Source: an uncultured virus (IMG/VR IMGVR_UViG_3300037067_017589) (lineage: Duplodnaviria; Heunggongvirae; Uroviricota; Caudoviricetes). From it: a DNA stretch of 64,000 nt. Each line of letters begins with the position of its first letter. Position 1 is the first letter of the stretch. The translations under genes and the position numbers were made by a program. Shown here in pieces: positions 1 through 64,000 of the stretch. Below the pieces are notes generated by a model. It was not told where the DNA came from. It was given only the letters and a program-made list of their open reading frames with translations, and made no database searches. The DNA is taken from IMG/VR virus record IMGVR_UViG_3300037067_017589; one strand, written 5' to 3'.

Positions 1-325
1 AAAAATTTTTGCAAGATCTAAATCTTGGGAAACCAGCAATTTCTTTAGATTTAATTCTTCTGAAGAAGGATTTATAAGAATTATCTAATCTTAATGGAAC
101 TTGTTGTAAAACTTGGGAATGCATTTGGTTTAATATTGGATCTGATGATTTTAGGGAAATCAATTCTGTTTGTTGTTCTTTTCTTCCAATTTTTATATTT
201 TGTTTATAATTTTCTATACGTTGATTAAGGAAATAATTATATATCCAATTAAGTTTATTAGCATGAAGCCAAAATTTAGTTTGTTGTTCCTTGGAAGGAC
301 ATAATTTATATTGAAAAGTTAGCAT
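1..325 (-). CDS. tnpB: TnpB-family RNA-guided endonuclease, N-terminal part (runs off window start; not in ORF track)
   Basis: My translation from ATG at 325: MLTFQYKLCPSKEQQTKFWLHANKLNWIYNYFLNQRIENY...MHSQVLQQVPLRLDNSYKSFFRRIKSKEIAGFPRFRS. This is the IS605 OrfB N-terminal pattern (YKLxPxxEQ, SQVLQQ, F-F-R...G-F-P-R-F). Confidence 0.88.
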   Translation of the reverse strand, partial: MLTFQYKLCPSKEQQTKFWLHANKLNWIYNYFLNQRIENYKQNIKIGRKEQQTELISLKSSDPILNQMHSQVLQQVPLRLDNSYKSFFRRIKSKEIAGFPRFRSCKNF

Positions 326-377
326 AATTATTCTTGAAAAGATATTGGTTTATAATTTTTATCAAGTAATAGAGTTT

Positions 378-1091
378 TCATAATGGAATTTCATTCCAAT
401 TTCTAACAATTAATGTATATGGAATTTGAATTGATTCTTTAATAATATATCTATTTTCTAAATTTAAAGATTTTTCAATATTTTTTATATTTATAATTCT
501 TTTAATAGAATTTCTAATATCTTCATCTTTTGTTAAAGAGCTTTCATTACCAATACACAACCAATCTTTACGATCTCTTCTTGCAAACATTTCTAGTTTT
601 TTACCAAAAAATGGAAACATTATATCTAACATATTTTGCATATTTTCTGGTTTCTTAGAATGTTTCAATGATGGGTAAAGATGAACAGATCTTTGTGATT
701 TATTTTCAAGATATTGATAAACTTTTCCCCTTACACCTATTAAAGCTATTTCATGAGTTTGCCTAAACAACCTGCCCATTCCAAATGCTAATATACTATT
801 TATATTAAAAATATTTTTTAATGGTTCTTTTTTTGTTTTAACCCATATATGAGTTTGTTTAAATTCAAATCCCCAAGATTTCATTACTTCTAAACCTTGA
901 GGTAATAAAGATGAAGGAATCCACAATACTAAAATAGCATCGTCTTCTGAAATATCTTTAACATTAAGATTTTTTATATCTTCAATTGTCATTGTTGAAT
1001 AATTAGATGATGATCCTCTTTTAACAGAATTATGTTTTAATTGATCTGAAAAACTCCAAGGAGGATCTGATACTATAATATTGAATTTCAT
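378..1091 (-). CDS. MT-A70 family adenine methyltransferase
   Basis: IVSDPPW motif, YSTM, LVLW, WGF, HSKKP, KLEMFAR. Confidence 0.9.
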   Translation of the reverse strand: MKFNIIVSDPPWSFSDQLKHNSVKRGSSSNYSTMTIEDIKNLNVKDISEDDAILVLWIPSSLLPQGLEVMKSWGFEFKQTHIWVKTKKEPLKNIFNINSILAFGMGRLFRQTHEIALIGVRGKVYQYLENKSQRSVHLYPSLKHSKKPENMQNMLDIMFPFFGKKLEMFARRDRKDWLCIGNESSLTKDEDIRNSIKRIINIKNIEKSLNLENRYIIKESIQIPYTLIVRNWNEIPL

Positions 1092-1102
1092 TATTAAACT
1101 TT

Positions 1103-1450
1103 CTATATTTTTATATCTTTAATTTCATTTAAAACTTTATTAATTTTAGCAATATTTAATTTACTATTAAGTTCTGAATATTCTTTAAATTTTTCTATAT
1201 ATAAATTAAACAACTTAAAATTATGATGAAAATCACTTAAAGAATATTTAATTCTTGGTTTACCATGATCTTTATTAAGAGATTCTAATAATGTTTCTAT
1301 TGGTAAATAATTAAACCAATCAATTTCTGTTCCATCTTTGTTTTTTGGTACACAATATAATTTATATTCTTCATTAATGGCTGATAAATCAAGTTTTAAT
1401 TCATCAACTTTTTTCTGTAATTTTTTTATTTTATCGTTCTTCAACTTCAT
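1103..1450 (-). CDS. hypothetical protein
   Basis: 115 aa ORF packed in operon. Confidence 0.7.
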   Translation of the reverse strand: MKLKNDKIKKLQKKVDELKLDLSAINEEYKLYCVPKNKDGTEIDWFNYLPIETLLESLNKDHGKPRIKYSLSDFHHNFKLFNLYIEKFKEYSELNSKLNIAKINKVLNEIKDIKI

Positions 1451-1859
1451 AGCCTAGACTCCGTAGAAATTCTGCAGCATGTGTGCGAAAAGTTAATTTA
1501 CCACCACGTTCCCATGATAATAATGTATCTCCATCTTCAAGTCCAATCAAATCGAAAATACTTTTCCCACTTTCTTCAGATTGCTTTTCTAAATCAGTCT
1601 TAAATTCATCTAAACGTTTTAGATAATTTGCTACAAAATCTTGCCCTGCTTTCTTTGCTAATTCTTCATTTTTACCTGCAACTTTTTTAGCATTTATATA
1701 ATCCCAATAAATTTGCTCAGGTGATAACCATTCATGTTGAATTAAACAATCATACCCTTGTTCTTCTGATAAATTCTTTGGCTTAGATGAACAAATTGAA
1801 ATTTTTCTGCCTAATCCATGAACTTCTGGTTCAAAAAACGACGCTGTATAGATTTTCAT
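1431..1859 (-). CDS. hypothetical protein, possibly DUF488-like
   Basis: MKIYTASFF start, ISI..SKP, LSP, TLLSWE...FRTHAAEFL resemble DUF488-type proteins. Confidence 0.45.
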   Translation of the reverse strand: MKIYTASFFEPEVHGLGRKISICSSKPKNLSEEQGYDCLIQHEWLSPEQIYWDYINAKKVAGKNEELAKKAGQDFVANYLKRLDEFKTDLEKQSEESGKSIFDLIGLEDGDTLLSWERGGKLTFRTHAAEFLRSLGYEVEER

Positions 1860-1884
1860 AAATTATTCTCTTTATATTTTAATA

Positions 1885-2682
1885 TTATTTAGGTTCAATT
1901 TTATTTTTCTTTTTAAGATTAGCAAAAGATTCTAAAGGACGCAAGTTTTTTAGTGCCCAACACTTTTGAAAATTATATTCTTCCATTGAAATATATGGCA
2001 ATTTACTTTGAGGAATTATATGATCTATTTGCCATGTTCTTTTATTATTACTAATTCTACCATGGTTATCCCAAGTCATCCAATTTTCCCACTGTGATTC
2101 AATATGTTGTTTAAGTTCACTAATTGTATATGGAAGATATTGTAATATAGATTTCCCAAATTTAGATGAATCTTGTTTTTTAAGTGATATATTAATCATT
2201 CTAGAAATATTCATACGTAATTTGAAAATTGGATCTATTTTCCTACGTTGTTTTATATAATTTTTACTTTTTTCTAAAAGTTGTTTTTTATTATTAATGT
2301 AATATTCTTTATGATTTTCTGAATATTTATCTTTATTATTAATATAATGTTTTTTATATTTTTTTGAAATTTCATCTTTATTAGCAAAATAATAATTTTT
2401 ATGAATTTTTTTAATTTTCTCTTTATTATTAATACGATATTTTGTAGATTTTTCTGATATTTTATTTTTATTATTAATACGATATTCTTTAGCTTTTTTT
2501 AATATTTCATTTTTATTATTAATTTTATATTCTTTAGTTTTTTCTGATATTTTATTTTTATTATTAATTTTATATTCTTTTACACATTTTTTACACCAAC
2601 AATTTAATCCATCTTTTTTTAATTTACTTTTAGTGAATTCAAATTCATCTTTTTCAATTTTACATTTAGTGCATAATTTCAT
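1885..2682 (-). CDS. free-standing HNH-type (homing) endonuclease
   Basis: CTKC...CKKC zinc finger, KEYxINNK repeats, WQIDHIIP...CWALKNLRPL...N. Confidence 0.8.
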   Translation of the reverse strand: MKLCTKCKIEKDEFEFTKSKLKKDGLNCWCKKCVKEYKINNKNKISEKTKEYKINNKNEILKKAKEYRINNKNKISEKSTKYRINNKEKIKKIHKNYYFANKDEISKKYKKHYINNKDKYSENHKEYYINNKKQLLEKSKNYIKQRRKIDPIFKLRMNISRMINISLKKQDSSKFGKSILQYLPYTISELKQHIESQWENWMTWDNHGRISNNKRTWQIDHIIPQSKLPYISMEEYNFQKCWALKNLRPLESFANLKKKNKIEPK

Positions 2683-2786
2683 CGTATTTATTATAATAAT
2701 TTATTTTTAATTTTACCTATATTATTTTATTTTCTTATATATAAAATTTGACATGGTTATAACTTGCTTTTAGCATTATTAAAATA

Positions 2787-2811
2787 AAAGGTGGGGATTA
2801 ACCCCACCTTT
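2787..2811 (-). terminator. rho-independent terminator
   Basis: AAAGGTGGGG-attaa-CCCCACCTTT perfect 10-bp stem, U-rich tail on minus strand. Confidence 0.8.
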
Positions 2812-2902
2812 CAATACAATAGAAGAAATTATTCTAGACCTAGAAATATTTCTGGTTATCGAATTTATTCTTCAAATTATATCACCTTCTTTCTAAAAAC
2901 CA

Positions 2903-3550
2903 TTATTCTATTGATAATGGGCTTAATTCCACCGGTTTATCCGATGGATAGACTTCGATACTATGTGTATTATCTATTGATTTTTTACCACTTTCTGGTG
3001 GAAATCGTTTTGATACATGTACATCATATTTTCCTGGTGACAATGACATTAGCCATTTACCTTTTGTGTTAGTTCTAGTTTGATTAACCAGATCTCCATT
3101 TTCATCTAATACTTCTATATTAGCTAAAAATAATGGTGTTTTTCCATCAGTTAACAATTGAGATACAGAGGATTTAGATTCACTTATTTTTGGTCCTCTT
3201 TGTCCTCTTGCCGTACCTCTAACATTAGCTTCAATCATACCAGTTGAATTTGTAGAAGTTTCGACATTATTAACATCAATACCATTAGCTTTAGCAATTT
3301 CTGTAAATTTACTAGTTTTAACACGATCGTTAAAATTATCTTTATTAATTACTGTTATATTTTCTTGTTCTACTGTTTTATTTATAGGATAATCAACAGT
3401 TTTACCAAAAAAAGTATTTTGTCCATTAATTTTAGCTAATAATAATTTTAGTAAATTTTCACTATTTCTAACTCTATTAGAGAGTAAATTAATTTCACTT
3501 TCTAAATTTATCAGAATATCTGTTGCTGTTCTTTTATTTTCTTCTGACAT
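2903..3550 (-). CDS. hypothetical protein, N-terminal coiled coil and C-terminal prealbumin/carboxypeptidase-regulatory-like domain
   Basis: PLFLANIEVLD..G.LV..TRTNTKGKW...LSPGKYDV. Confidence 0.55.
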   Translation of the reverse strand: MSEENKRTATDILINLESEINLLSNRVRNSENLLKLLLAKINGQNTFFGKTVDYPINKTVEQENITVINKDNFNDRVKTSKFTEIAKANGIDVNNVETSTNSTGMIEANVRGTARGQRGPKISESKSSVSQLLTDGKTPLFLANIEVLDENGDLVNQTRTNTKGKWLMSLSPGKYDVHVSKRFPPESGKKSIDNTHSIEVYPSDKPVELSPLSIE

Positions 3551-3555
3551 ATTAA

Positions 3556-4482
3556 TTACTCTTTTAATATAATTCCGAAATCAATTGGAATTTTCTTTAA
3601 AAGGACTAAAGATGATAATTCTACATTACAATTTGTAATTAAATCATATATTAGTTCGATTATTTCTTTTTTTGAAGAAACAATTGAATGAAGTTTTTGA
3701 TTTTCATACAACATGTATTCTTCAATATCTTGTTCAGGTTCTGTTTGTTTTGTTTGTTCTTCAAGTAATTCTACTTGAGAATATTCATCATCTTCTGGAG
3801 TTAAAAATTCATATTTTTTAGCTTCAAATTCTATAAATAATTTTTCTATTGAAAGATTAAAAACATCTAAAAGGGCTGTATTTTTAGTTAAATTTTCTTG
3901 TTTTATTTTTACAGTTACATTAGAAAACCAACCTTCTTTTCCAAAGACTTTTTGTGATAATTCATTTAATTCTTCTAGATTATTTATTTTATTTAATTTA
4001 TTTATAATAATCTGTTCTGTTTCTAAAATATTTTTTTGAATATATTTTACTACTGAATTATCTTCTTTATTCATAATTTGACCTAAAGGATCTAAACCTT
4101 GCAAAGAATCGGTGTCAACAAATTCGGTATTATCAATAATATTTTCATCTAAGGCTGCAACACCTGTAACTTCCTTAGAATACCACGTGTTCTCTTTTTG
4201 TCCAACGGAAACAAAATTTGATTTTGGTGGAATAAATTTATCATCATCTTTGGATTGATTATTAGCCTTTATATTAATTGGTTCTGAACTAAGCTCTTCC
4301 ATTAATGGAACTAATTCTTTTTCTTTTCCTTTATTTACTTTTGGAAAACCAAATTCATCATGTAATAATGATTTTCCAGCTTGTGCTGGTTCTAAATCCA
4401 AGCGCTTCCATTCTGGAGTTCTAATTTTAACTGGAGTTGAGTCTAATTCAACATCCAATTCTTCATTATTATTTTCACTCAT
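3556..4482 (-). CDS. hypothetical acidic protein
   Basis: 308 aa ORF with GAGG RBS, overlaps neighbour. Confidence 0.75.
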   Translation of the reverse strand: MSENNNEELDVELDSTPVKIRTPEWKRLDLEPAQAGKSLLHDEFGFPKVNKGKEKELVPLMEELSSEPINIKANNQSKDDDKFIPPKSNFVSVGQKENTWYSKEVTGVAALDENIIDNTEFVDTDSLQGLDPLGQIMNKEDNSVVKYIQKNILETEQIIINKLNKINNLEELNELSQKVFGKEGWFSNVTVKIKQENLTKNTALLDVFNLSIEKLFIEFEAKKYEFLTPEDDEYSQVELLEEQTKQTEPEQDIEEYMLYENQKLHSIVSSKKEIIELIYDLITNCNVELSSLVLLKKIPIDFGIILKE

Positions 4483-4822
4483 CTATAACCTCAGATCGTC
4501 TTTCATCTTTTTGAATTTTACTATTTACCTTACGTTTTTGTCGACGGTCCCATTCTCCAGTTTTTATCATTTTTTCTTTCATATCATTTTGAAATCTACG
4601 TTCAATGGCTTCCCTTGTCTTACGACGTTTTCGAGCGCTTGGTTTTTCGTATGACATTTTTTCTTTAAGTTGTCCAACAATTCTTTCCTTTTGAAATAAA
4701 GCCTTAAATTTTCTTACAGCGTGCTCGAAATCTTCTCTGGAAGATCCTTCTACTACTACTTCAATTGGTCTAATTCTATTAAAATCAAATTCAGGAGGAC
4801 CATAATTTTTTGTATTAATCAT
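4475..4822 (-). CDS. rpsU: ribosomal protein bS21, extended at both ends
   Basis: VVV....DFEHAVRKFK...KERIV..LKEKMSYEKPSARKRRK matches the S21 signature. Confidence 0.85.
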   Translation of the reverse strand: MINTKNYGPPEFDFNRIRPIEVVVEGSSREDFEHAVRKFKALFQKERIVGQLKEKMSYEKPSARKRRKTREAIERRFQNDMKEKMIKTGEWDRRQKRKVNSKIQKDERRSEVIDE

Positions 4823-4824
4823 TT

Positions 4825-6138
4825 TTACATATCCCTTTCATCTTCAATTTCATCTGTTAAATCTCTCTGGTATTTAACAAAATCCGATTCTGCTACTTTT
4901 TTTTCTTGACTAACTTGCGTTAGTGATAATTTAACATCTGCAACACTTGGCGTTTCTCGACCATCAGCTAATGCGATAAATATACAATTAAAATAAAGTT
5001 CTTGCAAATGTGCATATGTAAAACCACTATTTACTGCTTTCTTTGAAAGACTAATTAATTTATCATTTGACAATATATCACCAAAATATTTAATTAAATA
5101 TTTATTTGTTTGTTCTAAATCAGGAAGAGGAAATTCAAAGAACTTGTCAAAACGTCGCGGACGACTCTTAATATTTTCTTCTAAATCGGAAAAATCATTT
5201 CCAGTTACAATTGTGAGTATTCCATTTCTTTTTTGAATTCCATCTAATAATTGTAAGAAATGTCTAATATCAATTGTTTTCATCAGTTCTTGTAAATCTT
5301 CAAAAAACAAAAGAGATGGTGCATGTTCTTCAGCATATGCAAAAGCTTCTTCTAATAATTCATCAGGAGATGGGTGACCAGGTTGAATTGTAACTGGTTT
5401 AAGTTGCGGATATTTAGCCATAATAATTTTTAATGCACTGGTTTTTCCTGTGCCTGGAGCACCCCAAATTCCTAAACCCATTTTCCACGGAACTTTAAGT
5501 CTATCATAAACATGTTTAGAACCTAAGAAACCTTCAATACTTTGAAGTAATTTGTTTTTTAATTCTTCTGGTAAAAACAAATCATCCCACGTCATATTAG
5601 GATCATAAGGAATAGAATTTCCACCAATAACTTCAATTTCTTGAGCCTCTCTATCTCTATTCTTTTGCCAAGCAACATAGTTGTTTCTAAATTTAACATA
5701 TTTATCAAATTCAGATTTTTTAACTATAACAAAAAAACTTACTTCATCTTCATTTTGATTTCCTTTATGAAATAAACTGCATTGATAAAACATCATATCA
5801 TTATTTTTTATTTCAAAAATTCCAATTCCAACAAAATGTTCATCATTATAATCACTATCCCATGAAGTAATAGCATCAGTATGAATTGATTTTACAGAAG
5901 TATTAGTTTCCTCAGAAAATTTTAAAAAAGATCCATCAATACTAATTTTATTATGAATAAAAACTTCCCATTGATCTTTTTCTATTGAAATAACTTTATT
6001 TTTTGACCATTGCATTAATTCAATTAAACTTTCTTTTGGACGGTATTTATTAAATACATAACCAGAAGAAATATTATTTAATCGTTCAGTTGTTAATGAT
6101 TCTTGTTTTGATAATTCTTTTTCTGAAAAAGTATTCAT
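4825..6138 (-). CDS. AAA+ ATPase
   Basis: WDDLFLP, Walker A GAPGTGKT, Walker B LLFFED, arginine finger SRPRRFD. Confidence 0.9.
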   Translation of the reverse strand: MNTFSEKELSKQESLTTERLNNISSGYVFNKYRPKESLIELMQWSKNKVISIEKDQWEVFIHNKISIDGSFLKFSEETNTSVKSIHTDAITSWDSDYNDEHFVGIGIFEIKNNDMMFYQCSLFHKGNQNEDEVSFFVIVKKSEFDKYVKFRNNYVAWQKNRDREAQEIEVIGGNSIPYDPNMTWDDLFLPEELKNKLLQSIEGFLGSKHVYDRLKVPWKMGLGIWGAPGTGKTSALKIIMAKYPQLKPVTIQPGHPSPDELLEEAFAYAEEHAPSLLFFEDLQELMKTIDIRHFLQLLDGIQKRNGILTIVTGNDFSDLEENIKSRPRRFDKFFEFPLPDLEQTNKYLIKYFGDILSNDKLISLSKKAVNSGFTYAHLQELYFNCIFIALADGRETPSVADVKLSLTQVSQEKKVAESDFVKYQRDLTDEIEDERDM

Positions 6139-6173
6139 TTGTTTTAATCTTTCTATGTTAGTGAATAAAATTT

Positions 6174-6368
6174 TTAAAATAACAGGTCGTTATTTTTACA
6201 TACCCGATTTTCCTTGACTTTATAATAATTTTTATTTTGAAAATAATTTGATGGATATTCAGATCCTAATAAAATCATTCGTAAACGTGGTAGTTTTCCT
6301 TTAATCATACAACTACGTTTAAATGCTCTTGGTTTATTAATTAATTTTTCTAATTCAATTTTATTCAT
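6174..6368 (-). CDS. small hypothetical protein
   Basis: 64 aa, ATGA overlap with topA stop. Confidence 0.5.
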   Translation of the reverse strand: MNKIELEKLINKPRAFKRSCMIKGKLPRLRMILLGSEYPSNYFQNKNYYKVKENRVCKNNDLLF

Positions 6369-8506
6369 TTTAACACTTTTTCAACTTTCTTAGAATAAGT
6401 TGGAGGTGTTATTTTTTCTGGATCTAACCAATTTAGTTTAGCATCTTCTGGAAGTTCCTCGACATGTTTGCAATTTGGGTAACCCATACAAGCTAATTTC
6501 ATCTTATCACCGAAAAGCGTTGCGTACAACTCTTCTCCGCAGTCTGAACACTTTTTTCCAAAAGGCATTTTTCTTTTACCAAAACATCTTGGATAATTAG
6601 AACACGAATAGAACGGTCCAAATTTTCCATCAGGTCTAGGTACCATAGGAGATCCACACTCAGGACAAATTATATTAGTATCTACTTTTGGTCCAACACT
6701 ACCCTTTACAGAAACAACACCATCGTTAATAATAATATTAATAATTCCATCACATCCACCTTTATATTTTATACAACCAGCAAAAAATCCGTATTTAGAT
6801 TTTCTTACAACAGTATTTCCACCACACTTTGGACAAGGTATTCCAGTAAGCATACCTTGAGATCCTCTTGCTTTTTGAAATTCACCTTTGAATTCATCAA
6901 AAAATTCGGTCATCATTGATAAATAATCAAGTTTGCCTTCAGCTATATCATCTAACTTTTTTTCCATATTTGCAGTATACATATAATCCATAAATGAAAA
7001 ATTATCTTTCAAATCATCAATTACACTAATACCTAATGATGTAGGTAAAAATCCTTTAATAGTACTGTTTACATATTTTCTAGTAGAAATACGTGAAATA
7101 ATAGCTGCATAAGTTGATGGTCTTCCAATTTCTTTTCTTTCTAATTCTGCAATTAAAGAAGCCTCAGTATATCTACCTGGTGGTTTAGTTTGACTTTTAT
7201 CAACTTTAATTTTTGGAGAAATAAGAATTACATTATCACCAACATTTAATTTTGGTAATACAATATCTTTATCTTTTGCAATGAAAGGTTTAGCAATTGC
7301 CAACCATCCTTCATCACGAAGTATTTTTCCTTCTGCTAATAAAACATGACTATTACTAGTTTCTATATTAATTTTTACAACATCAAAAATAGCAGAATTC
7401 ATTTGACTAGCAACAAACATACGCCAAATTAAATTGTATAACTTTTGTTGTTCTCCATCAACAGGTATTTTATCTGGATGTAGTAAAATATCTGTTGGTC
7501 TAATTGCTTCGTGTGCGTTTTGTGCTTGATCTTTATTTTTAAATTCATTAGGAGAATTTGGAAGTTTAAACCCTTTATTTAAAATATATTGACGCACTTT
7601 TTCTATAGATTCTATTGAATTGTGAACAGAATCTGTTCTAATATATGTAACATAACCTCCTTCATATAAACTTTGAGCTATAGACATTGTACGTTCAGCT
7701 TTAAATTTTAATTTATTAGAAGCTTCTTGTTGAAGCATAGAAGTTGTTAAAGGTGGAGGTGCTTTTCTAATGTTTTCTTTCTTATTGATACTTGAAATTG
7801 TATATATAGACGATTCAAGATCATTTTTAATTTTCGTTGCATCTTCTTCATTTGTTACTCTTTGAATATATTTACCAACAAATTTTTCTTCTTTGTCATT
7901 TTTTGTTAATGTAGCTGTAATATTATAATAAACATCTGGAATAAAAGCTTCAATTTCACGTTCACGATCTACAATCATTCTTAACGTTACTGATTGAACT
8001 CTTCCTGCGCTAAGTTTATCTCCAAGTTTTCTAGATAAATAAGGAGATACCATAAATCCTACAATTCTATCAAGAACTCGTCTAGCTTGTTGAGCATCAT
8101 ATAAATTATGATTAAAACCAATAGGATTTTCAATTCCTTTTAATATTGCGTTTTTTGTAATTTCATTAAATACAATTCGTTTAATTGGTTTTCCAAGATG
8201 TTCTAATTGCCCTGCGATATGATAAGCAATTGCTTCACCTTCTCTATCAGCATCTGATGCTACTAAAATTTCATCTGCAGTTTTAGCAGAATCAATTATA
8301 GCTTTAATCTTATCTTTTTTATCAGGCATTATTTCATATTTTGGTATAAATCCATTTTGAATATCTACTCCAATATCTCCACCACCAGATCCTTTAGATA
8401 AATCAATTATATGACCAACTGTAGGTCTAATAGTATAATCTGGTCCAAGTATTTTACTGATGGTTTTTACTTTACCAGGAGATTCTACAATAAATAGTTT
8501 ATTCAT
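6365..8506 (-). CDS. topA: type IA DNA topoisomerase
   Basis: Toprim IVESPGK, DADREGEAI, SAGRVQS, active-site YVTYIRTDS, AHEAIRPT, C-terminal C4 zinc ribbons. Start moved to MNKLFIVES (8506). Confidence 0.96.
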   Translation of the reverse strand: MNKLFIVESPGKVKTISKILGPDYTIRPTVGHIIDLSKGSGGGDIGVDIQNGFIPKYEIMPDKKDKIKAIIDSAKTADEILVASDADREGEAIAYHIAGQLEHLGKPIKRIVFNEITKNAILKGIENPIGFNHNLYDAQQARRVLDRIVGFMVSPYLSRKLGDKLSAGRVQSVTLRMIVDREREIEAFIPDVYYNITATLTKNDKEEKFVGKYIQRVTNEEDATKIKNDLESSIYTISSINKKENIRKAPPPLTTSMLQQEASNKLKFKAERTMSIAQSLYEGGYVTYIRTDSVHNSIESIEKVRQYILNKGFKLPNSPNEFKNKDQAQNAHEAIRPTDILLHPDKIPVDGEQQKLYNLIWRMFVASQMNSAIFDVVKINIETSNSHVLLAEGKILRDEGWLAIAKPFIAKDKDIVLPKLNVGDNVILISPKIKVDKSQTKPPGRYTEASLIAELERKEIGRPSTYAAIISRISTRKYVNSTIKGFLPTSLGISVIDDLKDNFSFMDYMYTANMEKKLDDIAEGKLDYLSMMTEFFDEFKGEFQKARGSQGMLTGIPCPKCGGNTVVRKSKYGFFAGCIKYKGGCDGIINIIINDGVVSVKGSVGPKVDTNIICPECGSPMVPRPDGKFGPFYSCSNYPRCFGKRKMPFGKKCSDCGEELYATLFGDKMKLACMGYPNCKHVEELPEDAKLNWLDPEKITPPTYSKKVEKVLK

Positions 8507-8580
8507 TTTTAACTTTCGTAAAACAACTTTATAAGTTATTCCTATACCACAAATCAACAAACTTAGCAAATAATTTATTT

Positions 8581-8730
8581 TTATTTTAATAAATCATTTA
8601 TTATTTTATCAATTCGTTCGGCAATATTATAATAATCTTGTGCTTTTTGTTTATTTTTGCACGAAAGAGCTTTTAACATACACTCTTCGTAAATACCTTG
8701 TAATAAATTAGAAGCATATTTAGTAAACAT
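8581..8730 (-). CDS. small hypothetical protein (49 aa; below ORF track cut-off)
   Basis: MFTKYASNLLQGIYEECMLKALSCKNKQKAQDYYNIAERIDKIINDLLK fills the gap exactly. Confidence 0.6.
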   Translation of the reverse strand: MFTKYASNLLQGIYEECMLKALSCKNKQKAQDYYNIAERIDKIINDLLK

Positions 8731-8733
8731 ACT

Positions 8734-9513
8734 TTAATATCCAATTATTGATTCTTTTACAAGTCTTTTATTTCCAATTTCAGCATAAAAACTAGTCATA
8801 GAATTTAATTCTAATACGCGAATTCTATTAATAGGAGAACAATCTAACATCATAAATTTACTATAAATAAAAGCTTTACCAGAAAAATCTCCATTATGTC
8901 CTGTTATAATGGTTTTTAACCATGGACTTTGGAATTTCCCTTCCTTAAATTTTTTAACATTAATGTAAACACTTCGATCTGAAGATAAAATCCTTGAATT
9001 TTGATTTTTTAAAGGAATATAAGGATCACACCCACCATGAACAAAAATATATTTATCATTTTCATAATATGGAATTAAATTATTAATAAAATTGATATGT
9101 TCTAATGGAATTAAACGTCCAATATCTTTTCTTTGAAATAAATAAGGATTTTGAATATCAAAATTATTTCTTTGTAAATACCCATATAAAGTTTTATCTC
9201 CACCAATTTTCATCCATTTGGTATAAATTTCAATTGGACAATATGAATTTAATACATCAAGCATAAAATATTCATGATTTCCTATTAAACAAATTATTTG
9301 TTCTTTTTTTTGTAAATCAATTAATAAATCTATAACTTTATCAGATTGAGTATTTTTATCAATATAATCACCAAGAAATAGAATTGTATCTGTATGTCCT
9401 CCAGTTTTCCTTAATGGAAGAATACGACTTAAAATTAATTGCAAAGGATCGTACATTCCATGTATATCTGAAATAACATAAAAACAATTTTCTGATGGGC
9501 GCCATTTACTCAT
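8734..9513 (-). CDS. Ser/Thr phosphatase-type metallophosphoesterase
   Basis: SDIHG, LGDYIDK, GNHE, FVHGG, ITGH. Confidence 0.9.
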   Translation of the reverse strand: MSKWRPSENCFYVISDIHGMYDPLQLILSRILPLRKTGGHTDTILFLGDYIDKNTQSDKVIDLLIDLQKKEQIICLIGNHEYFMLDVLNSYCPIEIYTKWMKIGGDKTLYGYLQRNNFDIQNPYLFQRKDIGRLIPLEHINFINNLIPYYENDKYIFVHGGCDPYIPLKNQNSRILSSDRSVYINVKKFKEGKFQSPWLKTIITGHNGDFSGKAFIYSKFMMLDCSPINRIRVLELNSMTSFYAEIGNKRLVKESIIGY

Positions 9514-9521
9514 AAAAATAC

Positions 9522-9548
9522 AAGGGAGGCTTTTAATACCTCCCCCTT
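9522..9548 (-). terminator. rho-independent terminator after Hsp20 pair
   Basis: GGGAGG...CCTCCC stem followed by TTGTATTTTT on minus strand. Confidence 0.65.
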
Positions 9549-9566
9549 CTCTAACTAATTTGAAAA

Positions 9567-9908
9567 TTATGTTATTGTAATTGATTTCTTTACTGAAAGT
9601 TGTTTCTCTTTATATGGAAGAGTTATAAACAAAATTCCATTCTCTAGTTTAGATGTAATATTATCAATATCTACTTTTTTACCAATTGCATAAGTTCTTT
9701 GCATAATTTTCTTAGTTTGTTTATTTTTAGCCTTAACTTGCAAATTTGAATTAGTGAATTCATCCTCAATATCAAGAGTTATTTCATCTTTGTTAAAACC
9801 TGTAACATCTATTACACAAACAGTATTATTTTCTTTATCTATAATTTTATTTATATCTGAATTATCCTCAATTAAAGGATAAAAATAATCTACTTTATAT
9901 TCCCACAT
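9567..9908 (-). CDS. small heat shock protein (Hsp20/alpha-crystallin)
   Basis: DVTGFNKDEI, VDIDNITSKLENGILFITLP. Confidence 0.88.
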   Translation of the reverse strand: MWEYKVDYFYPLIEDNSDINKIIDKENNTVCVIDVTGFNKDEITLDIEDEFTNSNLQVKAKNKQTKKIMQRTYAIGKKVDIDNITSKLENGILFITLPYKEKQLSVKKSITIT

Positions 9909-9925
9909 TATATTATCTCCTTTAA

Positions 9926-10378
9926 TTATAAAATTTTAATTTTCTTACATTCTTTTAGTTTTTTAGGCGCTGTAATTGTTAAAATGCCATTTTCTAAATT
10001 AGCTGAAATATTATTAATATCAACATCATTACCTAATAGGTAACTATCGGTAAAAGGTTTGATTGAAATAGGATATTCAAGGTCATTCTTCTTTTTACCT
10101 TTAATTATTAAAATTCCATCTTGTACATCTAAAGATATTTCTTCCTTGTGAAATCCTGGAATTTCTTTGGTAATTATATATTCATTTTTTGAATCATTAA
10201 CATTTTTCTTTGGTGAGGAAAATTTACAGTTTTCAAATCTTTTACCAGAGATATTATTTAATGGTAGTGTTGCTTCAATAGAAGGAATAATAGTATTCCA
10301 TTCAGAATATGTTATATTAGGATTTTTATAAGAAAATTTACAGTAAAATAGTGAATCTAAAAGTTTAGAAAAAACCAT
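9926..10378 (-). CDS. small heat shock protein (Hsp20/alpha-crystallin)
   Basis: EIPGFHKEEI, ISANLENGILTITAPK. ATG 10378 has a GGAG RBS. Confidence 0.9.
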   Translation of the reverse strand: MVFSKLLDSLFYCKFSYKNPNITYSEWNTIIPSIEATLPLNNISGKRFENCKFSSPKKNVNDSKNEYIITKEIPGFHKEEISLDVQDGILIIKGKKKNDLEYPISIKPFTDSYLLGNDVDINNISANLENGILTITAPKKLKECKKIKIL

Positions 10379-10427
10379 AATTATTATTCTCCAATAATGA
10401 GTGTTTGCCACTCGAATTCATACAAGT

Positions 10428-10455
10428 ATTATAAATATCGAAAATTTTTTGTCAA
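10428..10455 (-). promoter_or_regulatory. sigma70-type promoter for the Hsp20 genes
   Basis: TTGACA-N16-TATAAT, perfect consensus boxes. Confidence 0.75.
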
Positions 10456-10502
10456 GAACTTTTCTACTTTTTTTTATATATCAAAAAAATTAATTTTCAA
10501 TA

Positions 10503-11151
10503 TTATTTAAGTTCATTCTTATTTCCCTTTTTAAGATTAGAAAAAGATTCCATAGGGCGCAGGTTTTTAAGTGCCCAACACTTTTGAAAATTATATTCTT
10601 CCATTGAAATATATGGCAATTTACTTTGAGGAATTATATGATCTATTTGCCATGTTCTTTTATTATTACTAATTCTACCATGGTTATTCAAAGTCATCCA
10701 ATTTTCCCATTGTGATTCAATATGTTGTTTAAGTTCACTAATTGTATATGGAATATATTGTAATATAGATTTCCCAAATTTAGATGAATCTTGTTTTTTA
10801 AGTGATATATTAATCATTCTAGAAATATTCATACGTAATTTGAAAATTGGATCTTTTAATTTCCGTTGTTTTATATATTTTTTATTATATTCTNNNNNNN
10901 NNNNNNNNNNNNNNNNNNNNNNNNNNNNNNNNNNNNNNNNNNNNNNNNNNNNNNNNNNNNNNNNNNNNNNNNNNNNNNNNNNNNNNNNNNNNNATATTCT
11001 GAAATTTTATTTCTGAAATTTTATTTTTATTATTAATTTTATATTCTTTTTCACATTTTTTACAATATAATTGTAATCCATCTTTTTTGTTTTTATATTT
11101 ACTAAATTCAGATTTATTTTTTTCTATTTTACATTTTGTACATACTTTCAT
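10503..11151 (-). CDS. HNH-type endonuclease, near-identical paralogue of 1885..2682, interrupted by an assembly gap
   Basis: N-terminal MKVCTKC...CKKC and C-terminal WQIDHIIP...CWALKNLRP on either side of an N-run. Confidence 0.75.
10894..10993. other. assembly gap (100 N)
   Basis: run of N inside the repetitive part of the HNH gene. Confidence 1.
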
Positions 11152-11162
11152 TTGAAATCCCA

Positions 11163-12404
11163 TTAAATAATTATTGATAATTTATCAGTTGATCGGGTTA
11201 CAGCTGTATAAGCCCAACGTTTATAATTATCTTCAGTAACTGGTGAAGGTCTTTCGTTGTAAACAATAACATTATTTAATTGACTTCCTTGCATTTTATG
11301 TACAGTCAAAGCATATCCATAGTCAAAAAGAAAACCAAGTTCACCCCAATGTTTAACTTCCATCCCAAACATCTTTAATTCATCAAAAGATGAAAATGTT
11401 TTTGCAAAACCAAATTGGTGTCTACACAATGGACTTAAATATAATTTAATATTTTCATAAGGAAAATTTATAAAACCACCAATAAAATTCTCATCAATTT
11501 CGTGAACACTAGATAGGAAATAACCTCTGTACCCATTATAAAACGGAGTTTTCTCACGTTTATTAGAATTTTTTAGGCAAATTACAATATCATTTGTTAA
11601 TGGAATTTTATTAGATATCCCAAAAACTATATTGCGTAGCATTGTATTTAGTTTACATCTAGTAGCGTTAGTATAACATAAAACAGCTGATTCAAGTATT
11701 TCATTAGGATCGTGAATTCCTTTATAACTTTCTTTTAAAAAATCTATATATTCGTGTTTTTTAATTATTGAAATATGTTCATTACTCTTATAATTTTTGA
11801 AATCATAATTTCCATTTCTGATTTGGAATGATAAATTAATAATAGGATTGTTTTCAGCTTGGCGATGAATTTTATCAAGTTTTAAATCTGGATTTTTCAT
11901 TAAAGAAAATTTACCTTCAATTGGAGGTAATTGTCCATGATCTCCTATTGCTAAAACATCAATTTCATAAACAAGCAAATCATTAAATATATCTTCTGAA
12001 ATCATTGAAGCCTCATCAAGTACAATCACATCATACTCGATAGCCTTATTCCTAGCCCAATAAATTATTTCACCTTTATCATTTTCTATTGGTTTATAAA
12101 TTAATTTATGGATAGTCCCACAATAATGAGTTCCATCATTAACTGTAATTCCCTGTTCTTTTAATTTTTTACCAAGAACAGAGGCTGCTCTTCCTGATAG
12201 GGCACAAAATGCAAACCTAACAGCGTGCTTAAATTCATTTGCAAGATGCGATACTAAAGTAGTTTTACCTGATCCTGCAATACCTCCCATTGTTAATATT
12301 TTAGGATTTATTTGAGTAGGTGTTACAATACCGCCTTCAGATAACCATTTGGCTATAGTATTATATACAATTTCTTGATCTTCTGATAATGTAAAATTTT
12401 TCAT
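11163..12404 (-). CDS. RecD/Dda-like SF1B helicase
   Basis: LSEDQ, GIAGSGKT, LDEASM, GDHGQLPP, IHRQ, YALTVHKMQGS, YTAVTR. Confidence 0.92.
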   Translation of the reverse strand: MKNFTLSEDQEIVYNTIAKWLSEGGIVTPTQINPKILTMGGIAGSGKTTLVSHLANEFKHAVRFAFCALSGRAASVLGKKLKEQGITVNDGTHYCGTIHKLIYKPIENDKGEIIYWARNKAIEYDVIVLDEASMISEDIFNDLLVYEIDVLAIGDHGQLPPIEGKFSLMKNPDLKLDKIHRQAENNPIINLSFQIRNGNYDFKNYKSNEHISIIKKHEYIDFLKESYKGIHDPNEILESAVLCYTNATRCKLNTMLRNIVFGISNKIPLTNDIVICLKNSNKREKTPFYNGYRGYFLSSVHEIDENFIGGFINFPYENIKLYLSPLCRHQFGFAKTFSSFDELKMFGMEVKHWGELGFLFDYGYALTVHKMQGSQLNNVIVYNERPSPVTEDNYKRWAYTAVTRSTDKLSIII

Positions 12405-12895
12405 TTTATTAAATTTAAATGGGCAAATTTCGCCCATTTCCCATTTGGTTCAAGTTTTAGATATTTAGCCCAATATTTTTTAGCTAAAAAAGGGTTGCCA
12501 ATATATTCATATGACAATCCTATATTATAATAAGCTGAACTAAATTTAGGATCTAATTCAATTGCTTTTAAAAAATATTTAATCGAATTGTTATATAAAT
12601 TTTTTCTTTTAAAAACACAACCAATATTATAAATAGTAATTGGTTCATTAGGATTGATTTCGAGTGCTTTTTCGTAAAATTCTATAGCTTTATCATAATT
12701 TTTATTATGATAAAATAAATTACCAAGAGTAGTATATAAAAAATCTTCCCATGGATTTAATTTAATTGCTTGTAAATATAATTCGATAGCTTCTTCTGGT
12801 TTTTCTTTATCTATTTCTGTAGCTTGATAATAAAGTTTTAATGAATCTGCTATATTATTATGTTTAATACTATTTTTCAAACTAATAATAACCAT
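12401..12895 (-). CDS. TPR repeat protein
   Basis: repeats such as LGNLFY...YDKAIEFYEKALEINP. Confidence 0.9.
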   Translation of the reverse strand: MVIISLKNSIKHNNIADSLKLYYQATEIDKEKPEEAIELYLQAIKLNPWEDFLYTTLGNLFYHNKNYDKAIEFYEKALEINPNEPITIYNIGCVFKRKNLYNNSIKYFLKAIELDPKFSSAYYNIGLSYEYIGNPFLAKKYWAKYLKLEPNGKWAKFAHLNLIK

Positions 12896-12920
12896 ATAGT
12901 GAATCCTTGATACTTTTTAT

Positions 12921-14099
12921 TTAAATCCTATTAAATTCTAAAATCATATTTCTTACAATATTATCGAAAAAATTAACATCTGGAACTTTAGGTAAAGTAC
13001 ATTTTTTTATAATTTCATTAAGTTCATTATCTTCTTTCTCGGCAAATTCTACAATTTGATCGTATGTCCAAGCTCCATTACGAATAGCTAATAATTCTTC
13101 AGCATCCGGTCTTTTAATTAAAAGTTTACCAGTTTCTAAAATTTCTCTACATGTACGAAGAAGTCTAATAAGATGTGTTGCAAATTTCAAATCAAAACCA
13201 AACTTTTTTTCTAATTCAGCACGTTTAGGATTTCTATTTAATTTCCATTCTTGATATTGATTATATTCTCTTTTTGCGGTTCTATATTTTTTTTCCATTA
13301 CTAAAATTTTAATAAAATTTTCATCAAACCCTTGAAATTTAGCTATACCACTATACAAAGCATCTTCAGTTGAATTGTATTTATTATTTCCAATTGGATA
13401 TTGAATATCTGAATGAAGTGAATTCCAAACAACTTTCATAGATTTATTCATTGCTTGTGAAAGTTCAATTTTAACATCTTCTGGCAAATGAGTTTGATCA
13501 ATTACAAAATCATCAACTTCTTGTTGAATTAATGTATTAGCAGCTCCAAATTGATCTTGGCTAATCAAACTATATTCTGGTAATCCAAAATCTTTTCGTG
13601 TAGGTTTTTTTTCTACAGGATTTAAAATCCAACATCTATGTGTCTTAATTCTTTTAAGCTGAGAAAGTGCATAACCACAAAATCTTGCTTTTACAGCTTT
13701 TGATAATAATTTATTTTTATTATTTAATAATTCTTGCATAATCGGATTGCTAATTACATGATCTGATTCTTCTGTAAATAAAACTTCCAATACAGATGGA
13801 TTATTGGATAATGCAAGTCGCATGAATTTTGATAATTCTGTAATTTGCATATCAGGAGCATCATTTCTATTTTCTATTCTAGGATCTCCTTTTAATAATC
13901 CTTGTGGAAAGTTCACATAAATATGTTTTGTATTACTATCTACAAATTGTTCAAATTTTTCATTTAATCCAATATAATATTTAATTGGTGGAATACAAAT
14001 TCCACGGTAATCATAATCACTAGTAGGTGTTGCAATTCCATATGCTTGTGAACCACTTAATGTTAAAAATATTGTTGATTTATATATATTAAATGTCAT
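12921..14099 (-). CDS. pol-beta superfamily nucleotidyltransferase (RlaP/Nuc-transf-like)
   Basis: SGSQAYG...SDYDYRG, NPSVLE, GFDLKFATHLIRLL, LLAIRNG. Confidence 0.88.
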   Translation of the reverse strand: MTFNIYKSTIFLTLSGSQAYGIATPTSDYDYRGICIPPIKYYIGLNEKFEQFVDSNTKHIYVNFPQGLLKGDPRIENRNDAPDMQITELSKFMRLALSNNPSVLEVLFTEESDHVISNPIMQELLNNKNKLLSKAVKARFCGYALSQLKRIKTHRCWILNPVEKKPTRKDFGLPEYSLISQDQFGAANTLIQQEVDDFVIDQTHLPEDVKIELSQAMNKSMKVVWNSLHSDIQYPIGNNKYNSTEDALYSGIAKFQGFDENFIKILVMEKKYRTAKREYNQYQEWKLNRNPKRAELEKKFGFDLKFATHLIRLLRTCREILETGKLLIKRPDAEELLAIRNGAWTYDQIVEFAEKEDNELNEIIKKCTLPKVPDVNFFDNIVRNMILEFNRI

Positions 14100-14106
14100 T
14101 TTTATC

Positions 14107-14541
14107 TCACAAGGTAATGGTTGGATTTACTTGAAATAAATCAATTCCAAGTTTTCTACTAATTTCCAAAATTCTTTCATCACGGTAAAATTCATAATAT
14201 ACAATTTTTTTAATTCCAGAATTAATAATTAAAGAAAAACAATTATAGCATGGTGATGCTGTAACATATATAGAAGATTTATTTATAGATACACCATGGC
14301 GGGCAGCTTGAGAAATAGCATTAGCCTCAGCATGAACTGTTCTAATACAATGATTATTTTCCATTAAATGTCCAATATCATCACAATGAGGCATACCACA
14401 TATAGAACCATTATAACCAGTCGCTAAAATAGAATTATTTTTAACAATAACAGCTCCTACATGTTTTCGATCACAAGTTGAACGTGTTGCTACAATTATT
14501 GCAATATTAATAAAATATTGATCCCAAGAATCTCTAATCAT
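14107..14541 (-). CDS. dCMP deaminase (ComEB-like)
   Basis: RSTC...VGAVIV, TGYNG, HAEANA, PCYNC. Confidence 0.93.
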   Translation of the reverse strand: MIRDSWDQYFINIAIIVATRSTCDRKHVGAVIVKNNSILATGYNGSICGMPHCDDIGHLMENNHCIRTVHAEANAISQAARHGVSINKSSIYVTASPCYNCFSLIINSGIKKIVYYEFYRDERILEISRKLGIDLFQVNPTITL

Positions 14542-14789
14542 AAATTACCTAAATTTTCTCTAACTTCAGTTAATATAAATTCTAAAAGATTTTCACCATT
14601 CCATTTTTTCGGTTCATGAATTTCTGTATTAGATGATGATAAACCAATTCCCCATATTTTATCAAATGGATTTACTTCTACAAGAATTTTATAATCAGTA
14701 GATAATAATTTATCTAATAATAAATTATTTTGAGAAAATTTATCCAAATTTCCTTGATATATAATATTATATTTATTAATATCCCAAAC
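14538..14789 (-). pseudogene. NADAR/YbiA-family gene, 5' half lost to an IS remnant
   Basis: VWDINKYNIIYQGNLDKFSQN..L...LLST...LVEVNPFDKIWGIG...W.GENLL. The frame joins TnpB remnant DNA at 14790. Confidence 0.82.
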
Positions 14790-14992
14790 ACGTTGATTAA
14801 GGAAATAATTATATAGCCAATTAAGTTTATTAGCATGAAGCCAAAATTTAGCTTGTTGTTCCTTGGAAGGATATAATTTATATTAAAAAGTTAACATAAT
14901 TATTCTTGTAATATTCTTTGATTTTATAAAATAATAAAATTCCATGGCAATTCATCCTTCCCCTAAAGGAAAGGGACTTCTTGCACGTTAGG
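14790..14992 (-). mobile_element. IS200/IS605 remnant: left end plus 5' fragment of tnpB
   Basis: TTTAA precedes CCTAACGTGCAAGAAGTCCC left end. 14790-14908 is near-identical to 218-336 but has an early stop (ATG TTA ACT TTT TAA). Confidence 0.88.
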
Positions 14993-15019
14993 TTAAAAAA
15001 ACACTAACATAGAAAAATT

Positions 15020-15325
15020 TTATTGTAAAGATTTTTCTTGTTCTATAAAATTTAATTTATTTTTTCTAAATTCTAAACGATCATTTCCTTCTTCTTTAAG
15101 ATATTGATTATATTTTTTATCACCAACTGCAAATGTTTCATCATCATATAAAAATCCTTCTTGATCTTGGGTTTCTAGTATTCCAGTAATTATTAATCTT
15201 TTTTTATTTTGCGGATCAAGATCTATAATTAATGCTAACCCTAATGGATGAAGTACTTTTCTATTTATTTCAAAAACCAATCCTTTATCAATTAAAAATT
15301 TACCATAAGATTTGTAATCAATCAT
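15020..15325 (-). CDS. hypothetical phage protein
   Basis: 101 aa, GLVFEINRKVLHPLGLAL. Confidence 0.75.
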   Translation of the reverse strand: MIDYKSYGKFLIDKGLVFEINRKVLHPLGLALIIDLDPQNKKRLIITGILETQDQEGFLYDDETFAVGDKKYNQYLKEEGNDRLEFRKNKLNFIEQEKSLQ

Positions 15326-16775
15326 TTTGACCTCTCAATGGCCTAGTTGTTCCGTTTAATTTTTTATAAATACTATCTACAATTTTTCGTCTAATTCTTT
15401 GTAAATATATTAATGAATACATTTCATAATGAGGGGGAATTCTAAAGTGTACAACATTTACAATAGTGTTTTGTTCAACAGTACTTTTCATTTTAATATT
15501 AGAAAAACTATAATATTCTATTTCTGATAATAATGATTTACCAAATTCATCGGTAATATTACATAACCAACCAATGAAACAAGGGCCTTTACATTTAGAA
15601 CCTGTAAAAATTTCATGAGTATTATTAGTTATTAATCCGCTTTCCCTTACATAAGATGTAAATTCACTCATACCAAGAAATAAATTTAAATTTTTATCTA
15701 ACAAAGAGAAGACTTCTACTGGGCCATCTTCACTATCTATAATAAATGGTAAAAGATTTTCTATTAGATGAATATATTGTTGAAAAATAAGGCTTTGAAT
15801 TGGTTTTTCGCCCAAAGCTTTACCATGTATTAAATAATTTATCATACTAACAGGATCTTGTTCGAGTAAATTTTCAAAAGCTTTATACATTAAATATTTT
15901 TTATTTAATTTTTTATTATCTAATTTATTTTTTTGAGAAATTATTACAGATTTTGCTATATTAAATTCTTTTATAAATTGTTCTGACTGTTCAATTAAAA
16001 TATCTGATGTAATTGAATTAGAATTAATCATATCTTGCAATTCAATACCAGATGAATTATTGTTTTTTGCTAAATATTTTGAATTAATACTAATTGTTTT
16101 ATCAGATTTTTTACCTAAAGGATGATTCATCAAATCTAATTCTGATATTAATCCAAACCATGAACAATTATTATATGGGCAACTTACAACTTTATTATAA
16201 TTTGATAATAAAAAAGATTCTGGTATAAAGCGACTACAATAAGGGCATCTTCTTCCTTTACGAGAATGTAAAGAAAACACTTTTCTTATTCTATATTCAT
16301 ATTCCTGATTAGATGTTTTATTTTCAATATTTTTTAAATTTTCAAATTCTTTTGTACAAACATTACATCTAAGAAATTTTCCTTCATAATCTAAAAATTC
16401 TTTTTTCCCTACATTTTTACATGCTGGACATAATGGAATTGAATGTAAAGAATGTTTTGATTGGGTACAAGATAAATCATTTTTTTCAATATTAGAAAAA
16501 TTATTTAAACAAGTTAATAAATAAGGTTCGATATCTCTATTAGATTTCCAATGTTTTTTATTTATAATAAATGTAATTACACCATTTTTTAATACTTCGG
16601 AAGCTTGTTCTTGAAATGCAGAAAAAGCTATTTTTTGATCCGTTCCATAAGTAAATTTTGCTAATGAATATATTTTATTATCAAAATATTCGATTAATTC
16701 AGGAATTAATAATTTAATATTATCTTCTGTTAAATTTGCAGCATTTTTATTTATATTTTGAATTATATTATTCAA
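15318..16775 (-). CDS. cysteine-rich protein, possible divergent sigma70-like factor with zinc-ribbon insert
   Basis: CPAC, CNVC, CPYC, CPYNNC. The N-terminus resembles sigma region 2 and ISINS...GIELQDMI resembles region 3.2. Confidence 0.4.
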   Translation of the reverse strand: MNNIIQNINKNAANLTEDNIKLLIPELIEYFDNKIYSLAKFTYGTDQKIAFSAFQEQASEVLKNGVITFIINKKHWKSNRDIEPYLLTCLNNFSNIEKNDLSCTQSKHSLHSIPLCPACKNVGKKEFLDYEGKFLRCNVCTKEFENLKNIENKTSNQEYEYRIRKVFSLHSRKGRRCPYCSRFIPESFLLSNYNKVVSCPYNNCSWFGLISELDLMNHPLGKKSDKTISINSKYLAKNNNSSGIELQDMINSNSITSDILIEQSEQFIKEFNIAKSVIISQKNKLDNKKLNKKYLMYKAFENLLEQDPVSMINYLIHGKALGEKPIQSLIFQQYIHLIENLLPFIIDSEDGPVEVFSLLDKNLNLFLGMSEFTSYVRESGLITNNTHEIFTGSKCKGPCFIGWLCNITDEFGKSLLSEIEYYSFSNIKMKSTVEQNTIVNVVHFRIPPHYEMYSLIYLQRIRRKIVDSIYKKLNGTTRPLRGQND

Positions 16776-16828
16776 TTGAATTATCCTTTCAGATAATAAT
16801 TTATAAAATGAAAAAGTTTTACTAAACC

Positions 16829-16858
16829 AAAGATATCACGATAATGAAATAGTTGCAA
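16829..16858 (-). promoter_or_regulatory. sigma70-type promoter
   Basis: TTGCAA-N17-TATCTT with TG extension. Confidence 0.5.
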
Positions 16859-16863
16859 CTTTT

Positions 16864-17250
16864 TTATGAATTTGTGCATATTATTTTAGAAATAGTTTCT
16901 ATACTTGGTGAAAATCCTATATAATCACCAACTTTAATTCCAAGTTTACTTACTGTACCATATGGTAATTCTACAACCAAATCAGATGGTTCATTTGGAC
17001 CAATTAATTCTGTTGATAAAGGATTTCCTTTATATATACCTATTATATTATTATCTTTGCAAAAGACTATATCTAAAGCAGATGGAGTATTATTCATCCA
17101 ATATTTATTATAAGTAGCTTTTTTATATGGAAAAGTCATTATTGGTGGTGGCCATTCTTTCCACATTAAACCACGCTGTTGTTCATTTTTAGTTACAGCA
17201 ACTAATGTTGGAAGACAATATCCATTTATGCTTATAATATCATTAATCAT
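16864..17250 (-). CDS. DUF192 family protein
   Basis: VA.T..EQQRGLM, YWMNNTPSALDIVF, VVELPYG...LGIKVGD. Confidence 0.88.
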   Translation of the reverse strand: MINDIISINGYCLPTLVAVTKNEQQRGLMWKEWPPPIMTFPYKKATYNKYWMNNTPSALDIVFCKDNNIIGIYKGNPLSTELIGPNEPSDLVVELPYGTVSKLGIKVGDYIGFSPSIETISKIICTNS

Positions 17251-19444
17251 TATAGCTTCCGGATTTTAATTTTTCTATTTCAGAAACAAAATATACTAAA
17301 TCTTGTTCAATTTTAGAAAGTTTTTTAAGACCATCACGATCATTTTCTAATAATTTTTTAATTTGTTTTAATTCAGATATATCATGAATTGGAATTTTTT
17401 CATTGTTTAATTTTTTATGTTTTTTATTTTTTTTATTTTTAAGTGTTAAATTACTATTATATAATTCTGCTAAATCATAAAGTTTATCAAAAATTTCATA
17501 TATAGAATCATAAAAAGTAAATCCTATTGATATTAAATTTGAAAAATTAACATTACGTTTTTCAAGTAAATTCATCATATCTTGAAGTCCATCTATTGCT
17601 TTGACTATATTTCTAGAAATATGAATACGAACTTCTTTATTTTGATCACTTGAAAAAAAGTCTTCTTTAGTTCTTTTTAACCAACGAGTAAATTGATTAG
17701 CATTAATAATAATACAATTATTAGAATCTTGTTTACTAAGTTCTTCTTTTAGAAGAAATCCTTTTTCTGCAGAAAATTCATTTGCAGCTTTATTTTGTTC
17801 TATTTCACTAAAAGTTGTTCCAATATCAAACTTCTTTTTTTCATTTTTTGCTTGTATTTCTATTTGAATAGAATTCATTAAATACAATGCAGATCCTACT
17901 TCTATTAAAAATTCTTTATATTTATTTAATAATGGGGTAAGTTTTTTAATTTTTACCAAATCAGAATAAATTGAACCTATAATAGTATTTTGATCTGTTA
18001 TTTTATTTTTCCAAAATTCTAAATTATATTTTGAATTTTTAATAGTAGTATTGTATTTTGAACGAATTTCTTTATATTCATTTATTATATTAGCAATATT
18101 TTTTCTTATAATTGAAACTATTTCTAATCTTGTTAAAGGTTTTGATATTTTAGCTTGTTCTTCTATATATTCTGGTTCAATTGGAATTATTGACTGTTCT
18201 ATACTAGGGTTTATAACATCAATAGTAGGGATTTTCAATACATCTTTTAATTGCTCTTCTGTATTGGGTAATGTTTGTTTATCTATTTTGTCTGCAATTT
18301 GTTGTAATTTAACAGATTCAGCTTCTGCCTGATCCGCTATATTATTTTTTTCAATAGCTTCTTCTGTTGATTTACTTGCTATTTGTTGTGCTATTAATTT
18401 TTCAGATTCATCTGTTTTATTAACAATTGCTAATTCTGCAGATTCTGCAATAGTTTTTGCTTTATCTGCTTCTATTCTTAATCTTTCAGCTTCTTCTTTT
18501 TTCTTTTGAGCTATAGCTTGATGAAGATCTTTTAATAAATCAATATTTTTTTCTGGTAAAGAACTTACGGGGTTTAAAATTTCTTCTACTCCAGGAATTT
18601 TTGGAATTTTATCACCTGGTTTTCTAAGTGGTTTTTGTGGTTGTTCAATATCTGTTTTATCTATAGTAATATCAGAAATAGGTTTGAAATCTATTTCTGG
18701 TTTTGAAGGTATTTTTATATTAGTAATTGATTTATCTATTTTTTTACCTGTTAATAATTTATATTCTTCAGTTAATTGTTTTAATTCTATTTGCGAAGAA
18801 TTAAGTAAATCATTTAATGTTTTATTAAATGGTTCGAAAAAACCAGAACGTGTAGCTCTATATACTTGTTTAGCAGATAGAACAGAATTAAAAACATCAT
18901 CATTTAAAACTTTATCATCAAGTTTTTCTAAATATTTTTCAAGATTTGATAATCCTCTTAAAAGTTTTAATCTATCCCATTTGCCTTCTTCACGTGCAAA
19001 TGGAGCAATTATATGAGACCATATACGTGTTAATTTATTACTAGCAAACTTTTCTAATTCTTCATTTACAGCTGCTGTTGCAAGTTCCATTTCTTGTGAT
19101 TTTTGTATCTCATTTATTTTTTGCATTCTATCAGAAATACGATGAGAACGTTCAGCTGAATATGTATCTTGTAAATTACTAATATTTTTTAAATCATTAA
19201 TTATATCACTAAATTCATTAGCAATATTTATTCCAAAATTAATAACTTGATCTGGCATAGGTTGAGTAAGATTTATTTTTTCATTTATACCAATAATAGG
19301 AGATGGTCCACCATTCCAAGCTTTTTTTAAAGCTATGATGGCATCAATCACTTTACTAGATCTTTGATTTAAAACATCCTTTTCAGATACAATTTTTTCT
19401 TGTGTAGGATCTTTTCTTTTACTTCTAGAAATCTTATCAATCAT
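17243..19444 (-). CDS. large helical hypothetical protein, possibly a virion internal protein
   Basis: 733 aa, coiled coil and Pro-rich linker, two related segments (ASNKLTRIW / NANQFTRWL). Confidence 0.6.
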   Translation of the reverse strand: MIDKISRSKRKDPTQEKIVSEKDVLNQRSSKVIDAIIALKKAWNGGPSPIIGINEKINLTQPMPDQVINFGINIANEFSDIINDLKNISNLQDTYSAERSHRISDRMQKINEIQKSQEMELATAAVNEELEKFASNKLTRIWSHIIAPFAREEGKWDRLKLLRGLSNLEKYLEKLDDKVLNDDVFNSVLSAKQVYRATRSGFFEPFNKTLNDLLNSSQIELKQLTEEYKLLTGKKIDKSITNIKIPSKPEIDFKPISDITIDKTDIEQPQKPLRKPGDKIPKIPGVEEILNPVSSLPEKNIDLLKDLHQAIAQKKKEEAERLRIEADKAKTIAESAELAIVNKTDESEKLIAQQIASKSTEEAIEKNNIADQAEAESVKLQQIADKIDKQTLPNTEEQLKDVLKIPTIDVINPSIEQSIIPIEPEYIEEQAKISKPLTRLEIVSIIRKNIANIINEYKEIRSKYNTTIKNSKYNLEFWKNKITDQNTIIGSIYSDLVKIKKLTPLLNKYKEFLIEVGSALYLMNSIQIEIQAKNEKKKFDIGTTFSEIEQNKAANEFSAEKGFLLKEELSKQDSNNCIIINANQFTRWLKRTKEDFFSSDQNKEVRIHISRNIVKAIDGLQDMMNLLEKRNVNFSNLISIGFTFYDSIYEIFDKLYDLAELYNSNLTLKNKKNKKHKKLNNEKIPIHDISELKQIKKLLENDRDGLKKLSKIEQDLVYFVSEIEKLKSGSYND

Positions 19445-19468
19445 GATTTAATATCTAAATATTCGTTA

Positions 19469-19732
19469 TTATTTCAAACTAAACTTTCTAAAAGTACCAC
19501 ATATAGTACAAATAACACGTAATGATTTTACAATATCTAATTCTTCAGATTTATCAATAATTAATTTTTTAGATATATTTACAATAGGATATTTTCTAGG
19601 TGAAGATTTTAGTGAAGCTCTAAAACGAATAGAATCTTCTATAACAAACATCATAGATTCACTACCAGAATTACATTTTTTGCATCTATATCTATTAGAT
19701 ATGAATTTTATTTTTGTGATATAATCATTCAT
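19469..19732 (-). CDS. zinc-ribbon hypothetical protein
   Basis: CKKC...CTIC. Confidence 0.65.
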   Translation of the reverse strand: MNDYITKIKFISNRYRCKKCNSGSESMMFVIEDSIRFRASLKSSPRKYPIVNISKKLIIDKSEELDIVKSLRVICTICGTFRKFSLK

Positions 19733-20396
19733 CTATTTCTTTATTAATTTGTTCTTCTGCTTTAATTGATACTTCTTTTGTTAACAAAGGTAATTGTGGT
19801 TTTGAAAAGGGTAAAATATGATCAATTATACCATATTCTTTTGCTTCTTTTGCACTCATAAATTTATCTAATTTAGTATCTCTTTTAATTTTGGCTTTAG
19901 TATGACCAGTATGTCTTGCTAATATTTCAGTTAAATAATCTTGAATAGATTTAATCTCTTTAGCACTAATTTCTAGTTCGGTATTAGATCCTCCAATTCC
20001 CTCTACTTGTATTTGATGAATCATAATTCTAGAATTAGGCATAGCAAAACGTTTACCAATAGAACCTGATGCTAGTATAATCGAAGCTGCAGAACATACC
20101 TCTCCAATGCATACTGTTTTAATTGGTGCTTTAATTCTATTCATCATATCATAAATTGCAAATAAACCAGAGACACATCCACCCGGACTACTAATCCATA
20201 AACTAATTATTTTTTCACTACTCTCTCTATCTAATAAAAATAATAATGCAACTATTTGACTTGCTATTTCATCATTAATTTCACAATCTAAATAAATTAC
20301 ACGATCTTTAATTAATCGAGATGATACGTCATACATCCTCTCGCCATCTTTTGTTTTTTCTATAAACACTGGATTAAGATTTTTAATTATAGACAT
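19725..20396 (-). CDS. clpP: ClpP protease subunit
   Basis: YDVSSRLIKDRVI, ISSPGG, CSAAS (Ser), MIHQ (His), DKFMSAKEAKEYGIID. Confidence 0.95.
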   Translation of the reverse strand: MSIIKNLNPVFIEKTKDGERMYDVSSRLIKDRVIYLDCEINDEIASQIVALLFLLDRESSEKIISLWISSPGGCVSGLFAIYDMMNRIKAPIKTVCIGEVCSAASIILASGSIGKRFAMPNSRIMIHQIQVEGIGGSNTELEISAKEIKSIQDYLTEILARHTGHTKAKIKRDTKLDKFMSAKEAKEYGIIDHILPFSKPQLPLLTKEVSIKAEEQINKEIDE

Positions 20397-20474
20397 TATA
20401 CATCTCCAATATTATGAGTTAAAATTAATTATTTCCACTACAATGCTATATCAATATTTTGTTTAAATATTAAT

Positions 20475-20700
20475 ATGAACTACCCTCACCTAAAGGTTTC
20501 TTGGATCCCAATGGTTCCAACATATTGAGGATTATCCTCAATATCCTGTTCCAGGTAATAAATGTTTAACACCTAAAATTTTGATTCGTTTTTTCTAAAA
20601 AATCACATCATATATTTGAATCAAGCCTCAAAGAGGCTTTGTGCTAAAAAATAGCACCATGTGATCTTCTATCTTAGAATATATCAAGAGATTCCTAAAA
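20475..20700 (-). mobile_element. non-autonomous IS200/IS605 derivative, right end and omegaRNA-like core (left end lost)
   Basis: Homologous to 22113-22410. Ends GGGTAGTTCAT on minus strand, small deletion in the right-end hairpin. Confidence 0.85.
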
Positions 20701-20709
20701 TTTATTTAT

Positions 20710-21045
20710 TTATTTGTTTATTTCTGCTTGTTCAGCACAACAAATACAAATAGTTATACCAGGAATTGCTTCTAAACGTTTTATACCAATTTCTTCATCA
20801 CATTCTTCACAAACACCATAACTATCATTATCTATTTGTTCAATAGCTTTTTTAACAGCAATTAATTGTTTTAAATAATTAGCAGAAAGTTTATTTTGCA
20901 CCTTTACCAAAGCATTTGCTTGAATAAAATCTGTTTCATCTCCATCACAATCAATTTCACAATCATAATTATTTAGTGTTTTAATAAGTTTATCTCTTGT
21001 TTCAATATATGTTTTTTTTAAATTATTTTTATCTTTAATTTTCAT
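20710..21045 (-). CDS. DksA/TraR C4 zinc-finger protein
   Basis: GDETD, YGVCEECDEEIGIKRLEAIP...CICC. Confidence 0.92.
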   Translation of the reverse strand: MKIKDKNNLKKTYIETRDKLIKTLNNYDCEIDCDGDETDFIQANALVKVQNKLSANYLKQLIAVKKAIEQIDNDSYGVCEECDEEIGIKRLEAIPGITICICCAEQAEINK

Positions 21046-21161
21046 ATTTAAACCATATAATTCTATTATAAGAAATTCTATTCTAAGAAGAATTATACAT
21101 AGATAATTGAGTTTCTATGCATAGAAAATTCTAAAAATAAATCAGAGTAAAAAATAATATT

Positions 21162-21641
21162 TTATAACTCAGATATATTTTTAATATTATTTAAACGAAT
21201 AACTTCATGTTTTTTTAATTTTGGTTTTGGTATTTTCGAATTTTCATCAATAAGTGAATCAAATTCAACAGATACTAATTCATTATCATTAAATGTAATT
21301 CCATCAATTTCACATGATTTTAAACCACTGCACCAAACAATCCATCCTTGAAATTGGCCTTTATAAGCTTTTATAGTTCTACTTGCTAATTGTTGTGGAG
21401 TAACTGTAACGGATATTTTTTGAATTTCACTAATGCAAGGTCCTTTAACTTCATAATATCCTTGACCTTGACCATCTTCAAAAACAGTTGGTTCAATATT
21501 AAATTCATTAATAAATGAATTTTTAGCTTCAGAAGAAGTATTTGACATAATTGTTTTATATATAATTTTATCATTTTTAATAGCTGCTAAAAAATAAAAT
21601 CTATCACGTGTTTTATGTTTTTTGGAAATTTCTGTATTCAT
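21162..21641 (-). CDS. hypothetical protein
   Basis: 159 aa ORF. Confidence 0.7.
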   Translation of the reverse strand: MNTEISKKHKTRDRFYFLAAIKNDKIIYKTIMSNTSSEAKNSFINEFNIEPTVFEDGQGQGYYEVKGPCISEIQKISVTVTPQQLASRTIKAYKGQFQGWIVWCSGLKSCEIDGITFNDNELVSVEFDSLIDENSKIPKPKLKKHEVIRLNNIKNISEL

Positions 21642-21753
21642 ATTTTTAACTTTCTATTTAATATATTTATAATAAAGATTATTAACAATAATTTAGTTAT
21701 ATTTTTAGTTATTTTTTTTTCGATAAAAAACAATACCAGTATTTTTTTAATTG

Positions 21754-22092
21754 TCAAATTTTATTTTTCTTTTTACGAAAAACTTTATATTTATCTTTAA
21801 GAAGTAATAATAAAGAATTTTGAGGAATAAACTTTATCATTTTTATTTCTTGTAATTTGCGTATCTCACCTGTAAACACATTGTGAGCAAGATGACTTTT
21901 TTGTATATATGGATTAAGAGTTCCAAATCCATTAACAATGATTATTTGATTATTAATCAGATCTTCTACTATATTTTCTATTATTATATTTATAGAATAA
22001 TAGATTTTTTTATAAGTTACAATATTATTCAAGCGTTTTTGAATTTTTTTAGCAATATCTATTCTATGAATTATATTTGATTTGTTTTTCGT
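21754..22092 (-). CDS. HU/IHF-like DNA-binding protein
   Basis: IVNGFGTL, HNVFTGE, IKFIP. The frame extends upstream to an ACG at 22092 behind AAGGAG. Confidence 0.82.
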   Translation of the reverse strand, partial: TKNKSNIIHRIDIAKKIQKRLNNIVTYKKIYYSINIIIENIVEDLINNQIIIVNGFGTLNPYIQKSHLAHNVFTGEIRKLQEIKMIKFIPQNSLLLLLKDKYKVFRKKKNKI

Positions 22093-22112
22093 AAAAACTC
22101 CTTTTAATTATA

Positions 22113-22410
22113 GTGAACTACCCTCACCTAAAGGTAAGGGTTTCTTGGATCCCCATGGTTCCAATATATTGAGGATTATCCTCAATAGCCTGTCCCAGGG
22201 CAATAAATGTTTAATAATTAAAATTTTTATTCATTTTTCTAAAAAGATCACATCATATATTTGAATCAATCCTCAAAGAGGCTTTGTGCTAAAAAAAATA
22301 GCACCATATGATCTTCTATTTAGAATATATCAAGAAATTCCTAAAATAAAGAAAAAGTTTAACAACAATTCATTCCTCCCCTAAAGGAAAGGGAATTCTT
22401 GCACGTTAGG
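22113..22410 (-). mobile_element. complete non-autonomous IS200/IS605 derivative (298 bp)
   Basis: TTTAA target motif, left end CCTAACGTGCAAGAA, right end GGTGAGGGTAGTTCAC, no target duplication, no credible ORF. Confidence 0.9.
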
Positions 22411-22433
22411 TTAAAAAGGTTAATATTATATAC

Positions 22434-22607
22434 TTATTTTGGCACTTTCACTCGATTATAATCGATATTCATAATTTTAATCCACCCGTTCTCGTGTCGC
22501 AGTTGTTGCCGACTCTTTTTCCCGGACCCCATGTCCTGTGCATCTGCGTCACGAGAGACTTGCTTCTCATATTGTCGGTCTTGAAATAAAATTGTAAATT
22601 GTTCCAT
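22434..22607 (-). CDS. small hypothetical protein (57 aa) between two IS derivatives
   Basis: GGAG RBS; MEQFTILFQDRQYEKQVSRDADAQDMGSGKKSRQQLRHENGWIKIMNIDYNRVKVPK. Confidence 0.6.
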   Translation of the reverse strand: MEQFTILFQDRQYEKQVSRDADAQDMGSGKKSRQQLRHENGWIKIMNIDYNRVKVPK

Positions 22608-22619
22608 GTTAATCTCCGT

Positions 22620-22851
22620 ATGGTTCCAACATATTAAGGATTATCCTAATTTGATTCGTTTTTCTAAAAAGATCATATTATATATTTGAATCAAGCCTCA
22701 AAGAGACTTTGTGCTAAAAAATAGCACTATATGATCTTCTATTTAGAATATATCAAGATATTCCTAAAATCAAGAAATTCCTAAAATAAAGAAAAAAGTT
22801 TAACAACAATTCATCCCTCACCTAAAGGAAAGGGACTTCTTGCACGTTAGG
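22620..22851 (-). mobile_element. non-autonomous IS200/IS605 derivative, right end lost
   Basis: ATTAA then CCTAACGTGCAAGAAGTCCC left end. Internal deletion and a short duplication relative to the 22113 copy. Confidence 0.85.
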
Positions 22852-22871
22852 TTAATATTTTAATAACAATA

Positions 22872-23303
22872 CTAATAATTTTTCCCCTTTTGCACTCTTC
22901 CCTCTGAATCTCTAGAAACTATTTCATCTTCACCTAATGATTTAACAGCTCTCATAATTAATATATCTTGATCATATGTACCAATTTTTTGAATAAGATC
23001 TCTAATTATCATAGGATTATCTTTAATAGCTAATTTAATTTTTTCTTTTATATTATTAAAATTCTCTGAAATATCTTTTACATCTTCATATTCTTTAATA
23101 GAAGAGTTTTTTCTTCTACGATAAGAATCATCTCCAAAATGATCTAATACAGATATTAATTTTAATCTACGAAGTTTTAAAGTATCAGCTTCATGTAATT
23201 TAATATCAATTTCTGAAATTTCTTCTTTTGCAGAATCAAGTGGATTTATTCCAGTTGCAGTTTTTTCCATAATAAATTTAACTATAAATTCTCCATCACT
23301 CAT
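22872..23303 (-). CDS. hypothetical protein, possible C-terminal winged helix
   Basis: 143 aa with AAGGA RBS. Confidence 0.7.
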   Translation of the reverse strand: MSDGEFIVKFIMEKTATGINPLDSAKEEISEIDIKLHEADTLKLRRLKLISVLDHFGDDSYRRRKNSSIKEYEDVKDISENFNNIKEKIKLAIKDNPMIIRDLIQKIGTYDQDILIMRAVKSLGEDEIVSRDSEGRVQKGKNY

Positions 23304-23336
23304 AATTTTTATCCTTTCAATATTAAAAATACAATA

Positions 23337-23870
23337 TCATTTTTTTTCAAAACCGTCAACCTCAATCATTTCAGAAAGATTATCTAATAATATAGTTGGA
23401 ACTTCACGAGATGATTGCCAAATAACACCTTCTTGAACTAATGTTTCAAATGCTAAAGTTGATTTTAATCGTTCTAATAAACCAACTAATAACCATTTAT
23501 CTTTAGATTTAAATTTTATAAAAATAGAACCTTGATCTTCTACATCTAGAAAATCATATTTATATCCAATAAATAATTCTTCTGAAATTGTATTATCCAT
23601 TTTTTTAAAACCAATTACAAATACAATCTCAAAACTATCATCATTATTACTAAGTAATGTTAATAAACAACATATTAAATTTTCTGAACCAGCTGCTTCT
23701 CCATACCACACTTTAATATATTGAATTTCATCATCATCATTTGATATTTTAAGTTTTATTTTTGTTAATAAATCTTTATGTGTTAGACCAACCTTTTCAA
23801 AAGAAATTGGAGTTGCTCCAATATTTATTGCTATTTTTTTTGCAAGTTCTTTGTTTAATTCAAAATCCAT
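23337..23870 (-). CDS. hypothetical protein
   Basis: 177 aa ORF in operon. Confidence 0.7.
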   Translation of the reverse strand: MDFELNKELAKKIAINIGATPISFEKVGLTHKDLLTKIKLKISNDDDEIQYIKVWYGEAAGSENLICCLLTLLSNNDDSFEIVFVIGFKKMDNTISEELFIGYKYDFLDVEDQGSIFIKFKSKDKWLLVGLLERLKSTLAFETLVQEGVIWQSSREVPTILLDNLSEMIEVDGFEKK

Positions 23871-23873
23871 TAT

Positions 23874-24119
23874 TTACACCTTTAAAGTTCCTACTGATGA
23901 TATAGTTGATAATGTTTGAATTATTGTTGGATTCAATTCAGATTTAGGAATTTGTATTGATTTTTCTGAAATATATAATTCAAAATCAAATTCATCTCCA
24001 TTTTCTTTACGTTTCATTAATTCAATCATTGAAGATTTAGCTTCATCTTTACAAATTCCTAATATTCTATAAGCAATAATAATTGCCGCTAATGATTGAG
24101 AAGTTGGTTTATTTTTCAT
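23874..24119 (-). CDS. hypothetical protein
   Basis: 81 aa ORF in operon. Confidence 0.65.
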   Translation of the reverse strand: MKNKPTSQSLAAIIIAYRILGICKDEAKSSMIELMKRKENGDEFDFELYISEKSIQIPKSELNPTIIQTLSTISSVGTLKV

Positions 24120-24426
24120 TTAATTTATTTACTATTGATTTTTTTGGTTTAAATTTAATAAAAACTTTTCTATTATTTGAAGATGTTTTTGGACTAGATA
24201 CTAGAAAAGTTCCAAATTTTCTAATATCAACAATTTCCCCTCTAAGAATTGCAGATCTTATTTCTTGAAAAAACATGTTAAGTATATCTTGCGATATTTC
24301 TTTTGTCAATCCTGTATAAGCTTGAATTGCATCTGAAATATGAGAAATATCTTTAGTATTAATTGGAGCATGTTTACCAAGATTTAAAAGATATTCATCT
24401 ATTCCTATTAATCCTTCAAATTCCAT
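24109..24426 (-). CDS. HU/IHF-like DNA-binding protein
   Basis: TGLTKE.SQ.IL..FF.EI...ILRGEIVDIRKFGTF, IKFKPKK. Confidence 0.85.
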   Translation of the reverse strand: MEFEGLIGIDEYLLNLGKHAPINTKDISHISDAIQAYTGLTKEISQDILNMFFQEIRSAILRGEIVDIRKFGTFLVSSPKTSSNNRKVFIKFKPKKSIVNKLNEK

Positions 24427-24438
24427 TTTAATTACTTT

Positions 24439-26730
24439 CTATAATATTGAAGCATATTTCATAAATATATCAGTTAAATTACAAATTCTAGAAGTTTTCT
24501 TTTTTAAGAATAGATGTTGTGTTTCAGTTTTAGCAGAGTTGAAATATGATATAATTTCATTTTTTAATTGTTCTATTAATTTCATAATTTGTAAATTAAC
24601 ATAATTGCCAGAATTATGTTCTACAGTTAAACGTTTATATGCTTTTTGAATTTGTTTCAAAGATTTTTCTTTTGCTTCTTGCTCTAATTGTTCTAAATCT
24701 TTTTCTAAAAGTTCAGATTTTGGATCATTATATTTTTTTGCCATAAACGTATAAAAATTATTAACACTTTGTTTAGCTTTTGCTATTTGCACTTTAGCAT
24801 GATTTATCGATTTAACAAGAGAATCTTTATCTTTAGTATCTGGTTTAACAATTGCAGCATCAATTAAACTGTTAATAACTCTACCTAAAGAACTAGTATA
24901 TGAAGCTCTGATAGTTGCTTTTTCTCTTAATTTTGGATTTCTTTTAACAAGTTCTTCTGTTAGTTTAGCTTTATGAGCTAGTAATTGTGGATATAAACCA
25001 GCGTCTTTAATTCCTTTAATATAAGCAGCACGTGCTCTATCATCTATTTCTTTATTTCTTTTTCTTTTGTTAATATTATGATTTGGTGATTGATTTATTG
25101 GATTGATAAAATGTAATCCTCCTTCTTCAGATACATCTGCTTGTGACATTACATCTAATCCAATTTCATTAGCAATTTGTGCCATATTTTTTGATACAAT
25201 ATAGAATTCTTCAAACAAATCATCACTTTTTAAAATTTCAGAATCTAATAACATTATTTCTTGTGCAATTGGTGCTATTTGTGCGTATAATTCTTTTGCC
25301 TCTGATACTATAGATGTAGGAATTTCACGTTCAACACCAATAAAATTTTTAGTTAAATTTCCTAATTCTTTTGATAAATTAGCAAATTTTAATATTTTAT
25401 TAATTATATTAGATTGATTATTTATAGGAATAAGTTTAACAGCATTTGTAACATCATTACTATCTGCAAGATCGTTTACAAGTCCTTGATTTATCCAATC
25501 TTGATCATCAAATTTTAAATTTGCAAAAGGTAATTCTCTATTTCCACCTTTAAAAATAAATTGTTTAATTAAATTTTCAGTTTCTTCAAAAGAAGATGAT
25601 CTTCCAAGTAATTGTTCTGTAAACATTTGTATTAATTGATCTTTATCTTTACTACTTAAATTTTTGGCAAGATTATTTACAATTGAATTTATTTTTTCCC
25701 ATTCTTGATAAGATTTTATTTCTGCGTCAGAATAATTAATATTTTCAGAAAGAGAAATATCTATACCTCTATTTCTTATAAATACTTGTTGTAAACTACG
25801 CCAAGGTGAAGTAAATTTAGTAGGAATATGTTCTTCTATTTTTTGTAAACTTTTTACGAAATCAGAAGCTTTACCTTTGATTTCTTTTGGTAATGTATTA
25901 AATACATCTGTATAATTTTTATATAAAATTTTTGCAGAATATAAAGAAATATTTTTATCTTCTTTTTCACTAATTTGTTTATAAGAATTTTTTATAAACA
26001 AATCCAATTCATACATAGCTAAACCAAGATGTTGAGCTAAATCTGGTAAACGATCTAATTCACGATCAATCAAAATACTTTCATTTGTTTTTTGTATAAT
26101 TCCAATTAAATTAACAAGAATATCATATTTATGAGATAAAGATTCTAAATTATCTTCAGCTGAAGATAATATATTTGTATTAATTTTTTCTGGTATTGGT
26201 AATATTTCTTCTGTTTCATCTTCAAATTTAGGTAAATCATCTAATTCATCATCTTCATCATCTTCTTCTTCATTTTCTTCTTTAGAATGTTCTAATACAA
26301 AATTTTCCCAATCAAAAGAAGGTTTTATTACTTCAAATTCATTTGCTTGTGGTAATGGTTTTTCTTCTTTTTTTGGTTTAATAATAAGTTCACTAGTAGG
26401 TATTTGTTCACTAGTAGGTATTTGTTCACTAGTAGGTATTTGTTCACTAGTAGGTATTTGTTCACTAGTAATACCTTTCATCATATTTTGTAATTCTTCT
26501 AAAATATCTAATTTTTTATTAGGTGTTTGTAATTTAACTGATTGTTGAGATGTTGGTATTTGTTGTTTATATATAGGATTATCAAAACCTTCAAAAAAAT
26601 CTTCATCTGGAATTGGCATTGCAGAATAATCAGGTTCTTCTTGAACTTCTGGTTCGGTACTTAGAGTACTTTTAACACCAAAATCAAAATCATCCAATAC
26701 AGATTTTACACTAATCTTTTTCATATTCAA
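24439..26730 (-). CDS. large hypothetical protein with acidic disordered N-terminus
   Basis: 763 aa, TSEQIP repeats, E/D tract. Confidence 0.75.
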   Translation of the reverse strand: MNMKKISVKSVLDDFDFGVKSTLSTEPEVQEEPDYSAMPIPDEDFFEGFDNPIYKQQIPTSQQSVKLQTPNKKLDILEELQNMMKGITSEQIPTSEQIPTSEQIPTSEQIPTSELIIKPKKEEKPLPQANEFEVIKPSFDWENFVLEHSKEENEEEDDEDDELDDLPKFEDETEEILPIPEKINTNILSSAEDNLESLSHKYDILVNLIGIIQKTNESILIDRELDRLPDLAQHLGLAMYELDLFIKNSYKQISEKEDKNISLYSAKILYKNYTDVFNTLPKEIKGKASDFVKSLQKIEEHIPTKFTSPWRSLQQVFIRNRGIDISLSENINYSDAEIKSYQEWEKINSIVNNLAKNLSSKDKDQLIQMFTEQLLGRSSSFEETENLIKQFIFKGGNRELPFANLKFDDQDWINQGLVNDLADSNDVTNAVKLIPINNQSNIINKILKFANLSKELGNLTKNFIGVEREIPTSIVSEAKELYAQIAPIAQEIMLLDSEILKSDDLFEEFYIVSKNMAQIANEIGLDVMSQADVSEEGGLHFINPINQSPNHNINKRKRNKEIDDRARAAYIKGIKDAGLYPQLLAHKAKLTEELVKRNPKLREKATIRASYTSSLGRVINSLIDAAIVKPDTKDKDSLVKSINHAKVQIAKAKQSVNNFYTFMAKKYNDPKSELLEKDLEQLEQEAKEKSLKQIQKAYKRLTVEHNSGNYVNLQIMKLIEQLKNEIISYFNSAKTETQHLFLKKKTSRICNLTDIFMKYASIL
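26388..26470. repeat. 18-bp coding tandem repeat, about 4.6 copies
   Basis: GTTCACTAGTAGGTATTT units encoding TSEQIP. Confidence 0.95.
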
Positions 26731-26748
26731 ATGCTAAAAATTGCCCAA

Positions 26749-27390
26749 TTATAAATGTACAGAAATTACATTATTCATAATACCATCTTTTATAATTTGT
26801 CCAGATAAAATTCCAGTATTAGAACAATCAGTATTAATATTGCAAGAATGTTTATTATATTTTATTTTTCCATCTTTATTTGGAGTATGTCCACTAATTA
26901 TATAACCAAATCTACCATCATATAATTCATACCATGGAATACCATCACCTGGTATTGGCTTTCCAAATGAATTTAAATTTTTAATATACATTATTTCACT
27001 ATTTGAATCAATATTATTCCAGTTTTGATTTGATGAAATTCCCCCATGTACAACTGTTATTCTATTTTGATTTGAAAATATAAATGAAAGTATCAATGGT
27101 AATTTTGAACACCATTCTAATTCTTTAGTAAATTTTCCCTTTTTTAATAAATGTCTTTGTTCATTACTACCACGTATCATATACGCTAATCCTTGTTCTT
27201 GTAATGCGCAAATTTTGCGTATAATTGATTCTGAAGTTTGAATTTTACTATAAATATTACCAATAGAAACTAAAAATCTAGTTGAACAAATATCTGCTTG
27301 TTCAATTAATTGATCAAAAAGAATTTTATTATTATTAATATCACCAATAATAAACAATTCAGAATTATTTAGTAATTTAATTGTTTGCAT
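26749..27390 (-). CDS. degenerate metallophosphoesterase-fold protein
   Basis: IIGDINNN, SIGNIYSK, IRGSNE, VVHGG, ISGHTP. The fold motifs are present but several metal ligands are substituted. Confidence 0.7.
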   Translation of the reverse strand: MQTIKLLNNSELFIIGDINNNKILFDQLIEQADICSTRFLVSIGNIYSKIQTSESIIRKICALQEQGLAYMIRGSNEQRHLLKKGKFTKELEWCSKLPLILSFIFSNQNRITVVHGGISSNQNWNNIDSNSEIMYIKNLNSFGKPIPGDGIPWYELYDGRFGYIISGHTPNKDGKIKYNKHSCNINTDCSNTGILSGQIIKDGIMNNVISVHL

Positions 27391-27430
27391 TAAGAATCAA
27401 TCTAATTAGTGAATTTTTATGTACATTTAA

Positions 27431-27712
27431 TTATTCCGGATCTAATATTTCTATTCTTTTTCTTTCTATTGAATCTATTAATGCAATAGCAGAATTAATT
27501 TCAATTTTTTGTTTTTCTTCTAAAAATGCACAAAATGAACAAAGTCCAAATAACATATTACCCATTGCTATATGTAAATCTTCTTGAGATTCACCATCAC
27601 TTAAATCATTTAAAGCATCTCTACATAATTTAAATATATCTTTTCTGTTTAAATCTATATAACTTTTAACTACACTTTCAGCTTCGTTCCAAATTGTTTC
27701 AAAATGAACCAT
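27431..27712 (-). CDS. MazG-like helical protein, apparently degenerate
   Basis: MGNMLFGLCSFC...INSAIAL resembles EE(L/I)GDLLF...ID.E.AL. Confidence 0.45.
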   Translation of the reverse strand: MVHFETIWNEAESVVKSYIDLNRKDIFKLCRDALNDLSDGESQEDLHIAMGNMLFGLCSFCAFLEEKQKIEINSAIALIDSIERKRIEILDPE

Positions 27713-27721
27713 ATATACCTA

Positions 27722-27982
27722 TTAACCAGGGGAATTTAAAAGTGAAACACAAGAACCAGATGGTAATAAAAATAATTTTTCACTACCATCTGGTAATATA
27801 TATTTAATTATATATATTAAATTTTCTTCAATTAATTCATCAATAATAAATCTTAAATTATATTTTGTTAGAGCTAATGTAACATCTGAATCTCTATAAT
27901 GTTTTATTTCAGTGGTTTTACAACCATTATTTATATTAATAAAATTAATAATACATTTTTTTAATTCGTCTTTGTTAATCAT
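27722..27982 (-). CDS. hypothetical protein, possible winged helix
   Basis: 86 aa ORF. Confidence 0.6.
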   Translation of the reverse strand: MINKDELKKCIINFININNGCKTTEIKHYRDSDVTLALTKYNLRFIIDELIEENLIYIIKYILPDGSEKLFLLPSGSCVSLLNSPG

Positions 27983-28445
27983 AATTTTCTACTTTATCAC
28001 GTTTGTGATGTTGTAAACAACTAATTTGTATTTCTTCATAACCAGATTTTGATAAGAAAATAGTAAAGAACAAACCATTACGAATTTGCAATTCTCCTGG
28101 ACCTAATACTTCTCCAATATAATAAGTTTTTAAGTCTCGATCTTTCATAGAATGAAGATTAATATTAAATCTACCATTACTTAAAGATATATTTCTTCTT
28201 CTCATTTTTGTACGTATAGGTGATGGTCCGATTTGTAATTGTTCAACACCACTTTCTGAAATAAATACCATAAATGATACTCCTTCAGAAAAATTTAATG
28301 TTCCTGGAAATTGTAATTTTCCAGTATAAAAAGGTTGTTTATCTGAATCTAAATGACGAATTAAATCAATTGTAATTTTAGCTTCAGGATCAATTTGAAA
28401 ATTTTCATCATTATCAGATTTAATATTATAAAAATTACTAGTCAT
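27975..28445 (-). CDS. hypothetical protein with an internal two-fold repeat
   Basis: IDL..HLD..KQPFY.G...PG.L...G..F..F.S.SG.E.LQI occurs twice. Confidence 0.7.
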   Translation of the reverse strand: MTSNFYNIKSDNDENFQIDPEAKITIDLIRHLDSDKQPFYTGKLQFPGTLNFSEGVSFMVFISESGVEQLQIGPSPIRTKMRRRNISLSNGRFNINLHSMKDRDLKTYYIGEVLGPGELQIRNGLFFTIFLSKSGYEEIQISCLQHHKRDKVENYD

Positions 28446-28800
28446 GTTTTATATCCTGTTTTAAATGTAATGAATTTATTAATTTATTTAATTTTGTTTT
28501 ATTTATATAAGAGCGATAAATTCCATATGAACAGTTTATTATAATTAATTCTGTATCTTCTTTTTTTGAAATTCCGCCATTACGACCAACTTTAATTTCA
28601 TATTCTTTAATAATATTATCTTTTATTAATTTAGAAATTATTTGTTCAAAACGATATAATTCTAATTCTGATTTTGCCCTTTCTTCAAATTTTGAAAAAA
28701 TATATGATCTCTTTATTGTTTTACCATTAATACATAATTCTTGTAAAACAGATTTAAGAATATTTATTTGATCATTTGATAATATATAATTTTTTTGCAT
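28438..28800 (-). CDS. hypothetical protein, possible winged helix
   Basis: 120 aa, KVGRNGGI wing-like motif. Confidence 0.6.
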   Translation of the reverse strand: MQKNYILSNDQINILKSVLQELCINGKTIKRSYIFSKFEERAKSELELYRFEQIISKLIKDNIIKEYEIKVGRNGGISKKEDTELIIINCSYGIYRSYINKTKLNKLINSLHLKQDIKHD

Positions 28801-28802
28801 AA

Positions 28803-29591
28803 TTAAGTTAAATCACGTTCTGGTCTAAAAATATCACTTCCAGTATTTAATATTGTTGCCAATCTAGTTTTATCATCTGAAAATAATGGTGTTTCAAAAT
28901 CAACTATCCATTTGTGTTTTGTAATTTGACCATGTTGAGTATTTAATAATTGTGGCACAAGGTATGTTGATACGCCACGTCTAAATGATGTTGGATAAGA
29001 ATTAAAATTTATACCAGCATCTTCTATAATTTTTTTTCTTTCTTCTATATTTTTATCTGCTAAAAGTTCATCTGTTTGTTTTCCATATTTAGAATATAAA
29101 GTTTCATATACTGCATATTTCATACAATAAAATTGTTTATATAATATATAATTAACAGCTTCATTTATATCTGGTACTGCAAATGTATGTGCTTTAAAAG
29201 TAATTATACCATCTAATTTTGGACGATCATTCATTCCCCAAAAATTAGTTAAAAATTCATATGATGTAAGTGAAGATGCTACAGAAGATATTTTTTGTAT
29301 ATTATTACCAAACCAAGGTTCAGTATCTAATGTTTTGTCATTTTTTAAAATAATTATTATTTTATCACTATATTGATAACCAAAAACAGCTCCATCAATT
29401 TGTTTAGCTATTGATAACATTGTTTTATTAAATAATGCCATAGTTTTATGACAAAATGGTTTTGGTATATTATGAGAAACACTTGAAAAAGATCTGGCAT
29501 CAATTTTAATTATTACAGGAATTCTACCAATAATACTATAATTATAAGCGTTTTCATATAAATTTTGTCTATATTGTAATTGAGCCATCAA
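28803..29591 (-). CDS. Thg1-like tRNA(His) guanylyltransferase / 3'-5' polymerase family, divergent
   Basis: PVIIKIDARSF, KPF, YQYSDKI, WFGNNIQKISSV.SS, GINFN..P..FRRG. Confidence 0.85.
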   Translation of the reverse strand: MMAQLQYRQNLYENAYNYSIIGRIPVIIKIDARSFSSVSHNIPKPFCHKTMALFNKTMLSIAKQIDGAVFGYQYSDKIIIILKNDKTLDTEPWFGNNIQKISSVASSLTSYEFLTNFWGMNDRPKLDGIITFKAHTFAVPDINEAVNYILYKQFYCMKYAVYETLYSKYGKQTDELLADKNIEERKKIIEDAGINFNSYPTSFRRGVSTYLVPQLLNTQHGQITKHKWIVDFETPLFSDDKTRLATILNTGSDIFRPERDLT

Positions 29592-29657
29592 TTCTCCATT
29601 TATATATTATTTCTAATGTAATATATACACCTACAATTTTAGTAATTGTTTTTATTT

Positions 29658-31577
29658 TTAACCAACCATTTCTAAAAATTGTTTTTCTGATATTAGTGTG
29701 ATGTTATTTTTTCTAGCAGCTTCTGCTTTACTACTTGTACTATTTGAACTTTCCATAACTAAATAATCTAAATCTTTACTAACGGTTTTTTTTATTTCCC
29801 CTCCAGTATCAATAACCATTTTTTGTAATTTTGCTCTTGGAATTTCTGATTTTCCTGTAAAACAAAAACTTTTACCAGAAAGATTTCCTTTTATTTTTTC
29901 TTTTAAAGATACTCCTGCTGCTAAAATTCTATTAATTCTTTCTTCATTTTTATGAATTCCATTATAAAATATTAAAGCTTTCTTTTCTCCTAAACCAGGA
30001 ATATTTTCTAATTCATTAATTGATAATTTATATATTTTTAGTAAAGTATCATATCCTTCTGAAATAATTGATTTTGCTGTAGATGTAGCAACTCCATCAA
30101 TACACAATCCTCCAATTAGATTTTCTAAATAAATTGATTTGAATTTATTTAATTCATTAATTAGATTTTCAGCGCTTTTTTGTCCCATTCTATCAAGTTT
30201 GGAAATATCATCTACTGATAATTTATATAAATCATCAACATCTTTAACTAATCCAGAATCAATTAATTTTACTAAAATTGATTCTCCCCATTCTAAAATT
30301 CCCAATTCACTAATCCATTTATTAAGACGTCCAATAACTTTAGAAGGACAATCATTATTCGGACACTTTATATATTCTCCTGATTCAATTATATTAACAC
30401 TACATATAGGACATTTACATGGTGAATTAAAATATTTATCATTTCCATTTATAACTTTTTCTATATATGGAATTACATCATTTCTTCTAGAAACAACAAC
30501 TCTAGATCCTATATTAATTTTTAGTTCTTTTACTATTGTAAAATTGTGAAGACTTGCCCTTTTAATCTTAGCTCCCATTAATTCTACTTCATCAAATTCA
30601 GCTACTGGTGTAATTTGTCCACTATCACCAACTTGACAAACAATATTACGAATAATAGTTTCAGCTTCAGGTGCTTCAAATTTAAAAGCAACAGATCCGT
30701 TAGGTCTATGATTTTCTTCACCTAAAGCAAATTGTACTGAACGATTATTAATACGAATTACTAATCCGTCAATATCATAATTAAGCTTTTCACGTTTTCT
30801 ATTCATATATTCTTGCCATTGTTTTAATACAATATCTGAACTACCAATTATATAATTTGGAATATCAAACCCTAAATTTTCTATATAATTAAATGCTTGT
30901 TCTTCATAATCAAAATCTTTTCCTTCAATAGTATATGCAATAACAGAAAGGTGTTGAACACCTTGACCATCAATTCGTTTAGCTATTCCACTAGAAGCAT
31001 TACGTGGATTTGCCATTTCCGGGAAATGTTCTTTCCAATCAGAATGACGTAATATAATTTCACCACGAATATATCCTGTAAAATTATTATTAAGTTCTAA
31101 AGGAACTCCTTGCATTTTTATTACATTGCGAGAAATATCCTCACCAATTTCTCCAGATCCTCGTGTACTACCCTGTACAAATTTTCCATTATCATATTTT
31201 AATGAAATTGAAATTCCATCTAATTTTTCTGTAATCAAAAATTCAGAATTACATCTGGTAGAAGACCACTTAATAAATTCATCAGGAATATTTACTTTAT
31301 TTAAAGAAGGCATTGAAACTTCATGTTCTACTTTTGGCCATTTTCCATCTTTTGGAGGTGGAGCACCTACTCTACTTAAAGCGTCTTCAATTTTTGCTGC
31401 AAAAGATTTATCTGATTTATTTTTTTGTATAAAATTAATATACATTGTACGAAGTTGTACTTTTAATATATCATATTCAGGATCTTGAATTAATTTATTA
31501 TTATTATTATAATATTCTTCATCACAATTATCTATTTGTTCTAATAATTCTTTTAATTCTTTTTTACTAACTTGCAT
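29658..31577 (-). CDS. ligA: NAD-dependent DNA ligase
   Basis: EKLDG, TRGSG..GED, RGE, NPRN, DIDGLV, AFKF, zinc finger, HhH, BRCT (FCFTG). Confidence 0.96.
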   Translation of the reverse strand: MQVSKKELKELLEQIDNCDEEYYNNNNKLIQDPEYDILKVQLRTMYINFIQKNKSDKSFAAKIEDALSRVGAPPPKDGKWPKVEHEVSMPSLNKVNIPDEFIKWSSTRCNSEFLITEKLDGISISLKYDNGKFVQGSTRGSGEIGEDISRNVIKMQGVPLELNNNFTGYIRGEIILRHSDWKEHFPEMANPRNASSGIAKRIDGQGVQHLSVIAYTIEGKDFDYEEQAFNYIENLGFDIPNYIIGSSDIVLKQWQEYMNRKREKLNYDIDGLVIRINNRSVQFALGEENHRPNGSVAFKFEAPEAETIIRNIVCQVGDSGQITPVAEFDEVELMGAKIKRASLHNFTIVKELKINIGSRVVVSRRNDVIPYIEKVINGNDKYFNSPCKCPICSVNIIESGEYIKCPNNDCPSKVIGRLNKWISELGILEWGESILVKLIDSGLVKDVDDLYKLSVDDISKLDRMGQKSAENLINELNKFKSIYLENLIGGLCIDGVATSTAKSIISEGYDTLLKIYKLSINELENIPGLGEKKALIFYNGIHKNEERINRILAAGVSLKEKIKGNLSGKSFCFTGKSEIPRAKLQKMVIDTGGEIKKTVSKDLDYLVMESSNSTSSKAEAARKNNITLISEKQFLEMVG

Positions 31578-31586
31578 AAATATTTC

Positions 31587-31871
31587 CTATTTAGAATTTT
31601 TAAGTTTTAACATTTGTTCTTTATAAATTTTTATTGAAAGAGTTGGGCCATCTGGATGATATTCTGTTCTTTCTAATGTAGATTTTCCATTTTTATTAAT
31701 TTCTTTATTTATAATTCTTGCATGAAATTCTATATTACTTCCTGCAATAATACCAGCTACTGGTCCAATTTCTTTTGATTTATAAGTTCCAATTACAATG
31801 TAATATGGTTTGTCTTCAATTTTTTTTACATTAAGTCTATTAAATAATTTTTTTAATTCTGGAATATTCAT
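31587..31871 (-). CDS. hypothetical protein
   Basis: 94 aa ORF. Confidence 0.65.
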   Translation of the reverse strand: MNIPELKKLFNRLNVKKIEDKPYYIVIGTYKSKEIGPVAGIIAGSNIEFHARIINKEINKNGKSTLERTEYHPDGPTLSIKIYKEQMLKLKNSK

Positions 31872-31956
31872 AGTGTTATTTTTACCATTCTAACAAATAA
31901 AAGTCAAGAGTTTTTTCACTCTTGATATAATCAATTAATATCTTGATATTTATATT

Positions 31957-32406
31957 ATGGAGAATTTGGAACGATTAGAAAAATATGCTTCTCTTTTTTT
32001 AGAGGCTTCTAAAAGTCCTCGTGCAGATTATATGCGTGAATATATGAAAAATAGATATCATAATACTAGAAATAAAATTACAGATACTCTTGGAGGACAA
32101 TGTGCAAGATGTGGTTCAATTGAAGGGCCATTCCATTTTGACCATAAAAATAAAAAAAAGAAAACAATGCGCGCATCTGATTTGCACTCTGTTAATGATG
32201 AAAAATTTAATTCAGAATTGAAAAATTTACAATTACTATGTCCAGAATGCCATAAAGAAAAAACTAAAGAATCTTGGGATTATGCAACTCCAAAACCAAC
32301 ACATGGAACTTATTGGATGTATAAAAAACACAGATGTAGATGTCCAAAATGTGTAGAAGCTTATACAGAATCTCAAAAAAAATGGCGTAAAAATAAAAAT
32401 AAATAA
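31957..32406 (+). CDS. HNH endonuclease
   Basis: LGGQCARCG...FHFDH...QLLCPECH, C-terminal HGT..MY..HRCRCPKC. Confidence 0.85.
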   Translation: MENLERLEKYASLFLEASKSPRADYMREYMKNRYHNTRNKITDTLGGQCARCGSIEGPFHFDHKNKKKKTMRASDLHSVNDEKFNSELKNLQLLCPECHKEKTKESWDYATPKPTHGTYWMYKKHRCRCPKCVEAYTESQKKWRKNKNK

Positions 32407-32450
32407 TTATAATTATTTAAAATTTTCATTTAAATTAGAAAATAAATATA

Positions 32451-33371
32451 TTATTTATAAAAAATTGAAATTAAATAATAAATAATTCCCATTATAGTTG
32501 TTAAAATTAATATAAAGATATTATTTTTTTGATCTTGTTTATTAATTTTAAAAATAGATAAATCACCTTTAATACATAAACTTTTTTTTGTTTCTTCATT
32601 TGTCAAAATTATTCGTTGTAAAACTGGAAAATTTTCATGAAAAGAAGAATCATCTGTTAATAATGTAGATTTAAAATCTGGAACATTTTTCAAATCTACA
32701 TTTTGCAATTCAGTTGAGCGAAGAGTTACAGGTTCTAATTCTGTAACTAATTCATCAATTCTATTCATAAAATCATTATAGTTTTTCACAACACCATCTG
32801 TATATTTTTTTTCATTACCTGTATAATACCCACCAATTTTTAATTCATGAGAAAATCCTTCAGGATCTCCTTCTAGAACTTTTTGCCAAGCTAATTTATA
32901 TCTTGTTTTTTCTGAAAGAAATCTTATATAATTTTCAGCTCCATCTTCTAATGTTTTAAATGCTTGAAATTTACTCCAAGGATGACCAGGTAGTATTATA
33001 ACAGAAGTCCAATCTTTTCCATTTTTTTTATAAACACTTATAATTTTTACCAAATCAGGAGTTTCAGATATTAATTTATTTGCTTGTTCAAGTGATATTT
33101 CTTCACCACATTTAAACATTGTAAATAATTCATTATCTATTTTTGATTTTGTATTACCAAAATTAAAATCAATAAAACCAACTTGGAATTTTCCAGTTTC
33201 CAATTTTGTTTTTGCCCACAAACACGCTAAAGATTTATCAGATGGATATTTTTTAAAAATTCTTTTCCAAGCATTTCTTAATGCTTGAGCTGCTTCTCTT
33301 TCTGTAATCTTCTTTTTTTCTGGTGATATATAATTTATATTATCAAATAATGTTGTCATATTTTTTTCCAT
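32451..33371 (-). CDS. GH73/FlgJ-like peptidoglycan hydrolase with C-terminal transmembrane helix
   Basis: A...LETG, NFGN.K, FQAFKTLEDG...Y..FL...RY, F..ELK.GGYYT; hydrophobic C-terminus. Confidence 0.7.
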   Translation of the reverse strand: MEKNMTTLFDNINYISPEKKKITEREAAQALRNAWKRIFKKYPSDKSLACLWAKTKLETGKFQVGFIDFNFGNTKSKIDNELFTMFKCGEEISLEQANKLISETPDLVKIISVYKKNGKDWTSVIILPGHPWSKFQAFKTLEDGAENYIRFLSEKTRYKLAWQKVLEGDPEGFSHELKIGGYYTGNEKKYTDGVVKNYNDFMNRIDELVTELEPVTLRSTELQNVDLKNVPDFKSTLLTDDSSFHENFPVLQRIILTNEETKKSLCIKGDLSIFKINKQDQKNNIFILILTTIMGIIYYLISIFYK

Positions 33372-33384
33372 TGTGTATTTTCTT

Positions 33385-33556
33385 GTGAACTAACCTTACA
33401 TTTAAGTGATGGTAGTTCACTTTATTATTCCTTGTAATGATATAATTTATATTGAAAAATTAGCATAATTATTTTTGTAATATTCTTTGATTTTATAAAA
33501 TAATAAAATTCCATAGCAATTCATTCCTAATCTAAAGGGGCTTCTTGCACGTTAGA
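33385..33556 (-). mobile_element. degenerate IS200/IS605 remnant (left end, tnpB start, inverted double right end)
   Basis: TTTAA then TCTAACGTGCAAGAAG; homology to 14870-14992; GTGAACTA...TAGTTCAC at 33385-33420. Confidence 0.8.
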
Positions 33557-33578
33557 TTAAAATGCTAATTATTATTAA

Positions 33579-33707
33579 TTAATTGCGTTTTTTTTTTAAT
33601 TTCCTAGCTGCTTTATTTTTATTTCTAAGTTTTCGTTTTTCAACAGCTTCCTTTTCAAGAAAATTTAAAACTTCTTCTTCTAACTTTTTGGTAAAAATAT
33701 TTTCCAT
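33579..33707 (-). CDS. small basic protein (42 aa)
   Basis: GAGG RBS; MENIFTKKLEEEVLNFLEKEAVEKRKLRNKNKAARKLKKKRN. Confidence 0.55.
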   Translation of the reverse strand: MENIFTKKLEEEVLNFLEKEAVEKRKLRNKNKAARKLKKKRN

Positions 33708-33725
33708 AATTTCCTCAAACTTTAA

Positions 33726-34020
33726 CCTTTTCAACAAGAAGTCCCTTTCATTTAGGGAGGGATGAATTGTTGTTAAACTTTTTCTTTATTTCTAGAAATT
33801 TCTTGATATATTCTAAATAAAAGATCATATGATGCTATTTTTTAGCACAAACCCTCTTTGAGGTTTAATTCAAATATATGATGTGATCTTTTTAGAAAAA
33901 TGAATAAAAATTTTAATTATTAAACATTTATTGCCTAGAACAGGATATTGAGGATAATCCTCAATATGTTGGAACCATGGGGATCCAAGAAACCCTTACC
34001 TTTAGGTAAGGATAATTCAC
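33726..34020 (+). mobile_element. complete non-autonomous IS200/IS605 derivative (295 bp)
   Basis: TTTAA at 33721-33725, left end CCTTTTCAACAAGAAGTCCC, ends TTCAC. Confidence 0.9.
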
Positions 34021-34036
34021 TTAGAATTATACATAT

Positions 34037-34066
34037 AATTTCTCGACATAAAATTTCTCGACATAA
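34037..34066. repeat. 15-bp direct tandem repeat x2
   Basis: AATTTCTCGACATAA twice. Confidence 0.9.
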
Positions 34067-34070
34067 AATC

Positions 34071-34098
34071 AGTATACAGTTTTTTACATATCGGTCAA
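34071..34098 (-). promoter_or_regulatory. leftward sigma70-type promoter
   Basis: TTGACC-N16-TATACT. Confidence 0.6.
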
Positions 34099-34160
34099 GA
34101 AATTTTTTTTACAAATTATACAACTTAATATTACGCAGGCATATTTTTGTATTTATTTAA

Positions 34161-34205
34161 TCTAACGTGCAAGAAGTCCCTTTCCTTTAGGTGAGGGTAG
34201 TTCAC
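34161..34205 (+). mobile_element. 45-bp minimal IS derivative (left end fused to right end)
   Basis: TTTAA|TCTAACGTGCAAGAAGTCCCTTTCCTTTAGGTGAGGGTAGTTCAC. Confidence 0.85.
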
Positions 34206-34300
34206 ATATCTATTAGGAGATTAAACTAATAAAATTAAAAGAATCTTCTTGGTAATATCAATGGCATAATTTTATATTTTATAAAATAACAAGGAATTTT

Positions 34301-36634
34301 ATGGTAAATCCAATAGGCTTATCAATTACTGGAAGTGGAACAGGATCAACAAGATTATCTTTTGGCACATTAGAAGAAAATAAACCAATTATAGTTATTG
34401 ATAATAATATTATTAGTACTAATATATTATCTATTGATTCATTTATAACAAATTCACTTACAACAAAAGAAATTACAATAGATAATGTACCAAATGATGC
34501 TATTTTAACAATAAAAGGCGGATCTGTTGGAAATTCTATTATAAATTTTGGTGATGAAATAGATTATAATAAAGGTAGATTAACTTATTTTAATACAGCT
34601 AAACAATTTCAATTAGCAGTAGATAATACTTATATATTAACATTAAATACAACAACGTTTTATCCAAATACAACTGGTAATATATATTTGGGAAGTTCAT
34701 CAAATTGTTTTAAAGCATTATTTTGTCAAGATTATATTTATGTTTGTGAATCAGGTGCTACTCCATTACCTCCTATAGCTTATGATATTAATGATAAATT
34801 AAGAATAACAGGTATTGATCAATCGAACATTTCACTTGTTAGTAGTACTACACAATCAATAATGTTTGGTGATAGTTCTGCTAAATCAAGTGGAAGAATT
34901 AAATATAATCATACAAATGATGAATTTTTATTTACTGCTAATGGAATAGAAACGGCAATATTAGATGATGATAAATTTGGACCAACTCTTTCAACTAACA
35001 ATATAGATTTTGGAACAGCGTTAACACGCTGGAGACATTTATATATGTTTGGCACATTAGATATAGAATCAAATTCAGCTGCTAATATAAAAATAAAAGC
35101 AGATACATATATTTCTAATTGTTATATAAAATTTGGTACTAAAACAAATGATTCTGTTGGACAAATAAAATTAGATAATAGTGTACCAGCTTTTAATTTT
35201 TTCATTGCTACATCTCCTGATACGTTAGGAACTAATGAATTAACACTTACTTCATCATCATTATATCCTACTACTACAGCTGGATTAACATTAGGTACAT
35301 CATCATTTCGTTGGGGTGATTTATATATTAATAATGTATTAGATATTGAATCTAGTTCTGGTTCAGCTTATATAGAAATAAAATCAGAAGATATTGGAGA
35401 TGATTCATATATAAAATTTGGTATTGCAGCAAATGATAATCTTGGACAAATTAGATTTGATACTACTAATAATTTATTTAATTTTTCTATTACAACAGTA
35501 GGTACAGATGAAAAATTATCCCTTACTACTACATCTTTATATCCATATACTATAGCTGGATTAACATTAGGAACTTCAGAATTTCGTTGGGGAACTTTAT
35601 ATAATAGTGGTATTATTGATTGCAAATCTAGTACTGGTGTATCTTATATAAGATTGCAATCAAAAGATATGGATTATAATTCTACAATATATTTTGGAAC
35701 AAATTTAGCTTATAATAAAGGATCTATATCAGTTAATACTTTACTTAATGATATGACAATATCATCAGATAATGATATTATATTAAAAGCTAATAGTAAA
35801 TATATTACATTTGATGGTGATGTATTATATTCAACAATAACAAATCTTATAGATTTAGGAAATTCTACACATTATTGGAATTATTTATATTCAACTAATA
35901 TAAATGCAAAAGAAATTATAATAACACCATTAACAGCTGGATCTAGTACAAATATATATTTAAAACCTGCTAGTTCAACTATTAATGCTAAAATACATAT
36001 GGGTGCAAATGATCTTTGTGAAATTAGTTATTATGAAAGTTCAAAAACTATTAGTATTTTAAGTGATTCTTTATTAGAATATGGTATAATTATTAACCAA
36101 ACTAATTTATATCCAAAACCTGCTAATACTTTAAATCTTGGTTCATCTTCAAATAAATGGAATACAATTTATGCAGTAACTGGTACAATTGATACATCAG
36201 ATGAAAGAAATAAAAAAGATATAGTTCCAATAGATAATAAAATTTTAGATGCTTGGGGAGATATATCTATAATTTTTTATAAATGGATAAATTCCGTTGA
36301 AGAAAAAGGATATAATGCAAGAATACATTCTGGATTAATTTCACAAAGAATTAAAGAAGCATTTGCTAATCATGGATTGGATGCTCATCAATATGGTTTG
36401 TTTTGTTATGATGAATGGCCAGAAAAAATAGAAGAATCTGTGAAAAAATTAGAAGATGGTACTGAAAAAATTATAGAAAAAATAATTCCTGCTGGAAATT
36501 GTTATGGGATCAGATCAACAGAATGTTTATTTGTTGAAGCTGCCTATCAACGTCGTAGAGCTGATCGTATAGAAGAAAAATTAACAGCATTTGAAACAAA
36601 GTTAACAAATATTGAAGCAAAATTAAATAGTTAA
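34301..36634 (+). CDS. tail fibre/spike protein with C-terminal S74 intramolecular chaperone
   Basis: YP......LG....RW..LY repeats; TSDERNK, HSGLISQ, YGLFCYD, terminal coiled coil. Confidence 0.88.
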   Translation: MVNPIGLSITGSGTGSTRLSFGTLEENKPIIVIDNNIISTNILSIDSFITNSLTTKEITIDNVPNDAILTIKGGSVGNSIINFGDEIDYNKGRLTYFNTAKQFQLAVDNTYILTLNTTTFYPNTTGNIYLGSSSNCFKALFCQDYIYVCESGATPLPPIAYDINDKLRITGIDQSNISLVSSTTQSIMFGDSSAKSSGRIKYNHTNDEFLFTANGIETAILDDDKFGPTLSTNNIDFGTALTRWRHLYMFGTLDIESNSAANIKIKADTYISNCYIKFGTKTNDSVGQIKLDNSVPAFNFFIATSPDTLGTNELTLTSSSLYPTTTAGLTLGTSSFRWGDLYINNVLDIESSSGSAYIEIKSEDIGDDSYIKFGIAANDNLGQIRFDTTNNLFNFSITTVGTDEKLSLTTTSLYPYTIAGLTLGTSEFRWGTLYNSGIIDCKSSTGVSYIRLQSKDMDYNSTIYFGTNLAYNKGSISVNTLLNDMTISSDNDIILKANSKYITFDGDVLYSTITNLIDLGNSTHYWNYLYSTNINAKEIIITPLTAGSSTNIYLKPASSTINAKIHMGANDLCEISYYESSKTISILSDSLLEYGIIINQTNLYPKPANTLNLGSSSNKWNTIYAVTGTIDTSDERNKKDIVPIDNKILDAWGDISIIFYKWINSVEEKGYNARIHSGLISQRIKEAFANHGLDAHQYGLFCYDEWPEKIEESVKKLEDGTEKIIEKIIPAGNCYGIRSTECLFVEAAYQRRRADRIEEKLTAFETKLTNIEAKLNS

Positions 36635-36652
36635 TATATTAAAAGGAGATCT

Positions 36653-37621
36653 ATGGTTAATCCATTAGGAATTGTAATTAGAGGTGGTACAAATAATAAA
36701 AGATTAGCTTTCGGTTCAATAACCGTAGATATGCCTTTATCAATTAATAGTAGTAATGAAATTGTTAGTATTAGTGGAATTTCACCAAGTGGTTCTGCTG
36801 GAGGTGATTTATCAGGAACATATCCAAATCCAAATGTAGGGAAAATACATTCTGGAAGTACTCAACTTACAATTGGAACAATTACTGATAATCAAATTTT
36901 AATAAGAAATGGGACCTCAATAACAAGTCAGTCAATGTCAACATATAATTTAAGTGGTGTGTTAAGTATTAATAATACTACTAACGGACAAGATATACAA
37001 TTTACAAATTCATCAAAATTAATAGCAACTAATACATTATATATTAAAGTGAGTACAAGTCCTATATTATCACCTGGTAGAATTGATTTAACTTCAGATA
37101 ATAGTATTATTGATATTTCTACAAGCAATTTATATACTGGAACAAGCTCTTCAAAAGCTCTTCGTTTATCTACTGGTACTTCAATTGGTGGTACTACTGG
37201 TAATCTTACTTTATTTACAGGGTCATCTGCTGTTTCTAATTCAGGAGATATATATTTAAATACTGGTAATGCTAGTGGAACTAGTCATAATACTGGTAAT
37301 ATAAATATTTCAACTTCAGATTTATCTCCAGCAACCGGAACTTCTGGTAGTATAAATTTAACAACAGGAAGTGCTAGTACTGGAAATAGTGGTAATATAT
37401 ATTTTGCAACAGGAGATGGTGGTAGTGGAACCACTGGTGCAGGTCATATAAAATTATTTACTGGTGCAGGTGCAAGTGGTAATGCTGGTTCTATTTTAAT
37501 AAAAACAGGAGTTAAAGGAAACGGATCAATAGGTAGAATTTGTGTATATACACCAATTGATTCATATGCTGATATTATAGAAACCATTGCTTATGGTGAA
37601 ATTGGAGATTTTGCTAAATAA
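36653..37621 (+). CDS. virion fibre-like protein
   Basis: MVNPLG start like 34301, AGGDLSGTYPNP.V motif, G.I.L.TG repeats. Confidence 0.7.
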   Translation: MVNPLGIVIRGGTNNKRLAFGSITVDMPLSINSSNEIVSISGISPSGSAGGDLSGTYPNPNVGKIHSGSTQLTIGTITDNQILIRNGTSITSQSMSTYNLSGVLSINNTTNGQDIQFTNSSKLIATNTLYIKVSTSPILSPGRIDLTSDNSIIDISTSNLYTGTSSSKALRLSTGTSIGGTTGNLTLFTGSSAVSNSGDIYLNTGNASGTSHNTGNINISTSDLSPATGTSGSINLTTGSASTGNSGNIYFATGDGGSGTTGAGHIKLFTGAGASGNAGSILIKTGVKGNGSIGRICVYTPIDSYADIIETIAYGEIGDFAK

Positions 37622-37638
37622 TTAAGGATATATTTATT

Positions 37639-38148
37639 ATGACTGAACTATCAAAAATACAAAGAGTTTCTGAACAATGGAATATATCAGTTCCAGTATT
37701 AGCAAATACATGGCATGGATTTGTTATTAATAAAGAAACATTAAATATGCCAGTAATTACTGGTATAGCTACTAATGAAAAATTACCAACAACAGGTGCT
37801 AATTATGATGTTGCATATCTTGTAAAAGTAAATGCTTTATCTATTATAAGTGGTATTGTAGGTGCAAATGGAGCAAAAAGTCAAATTGCAGGTTTATCTT
37901 GGTCAAATACTTATAGTGAATTATTACCAACTCCATTACCAGTATCTCAAACAAATGATGTTTTTGTTAATTCAAATTATTTTAATATATATATTATAGG
38001 ACATACTAATCAAATACCACCAATGTCTGGTTCTCCTTCTATAACAAATAATGAAATAAATGTTTTAATAAGAACATTAGTTCCTATTTCTAAAGCAAAA
38101 TTCAAATTATTTATAGAAATATTTGCATTTGGAGATAATACAATATAA
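37639..38148 (+). CDS. hypothetical protein, probably virion-associated
   Basis: 169 aa within the fibre cluster. Confidence 0.65.
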   Translation: MTELSKIQRVSEQWNISVPVLANTWHGFVINKETLNMPVITGIATNEKLPTTGANYDVAYLVKVNALSIISGIVGANGAKSQIAGLSWSNTYSELLPTPLPVSQTNDVFVNSNYFNIYIIGHTNQIPPMSGSPSITNNEINVLIRTLVPISKAKFKLFIEIFAFGDNTI

Positions 38149-38221
38149 TTAAAATAGAAATAATAACTAATTATTTTTTTGTACATAATTTGGCATTTGG
38201 ATAGCAATTTGAGGATGCCAT

Positions 38222-40507
38222 ATGGTTAGACCAAGAGAAGAATTTTTAGGATCTATTACACAATTAGACGAAGATGGTAGTGGAACTGTAAATGCTAACA
38301 GTGCTATTTTTCAAAATGTTAATGGTATAGTTAATATTTCAAGAACAGTAGCTCCAACTACCGGTGCTCTTAAAGGTGCTTTTTGGGTAGATAATTCAAC
38401 ACCAACAAATCCAAAATTCACAGATAGTGTTGGAACTACTTTTACATTAGGTGGTGGTGGTGTTGCTAGTGGTGATTTATCTGGGAATTATCCTAATCCA
38501 AGTGTTATTGGTGGTCATTTTGGCCCGGGTATAAGTGCTGAATCTTTATTGTTTGATTATATAATTGAAGATGGTTATTTTTTAAAAAGATATGGTTCTA
38601 GTATAATTGGTATAGATCCTGAAAATATTATTTCTACAATAGTAGCAAGTGGAGATTTATCAGGAACTTATCCAAATCCAGAAGTTATTGCAGGTCATTT
38701 TAATTCTGAAAAATTATTATTTGATACTACAATTGATGATGGATATTTATTAATTAGATATGGTTCCAGTATAATTGGAAAAGATCCATTTAGTTTAACT
38801 TTTGGAACATCTGCTGGAGAAGATTTATCAGGAACTTATCCAAATCCAGAAGTTATTGCAGGTCATTTTAATTCTGAAAAATTATTATTTGATACTACAA
38901 TTAATGATGGATATTTATTAATTAGATATGGTTCTAGTATAATTGGATTAAATCCTGATGATATAGCTTTTATAGGAAATGCTGGAGAAGATCTGTCAGG
39001 AACTTATCCAAATCCAGAAGTTATTGCAGCTCATTTTAATTCTGAAAAATTATTATTTGATACTACAATTGATGATGGATATTTATTAATTAGATATGGT
39101 TCTAGTATAATTGGATTAAATCCTGATGATATAGCTTTTATAGGAAGTGCTGGAGAAGATCTATCAGGAACTTATCCAAATCCAGAAGTTATTTCAGCTC
39201 ATTTTAATTCTGAAAAATTATTATTTGATACTACAATTGATGATGGATATTTATTAATTAGATATGGTTCTAGTATAATTGGAATTAGTTATACAGAATT
39301 ATTTTCAAATGTAACTGCTAGTGGTGATTTATCTGAAAATTATCCAGATCCAAGTGTGATAGCAGGACACTTTAATAGTGAAAAATTATTATTTGGATCT
39401 GTTTCTGATAATAGTATATTAAAAAGAAGTGGTGATTATATAATTGGTATAAATGTTAATAATTTAGAAATATCAGGAAATGTAACTGGTACATTAGGTG
39501 ATACAACAGTTTCCATCTTAACATGTAATTCTGATGAACTTATTTTAAATACAATAGAAGATGGATATGTTTTTATTAGAGATGGTTATAATATAATTGG
39601 TAAAAACCCAATTGATTTATTAAATTTTATGGCACTTGATGGATATATTCCTATAAATGAAATATTACCTGTAACATCATTTGGACAAACAATATTTACA
39701 TTATTAGATATTCCTTTAAGAAATGAAATTCAATTTTTTATAAATGGTCAAAAACAAGATCCATCAGATTATTCAATTATTGGAACACAATTAACTTGGA
39801 ATGGAATTTTAGTAATAGAAGAAACTGATTTAATTGATATTTCTTATTTTAAACTTGTTGTTAATAATGGTGGTTTTATAATTTCTGGACAAAATTTAGC
39901 TAGCACATTATATGCTGGAAATAATACTAATGGAAATAATATAGAAATTACAAATGGAGATTATATAACAAGTTCATCTGGACCAGTTGTAATTAATACA
40001 GATGGTTATATAAATGGTAATTTAACAGTTTCCGGATTAGTATTAAAAACATCATCAGTTAATCCAAATATTGAAACAAATCAATTAACATTATGGGTTA
40101 ATGAAATTGATGAAACTGTACGTTTAGATGGATATTATATATTACCAAAGAAAGAGGAATTTTCTTTTGATATTTTACCTACAGAATCTGGTATATGTAC
40201 TGGTTTTAATGCTTTTGGATTATCTGATAATTCTGCAACATGGGTTAAAGTTAACATAATTTGTTACAGACCTTTAAATACAGAAGCTGGTATAACATAT
40301 GCTGATTATAATTTGGTAATTAAAAAAGGTTATGCACATTCTTATGAAATTATTTATAATGATGAAATATTTAAAACAGGGACTACTGAACTATTTAGTA
40401 TAACTGCTGGTTTTGATGTTGATAATATAAATATTATTATTACAAATGATGATATAAGTGATACTTTGCATTTTGCTGGATATTGTGACTTTGGAATTAT
40501 TAGATAA
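38222..40507 (+). CDS. virion fibre/decoration protein with 56-aa repeats
   Basis: six (G/E)DLSG.YPNP.V units; FINGQKQDP.DY domain. Confidence 0.75.
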   Translation: MVRPREEFLGSITQLDEDGSGTVNANSAIFQNVNGIVNISRTVAPTTGALKGAFWVDNSTPTNPKFTDSVGTTFTLGGGGVASGDLSGNYPNPSVIGGHFGPGISAESLLFDYIIEDGYFLKRYGSSIIGIDPENIISTIVASGDLSGTYPNPEVIAGHFNSEKLLFDTTIDDGYLLIRYGSSIIGKDPFSLTFGTSAGEDLSGTYPNPEVIAGHFNSEKLLFDTTINDGYLLIRYGSSIIGLNPDDIAFIGNAGEDLSGTYPNPEVIAAHFNSEKLLFDTTIDDGYLLIRYGSSIIGLNPDDIAFIGSAGEDLSGTYPNPEVISAHFNSEKLLFDTTIDDGYLLIRYGSSIIGISYTELFSNVTASGDLSENYPDPSVIAGHFNSEKLLFGSVSDNSILKRSGDYIIGINVNNLEISGNVTGTLGDTTVSILTCNSDELILNTIEDGYVFIRDGYNIIGKNPIDLLNFMALDGYIPINEILPVTSFGQTIFTLLDIPLRNEIQFFINGQKQDPSDYSIIGTQLTWNGILVIEETDLIDISYFKLVVNNGGFIISGQNLASTLYAGNNTNGNNIEITNGDYITSSSGPVVINTDGYINGNLTVSGLVLKTSSVNPNIETNQLTLWVNEIDETVRLDGYYILPKKEEFSFDILPTESGICTGFNAFGLSDNSATWVKVNIICYRPLNTEAGITYADYNLVIKKGYAHSYEIIYNDEIFKTGTTELFSITAGFDVDNINIIITNDDISDTLHFAGYCDFGIIR
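38465..39450 (+). repeat. 168-bp coding tandem repeat, about 6 units (middle four nearly identical)
   Basis: Asp codon of DLS at 38474, 38654, 38822, 38990, 39158, 39326. Confidence 0.92.
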
Positions 40508-40515
40508 AGGTATTT

Positions 40516-43500
40516 ATGGTAAAAATTAGAGAAGAACAACTTGGCTCAATTAATATTCTTGATACAGATGGTTATGGTACTGTAAATGCTAATAATTCAG
40601 TTATTAATAATCTATCAACTCCGATAGAAAATAATGATGCTGTAAACAAATCATATGTTGATATAAATCATCCAACATTATCTAAAACTTTAAATATTGG
40701 TAATGATGCTGATGGTTATGATATTTTAAATATAAATTTTATTACAGCTCAGGATGGATATTTTAATAATGATTTAGAAATTATTGGAAAACTAACAGTT
40801 GGAGGATTAATAGATCCAACTGGTATTATTTTAAACAATCAATATTCAAAACCTGGAGAAATTTCATATATCGGAAAAACTACTATTTGGACAAATATTG
40901 ATGGATATTTAGTAGTATCAAATGATTTTGATAAAGAATTTATAATTTCAGAAAATACATTAAAAAATCCAACAATGATTGAAAATGGTTATGTTGCAAT
41001 TTCTTATAATGAAAATTTAAAATTTATAAGTGGAGAAAATGATGGTTATATTCTTACTTGGAATTCATACGAAAATACCTGGGAATCAAGATCACCACGC
41101 ATACAAAATATAGAAGAAATATTAACATATAATGATAATGCTAATGGTTCAGATCTTATAAATATTAATAATTTTATTTCATATAATATATATGCTGATG
41201 ATGGATATATTACAAATAATTTAATTGTTAGAGATGTAAATATATTAAATCATTTTTTAAGACATGAAAAAGATGGAGATGATGAAATAGAAATATCTAA
41301 TTTAAGTACTTTAAATATAAATAAATATTTATGTTTAAGACCAAATGGTAGTGGTGGTGTTGAATGGTGTAATGATGGATATATAATAACACCAAATTCG
41401 ACAACTAATAATGCTATTATTCGTTGGAATGGAATTAATGGTTATATTATTAAAAATAGTAATATAATTATAGATGATGATAATAATTTATCTGGAATTA
41501 ATTCTATAACAGCAATTGATGGATATTTTACTAATTTTTCAATTAATGGTAAAATGAAAACAGCACTTGATATGGGAAATTATTCTATATCAAATATAAC
41601 TACAATAGGCTCTACTTATTTAACTACAACAGCTAGAGAAGCAACTTTCAATTTTGGTTCCAATGATATTATTGTTGGAGATGGTTATGTAAAAGCACAA
41701 ACAGGATTACAATTATATATTGATAATTCTTCTGAATTATCATTAAATGATACTCAATTTTATCCAACTACTGATTCTCATACTGCTCTTGGTACTACTG
41801 ATTTACGTTGGGCTGATTTATATTCAGATGCTGCTACAATTACAACATTAACTGATTGTACAACAGCAACAATATCTACACTAAACATTAATACTGGAAT
41901 TTATCCTGATACAGATGGTGGAGCAGTATTAGGGTCTACAACAAAACATTTTACTAATTTATATGCAGAGTCTTTTAATATAGATAATACTACTGTAAAT
42001 GCTAGTACCTCAGTTTATATAACTTGTGATGATGGATATTATTCTATCTTAAATTTAGGATCTGTTGGTAATACTGATAATAATGTTATTTATAGTTTTA
42101 ATAGTGCAACACCATCAGCATCTTTTATAAGATTTAGAGTAGATGATTCTTATGCATTAACTTTATATGATAATATTCTTCATCCATATTCTAACAATTT
42201 ATTAGATCTTGGAGCTTCATCATTTAGATGGAATAATATATATGGTACAATATTAAATCTAAATGGTGCAATTTCAGGAGTAACTACAATAGGCTCTACT
42301 TATTTAACTACAACAACTAGAGAAGCAACTTTTAATTTTGGTTCTAATGATATTATTATTGGAGATGGTTATGTAAAAGCACAAACATCTTTAACTACTT
42401 ATATTGGATCTATTAAAAAATTAAATTTAACCAATTATTCTTTATATTCTTATACATCAAATGAATTAAGTTTAGGTACACCTTTAAATTATTGGATGGA
42501 TGGATATTTTAGTCGTATAACAATGCCAAATAATATTTCTATTGGTAATGAGGCTTGTGTATCAAGCACTATTGCTGGATTAATTGGAATTGGATATCAA
42601 GCTGCAAAATTAAGTACAGTTCCTGCAATTGCAATTGGTTATCAAACTCTTAGTTCAAATACAACAGGTGCTGCAAATATAGGTATAGGATATTATGCTT
42701 TAAAATCTAATGCAACTGGTATTGGAAATATTGCTATTGGACATAATGCTGGAAATTTAATAACATCAAGTTATAATATATCAATTGGTTATAAAGCAGC
42801 TGAATTATTAAGCAGCGGAGCAGAAAGTATAGCAATTGGTTATAGTTCACTTTCAAAAGTAACAACAGGAACTAAAAATACATCTATTGGATATGGTGCT
42901 GGTGCAAATACAACTTCATCATCTAATACATTTATTGGAAATAATACATGTATTGCATTAACAAGTGGTACAGCAACTGCTGTTGGTTATAATGTTCTTT
43001 CAAAAGTAACAACGGCAGTAGAAAATACAGCTATGGGATATGGTGCTGGTGCAAATGCAATTTTAACTTCATCATATAATACATTAATGGGTTATTCTGT
43101 TTGTCAAACATTACAAACAGGAGATAAAAACACAGCAATTGGAAATAATTCACTTTTTTCTCTAAGTACAGGAAGTAGAAATACATCACTTGGATTTAAA
43201 ACAGGATATTTTATACATGATGGATATGATAATGTTGCTATTGGTTATGATGCATTGTATAATAATACAAATTCAGTAAACAGAATAAGTAATAATGTTG
43301 CAATTGGAAGTTTTTCTGGTGGTAATATAATATCAAATGGAAACACTTTAATTGGATTTCAAGCTGGTGATGAATTAATAGACGGATATAATAATACAGC
43401 TATTGGATATAATGCATTTGGTTCAACTACTTCATATTTTAATAGTACTTGTATTGGTGCTAATTCAATTGTTTCAGGAAGTTGTCAAATACAATTAGGC

Positions 43501-43902
43501 GATTCAACAACTACAACTTATGTTTATGGAGCTGTACAAGATCGTTCAGATATTAGAGATAAAGCTGATGTTAGAAATACTGTATTAGGTCTTAAATTTA
43601 TAAATAAACTCCGCCCTGTAGATTTTAAATGGGATTATAGAGAAGATTATATTGTAAATAAAGATAATTCAAAAAAGAGAAATAGATATCATCACGGATT
43701 AATTGCTCAAGAAGTAAAATTAGTATGTGATGAATTAGGAGTTGATTTTGGTGGTTATCAAGATCATTCTATTAATAATGGAAGAGATATTAAAACACTA
43801 GGATATAGTGAATTTATATCAGTATTAATTAAAGCTGTTCAAGAACAACAAATTATAATTGAAAATTTAAAAACAAGAATACAATTATTAGAAGAAAAAT
43901 AA
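40516..43902 (+). CDS. tail fibre protein with NTAIG beta-roll repeats and S74 chaperone
   Basis: DAVNKSYVD, N.AIG..A repeats, RSDIRDK, LRPVDF.W, HHGLIAQEV, L.KAVQE coiled coil. Confidence 0.88.
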   Translation: MVKIREEQLGSINILDTDGYGTVNANNSVINNLSTPIENNDAVNKSYVDINHPTLSKTLNIGNDADGYDILNINFITAQDGYFNNDLEIIGKLTVGGLIDPTGIILNNQYSKPGEISYIGKTTIWTNIDGYLVVSNDFDKEFIISENTLKNPTMIENGYVAISYNENLKFISGENDGYILTWNSYENTWESRSPRIQNIEEILTYNDNANGSDLININNFISYNIYADDGYITNNLIVRDVNILNHFLRHEKDGDDEIEISNLSTLNINKYLCLRPNGSGGVEWCNDGYIITPNSTTNNAIIRWNGINGYIIKNSNIIIDDDNNLSGINSITAIDGYFTNFSINGKMKTALDMGNYSISNITTIGSTYLTTTAREATFNFGSNDIIVGDGYVKAQTGLQLYIDNSSELSLNDTQFYPTTDSHTALGTTDLRWADLYSDAATITTLTDCTTATISTLNINTGIYPDTDGGAVLGSTTKHFTNLYAESFNIDNTTVNASTSVYITCDDGYYSILNLGSVGNTDNNVIYSFNSATPSASFIRFRVDDSYALTLYDNILHPYSNNLLDLGASSFRWNNIYGTILNLNGAISGVTTIGSTYLTTTTREATFNFGSNDIIIGDGYVKAQTSLTTYIGSIKKLNLTNYSLYSYTSNELSLGTPLNYWMDGYFSRITMPNNISIGNEACVSSTIAGLIGIGYQAAKLSTVPAIAIGYQTLSSNTTGAANIGIGYYALKSNATGIGNIAIGHNAGNLITSSYNISIGYKAAELLSSGAESIAIGYSSLSKVTTGTKNTSIGYGAGANTTSSSNTFIGNNTCIALTSGTATAVGYNVLSKVTTAVENTAMGYGAGANAILTSSYNTLMGYSVCQTLQTGDKNTAIGNNSLFSLSTGSRNTSLGFKTGYFIHDGYDNVAIGYDALYNNTNSVNRISNNVAIGSFSGGNIISNGNTLIGFQAGDELIDGYNNTAIGYNAFGSTTSYFNSTCIGANSIVSGSCQIQLGDSTTTTYVYGAVQDRSDIRDKADVRNTVLGLKFINKLRPVDFKWDYREDYIVNKDNSKKRNRYHHGLIAQEVKLVCDELGVDFGGYQDHSINNGRDIKTLGYSEFISVLIKAVQEQQIIIENLKTRIQLLEEK

Positions 43903-43918
43903 ATAGAGGTATTTTAAT

Positions 43919-44200
43919 ATGACTGAAACAAAAGGAAAAGATTTTAACTATTTTAAAACAGTAACTGCTGTAGGAAGTTGGACAATAGATCCACAAGTAC
44001 TTGTAACATTTCGTGGAGCTAGACGTATAATGTTTGTAGGAATTACTGGAGATAATGTTGAATATTCTTTTAATGGTGTAACAACTCATGGAAGAATTAG
44101 TGCAGATCAAATATTTAATTTTGATTTAAGAAACGAAGATAAAATTTGGTTTAAAGGAACTGGTACTGTAGATGTGCATATTTGGCATGCTGGTTGTTAA
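43919..44200 (+). CDS. small hypothetical beta-rich protein, probably virion-associated
   Basis: 93 aa, GAGG RBS. Confidence 0.7.
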   Translation: MTETKGKDFNYFKTVTAVGSWTIDPQVLVTFRGARRIMFVGITGDNVEYSFNGVTTHGRISADQIFNFDLRNEDKIWFKGTGTVDVHIWHAGC

Positions 44201-44289
44201 TAAATTAGCTAAAAAAAAACAAAAAACAAAAACAATACAATACATAACTTAATTGTTAATGATATATTATTTATTAACAAAGAGTTATT

Positions 44290-45408
44290 ATGCGAATTAA
44301 AATACAACAATTTCTATTTTTTAAATCACACTCGTGGGCAGTTGTAGGTCAAAATTTAGGGCGAGCATTTATTAAACAAGGACATGATGTAGAATTTATA
44401 TCTACAGATGGAATTGATTATAGATTTTTACCAAAAGATTTAATTCCTTTTGTTCGAGATAGGCCAAATGGAATTTATGATATGCAATTAAGTTATACTG
44501 CACCACATAATTGGCCAAATTATACTTCCAATGGAATAAAACGACGTTATGCAATTTGGAATTATGAATATAATTCTAAACAATTTGATAATAAATCTTT
44601 TTCACTATTACATGGTTTTGGTAAATATTATAAATCTGTAGATTATGTACTTCCATCTTCTAATTTTACCAAAGATGTATTTTTAAATATGAAAATTCCT
44701 GAAAATAAAATGATTGTAATTCCTCATGGAATTAATTTAGAAGATTATACCAAAGATGAAGTTTGGAGTTTAAAAACAAAGAAAAATAAAAAGATTTTAC
44801 TAAATGTAGCACAACCTCATCTTAGAAAAGCATTACATTTAGCTTTAGAAGCTTTTGGCAAAGCTTTTACCAAAAAAGATGATGTATGTTTAGTTGCAAA
44901 AATATTTAAACAAAATAAAACAAATCATCCATTTGATGTTGATTTTAATCAAATTTACAAAGAATTTGAACATAAATTTCCAAATCATGCAGAAGTTGAA
45001 TTTGTTTTTGATTATATTACAAATATAGCTAGTATTTATAAAGCTTGTGATATTAATTTTTCAGCTACACATACTGAATGTTGGCATTTACCTTCACTTG
45101 AAGCATTAGCTTGTGGATTAATAAATATTGTTCCTAGATATGGTGGAATTTTGGATTTCTGTAATAATACAAATTCTTTATTAATAGATGGATCTGTTAA
45201 ACGTGCTCCAAAAAATCACCAGTATTGGGAATCAAACCCATTTGCTGTGCATTTTGTTATTAACACAGATGATGCTGCAAAGAAATTAAAATTAGCAGTT
45301 GAACAATATGATCACTTAAAATCTTTATTTTCACAAAATATGAAAACTACTTCAGAAAAATTTACATGGGATTTAGCAGCAAAACAAATATTATCAATTG
45401 ATTCTTAA
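44290..45408 (+). CDS. GT4-family glycosyltransferase
   Basis: PS.FTK, VIPHGI, RKAL, ECWHLPSLEALACG. Confidence 0.88.
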   Translation: MRIKIQQFLFFKSHSWAVVGQNLGRAFIKQGHDVEFISTDGIDYRFLPKDLIPFVRDRPNGIYDMQLSYTAPHNWPNYTSNGIKRRYAIWNYEYNSKQFDNKSFSLLHGFGKYYKSVDYVLPSSNFTKDVFLNMKIPENKMIVIPHGINLEDYTKDEVWSLKTKKNKKILLNVAQPHLRKALHLALEAFGKAFTKKDDVCLVAKIFKQNKTNHPFDVDFNQIYKEFEHKFPNHAEVEFVFDYITNIASIYKACDINFSATHTECWHLPSLEALACGLINIVPRYGGILDFCNNTNSLLIDGSVKRAPKNHQYWESNPFAVHFVINTDDAAKKLKLAVEQYDHLKSLFSQNMKTTSEKFTWDLAAKQILSIDS

Positions 45409-45787
45409 TCTTTTATATTTTCTGATAAAATATATTAGTAAGGAAAATAAATAGATAACTGATTAATAATAAAAATGTATTATTTCTGTAAATTATTTGG
45501 GTTCATTTGAATTTCTATACTACTATAATTTATACAAAATTTCTATTATATATGTTTTAAAATTGAATAATATTTTTTTTGTTAAATTAATATTATATTA
45601 TTTTGCAAACAGAATTAATTTTGCTAAATTAAATACTTATTTTTTCTGGTAAAATATTTCACAAGGCGAAAATTAATAAATTATAATATCATCTTTAATA
45701 TTAAACTAATGAAAATATCAACCCAATTCCTACTTTTACGATTTATTAATCGATAAATAAATTAAAAAAGCTACCCTAGTATATATT

Positions 45788-45829
45788 TATTATAGTATTA
45801 TAGTATTATAGTATTATAGTATTATAGTA
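45788..45829. repeat. 8-bp tandem repeat x5 upstream of a GT2 gene
   Basis: (TATTATAG)5 just before the GAGG RBS. Confidence 0.92.
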
Positions 45830-45846
45830 GCAAGAGGTGTGCCAAT

Positions 45847-46560
45847 ATGAACAGTTCAAATGAAAAAAAGTTAGCGATAGTGATTCCAGTTTTTAATAAT
45901 TTTCAATATACAAATAATACATTGAATAGTTTATCTAAATTACCTTCATCTCACATAATTATATTAGTTGATAATAATAGTACTGATAATACTAAATTAT
46001 TAAATTCAACAGATAAAATTAAAATCATTAGAAATAATATTAATCTTGGATTTGGAAAAGCGTGTAATCAAGGATTTATTTTAAGTAAAGAATTAGGATA
46101 TGAAAATATTATGTTCTTAAATAATGATATTAAAATTATTGATAAAGAAAATTGTTGGACTAATGATATTATTTCAGAATGCAAAAAAGGATTAATAGTT
46201 GGACCAACAATTGGTTGTTTAGATAATAATTTTCAATTTATTTGTGAATCAAGTAAATTTCCTTCACGAGGATTTTGGTATATGAGCGGATGGTGTATTT
46301 CCGCCTCAGCAAATATATGGGATAAATTAATTATTCAAAATGAAGAAGGTCCATTTTTTACTAAATTTTTTGCATATTTTGAAGATACAGATCTTTCTTT
46401 TAGAGCAAAAATACTTGGAATTCATTTTTTAATAATTAATATTCCGGTAAAACATATTGGTCGAGTTACAGGAAAAAAGCTTAATTTAGGGGATATGTAT
46501 CTAAAATCACGTAATATATTTATTCAACTATGGAGTAATCGAAAATCGGAGCTTGCATGA
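45847..46560 (+). CDS. GT2-family glycosyltransferase
   Basis: IVIPVFN, VDNNSTD, NLGFGKACNQG, FLNND, YFEDTDL. Confidence 0.92.
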   Translation: MNSSNEKKLAIVIPVFNNFQYTNNTLNSLSKLPSSHIIILVDNNSTDNTKLLNSTDKIKIIRNNINLGFGKACNQGFILSKELGYENIMFLNNDIKIIDKENCWTNDIISECKKGLIVGPTIGCLDNNFQFICESSKFPSRGFWYMSGWCISASANIWDKLIIQNEEGPFFTKFFAYFEDTDLSFRAKILGIHFLIINIPVKHIGRVTGKKLNLGDMYLKSRNIFIQLWSNRKSELA

Positions 46561-47345
46561 AATTAAAAATACTTACACTACATTGGAATCAAATAGACAT
46601 GCTCCGTAGGCTGCATAAGACTCTAATCCCATCTCTGAGCTATTTAGATTATTGTTGGCATATTAAAGATAATGGATCTAAGGATGGATCGGATCAGTTT
46701 TTAAAATCGATCGAATCAAATCGAATTAAAACATATTTTTGCGGTCATAATAGAAATTCATTTTCATCTGGAATGAATATTTTATTTGATAGAATTAAAC
46801 CAGATGATAATGATTTAATTCTATTATTAAATAATGATCTTTGGTTTGGAGATAATTCATCAATTGATAATATGATTTCTTTATTTAAAAGTGATGTAGG
46901 TATAGTTGGAAGTCGTATTTTATATCCAAATAGTAATTTATTACAACATGCTGGAATATATTTTTCAAAAAAATATAATTACATTCCATACAATTTTCGT
47001 CACGGTGAAAAGGACGATGATAAATCTAGAAGTAATAATGAAGCTGAAGCAGTAACAGCAGCTTGTATGTTAACAAAAGCTGAATATTTTAGAAAAGTTT
47101 GCACTACAAATATTAGTGGTTTAAATGGATTTTCAGAAAAATATTTTTGGTGTTTTGAAGATGTTGATTTTAATTTATCTGTAAAATATAATCTTAATAA
47201 AAAAATTATGTATTGTGGAAAAACTAAGATATTTCATGAAGAAAGTGCATCATTAAAGAAAAATCCTGTTAATAAAATAATGTGGAATCATAATTTAAAG
47301 ACATTTAAAAATAAATGGGATGGAAAATTCAATAAAGCAGATTAG
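46557..47345 (+). CDS. GT2-family glycosyltransferase
   Basis: DNGSKD, LLNND, VTAACM, FEDVDF, HEESAS. Confidence 0.9.
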   Translation: MKLKILTLHWNQIDMLRRLHKTLIPSLSYLDYCWHIKDNGSKDGSDQFLKSIESNRIKTYFCGHNRNSFSSGMNILFDRIKPDDNDLILLLNNDLWFGDNSSIDNMISLFKSDVGIVGSRILYPNSNLLQHAGIYFSKKYNYIPYNFRHGEKDDDKSRSNNEAEAVTAACMLTKAEYFRKVCTTNISGLNGFSEKYFWCFEDVDFNLSVKYNLNKKIMYCGKTKIFHEESASLKKNPVNKIMWNHNLKTFKNKWDGKFNKAD

Positions 47346-47402
47346 TTTGTTAAACCCCTAACTCTCTTTTTTAATTAATAAAAAATAAAATCAATTTACA
47401 AA

Positions 47403-48374
47403 ATGTCACGTAAAAAAATAAAATATAAATCCAAATTTTTTCCATTTTCAGCTGGAATTCCATGGAAAATTGAACGTGGTAAATATATTATTCCAGAAAT
47501 TGATGGACAAATTTGGAATGATGTTTTAAAAGATAAACATATTATAATAACGGCATTTGGTGGAATATTAGAATCTTTCATTTCATTATGTGCAGCTGAA
47601 GCTATTAAACATACAGTAAATAATAATAAATTATCATGGATTGGAAATTTTGAGTATTATGATTTTGTAAAATTTCAAGGATTATGTACATTAAGTAATA
47701 TAAAAATTACAGAGGAAAATTTAAAAAATTATCCAGTTCCAATATTTTTTGATAAAAATGATAATGCTTATTTTAATATATTAAATAATTATTTAATTCG
47801 AAATAGTTATTGGGGTAAATATCCTGAAAAAATTAATCTTCCAATTTTTGAACAAATATATAAAAACGTTTTAATTCCATGGAATAATTATACTCCAAAT
47901 CTCAGATATTTAGGTACAGAATTTATAGATAATTTATATAAAACTGGAAAATTTAATTCTAATAAAACTAAAATAATTTCAATTATTTTAAATGATTGCG
48001 ATAATAATATGTTAGATTGGAATATTCATAATATAAAAGAATTTGCACAATTAGTATCAAATAAAGGATTTAAGGTAGTATTATTTACAAAATATATATA
48101 TAGTTTTTATGGATCAAATATAAATATATATAAATATGATTTTAAAAATATAATGCAAACAGTAATAAAATCATGGATGGTATTATCAAATGATATAAAT
48201 TGGTTAATAATATCTATGATGATTTCTAAATCGAAATTAATATCTAGAAAAATTAATGGTCCATTGGATTTATTAAAAAATGCCGAGTCACTTGGTATTG
48301 AGAATGATATATTTGTATATACAAAATGGATATCTCCAATAGATGTTTTTAATATATGCGAAGGTTTTATATGA
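47403..48374 (+). CDS. hypothetical protein, possibly a divergent GT-B (GT9-like) fold
   Basis: FGGILESF, W....KEFA.L...GF, V.SND loosely match GT9; context. Confidence 0.4.
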   Translation: MSRKKIKYKSKFFPFSAGIPWKIERGKYIIPEIDGQIWNDVLKDKHIIITAFGGILESFISLCAAEAIKHTVNNNKLSWIGNFEYYDFVKFQGLCTLSNIKITEENLKNYPVPIFFDKNDNAYFNILNNYLIRNSYWGKYPEKINLPIFEQIYKNVLIPWNNYTPNLRYLGTEFIDNLYKTGKFNSNKTKIISIILNDCDNNMLDWNIHNIKEFAQLVSNKGFKVVLFTKYIYSFYGSNINIYKYDFKNIMQTVIKSWMVLSNDINWLIISMMISKSKLISRKINGPLDLLKNAESLGIENDIFVYTKWISPIDVFNICEGFI

Positions 48375-49111
48375 TAAATACTACATTAATGATGGTAACT
48401 TATAACAGATTAAATTTAACAAAAGAAACATTAGATGATTTACTAAATACTGTTAATCGTCCATATAATTTAGTAATTATTGATAATGGTTCAACTGATG
48501 GAACTATTAATTATCTTAATACTTTACAAGATACAGAAAATGTTAAATATCATATTAATCTTGTTAATTCTAATAAAGGTATTGCTGTTGGCCGTAATAT
48601 AGGTTTGAAAAAAGCAGATGAATTAAATACACAATGGTATTGTACAATTGATAATGATGTTAAAATGCCAAATGGATGGTTAGATGAATGTATTAATATA
48701 TTAATTGCTAATAAAGGATTTGCAGCTATTGGTGTAAATTTTGAAGATACTAAATATACAGTTATTACAAAAAATGGATATTCATTCCAAGATAAACCAC
48801 ATGGCAATTTAGGTACTGCATGTATGGTTTTTACAAAACAGTTACATAAAATGCTTGGATTTTTTAATACAGAATATGGAATTTATGGAGAGGAAGATGC
48901 TGATTTTGGAGTTAGAACTCGTGTTTTAGGATTTAAAATTGGTTATATTGAAAGAATGGGTAATCATTTAGGTAGTGGATTAAATGATATTGGTAAATAT
49001 AGAGATTTTAAAACTAAACAACATAATGATAATTTCCCACAATTTAGAAAAAATTGTGGACTATATTCTCAAAAACAAAAACAATTATTTATTCCATATA
49101 AAGAATTATAA
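48356..49111 (+). CDS. GT2-family glycosyltransferase
   Basis: VTYNR, IDNGSTDGT, NKGIAVGRN, IDND, YGEEDAD. Confidence 0.92.
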   Translation: MRRFYMINTTLMMVTYNRLNLTKETLDDLLNTVNRPYNLVIIDNGSTDGTINYLNTLQDTENVKYHINLVNSNKGIAVGRNIGLKKADELNTQWYCTIDNDVKMPNGWLDECINILIANKGFAAIGVNFEDTKYTVITKNGYSFQDKPHGNLGTACMVFTKQLHKMLGFFNTEYGIYGEEDADFGVRTRVLGFKIGYIERMGNHLGSGLNDIGKYRDFKTKQHNDNFPQFRKNCGLYSQKQKQLFIPYKEL

Positions 49112-50050
49112 TATTTCTAACATTTTTTTATAGTATCTATTAGGATCTGTTTGGTAGAAAATACCTTTCGGATCTTTCATATATTGAATAGCAGCATGCT
49201 GATATTCTTCAAATTGTTGTTTAGAAAAGTTTTTTATATAGTTTATAAGTTCTTTTTCATCAATTGTTTTATTATTATTTTTTGTAATTATAAATTTTCT
49301 TAAATCAATAAATGCTTTTTCTGGAACAAAATCTTCAACATTATAACATCCAATATATATAGGAACAGCTCCACCATATATAGCATGAGGTAATTTTTCA
49401 GTTAAATAGTTATAAGAATATAATGGATCATAAATATTTTCAGTACAGATATTAAATTTATATTTACAAATTTCACCAAGTTTATCTGTAGTTCTACCTT
49501 TAAAATATGGTAAAGGTAACCTTGATGTTCCATATTTTGAAACTATAATTTTATTTTTATATAAAATATTACCAATAAAATTTCGTAATTCATATATAGA
49601 AGATTTGTGATTTGAAAATTTATCAGCTGAGATAATTACAGCACCATTAATTCTATTATCATGTGAATTCCAATTATTTATAAAATCTAAATAAGTAATA
49701 TGACAACTATTTATATTTTTATTAAGAATAAATCTATCATTACTAGCATAGTTTATTGGAATAATTTTATGTTTAATATTAGTATTTTCAAATACTTTAT
49801 AAAATGGTGAAAATATTTTAGAATATTTATTTAAATAAAAATAATCATAATCTTTTAAACTAACAGTAATTGGTTCAAGCATTATAAAATTATCATTATT
49901 TATAGGATATTTACAAGATTCATATCCCATAAATACATTTGGAATATTCTTGTCACGAATATTATTTATCCAAACTTTTCCTTCAGGACCATCGTATTCA
50001 AGAGATTTTTTAGGATGACCATAATATACAATATTAATTTCTTTTACCAT
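49106..50050 (-). CDS. GT10-family (alpha-1,3/4-fucosyltransferase-like) protein
   Basis: YKFNICTEN...YLTEKL..A..GGAVPIYIG, FIDLRKF. Confidence 0.85.
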   Translation of the reverse strand: MVKEINIVYYGHPKKSLEYDGPEGKVWINNIRDKNIPNVFMGYESCKYPINNDNFIMLEPITVSLKDYDYFYLNKYSKIFSPFYKVFENTNIKHKIIPINYASNDRFILNKNINSCHITYLDFINNWNSHDNRINGAVIISADKFSNHKSSIYELRNFIGNILYKNKIIVSKYGTSRLPLPYFKGRTTDKLGEICKYKFNICTENIYDPLYSYNYLTEKLPHAIYGGAVPIYIGCYNVEDFVPEKAFIDLRKFIITKNNNKTIDEKELINYIKNFSKQQFEEYQHAAIQYMKDPKGIFYQTDPNRYYKKMLEIL

Positions 50051-50052
50051 GT

Positions 50053-50811
50053 TTGTTGATATATCGTATTTTTATGAAAGAAAAAAGATTTGTAATAGTT
50101 ATTCCAAGTTATAATAACAAACAATGGTGTAATAAAAATATTTTATCTGTTCTTAATCAAAATTATTCTAATTATAAAATAATTTATACAGATGATTGCT
50201 CATCTGATGGAACTGTTACAGAAGTAGAAAAGTTATTCTTTGGTAAAAATAATTGTATTTTAATTAAAAATACTGAACGTTTAGGTGCCATGAATAATAT
50301 GTATAATATGGTTCACAGTTGCGATGATGATGAAATTATTATAGTTTTAGATGGTGATGATTGGTTAGCTAATGTTGAAGTTCTTAATAGATTAAATAAA
50401 GAATATAATAAAGAAAATATATTTATAACTTATGGACAATATAGATCTTTTCCAGATAATAAACTTGGTTGTTCACGTCCAATTCCAAAATATATTATAG
50501 ATAATAATAGTTATAGAAAATTTCATTGGTGTTCATCACATTTAAGAACATATTACGCTTGGTTATTTAAAAAAATAAATAAAGAAGATTTTATGGAGAA
50601 TGGAAAATTTTTTGATATGACTAGTGATTTAGCAGCAATGTTTCCTATGTTAGAAATGGCTGGTATTAATCAATCTTTTATTTCTGATGTTTTATATATT
50701 TATAATTGTGAATCTGAAATTAATGATAGTAAGGTTGATAGAATAAGACAAATATATTTAGAAAAAAAAATTAGAGCAAGTAAACCATACAATATTTTGA
50801 AAGAGTTTTAA
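50053..50811 (+). CDS. GT2-family glycosyltransferase
   Basis: IVIPSYN, DDCSSDGT, LDGDDWL, SHLRT. Confidence 0.9.
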   Translation: MLIYRIFMKEKRFVIVIPSYNNKQWCNKNILSVLNQNYSNYKIIYTDDCSSDGTVTEVEKLFFGKNNCILIKNTERLGAMNNMYNMVHSCDDDEIIIVLDGDDWLANVEVLNRLNKEYNKENIFITYGQYRSFPDNKLGCSRPIPKYIIDNNSYRKFHWCSSHLRTYYAWLFKKINKEDFMENGKFFDMTSDLAAMFPMLEMAGINQSFISDVLYIYNCESEINDSKVDRIRQIYLEKKIRASKPYNILKEF

Positions 50812-51548
50812 TGACAGTAACTTTTAGTAAATTAGGCACATATGGTCAACGTGGGAATATGTTGTTTCAAATAGCTGCAACTATTGGATATGCTAAAAAA
50901 TATAAAGTACCATATATATTCCCAAAATGGGAGCATCAGAATGAGTTTGCTATATCAGATGAATATTTTGTAAATATTAATAAAATAAAATTCGATAATA
51001 CTTATAAAGAATCTAATTTTAGATATAATAAAATTCCATTTAAAAAGAATTGTGATTTGTTTGGATATTTTCAAAGTTGTAAATATTTTGATAATTGTAC
51101 TAATTATATAAAAGAATGTTTTGAATTTAAAAATCCTGAAAATCATAATAAATATAAAGATATTTGTGCAATACATATAAGACATGGTGATTATATAAAA
51201 TTTTTTGATTATCATTCAATTCAAACAATGAAATATTATAATGAAGCTATGAAAAAAATACCATGTGAAAAATATATAATATTTTCAGATGATATAAAAT
51301 GGTGTAGAAAAAATTTTATTGGAAATCAATTTATAATAAATGAGACAGGATCATCTGTTATTGATTTTAAATTAATGTCAGCGTGTAATCATTTTATTAT
51401 TGCAAATAGTTCGTTTTCTTGGTGGGCTGCTTGGTTAAGTAAACATAGTAATAAAGTAATAATAGCTCCTAATAATTGGTTTGGTCCAAAATTGAAAAAA
51501 TTAAATCCAATTGATGATTTAATTCCTACAGATTGGATTTTGATTTGA
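50811..51548 (+). CDS. GT11-family (alpha-1,2-fucosyltransferase-like) protein
   Basis: G..GN.LFQ, GYFQ, IHIRHGDY, FSDDIKWC, NSSFSWWAAWL. Confidence 0.92.
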   Translation: MTVTFSKLGTYGQRGNMLFQIAATIGYAKKYKVPYIFPKWEHQNEFAISDEYFVNINKIKFDNTYKESNFRYNKIPFKKNCDLFGYFQSCKYFDNCTNYIKECFEFKNPENHNKYKDICAIHIRHGDYIKFFDYHSIQTMKYYNEAMKKIPCEKYIIFSDDIKWCRKNFIGNQFIINETGSSVIDFKLMSACNHFIIANSSFSWWAAWLSKHSNKVIIAPNNWFGPKLKKLNPIDDLIPTDWILI

Positions 51549-51578
51549 TATAATTATAATTAATACTTGGTGTAAATT

Positions 51579-52451
51579 ATGGATAAATTTAATAAAGTTA
51601 TATTATTTAATTTGTGGCACAATGGTGATTTGCATTGTGGAAGATCTTTTGTTAATTATACTTATAATTATGTTAAATCACTTGGTTTAGAATGTGAACA
51701 TTATCAAAATGTACCACTTAATTTATATAAAGATTTAGGTATTCCATGTAAAACCCCAATTAATGTAGAACATCGCACCCCTTGTTTTATAAAAGATAAT
51801 ATATTATATTTAAATACGTGGTTTGCAATTGATATGACTATTTATAATAAATATGGAGTATCATTTGATACTTTATATGAACATTTTACAAATATATTTA
51901 AAGTATATTTTGATAAGGATATTTCAACAGAAGATTTATGGACATTTTTTCCAGAAATTGATTATAACAAATTTAATATAGAAAATGCAAAGAAATTTTT
52001 AAATACTAATAAAGATAGAAAAAAAATATTTATTTCAAATGGTACTGTTCACTCTGCACAATCTATTAATTTTTCGTTTAGTGATATTATAAATTCACTT
52101 GCAAATAAATATCCTGAATATTTGTTTTTATTATCTAATGAAGATAGTTATATTAAAAATAGTGAGAATATACATTTTACAAAAAATATTATTAATAGTA
52201 ATGAATGTGATTTAAATGAAAATAGTTATTTATCTACAGAATGTGATATAATAATTGGAAGACATTCTAGTCCTTATATGTTTGCAATAACTAAATATAA
52301 TTATAATAGAAATGTAAAATTCATTGATTTTTGTATAAGGGAAAATTTTTATTGGATAGTAAATTTACCAATGACTTATAAAGCAACGATCATTGGAAGT
52401 AGAGAGATGAATCCAATGCTTATATTTAAAATAATAGAAAATAATATATGA
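51579..52451 (+). CDS. putative GT-B fold glycosyltransferase
   Basis: HNGDLH N-terminus, DLNENSYLSTECDIIIGR.S; paralogous to the C-terminus of 58918. Confidence 0.5.
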   Translation: MDKFNKVILFNLWHNGDLHCGRSFVNYTYNYVKSLGLECEHYQNVPLNLYKDLGIPCKTPINVEHRTPCFIKDNILYLNTWFAIDMTIYNKYGVSFDTLYEHFTNIFKVYFDKDISTEDLWTFFPEIDYNKFNIENAKKFLNTNKDRKKIFISNGTVHSAQSINFSFSDIINSLANKYPEYLFLLSNEDSYIKNSENIHFTKNIINSNECDLNENSYLSTECDIIIGRHSSPYMFAITKYNYNRNVKFIDFCIRENFYWIVNLPMTYKATIIGSREMNPMLIFKIIENNI

Positions 52452-53140
52452 AAACTTTTGACCAAAATAATGAAATATTAATATATACACACATTCCAAA
52501 ATGTGGCGGGACATCACTTCATGATTGGCTTTTGCGAGCATTTAATGATAATTATTTAACAATTATATCTCCAAATATTATTGATAATCAAAATTTTTCT
52601 TTATATAAAGGTTTTGGTGGTCATCAGTATTATGGTGATAATCCTAAAGATTTTAATGGAAAAGTTCCAGTTTATATTTCAGTAATGAGAAATCCTATTT
52701 CTAGATTTATATCATATTATAATCATGTATTAAATAATAAAAATCATTATTCACATAAATATATTATTAATAGTGACCCTTTAACATTTGCACATTCATT
52801 ATATAATATTAATAATGGAGAAATTTCAAATTTACAAGTAAAAATGTTAAACAATAATCGTGAAAATGAAAATTGGATTGATGCATTAAATAATATTAAA
52901 AAAAATTATATAATTGTTGGATGTTTTGAGAATATGAATGAATTTTATAATAAATTAAGTAATTTTCTTAAAGTATCACCATTAATAAAAGTTAATTATT
53001 TAAATATTTCTAATAAAAATAATATAGAATATTCTAATTCATATTTGAAAGAATTAAATGATTATATTTTAGAAATTAATAATCAAGATTATGCTTTATA
53101 TAAAGCTATTTTTGAAAACAATGATACAAAAAATATATGA
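52448..53140 (+). CDS. sulfotransferase family protein
   Basis: HIPKCGGTS (5'-PSB), MRNPISRFISYY (3'-PB), N.QDY.LY. Confidence 0.88.
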   Translation: MKTFDQNNEILIYTHIPKCGGTSLHDWLLRAFNDNYLTIISPNIIDNQNFSLYKGFGGHQYYGDNPKDFNGKVPVYISVMRNPISRFISYYNHVLNNKNHYSHKYIINSDPLTFAHSLYNINNGEISNLQVKMLNNNRENENWIDALNNIKKNYIIVGCFENMNEFYNKLSNFLKVSPLIKVNYLNISNKNNIEYSNSYLKELNDYILEINNQDYALYKAIFENNDTKNI

Positions 53141-53787
53141 AAATGTGTAATAAATGTAAAATAGAAAAAAATAAATCTGATTTTCATACAAAAAAATCTA
53201 CTAAAGATGGATTGCAATATCAGTGTAAACAATGTACAAAAGAATATTATATTAATAATAAAGAACAGTTTTTAAAACAAAAGAAACAATATAGTATTAA
53301 TAATAAAGAAAAAATTAAAGAAAAATCTAAAGAATATTATATTAATAATAAAGAACAAATTAAAGAATATCAATTAAAAAATAAAAATAAAATTTTAGAA
53401 TATAATAAAGATTATCAAAAAAAACGAAGATTAAAAGATCCAACATTTAATTTGCGTCATAATATTTCTCACTTAATTAACGAAGCACTTAAAAAACAAA
53501 ACTCTTCGAAAACTGACAAGTCTATATTACAATATCTTCCATATACTATAAATGAATTTAAACAACATTTAGAAAAACAATGGGAACCTTGGATGAATTG
53601 GGATAATCATGGTAGAATTAATAAGAATAAAAAAACATGGCATATTGATCATATAATTCCACAATTTTTTCTTCCATACAATTCAATGGAAGAAGAAAAT
53701 TTTCAAAAATGTTGGGCATTAGAAAATCTACGTCCTTTAGAGGCTTTTAAAAATATTAAAAAGAAAAATAAAATTGAATTTAAATAA
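53137..53787 (+). CDS. free-standing HNH-type endonuclease (third family member)
   Basis: CNKC...CKQC, WHIDHIIP, CWALENLRPL. Confidence 0.8.
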   Translation: MKMCNKCKIEKNKSDFHTKKSTKDGLQYQCKQCTKEYYINNKEQFLKQKKQYSINNKEKIKEKSKEYYINNKEQIKEYQLKNKNKILEYNKDYQKKRRLKDPTFNLRHNISHLINEALKKQNSSKTDKSILQYLPYTINEFKQHLEKQWEPWMNWDNHGRINKNKKTWHIDHIIPQFFLPYNSMEEENFQKCWALENLRPLEAFKNIKKKNKIEFK

Positions 53788-53817
53788 TATAAAAAACAAT
53801 AATAATACAGGAAACAT

Positions 53818-54291
53818 ATGAAAATATTACAAATATTATATCCAAACATTGAACATTGTAATCTTTTAATTAAATTATTTAATGAAATTATAGAGTTAAA
53901 AGAAGATAAAAAATTTCACCCTCATGAATTTACATATGAATTTGCATATGACCTTTGTACTGATTATGTTGGAAAAGATCTTTATTATATTATGTTAGAT
54001 AGTGATATTGATAAAGACGATCAAATTATTGCATATGGTTTATTAAGAGGATGGGATAATGGATATAAAATTCCTTGTTTGGGTATTTATGTAAGTAAAA
54101 ATTACCGTGGAAAAGGATTTTCTAAATTATTAATGAATTTTTTACATTTAGCAGCAAAAAATAATGGAGCAGAAAAAATTAGATTAAAGGTTTATAAAGA
54201 TAATGTTACTGCAGTTAGGTTATATAAGTCTTTTGGATATGAATTTAGTTATTATGATAATAAACAATATTTAGGAATTAAAACTTTGTGA
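53818..54291 (+). CDS. GNAT acetyltransferase
   Basis: V...YRGKGFSK.L, L.V...N..A..LYKSFG. Confidence 0.9.
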   Translation: MKILQILYPNIEHCNLLIKLFNEIIELKEDKKFHPHEFTYEFAYDLCTDYVGKDLYYIMLDSDIDKDDQIIAYGLLRGWDNGYKIPCLGIYVSKNYRGKGFSKLLMNFLHLAAKNNGAEKIRLKVYKDNVTAVRLYKSFGYEFSYYDNKQYLGIKTL

Positions 54292-54297
54292 GGAAAT

Positions 54298-54606
54298 ATG
54301 AGCGATACGATCGGCGGAATTATTGATAAATTATGTACAGTAGATTTGAAAATGTGGAATAATCAAGATATTCTTTATGAAATTCGTAGAATGACATTTG
54401 AAGAATATAAAAATAAGTATTGGCAAACAGAAGATGGTGCAAAAAAACTTTGGGATATTTTAAAAAAAGCATGTGATTTGAATAATCAACGTAATCAACT
54501 TATAGATGAGGTTGATGAAAAAATTGTAGAAATAATAAATTCTGCAGTTTCTGGTGAAAATTTAGACAATGGAAAATTTATTCAAAGAAAACATAAGACA
54601 TATTAA
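54298..54606 (+). CDS. helical protein, DUF4254-like
   Basis: IDKL...DLKMW..QD..R, DLNNQRNQLIDEVD. Confidence 0.6.
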   Translation: MSDTIGGIIDKLCTVDLKMWNNQDILYEIRRMTFEEYKNKYWQTEDGAKKLWDILKKACDLNNQRNQLIDEVDEKIVEIINSAVSGENLDNGKFIQRKHKTY

Positions 54607-54608
54607 TT

Positions 54609-54869
54609 ATGGATAAAAATAATTTTGGTAATTTAATATATAAACTTTCTACAATAGATCATGAACTTTGGGAAAATCAAGAATTTCTATATGAAATAAA
54701 GAGAATGACTTTTGAAGAATTTGATAATAAATATTGTAAAACAATAGATAGTAAAAAATATATGTTAAATATATTAAATAATTTATGTGATTTGAATTTG
54801 GAACGCAATAAACTTATAGATGCAATTGATGAAAAAATTATAGAAATAATAAAAGGAGCAGTAAAATGA
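54609..54869 (+). CDS. DUF4254-like paralogue of 54298
   Basis: KL.TID..LW.NQE.LYEI.RMTFEE, DLN..RN.LID.IDEKI. Confidence 0.6.
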   Translation: MDKNNFGNLIYKLSTIDHELWENQEFLYEIKRMTFEEFDNKYCKTIDSKKYMLNILNNLCDLNLERNKLIDAIDEKIIEIIKGAVK

Positions 54870-54975
54870 AAGTTGGTTTAGATTTTAATAGGAAATTTTA
54901 TGGACAATGGTCTCCACCTGTTGATCAGGTATTATTTGAAAATTATTTTAAAGATAAAAGGAATGGTTTCTTTAT

Positions 54976-56371
54976 CAAAGCAATGCAAGAAAACCCCTAC
55001 CAAGCTTGTCTTGGTGGGGGATGAATTGCATTAATGCCCTTTACATTTTCCAAACATGAGTCAAAATACTTTATATGCCAAATCCTAAATCTAAAAAGAA
55101 AACTATTTCCAGAACTATGAAGATAAAAATTGATCTTCCTAAAGATCAATTTTTACCTCTTATGGATATGGCTTCTAAAGTATATAATACTCATGTGGAT
55201 TGGTGCTTTGAGCACAAATCAATTAATACTAAAAAAGTACATGTAGATCTTTATTCCGATCTTACTAATCAATTCCCAGATCTTCCTTCTGCTCTTATTC
55301 AATCCATTAGAGATTCTGCTATTGGAAATATTAAAACTAATAATAAGAAAAAACCATGGAAATTTAAGTCATCAAAATCGAATTCCTCAGGAGTTCAATT
55401 TGATTTAAGAACTTCTTCTTTAAGAGGAAATTTATTAACAATTTCTACTTTAACTAAAAATTATCGTTATAAAACTATAATAGAAATTCCAAAATATTTC
55501 CAATACTTAATAACTGAAAAAGTTAATGGAAAAGATAAATGGAAATATAAAGGACTGCAATTAACCTTTGAGAAACAAAAACAACAGTTCTTTGTTTCTC
55601 TAATCTTTACTTCAGACCAGCCTTCTGCAAATGCAGAAGGCGATGTTCTGGGTATTGATCGGGGAATAATTAATACTATTAGTTGTTCTAATGGTATGGA
55701 AGTGTCAGGAAAACATCGTAATAAAATAAAAAGAAAGAATAGTTATAATAGGAAAAAGCTTCAGGCAAAAGGCACTCGCGCTGCCAAAACACGTTTACGT
55801 ATTTTGTCAGGACGAGAAAAGCGGTTCAGCCAAAATGAAAATCATATTATTTCTAAATCTCTAGTGCAATTACCTTTCCAATATTTCATCTTTGAAAAAC
55901 TTTCAAAGATGAATAAGAAATCCAAGGGCAAAAGAATGAATAGGAGAATTTCTAATTGGAGTTTCTACCAATTGGAAATGTATACTAAATACAAAGCTGA
56001 AGCAATTGGGAAGGTAGTAGATTATGTAAATCCACAATATACAAGTCAGAGATGCAATTCTTGCGGATACATATCTCGCAAGAATCGCAAGGGAAGTGAA
56101 TTTCATTGTATAAAGTGTGGGCATAAAGATGGAGCAGATTTCAATGCTTCAAAGAATATTAGAGACTTATGGATAAGTGAAAAAATCTCGAAAGAGCAGG
56201 CTCCAGTCAATGAGCCAAACAATAGTCTGAAAAAGATTGATAATGTTGAAAGACATTATCCGACTATTAAATTATCGCCTGGATTGAATTCCGGGGCAAT
56301 TGAAGGGATACTAACCAATTGTCTGGTAGATACAAGCCCCTACCAAGCTTTGCTTGGTGGGGGTGGTTGAC
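54976..56371 (+). mobile_element. IS200/IS605-family (IS1341-like, tnpB-only) element
   Basis: Inserted 3' of TTTAT with no duplication; matching subterminal hairpins CCCCTACCAAG...CTTGGTGGGG at both ends; ends GTTGAC. Confidence 0.93.
55075..56370 (+). CDS. tnpB: TnpB RNA-guided endonuclease
   Basis: RuvC I GIDRG, RuvC II FEKL, YTSQRC..CG...C.KCG, RuvC III ADFNA. Confidence 0.95.
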   Translation: MPNPKSKKKTISRTMKIKIDLPKDQFLPLMDMASKVYNTHVDWCFEHKSINTKKVHVDLYSDLTNQFPDLPSALIQSIRDSAIGNIKTNNKKKPWKFKSSKSNSSGVQFDLRTSSLRGNLLTISTLTKNYRYKTIIEIPKYFQYLITEKVNGKDKWKYKGLQLTFEKQKQQFFVSLIFTSDQPSANAEGDVLGIDRGIINTISCSNGMEVSGKHRNKIKRKNSYNRKKLQAKGTRAAKTRLRILSGREKRFSQNENHIISKSLVQLPFQYFIFEKLSKMNKKSKGKRMNRRISNWSFYQLEMYTKYKAEAIGKVVDYVNPQYTSQRCNSCGYISRKNRKGSEFHCIKCGHKDGADFNASKNIRDLWISEKISKEQAPVNEPNNSLKKIDNVERHYPTIKLSPGLNSGAIEGILTNCLVDTSPYQALLGGGG

Positions 56372-57004
56372 AGAAGCAGGAGCTGTTGATGGAGTTAGTA
56401 TTAGCTGTTGTAAATTCTTTGAAGAATTTATGGGATGGAAAGGTATTAATTTTGAACCATCTAGTAAATATTATCAACAATTAATAAAAAAAAGACCAAA
56501 GAGTACAAATTTAAACATGGGATTATCTAATAAGACGGAAATTTTAATTTTTAAAGATGTTATTACACCTACAGGTGAATGTTCTGGTAATGGTTCATTT
56601 AAACATACAAAAGAACATTTAGATGAGTTAACTTACCATAAAATTATATCATTTAAAGAATATGAAGTTAAGACAATTAATTATATTGATTTGATTTATA
56701 AATATAATATTCAAAAAATTGATTTATTTTGTTTGGATGTTGAAGGTTTTGAAATTAAAGTATTAGATGGAATGTCAAAGTCTAAAATTCTTCCAACTAT
56801 TTTATGTATAGAATATAATCATCTTGGTTTAAGAAATATTATAGATTATGTACTTGAACTTAATATTGGATATAAATTTGATTTTATTAGTTTTAATAAT
56901 GCTTATTTTTCTACTAATGATATTCAAAAGAAAGAAAAATGGTTTGGAGAAACTCATGAAGAATTTTCAGTTGAAAATGGAAAAGAAAAATGGGTTAAAT
57001 TTAA

Positions 57005-57301
57005 CTTTTTTCAACAAGAAGTCCCTTTCCTTTAGGTGATGGATGAATTGTTGTTAAACTTTTTTCTTGATTTTAGGAATTTCTTGATATATTCTAAATA
57101 GAAGATCACATGGTGCTATTTTTTAGCACAAAGCCTCTTTGAGGCTTGATTCAAATATATGATGTGATCTTTTTAGAAAAATGAATCAAAATTTTAGTTA
57201 CTAAACATTTATTGCCTGGGACAGGCTATTGAGGATAATTCTCAATATGTTGGAACCATGTGGATCCAAGAAGCTCTTTCCTTTAGGTGGGGGTAGTTCA
57301 T
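57005..57301 (+). mobile_element. complete non-autonomous IS200/IS605 derivative (297 bp)
   Basis: TTTAA at 57000-57004, left end CTTTTTTCAACAAGAAGTCCC, ends GGGTAGTTCAT. Confidence 0.9.
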
Positions 57302-57320
57302 TGAAAGAATTAACAATACC
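57101..57320 (+). ncRNA. putative TnpB omegaRNA (scaffold plus flank-derived guide); equivalents in the other copies
   Basis: Follows TTGATT-N17-TATTCT. Nested stems AGATCACAT/ATGTGATCT, GTGCTA/TAGCAC, AAGCCTC/GAGGCTT, TATTGAG/CTCAATA, then the right-end hairpin. Confidence 0.55.
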
Positions 57321-58104
57321 GATAGCTACTGGACTTGGAGATTTATTTCTTATTTCTGCAGTATTAAATAATATAAAAAATGATTATGATATTATTCGTA
57401 TTAATCCTCAATGGTGGTTTATAAAGGATTATAAAAAATATACAAATGAACAGTCTCAATTATTTAAAGATGTTTTTTCTAATATAATTAAATTATTATT
57501 AAATGATGAAAAATTTATTATAGGAGGACATAATAAAAACGAACCTGTAAAAGGTTTTGAAGATTTATGTAAAGATTGGGTTGTTCCGGTATTACCAAGA
57601 TTTTCTGATAAATTATGTAATAATAATTATGATTTGAATTTAGATAGTGAATATATAGTTATTACCACTAAAATTAGAGAGCTTGGATGTAACTTTAATT
57701 ACATAAAAATTGATTTACTTAATACTTTAAATTTATTATCTAAAAAATATAAGATAGTTATATTAGGAGATTGTGAACAATATCTTGGTCAGGATTGTAT
57801 TTATGATGATATTGTAAAAAATCTTAAACATAATATTATAGATTTTACAATACCTTATTCTAAAATGTTAATACCAGATATTGAACAAATTAAAAAAGAT
57901 TGTACAATAATGAATAGGTCAAAATGTGTTATTACACTTGGTTGTGGTGGTAATTTTTGTATGTCATTATCAGTATCAAATCGTATGATTAGTTTTAAGA
58001 ATGATCGTTATAATAGTGTAAACAGAATGGTAATTGGACATCCGGAATTTAGTTTTTATAGTAATTTTAAAGAATTTCAAAAAGCATTATTAAAAATGTT
58101 GTGA
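57301..58104 (+). CDS. putative GT-B fold glycosyltransferase
   Basis: KELTIPIATGLGDL N-terminus, KIVILG, ITLGCGG. The upstream 24 aa of the listed ORF are element-derived. Confidence 0.5.
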   Translation: MKELTIPIATGLGDLFLISAVLNNIKNDYDIIRINPQWWFIKDYKKYTNEQSQLFKDVFSNIIKLLLNDEKFIIGGHNKNEPVKGFEDLCKDWVVPVLPRFSDKLCNNNYDLNLDSEYIVITTKIRELGCNFNYIKIDLLNTLNLLSKKYKIVILGDCEQYLGQDCIYDDIVKNLKHNIIDFTIPYSKMLIPDIEQIKKDCTIMNRSKCVITLGCGGNFCMSLSVSNRMISFKNDRYNSVNRMVIGHPEFSFYSNFKEFQKALLKML

Positions 58105-58869
58105 TTGGATTTTATGAAAATTAGTTTAGATTGGGTTAATCAAAAACAGGAAAATATGCATTTGATAACTACATTATCAAAATCTTCTTCTGACGAACGA
58201 AATAATGAATATATTACTTGTTTAAAAAATAATAATCAAAATAAACATATTAAATCTATAACAATTTTATCTGAAGATAAAAATATACAAACACTAACAA
58301 ATAATATATATAAAGCTAAAACAATTATAACAGAAACAAGACCAACTTTTAAAATAATTGTAGATTATATTAATAATAATTTTTCAACTGGTGATATTAT
58401 TATTATATCTAATTCAGATATTTATTATAATGACAGTTTAAAATATGTAAATTTTGATAAAAATTATGCTTATTGTTTAACAAGATGGCACAAAGATAAA
58501 GTACAAGACGATTGGTTTCATGGTGGTTTTCCAGCATCTCATGATACTTGGATATTAAAAGTTCCAATAATAGTTAATGATATAAATTTTTATATGGGAG
58601 TGCTTGGTTGTGATTCTAGATTTTCATATCAACTTTTTAAGAATAAATATTTTACAATAAATCCATCATATTTAATAAAATGTTATCATTTTCATATTTC
58701 TCAGGTACGTACTTGGAAAGATGAAGATATATTATGTGGAGATTATCTTGGAATTAAACCATGTAGTAAAATAGAATACATACCAGGTAAAATTTTTAAA
58801 TATAGTGGTAGTAGAATAAATGGAATATATTTTCAAACACAGCATATTTATAATTTTAATAAATATTAA
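58105..58869 (+). CDS. glycan-associated hypothetical protein (GT-A-like)
   Basis: RPTF, ISNSDIY, CLTRW, SHDTW, G.LGCD; paralogue of 60712. Confidence 0.55.
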   Translation: MDFMKISLDWVNQKQENMHLITTLSKSSSDERNNEYITCLKNNNQNKHIKSITILSEDKNIQTLTNNIYKAKTIITETRPTFKIIVDYINNNFSTGDIIIISNSDIYYNDSLKYVNFDKNYAYCLTRWHKDKVQDDWFHGGFPASHDTWILKVPIIVNDINFYMGVLGCDSRFSYQLFKNKYFTINPSYLIKCYHFHISQVRTWKDEDILCGDYLGIKPCSKIEYIPGKIFKYSGSRINGIYFQTQHIYNFNKY

Positions 58870-58917
58870 TATTACATTGATATATTAATATTTACATTTG
58901 ATGTTTTATGGAAATAT

Positions 58918-60702
58918 ATGAAAAATGTTTTATTAAAGAAAATACCATCATGTGAATTTAAAGATTATATATCTTCTATACAAGATATATCTTTTATACG
59001 AAATGGTTTAAAATTATCTTCTAATGTTAGCAATTTATGTTTAAATTTTAAAGATATAAAAGCTAATAGATGTGTATTAAAATTCAAACAAAATTTTCAA
59101 AATAATATTGTAAATATTTCATCAAATGGTGTATGTAAAGATTTTCAAATTAAATCAGACAATCAAAATATATCAGTACCTATTGGTGAAAATGGTTTAA
59201 TTATAATTAAATCTTATAAAAGAAATAAAGGTGAAATATTTCTTATTGATGAGATTTTATTATATAATGTTAATGATAATGATATTATATTAGAAAAACC
59301 AATAATAAAAGAACAAAAAATAATTAATAATTTACAAGATAATAATATTATTTATAATTCTGAAATATCTGGTTTTAGTGAATCTTGTTGTAATAACGGA
59401 TCTGAAATTTGTGGAAATGGTGTAATTATTGGCAATATTAGCAATTACACAATAGAAATACCAAAATTAGATAAAAATAAAATATATTTTATAACTGTTG
59501 ACTTATATAGAATTGATGGAAATGGAAAATTTATATTTGGATTATTATCAAGTGATAATCAATATAAAATAAATATAGCATCTTCCATATTAAAATCATA
59601 TACAACTGATATTTCTGTAAAACCAGATCAAAAATCTTATAGTATTAGTATTAAAAGACCAATATCAACAAAAGGTAAAATTTTTCTTAGTAAAATTTTA
59701 ATAACATGTGAAGATAAACCAAGTATTATATTGCCAATGGAAGATAAATCTTATGAAGATAAATCTTATGAAGATAAATCTTATGAAGATATAGAAGATA
59801 ATTTTATTTATAAATTTAATAAAATAGTTTTTTTTAATTTTTGGCACAATGGAGATATTCATGTTAGTAGATCTTTTATAAAGTATATTAAAAATTTAGG
59901 ATACGAATGTGAATATTTACATAATAATTCATTAAATTTATTAAATGATTTAAATATCAAGTGTACAAATTTAGATATTGCTGTTAAAAAACATGGTAAA
60001 AATCTTATTTCAAATAAAAATACTCATATTCATAATAATATATTATATATAAATACATGGTATAGATCTAATGAAAATATATTTAATAAATATAATACAA
60101 ATTTTGATTGTATATATTATTATTTTAAAGATATTATTTATAAATATTTTGGAATAGATATTGGTATACATAATATTTGGAATTTTTTTCCAGAAATAAA
60201 TTATATTAAATTTGATATAAAATATTCTTCTGAATTTTTAGAACAAAATATAGAACGTAAAAAAATATTTATATCAAATGGTGATTTTTATTCTGGTCAA
60301 GCTGTTAATTTTAATTTTAGTCCAATAATCAATTTTTTATCTAAAAAATATAAAGAACATTTATTTTTAATATCTAATAAAAAAGATGATATTGTTAAAA
60401 ATGAAAATATATATTTTACAAAAGATATTATTAATATAGAAAAATGTGATCTTAATGAAAATAGTTATTTATCATCTGAATGCGATCTTATTATTGGTAG
60501 GGGATCTGGTACTTATACATTTGCGTTGACAAAATATAATTATCAAAGAGATTGTAAATTTTTAGTATTTTTAAAAAATAATAATATGAAATATAATTGG
60601 ATACAGGAATTACCAATAACATATAAGGCTAATATTATTGGTTCTAGTGAAACTAGAATTAAAAATATATATAATATAATAGATGAAAATATTATTAATT
60701 AA
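58918..60702 (+). CDS. multidomain protein: beta-rich N-terminal domains plus putative glycosyltransferase domain
   Basis: C-terminal WHNGDIH...DLNENSYLS.ECD.IIGR domain paralogous to 51579; EDKSY repeat linker. Confidence 0.55.
   Translation: MKNVLLKKIPSCEFKDYISSIQDISFIRNGLKLSSNVSNLCLNFKDIKANRCVLKFKQNFQNNIVNISSNGVCKDFQIKSDNQNISVPIGENGLIIIKSYKRNKGEIFLIDEILLYNVNDNDIILEKPIIKEQKIINNLQDNNIIYNSEISGFSESCCNNGSEICGNGVIIGNISNYTIEIPKLDKNKIYFITVDLYRIDGNGKFIFGLLSSDNQYKINIASSILKSYTTDISVKPDQKSYSISIKRPISTKGKIFLSKILITCEDKPSIILPMEDKSYEDKSYEDKSYEDIEDNFIYKFNKIVFFNFWHNGDIHVSRSFIKYIKNLGYECEYLHNNSLNLLNDLNIKCTNLDIAVKKHGKNLISNKNTHIHNNILYINTWYRSNENIFNKYNTNFDCIYYYFKDIIYKYFGIDIGIHNIWNFFPEINYIKFDIKYSSEFLEQNIERKKIFISNGDFYSGQAVNFNFSPIINFLSKKYKEHLFLISNKKDDIVKNENIYFTKDIINIEKCDLNENSYLSSECDLIIGRGSGTYTFALTKYNYQRDCKFLVFLKNNNMKYNWIQELPITYKANIIGSSETRIKNIYNIIDENIIN
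59740..59790. repeat. 15-bp coding tandem repeat, about 3.4 copies
   Basis: GAAGATAAATCTTAT encoding EDKSY. Confidence 0.92.
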
Positions 60703-60711
60703 TGAGAATAT

Positions 60712-61434
60712 ATGAATATTATTACCACACTATTAAAATCAAAATCTGAAGAAAGAAATAATGAATATATTGATTGTTTTAAAAATAATGATAAAAATAA
60801 ATATATAAAATCTATTACTATATTATCTGAAGATAAAAAAGTACAAACATTAATTAAAAATACAAAAATAAAATTAGTATTTATAGATACTAGACCTACT
60901 TTTAGAATAATTATAGATTATATTAATAATAATTTTTCAATTAATGAAACTATAATTTTAACTAATGCAGATATATATTTTGATGACACTTTACAATATA
61001 TAAATTTTAATAAAGAATATGCTTATTGTCTTACAAGATGGCATAAATATACAACAGATGGTGAATGGACACATGCTATTTTAGGAGCTTGTCATGATAC
61101 TTGGATATTAAAAACACCAATAATAATTGACAATATAGATTTTGGTTTAGGTGTTCTTGGATGTGATTCTAGATTTTCATATCAAACTTTCGATGCTGGT
61201 TATTTACCAATAAATCCTTCACATTTAATAAAATGTTATCATTTACATGTTTCTAATTTAAGAATATGGAGACGAGAAAATATACTTTGTGGTAATTATC
61301 TTGGAATAGATCCAACAAAAAAAGTAGAATATATTAAAGAAAATATTTTTACATATAATGGACAAATATTACGTGGGAAATATACCACAACTGAATACGA
61401 TTATATTTTTAAGGATAAATATGTTAAAATTTGA
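60712..61434 (+). CDS. glycan-associated hypothetical protein, paralogue of 58105
   Basis: RPTF, TNADIYFD, CLTRW, CHDTW, GVLGCDSRF. Confidence 0.55.
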   Translation: MNIITTLLKSKSEERNNEYIDCFKNNDKNKYIKSITILSEDKKVQTLIKNTKIKLVFIDTRPTFRIIIDYINNNFSINETIILTNADIYFDDTLQYINFNKEYAYCLTRWHKYTTDGEWTHAILGACHDTWILKTPIIIDNIDFGLGVLGCDSRFSYQTFDAGYLPINPSHLIKCYHLHVSNLRIWRRENILCGNYLGIDPTKKVEYIKENIFTYNGQILRGKYTTTEYDYIFKDKYVKI

Positions 61435-61528
61435 TTCTAATAATGATGTTTTAATTTTTACACATATTCCAAAATGTGGAGAAATATCACTTTCTAGATT
61501 TATATCATTTTATAAACATGTTGTTTAT
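61421..61528 (+). pseudogene. sulfotransferase remnant (paralogue of 52448)
   Basis: MLKFDSNNDVLIFTHIPKCGEISL runs straight into SRFISFYKHV (internal deletion) and is then cut by an IS. Confidence 0.8.
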
Positions 61529-61824
61529 GAGAATCGTGGCGAGAAAACCCACTCCTGGCCAAAGGCCAGGATGCTCCTACGGAGCAAGGGTAGTCCTGTG
61601 GGATGAATCGCCCGTTATTCTTACTTTGATCTTTAATTTTCTGTTATATACCTTTTTATGAGAAGAACAATCAAAATAAAAGTAGAATTTCCAAAAGAAA
61701 TTATACTTCCCCTCATGAAAACTTGTTCTCAAGTTTTCAATGAGCATATTGATTGGGCTTTTGCAAATAATACTTGTAGTAAAACTAAGGATAAGTCAGA
61801 TATAAATGCAGGTATGTATTTGAC
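61529..61824 (+). mobile_element. truncated IS200/IS605 element with tnpB fragment
   Basis: After TTTAT; left end GGCGAGAAAACCC...GGGATGAATCGCC; ORF 61658-61828 MRRTIKIKVEFPKEIILPLM...FNEHIDWAF resembles the 55075 TnpB; ends TTGAC (right boundary uncertain). Confidence 0.8.
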
Positions 61825-61863
61825 TTAAGAATAATAAAATATATATAAATAATTAGGATTAAT

Positions 61864-62403
61864 ATGAAAGATATTCCATGGATGCCAGTAGATGCTGTAA
61901 CAATTTTAAAAGATATTATAAAACAAGATTTTGAAATATTTGAATGGGGAAGTGGTGGATCTACATTATTTTTTTCACAACGTGCTAAAAATATTATTTC
62001 AATTGAATATGATAAACAATGGTTTAATGATTTATTTTTAGAAATTAAGAATAGAAATATAACTAATATTAATTTAATTTATCAATTTCATGATAATAAA
62101 AAATGTGATGAAATTAGAAATCCTGATAAATTTACTTCTTTTAGTAGGTATTATAATAAGTGTGTATTTGAATCATATGTTAAAACCATTGATAAATTTG
62201 GTATGTTTGATCTTATAATAGTTGATGGAAGAGCTAGAATTAGTTGTTTTAAAAGAGCTATATTTAAATTAAAGAAAAATGGATTTATTCTAATAGATGA
62301 TATGGAAAGAGAGCATTACAGTGTAATATATGATATGATTCCTAAAAATTGGAAATTATATTTTAATAATGGTAGGGTAAAAATTTACCAAAATCTCATA
62401 TAG
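61864..62403 (+). CDS. class I SAM-dependent methyltransferase
   Basis: PWM, FEWGSGGST, SIEYD..W, FDLIIVDGRAR, G..LIDD. Confidence 0.85.
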   Translation: MKDIPWMPVDAVTILKDIIKQDFEIFEWGSGGSTLFFSQRAKNIISIEYDKQWFNDLFLEIKNRNITNINLIYQFHDNKKCDEIRNPDKFTSFSRYYNKCVFESYVKTIDKFGMFDLIIVDGRARISCFKRAIFKLKKNGFILIDDMEREHYSVIYDMIPKNWKLYFNNGRVKIYQNLI

Positions 62404-62412
62404 GAGATTATT

Positions 62413-63087
62413 ATGAATGTTGTTAATTTTGTTAAAAAAGAATTATTATCTTTTACAGGTTTAAATCAAGCTGAGGTTGATGATTTAATTATAAATAAAA
62501 AACATAAACAAGAATGGTTATTTTGGAATCCTAAAACTGAAAGCCAAATTAATTGGTTTTATAAAACATCTATTTCATATTTATTTGCAAATGCATCTCA
62601 TATATTAAATAATAATATTATAAATGATATACCTACTAAAAGCACTGTTTTTGATTTTGGAGGAGGATCTGGAAATTATTCTTATTCTTTAATTGATCAT
62701 GGTTGTAATTGTATTTATTTTGATATTAGTATTTTGCAGAAAAAATTTGTAGAATATGTTTCATTAAAATATAATTTACCAATTTTGATAATTGATTATG
62801 ATGAAAATTATATTCCAATATATAATAAAAAAGTTGATTTTATAATAGCCTTAGATGTAATTGAACATATACCAAATTATGAAAAATATATACAATATTT
62901 TTCAAATATTATAAATATTGGTGGAAGTATATATATTTATGCTCCATTTGGAAATATAAATGATCCTACACATTTAGATGATAAATTTAATTTAATAAGT
63001 ATTATGGAAAAATATAATTTTAAGTTTAATAAAAATATATCATTAAATTCTATAGCAAATTGTACTAAATTCACAAAGAAACTATAA
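62413..63087 (+). CDS. class I SAM-dependent methyltransferase
   Basis: VFDFGGGSG, DIS, DVIEHI, GG.IYI..P. Confidence 0.88.
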   Translation: MNVVNFVKKELLSFTGLNQAEVDDLIINKKHKQEWLFWNPKTESQINWFYKTSISYLFANASHILNNNIINDIPTKSTVFDFGGGSGNYSYSLIDHGCNCIYFDISILQKKFVEYVSLKYNLPILIIDYDENYIPIYNKKVDFIIALDVIEHIPNYEKYIQYFSNIINIGGSIYIYAPFGNINDPTHLDDKFNLISIMEKYNFKFNKNISLNSIANCTKFTKKL

Positions 63088-63088
63088 T

Positions 63089-63841
63089 ATGAAACATTGT
63101 CATTTTTCAATTTTATATAATGAATTACCATTTTTAAAACAAAAATTATCATTTTTATATAAACATTTTGATCAATTAATATTTTATGATTTAAATATTA
63201 ATACATTTGAATTTTCAAATGATGGTAGTCATGAATTTATAAAAAATTTTCCAGATCCTGAAAACAAAATTACATTAATAGAACAAAAAAATTTATTAAG
63301 TGCAATAAATTTTCACGGCAAGAGTTTTGTACAAAAAAAACAAATGTTTGCTATTGGATCTTTATATATAAAAAATAATATTGATATATTTTGGTGTACA
63401 GATCTTGATGAATTTTTTAACAAACAACTTATTAAAGATATAGAATATATATATAAAACTACAGATAGTAATACTATTTTAATTCCACATATTATATATT
63501 ATAAAAATGAAAACTATATTTTACCGGGAAAAGAAAATACAGGGGTTTCAAGATTGCCATATGCTAGAATTATGAAATATAATCCTGGAAGGATATTTGG
63601 TCATTGTGAAGATGGTCAAGATCCTATTTTTATATTTGATAATAATTATTTATATCATTTTGCATTTATAGGCAATAAACGAATGAAATTTAAAAGTGAA
63701 TTATATGAAAAAGAAAATTTTTATACTGAATGGAAAAATTTTAATTTTGATAAATCAAATTGTATAATTAGTCAATATACTATTCCTGAATATATTAATA
63801 TTAAAGAAATGATGAATGATTTAAACATTGACTTGGATTAA
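63089..63841 (+). CDS. GT2-like glycosyltransferase
   Basis: NE.PFL, SNDGS, DLDEF, GH, YHF. Confidence 0.7.
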   Translation: MKHCHFSILYNELPFLKQKLSFLYKHFDQLIFYDLNINTFEFSNDGSHEFIKNFPDPENKITLIEQKNLLSAINFHGKSFVQKKQMFAIGSLYIKNNIDIFWCTDLDEFFNKQLIKDIEYIYKTTDSNTILIPHIIYYKNENYILPGKENTGVSRLPYARIMKYNPGRIFGHCEDGQDPIFIFDNNYLYHFAFIGNKRMKFKSELYEKENFYTEWKNFNFDKSNCIISQYTIPEYINIKEMMNDLNIDLD

Positions 63842-63846
63842 TAATT

Positions 63847-64000
63847 ATGATACCTATATATAAACCACATTTTACAAAAGATAATCTTAAATATGCGCAC
63901 GAAGCAATTGATTCTACGTGGGTATCTTCTAAAGGAGAATATATAACTAAAGTTGAGGAAAATCTTTCTAGAATATATTCTATTGGTGATATTAGAATAA
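63847..64000 (+). CDS. DegT/DnrJ (perosamine synthase-like) aminotransferase, N-terminus (runs off window)
   Basis: MIPIYKPHFTKDNLKYAHEAIDSTWVSSKGEYITKVEE. Confidence 0.8.
   Translation, partial: MIPIYKPHFTKDNLKYAHEAIDSTWVSSKGEYITKVEENLSRIYSIGDIRI

Follow-up and report, generated by a model that had tools for sequence, protein, structure and literature searches.

Effector-less omegaRNA elements are a known class, to which the repeats described here add a phage-borne family. According to the accessible sections of a preprint on Geobacillus stearothermophilus (Meers et al. 2023, PMC10055086), the PATE-like minimal IS200/IS605 elements of this bacterium 'often encode omegaRNAs', and these RNAs would need the TnpB of other elements in trans. 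Along the same lines, the part of Altae-Tran et al. 2023 (PMC10691335) that deals with OMEGA systems states, citing the authors' own 2021 work, that stand-alone mobilised omegaRNAs work in trans with compatible effectors. An earlier note on the DNA analysed here had proposed a distributed guide library; to judge from these portions of the two papers (PMC10691335, PMC10055086), the idea itself was already in print.

The DNA in question is a 64,000-nt stretch (the whole of it is called the window below) from an uncultured virus of 25% GC that is probably a huge phage, and it carries five repeats that are almost certainly palindrome-associated (PATE-type) non-autonomous IS200/IS605 elements. Like the PATEs of G. 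stearothermophilus, as the preprint sections present them, these repeats are gene-free and have both ends in common with elements of their genome that bear TnpB; like the stand-alone omegaRNAs in the cited part of PMC10691335, they lack an effector and a transposase, share their genome with effector-bearing loci and would take a guide from the flank. On the other hand, the stand-alone omegaRNAs of that source belong to cellular genomes, whereas the copies described here have a probable huge-phage host, with no TnpA found among the ORFs and genomes scanned. Unlike the G. stearothermophilus elements of the preprint sections, their core is also cut to ~98 nt, and the structured leader fused to it is foreign and bears a promoter box of phage type.

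Architecture and origin of the repeats

All five copies reported in the earlier note were found where it had placed them, three of them complete (295-298 bp) and two truncated (Table 1), and its statement that they contain no credible ORF agrees with the two copies that were checked, since inside those at 57005 and 33726 there are only ORFs of at most 26 aa and the longer ones merely run in from or out into the flanks. In pairwise comparison the other copies are 87-93% identical to the one at 57005, and the one stretch that had been described as invariant, CTTGATATATTCTAA, is identical in 5/5. The copy at 22620 has lost all sequence past GGAACCAT, the right end included, and it has no guide because it has no right end. 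This copy adjoins a GC-richer 57-aa ORF. The four predicted guides listed in Table 1 are the 16 nt following TTCAC or TTCAT.

Table 1. Positions of IS-derived features in the window.
Feature	Position	Strand	Remarks
Complete PATE copy	57005..57301	+	297 nt; model R1, 121.8 bits
57005 copy, left end	57005-57050	+	
57005 copy, TGATATATT box	57085-57093	+	
57005 copy, leader three-way junction	57101-57172	+	predicted fold
57005 copy, omegaRNA core and right end	57204-57301	+	
57005 copy, predicted guide	57302..57317	+	first 16 nt of the flank, behind TTCAT; predicted from the analogy to TnpB omegaRNAs
Complete PATE copy	33726..34020	+	295 nt; model R1, 114.7 bits
33726 copy, predicted guide	34021-34036		
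Complete PATE copy	22113..22410	-	298 nt; model R1, 123.7 bits
22113 copy, predicted guide	22097-22112		
PATE copy without left end, right end kept	20475..20701	-	model R1, 99.9 bits
20475 copy, predicted guide	20459-20474		
PATE copy, left end and leader	22620..22852	-	40-nt internal deletion
Left/right-end hybrid	34161..34205	+	45 nt; after TTTAA; model R1, 34.5 bits
Deletion derivative	33385..33556	-	172 nt; left end, decayed first tnpB codons, minimal right-end hairpin
Left end and first ~35 codons of family-A tnpB	14790..14992	-	fused to C-terminal part of NADAR gene
Family-A tnpB, N-terminal 108 codons	2..325	-	runs off the window; no left end upstream
Family-B TnpB element	54976-56371		

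A complete element begins with a left end of 46 nt, continues with a foreign leader of ~150 nt and closes with the ~98 nt that terminate a TnpB-only IS. The source, as judged from these sequences, is an IS of this kind in the same phage, which appears to have lost its nuclease gene while its ends and guide-RNA core were kept. The copies had been interpreted earlier as protein-free derivatives of the TnpB element at 2..325, remnants of which were said to have the same left end, and both views were borne out: the ends and the 3' segment match the IS of this gene, with 34/36 identities between element positions 11-46 and the left end of the window IS remnant and 90/97 (93%) between positions 200-296 and the 3' end of L021, a full-length IS, while the tnpB of L021 shows 100% identity to the window tnpB over residues 67-108. 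The left end of the 22113 copy is of the same type as that of the full-length IS. In such a derivation the ~150-nt leader would have taken the place of the tnpB body, and since both ends were retained along with the 3' segment that encodes the omegaRNA, the RNA would draw its guide from the flank.

A second PATE type, L057 (361 nt), has another left end and another leader in front of the same core, and it joins the core within ~5 nt of the junction point in the main type; by this comparison it represents an independent second PATE lineage. The same IS has also left debris that retains a minimal right end only, namely the hybrid at 34161..34205, in which the start of the left end is combined with a single hairpin and with the tail TAGTTCAC of the right end, and the derivative at 33385..33556, which is without the omegaRNA stems. 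Such debris, together with the truncation of 2/5 window copies, fits the view that the copies are inert, decaying MITEs, simple products of deletion or replacement once amplified by TnpA, in which the 98-nt segment was kept only through adjoining the right end and whose RNA, if any, would now be without effect. This explanation is rather unlikely, as TnpA needs no more than the hairpin and the cleavage site (~40 nt), which is just what the single-copy derivative at 33385-33556 keeps, whereas the amplified PATE type keeps 98 nt and so does the independent L057.

Target sites and mobility

It had been observed earlier that left ends follow TTAA, and this holds for 4/4 window copies that keep one. 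In a wider set of 16 distinct insertion sites, which includes solo ends, relatives and full-length elements, TTAA precedes the left end at 16/16 (14 TTTAA and 2 ATTAA), against ~2% expected by chance at 25% GC, and no target-site duplication was detected in the flanks of the insertion sites examined. The hairpins at both ends are near-identical, imperfect and subterminal, and they stand in direct orientation (CAAGAAG-CCCTTxCCTTTAGGxGAGGG), not as terminal inverted repeats; the right-end hairpin covaries, with 3/8 pairs altered on both sides. The elements would be moved as single-stranded DNA by a Y1 TnpA from elsewhere and would insert on the 3' side of TTTAA, leaving no target duplication. 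A search for Y1 TnpA (PF01797) gave no match among the 80 window ORFs scanned and none in G001-G004, of which G002, at 458 kb, has a completeness rating of 100%, a result that counts in favour of inert MITEs.

The flanks differ at every site and also between genomes, the latter indicating past mobility. Empty sites in relatives, put forward earlier as a check, were found for none of the five copies; the genome G001 is without the 57005 copy, its homology to the window ending exactly at 57004, and the right flank is different as well. In work on IS608, the orientation of the element is tied to the direction of replication, with the top strand on the lagging-strand template. All 10 IS-derived pieces of the window change strand between 33556 and 33726, near the cumulative GC-skew minimum (32-34 kb row), and gene direction flips at the same place, so that the effects of replication and of gene direction on IS orientation are inseparable.

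The guide-RNA core

Comparative evidence locates the true scaffold in the last ~98 nt of the element, which contain the omegaRNA core, with its three stem-loops and the right-end hairpin, and the cleavage motif TTCAC. The earlier description of an omegaRNA-like scaffold fits these ~98 nt, which covary, but not the nested hairpins on which it had been based, as these lie in the foreign leader and are without significant covariation. An alignment of 29 distinct core sequences, of which 17 come from full-length IS, 11 from PATEs and 1 from the second PATE type, has 95.2% of its cells paired; 9 pairs are altered on both sides, compared with 4.3 in shuffles, 0/500 of which reach 9. When the partners are slid by 1-3 columns, pairing drops to 27-50%, in a comparison that favours the structure because it was drawn from the same sequences. 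Rfam 15 gave 0 matches at gathering score in the whole window, and on 56900-57400 there were only chance-level matches, with E values of at least 0.17.

Within the PATE copies, compensatory changes are found in stem B, from G-C over G-U to A-U (L071) and from G-C to U-A (L012), and the maintenance of this stem in copies free of coding constraint speaks against inert MITEs. On the other hand, stem-A defects, which favour decay, are present in 5/11 PATE sequences of the core alignment; in the 33726 copy this stem has two mismatches.

The core shares several features with the omegaRNA of ISDra2, as far as the latter is described in the relevant sections of Nakagawa et al. 2023 (PMC10097598). The loop of the right-end, terminal hairpin is UUUA at -20..-17; the guide, here a predicted one, begins directly after the transposon end; and the TnpB proteins are homologous, family-A TnpB matching that of ISDra2 with E 3.7e-30 in an alignment that brings the D, E and D motifs into register. 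A putative 3-bp pseudoknot, AAC (-98..-96) with GUU (-6..-4), would match the ISDra2 layout, in which the bases immediately preceding the guide pair with a site ~100 nt upstream; it can form in 26-29/29 sequences, with no covariation among the 29 and a fourth pair that is unpaired in 25/29. Judged against the same sections, the two RNAs differ in their middle stems (three successive hairpins here, nested stems 2 and 3 in ISDra2) and in the TAM (TTTAA here, TTGAT in ISDra2), no equivalent of ISDra2 stem 1 is demonstrable here, and they are without sequence similarity.

The leader and its promoter-like box

The leader has no detectable homology to the IS and is better conserved than any other part of the copies. 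The predicted RNA folds at -66.8 kcal/mol (z = -4.5), the outer-stem (P1) pair reported as C-G, U-G or U-A reads as stated, and the changes at the five variable P1 pairs all preserve pairing, though on the + strand only, through G-U wobbles. Strong folding, conservation and the persistence of P1 would suit a regulatory or stabilising RNA, formed by the three-way junction, that hitch-hikes on the transposon ends. However, a viral scan for the leader core returned 10 loci, which are 5 PATE copies and 5 chance matches, and none outside the elements; no Rfam family was matched; and a leader variant minus half its length persists in two genomes. In addition, the earlier suggestion of selection on RNA structure in the nested hairpins found no significant support, with 1 compensatory cell, which was matched by 258/500 shuffles. 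A function of this kind is very improbable. The same lack of significant covariation is in keeping with inert MITEs.

The TGATATATT box is unchanged in 11/12 distinct aligned leader sequences, which argues against decay. The related motif TGATATAWT was counted 27 times compared with 12.8 expected, and of the 22 sites outside PATEs, 6 are found 21-42 nt in front of an ORF ATG (P = 1.6e-4), as would suit the earlier view that the elements have their own promoter. In G001 a gene is preceded by a longer sequence that resembles the box. The promoter proposed earlier for the 57005 copy, TTGATT-N17-TATTCT, is present as a sequence but was not called by a sigma-70 scan, which found 2 other sites against 2.6 expected.

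The likeness of the box to gene-proximal phage motifs would also be expected if the element were a mobile promoter or 5'-leader cassette whose internal promoter fires across the right end to drive the downstream co-oriented gene, with the omegaRNA as a passenger. Indeed, a co-oriented ORF follows 4/4 copies bearing a right end at a distance of 0-280 nt (57301.., 34301.., ..22032, ..20396), and the 57005 copy ends in T and not in C, generating a TTG that opens the downstream reading frame. Nevertheless, all genes in each half of the window are co-oriented with the elements, so that any intergenic insertion would come to lie upstream of a co-oriented gene, and the three omegaRNA stems would be left unexplained; we regard a promoter cassette as distinctly improbable. 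If the copies instead make guide RNAs, the invariant extended -10-like box TGATATATT would start a ~215-nt transcript that covers both leader and core and extends into the flank, and TnpB would trim this transcript to a scaffold of ~98 nt and a ~16-nt guide matching the copy's own empty site.

The nuclease and the activity of the copies

The tnpB at 2..325 probably encodes the cognate nuclease of the PATE copies. Family-A TnpB supplied in trans would cut TTTAA-plus-guide alleles without the element, and such cutting would favour retention of the element or its copying into element-free genomes. An intact 372-aa TnpB homologue is present in G004, and the protein database holds no entry more than 78% identical to family-A TnpB. 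The degraded state of family-A tnpB again suits inert MITEs: in L021, the closest relative, an extra T in a T-run causes a +1 frameshift, 51 nt of the zinc finger are gone in 3/4 closest tnpB 3' ends, and the window copy is without a left end. All in all, present-day guide-RNA activity of the copies is a toss-up at best, and the best overall explanation, that of a PATE element with a guide-RNA role that relies on TnpB in trans, is about evenly balanced between right and wrong.

It may further be speculated that TnpB elements and gene-less cassettes serve as homing drives, guided by RNA, between huge-phage relatives during co-infection, in which a cut element-free allele would be repaired from an element-bearing genome, leaving mosaic junctions. 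Three observations are consistent with this improbable scenario: a public run contains an allele from which the family-B TnpB element is precisely absent and in which its TAM and guide target are intact; the window and G001 show 4 mismatches in 14.2 kb and then 54 in 549 nt, the drop in identity beginning 85 nt past the right end of this element; and homology breaks off exactly where the 57005 copy starts.

Concluding remarks

Two independent lineages that carry the same ~98 nt behind unrelated promoter-bearing leaders constitute a natural experiment on the minimal TnpB scaffold, and if homing between phage genomes does occur, a natural definition of the minimal omegaRNA, ~98 nt, would be obtained as a by-product. 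Inert copies would simply be transposon debris of the ordinary kind. If the copies are active, one nuclease gene could defend or spread several phage loci against element-free relatives, which would have a bearing on the mosaicism of huge phages and on the design of compact TnpB guides.

Gene-less derivatives of a TnpB element

All five dispersed repeats described in the earlier note were found in the window (see table), and the two copies examined (57005 and 33726) hold no open reading frame (ORF) of their own longer than 26 aa. Nearly the same imperfect hairpin stands at both ends in the same orientation, with CAAGAAG in front of it; behind it comes GATGAATTG (left end) or TAGTTCAC (right end). 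This is the arrangement of IS200/IS605 elements and not a terminal inverted repeat. The origin of the copies as protein-free derivatives of a TnpB element was borne out by comparison with family A, the TnpB-only insertion sequence (IS) whose tnpB opens the window at 2..325 (-). Positions 11-46 of the repeat are identical at 34/36 positions to the left end of the IS remnant at 14790-14992, and positions 200-296 agree at 90/97 with the final 97 nt of the full-length element in relative L021, the TnpB of this element being 100% identical to the window product over residues 67-108. Positions 47-199, here called the leader, showed no similarity to the IS (L021 1-1000, L020 and the window remnants). 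On these end matches, and with no match in between, the copies are palindrome-associated non-autonomous elements (PATEs) derived from the family-A element, in which a foreign leader of ~150 nt replaces the tnpB body.

Copies of the PATE in the window
Feature	Position	Strand
Complete PATE copy	57005-57301	+
Complete PATE copy	33726-34020	+
Complete PATE copy	22113-22410	-
PATE copy without left end	20475-20701	-
PATE copy with 40-nt internal deletion, without right end	22620-22852	-

Searches of known RNA families and genomes returned little. Rfam gave zero matches at gathering score over the whole window, and chance-level matches or none at 22380-22680 (E up to 1) and at 56900-57400 (E up to 10). 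The PATE itself had no match in the GenBank phage collection, and the representative bacterial and archaeal genomes held one exact match to the core motif, a chance one on a contig of 57% GC that has no such element at the site. Self-splicing or in-frame insertion of the 57005 copy was rejected, since Rfam yielded no matching intron family and the frame entering from upstream meets a stop codon 30 nt into the element.

Several copies and remnants have peculiar borders. The right end of the 57005 copy (57297-57303) has T as its last base in place of the usual C, giving a TTG that starts a long downstream reading frame (C would give CTG), and this ORF matched no Pfam family. In the 22620 copy, the right end is replaced by a GC-richer insert of ~200 nt carrying a 57-aa ORF (22434-22607, -) with a GGAG ribosome site; the insert (22421-22619) had no match in the GenBank phage collection and its ORF no Pfam family. 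At 14538-14992 (-), a family-A left end with ~35 tnpB codons is directly continuous with the C-terminal third of a gene for a NADAR domain (profile positions 99-162 of 163), apparently fused to it by a deletion.

The omegaRNA core

A metagenome scan with a 22-nt core motif yielded 31 loci, comprising 21 full-length tnpB 3' ends, nine PATE copies and one PATE of a second type. The latter, in L057 (-, ~191-551), is 361 nt long, placed after TTTTTAA, and has a left end that differs from that of the window PATEs and is shared with another IS family in the related genome G001; its leader is wholly different, with five hairpins and a TGCTATATAAAT box, and joins the same omegaRNA core within ~5 nt of the same point. 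The amplified type is the one that retains the ~98-nt core, in contrast to a derivative at 33385-33556 that keeps a minimal right end only and is present as a single copy in the window.

The structure drawn for the core consists of stems A, B and C, the right-end hairpin and a 4-bp pseudoknot. Among the 29 distinct sequences of the core alignment, 95.2% of cells are paired and nine pairs have changed on both sides, compared with 4.3 in shuffles (0/500 reach nine); shifted partners pair in 27-50% of cells, a control flattered by the structure having been drawn from the same sequences. Covariation lies in stems B and C and in the right-end hairpin, while the pseudoknot has none and its fourth pair is mostly unpaired. 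Stem A is invariant among the IS copies, where the same DNA encodes CLGQA, and is defective in 5/11 PATE sequences. Among PATE copies, where no coding constraint is left, stem B has passed from G-C through G-U to A-U in L071 and from G-C to U-A in L012. Since U-G pairs on the + strand would turn into A·C mismatches on the complementary strand, the structure is one of the top strand. TnpA is known to require the terminal hairpin only, so the helices further inside point to a role as RNA. The omegaRNA-like scaffold lies in this core, and not in the nested hairpins that had been proposed as omegaRNA-like, which are those of the foreign leader.

An intact family-A TnpB of genome G004 (372 aa) aligns with ISDra2 TnpB in all three RuvC motifs (E 3.7e-30). 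The ISDra2 work (PMC10097598) describes an omegaRNA scaffold of 116 nt with a UUUA loop at -20..-17, counted back from the right end, and a 3-bp pseudoknot of -5..-3 with -105..-103. With regard to these features, the right-end hairpin of the PATE likewise has a UUUA loop at -20..-17, and its GUU at -6..-4 is able to pair with AAC at -98..-96, the homology between PATE and IS starting at -98, the site of this candidate strand. In contrast to the nested stems of ISDra2 in that description, the middle of the PATE core forms three successive hairpins.

Leader and candidate promoter

The RNA predicted from 57090-57317 folds at -66.8 kcal/mol (z = -4.5), with a three-way junction at 57101-57172, and 96.7% of cells pair across 12 distinct leader sequences. 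The variation of an outer-stem pair between C-G, U-G and U-A was confirmed on the copies, and all changes at the five variable P1 pairs are wobble-compatible. The leader covariation is not significant among these 12 sequences, since its one compensatory cell is matched by 258/500 shuffles, and the argument from covariation in the leader therefore fails statistically. In L054/L055 the loop of leader hairpin P2 is AAAAA in place of TTTTTT with an unchanged stem, as an inversion of this small hairpin would produce.

The leader box CTTGATATATTCTAA is identical across the window copies, as had been reported, and a G-to-A change in TGATATATT occurs in L072. A sigma-70 scan makes no call at the promoter proposed earlier, TTGATT-N17-TATTCT. 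The extended -10-like motif TGATATAWT is over-represented (27 observed, 12.8 ± 3.3 expected), and for 6/22 of its occurrences outside PATEs an ORF of at least 100 aa has its first ATG 21-42 nt downstream, a placement shared by 3.9% of positions (P = 1.6e-4). In G001 a longer sequence resembling the box stands in front of a gene. Taken together, these observations make a candidate promoter at the leader box plausible.

Insertion sites and orientation

It was confirmed that TTAA precedes each left end that is kept, and the rule extends to all 16 distinct left ends (14 TTTAA, 2 ATTAA) from window copies, solo ends, copies in G001, L012, L047, L054 and L057, and full-length elements of G001 and G004, none of which shows a target duplication. 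In one metagenome, 15 full-length copies end in TTCAC and then pass into unrelated flanks, and the four 16-nt guides predicted in the earlier note match the flanks of the window copies.

The ten IS-derived pieces in the window change strand between 33556 and 33726, all those to the left being on the - strand and all those to the right on the + strand, and this switch is close to the minimum of the cumulative GC skew (32-34 kb row). IS608 has a lagging-strand insertion bias, and the strand switch fits a bias of this type, confounded as it is by gene direction flipping at the same place. At ~33.4-34.3 kb, where gene direction flips, three IS-derived pieces are crowded in the intergenic region; the flip and the skew minimum are suggestive of a replication origin there.

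Virus and population setting

The window has a GC content of 25% and encodes tail-fibre proteins (PHROGs), many glycosyltransferases, a topoisomerase, an NAD-dependent ligase, ClpP, and HU-like, DksA-like zinc-finger and Thg1-like proteins. Virus-encoded genes (all -) for a ribosomal protein S21 homologue, a Thg1-like tRNA-His guanylyltransferase and two Hsp20 proteins were observed at 4475-4822, 28803-29591 and 9567-10411. Tandem coding repeats occur at 38538-39509 (168-nt units within a 761-aa ORF beside tail-fibre genes) and at 2212-2638 (45-nt units within a 265-aa endonuclease-like ORF). The closest record is G001, a viral contig of 106 kb with a completeness rating of 25%, and the virus is therefore probably a huge phage; the repeats are all that G003 and G004 have in common with the window. 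The stretch around 57 kb is present in landfill and groundwater metagenome runs (16 public runs listed, none an RNA run), with shares of 0.91-0.94 in four runs and zero differences from the window in contigs of run X1.

Contigs of four DNA runs were compared over 54500-59500. Summed contig depth over the 57005 PATE is ~20-30 times that of its flanks in X1 and X6, which fits many copies in those communities. No contig among the four runs bridges an empty 57005 site; joints near this copy were rejected as such evidence, with sides of only 20-24 letters that look like repeat artefacts. Family B, an unrelated TnpB-only element at 54976-56371 (+; tnpB 55075-56370, 431-aa TnpB) with different hairpins and the end GGTTGAC, lies inside an FkbM methyltransferase gene after TTTAT. 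Its precise empty site is given by one X5 contig joining 54975 to 56372 (71 letters on the shorter side), which restores the methyltransferase frame (NGFFI|EAGAVDG) and leaves the TAM and 16-nt guide target unchanged.

Compared with G001 (91398-106130), the window has 4 mismatches over 42281-56455 (14.2 kb) and 54 over 56456-57004 (549 nt), 56456 being 85 nt past the right end of family B. Homology extends as far as 57004, immediately before the PATE, and G001 lacks both this PATE and the two ORFs at 57302-58881. These borders suggest a recombination (mosaic) junction near the elements at 56456/57004, a single case that proves nothing.

Nuclease, transposase and relation to known elements

No Y1 TnpA was found among 80 window ORFs searched or in G001-G004, of which G002 (458 kb) is rated complete. 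The window copy of family-A tnpB runs off the window and, unlike the G001 copy, lacks an upstream left end. L021 carries one T too many in a T-run, so that the frame changes after ~codon 108, a finding that rests on one assembly and could be an assembly error. Of the four tnpB 3' ends most similar to the PATE core, three (L048, L050 and L068) share a 51-nt deletion that takes away the second zinc-finger Cys pair; L049, the fourth, is of the same type as L021, with the zinc finger present and, in L021, the upstream +1 frameshift. The protein database held nothing more than 78% identical to the window TnpB N-terminus in either length range, a result silent on gene intactness. The lack of a TnpA match, the signs of decay in family-A tnpB copies and the stem-A defects weaken the case for present-day function.

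A limited full-text search on TnpB and phage found no paper on phage-borne PATEs; absence from print is not claimed. In a preprint by Meers et al. (PMC10055086), it is stated that PATEs 'often encode omegaRNAs' and that TnpB from other elements would act on them in trans. Altae-Tran et al. (PMC10691335) state that omegaRNAs which are mobilised and stand alone function in trans with compatible effectors, so that further sites can be targeted. Gene-less PATEs bearing an omegaRNA are an already known kind of element, to which the copies in this virus belong with a putative guide function.
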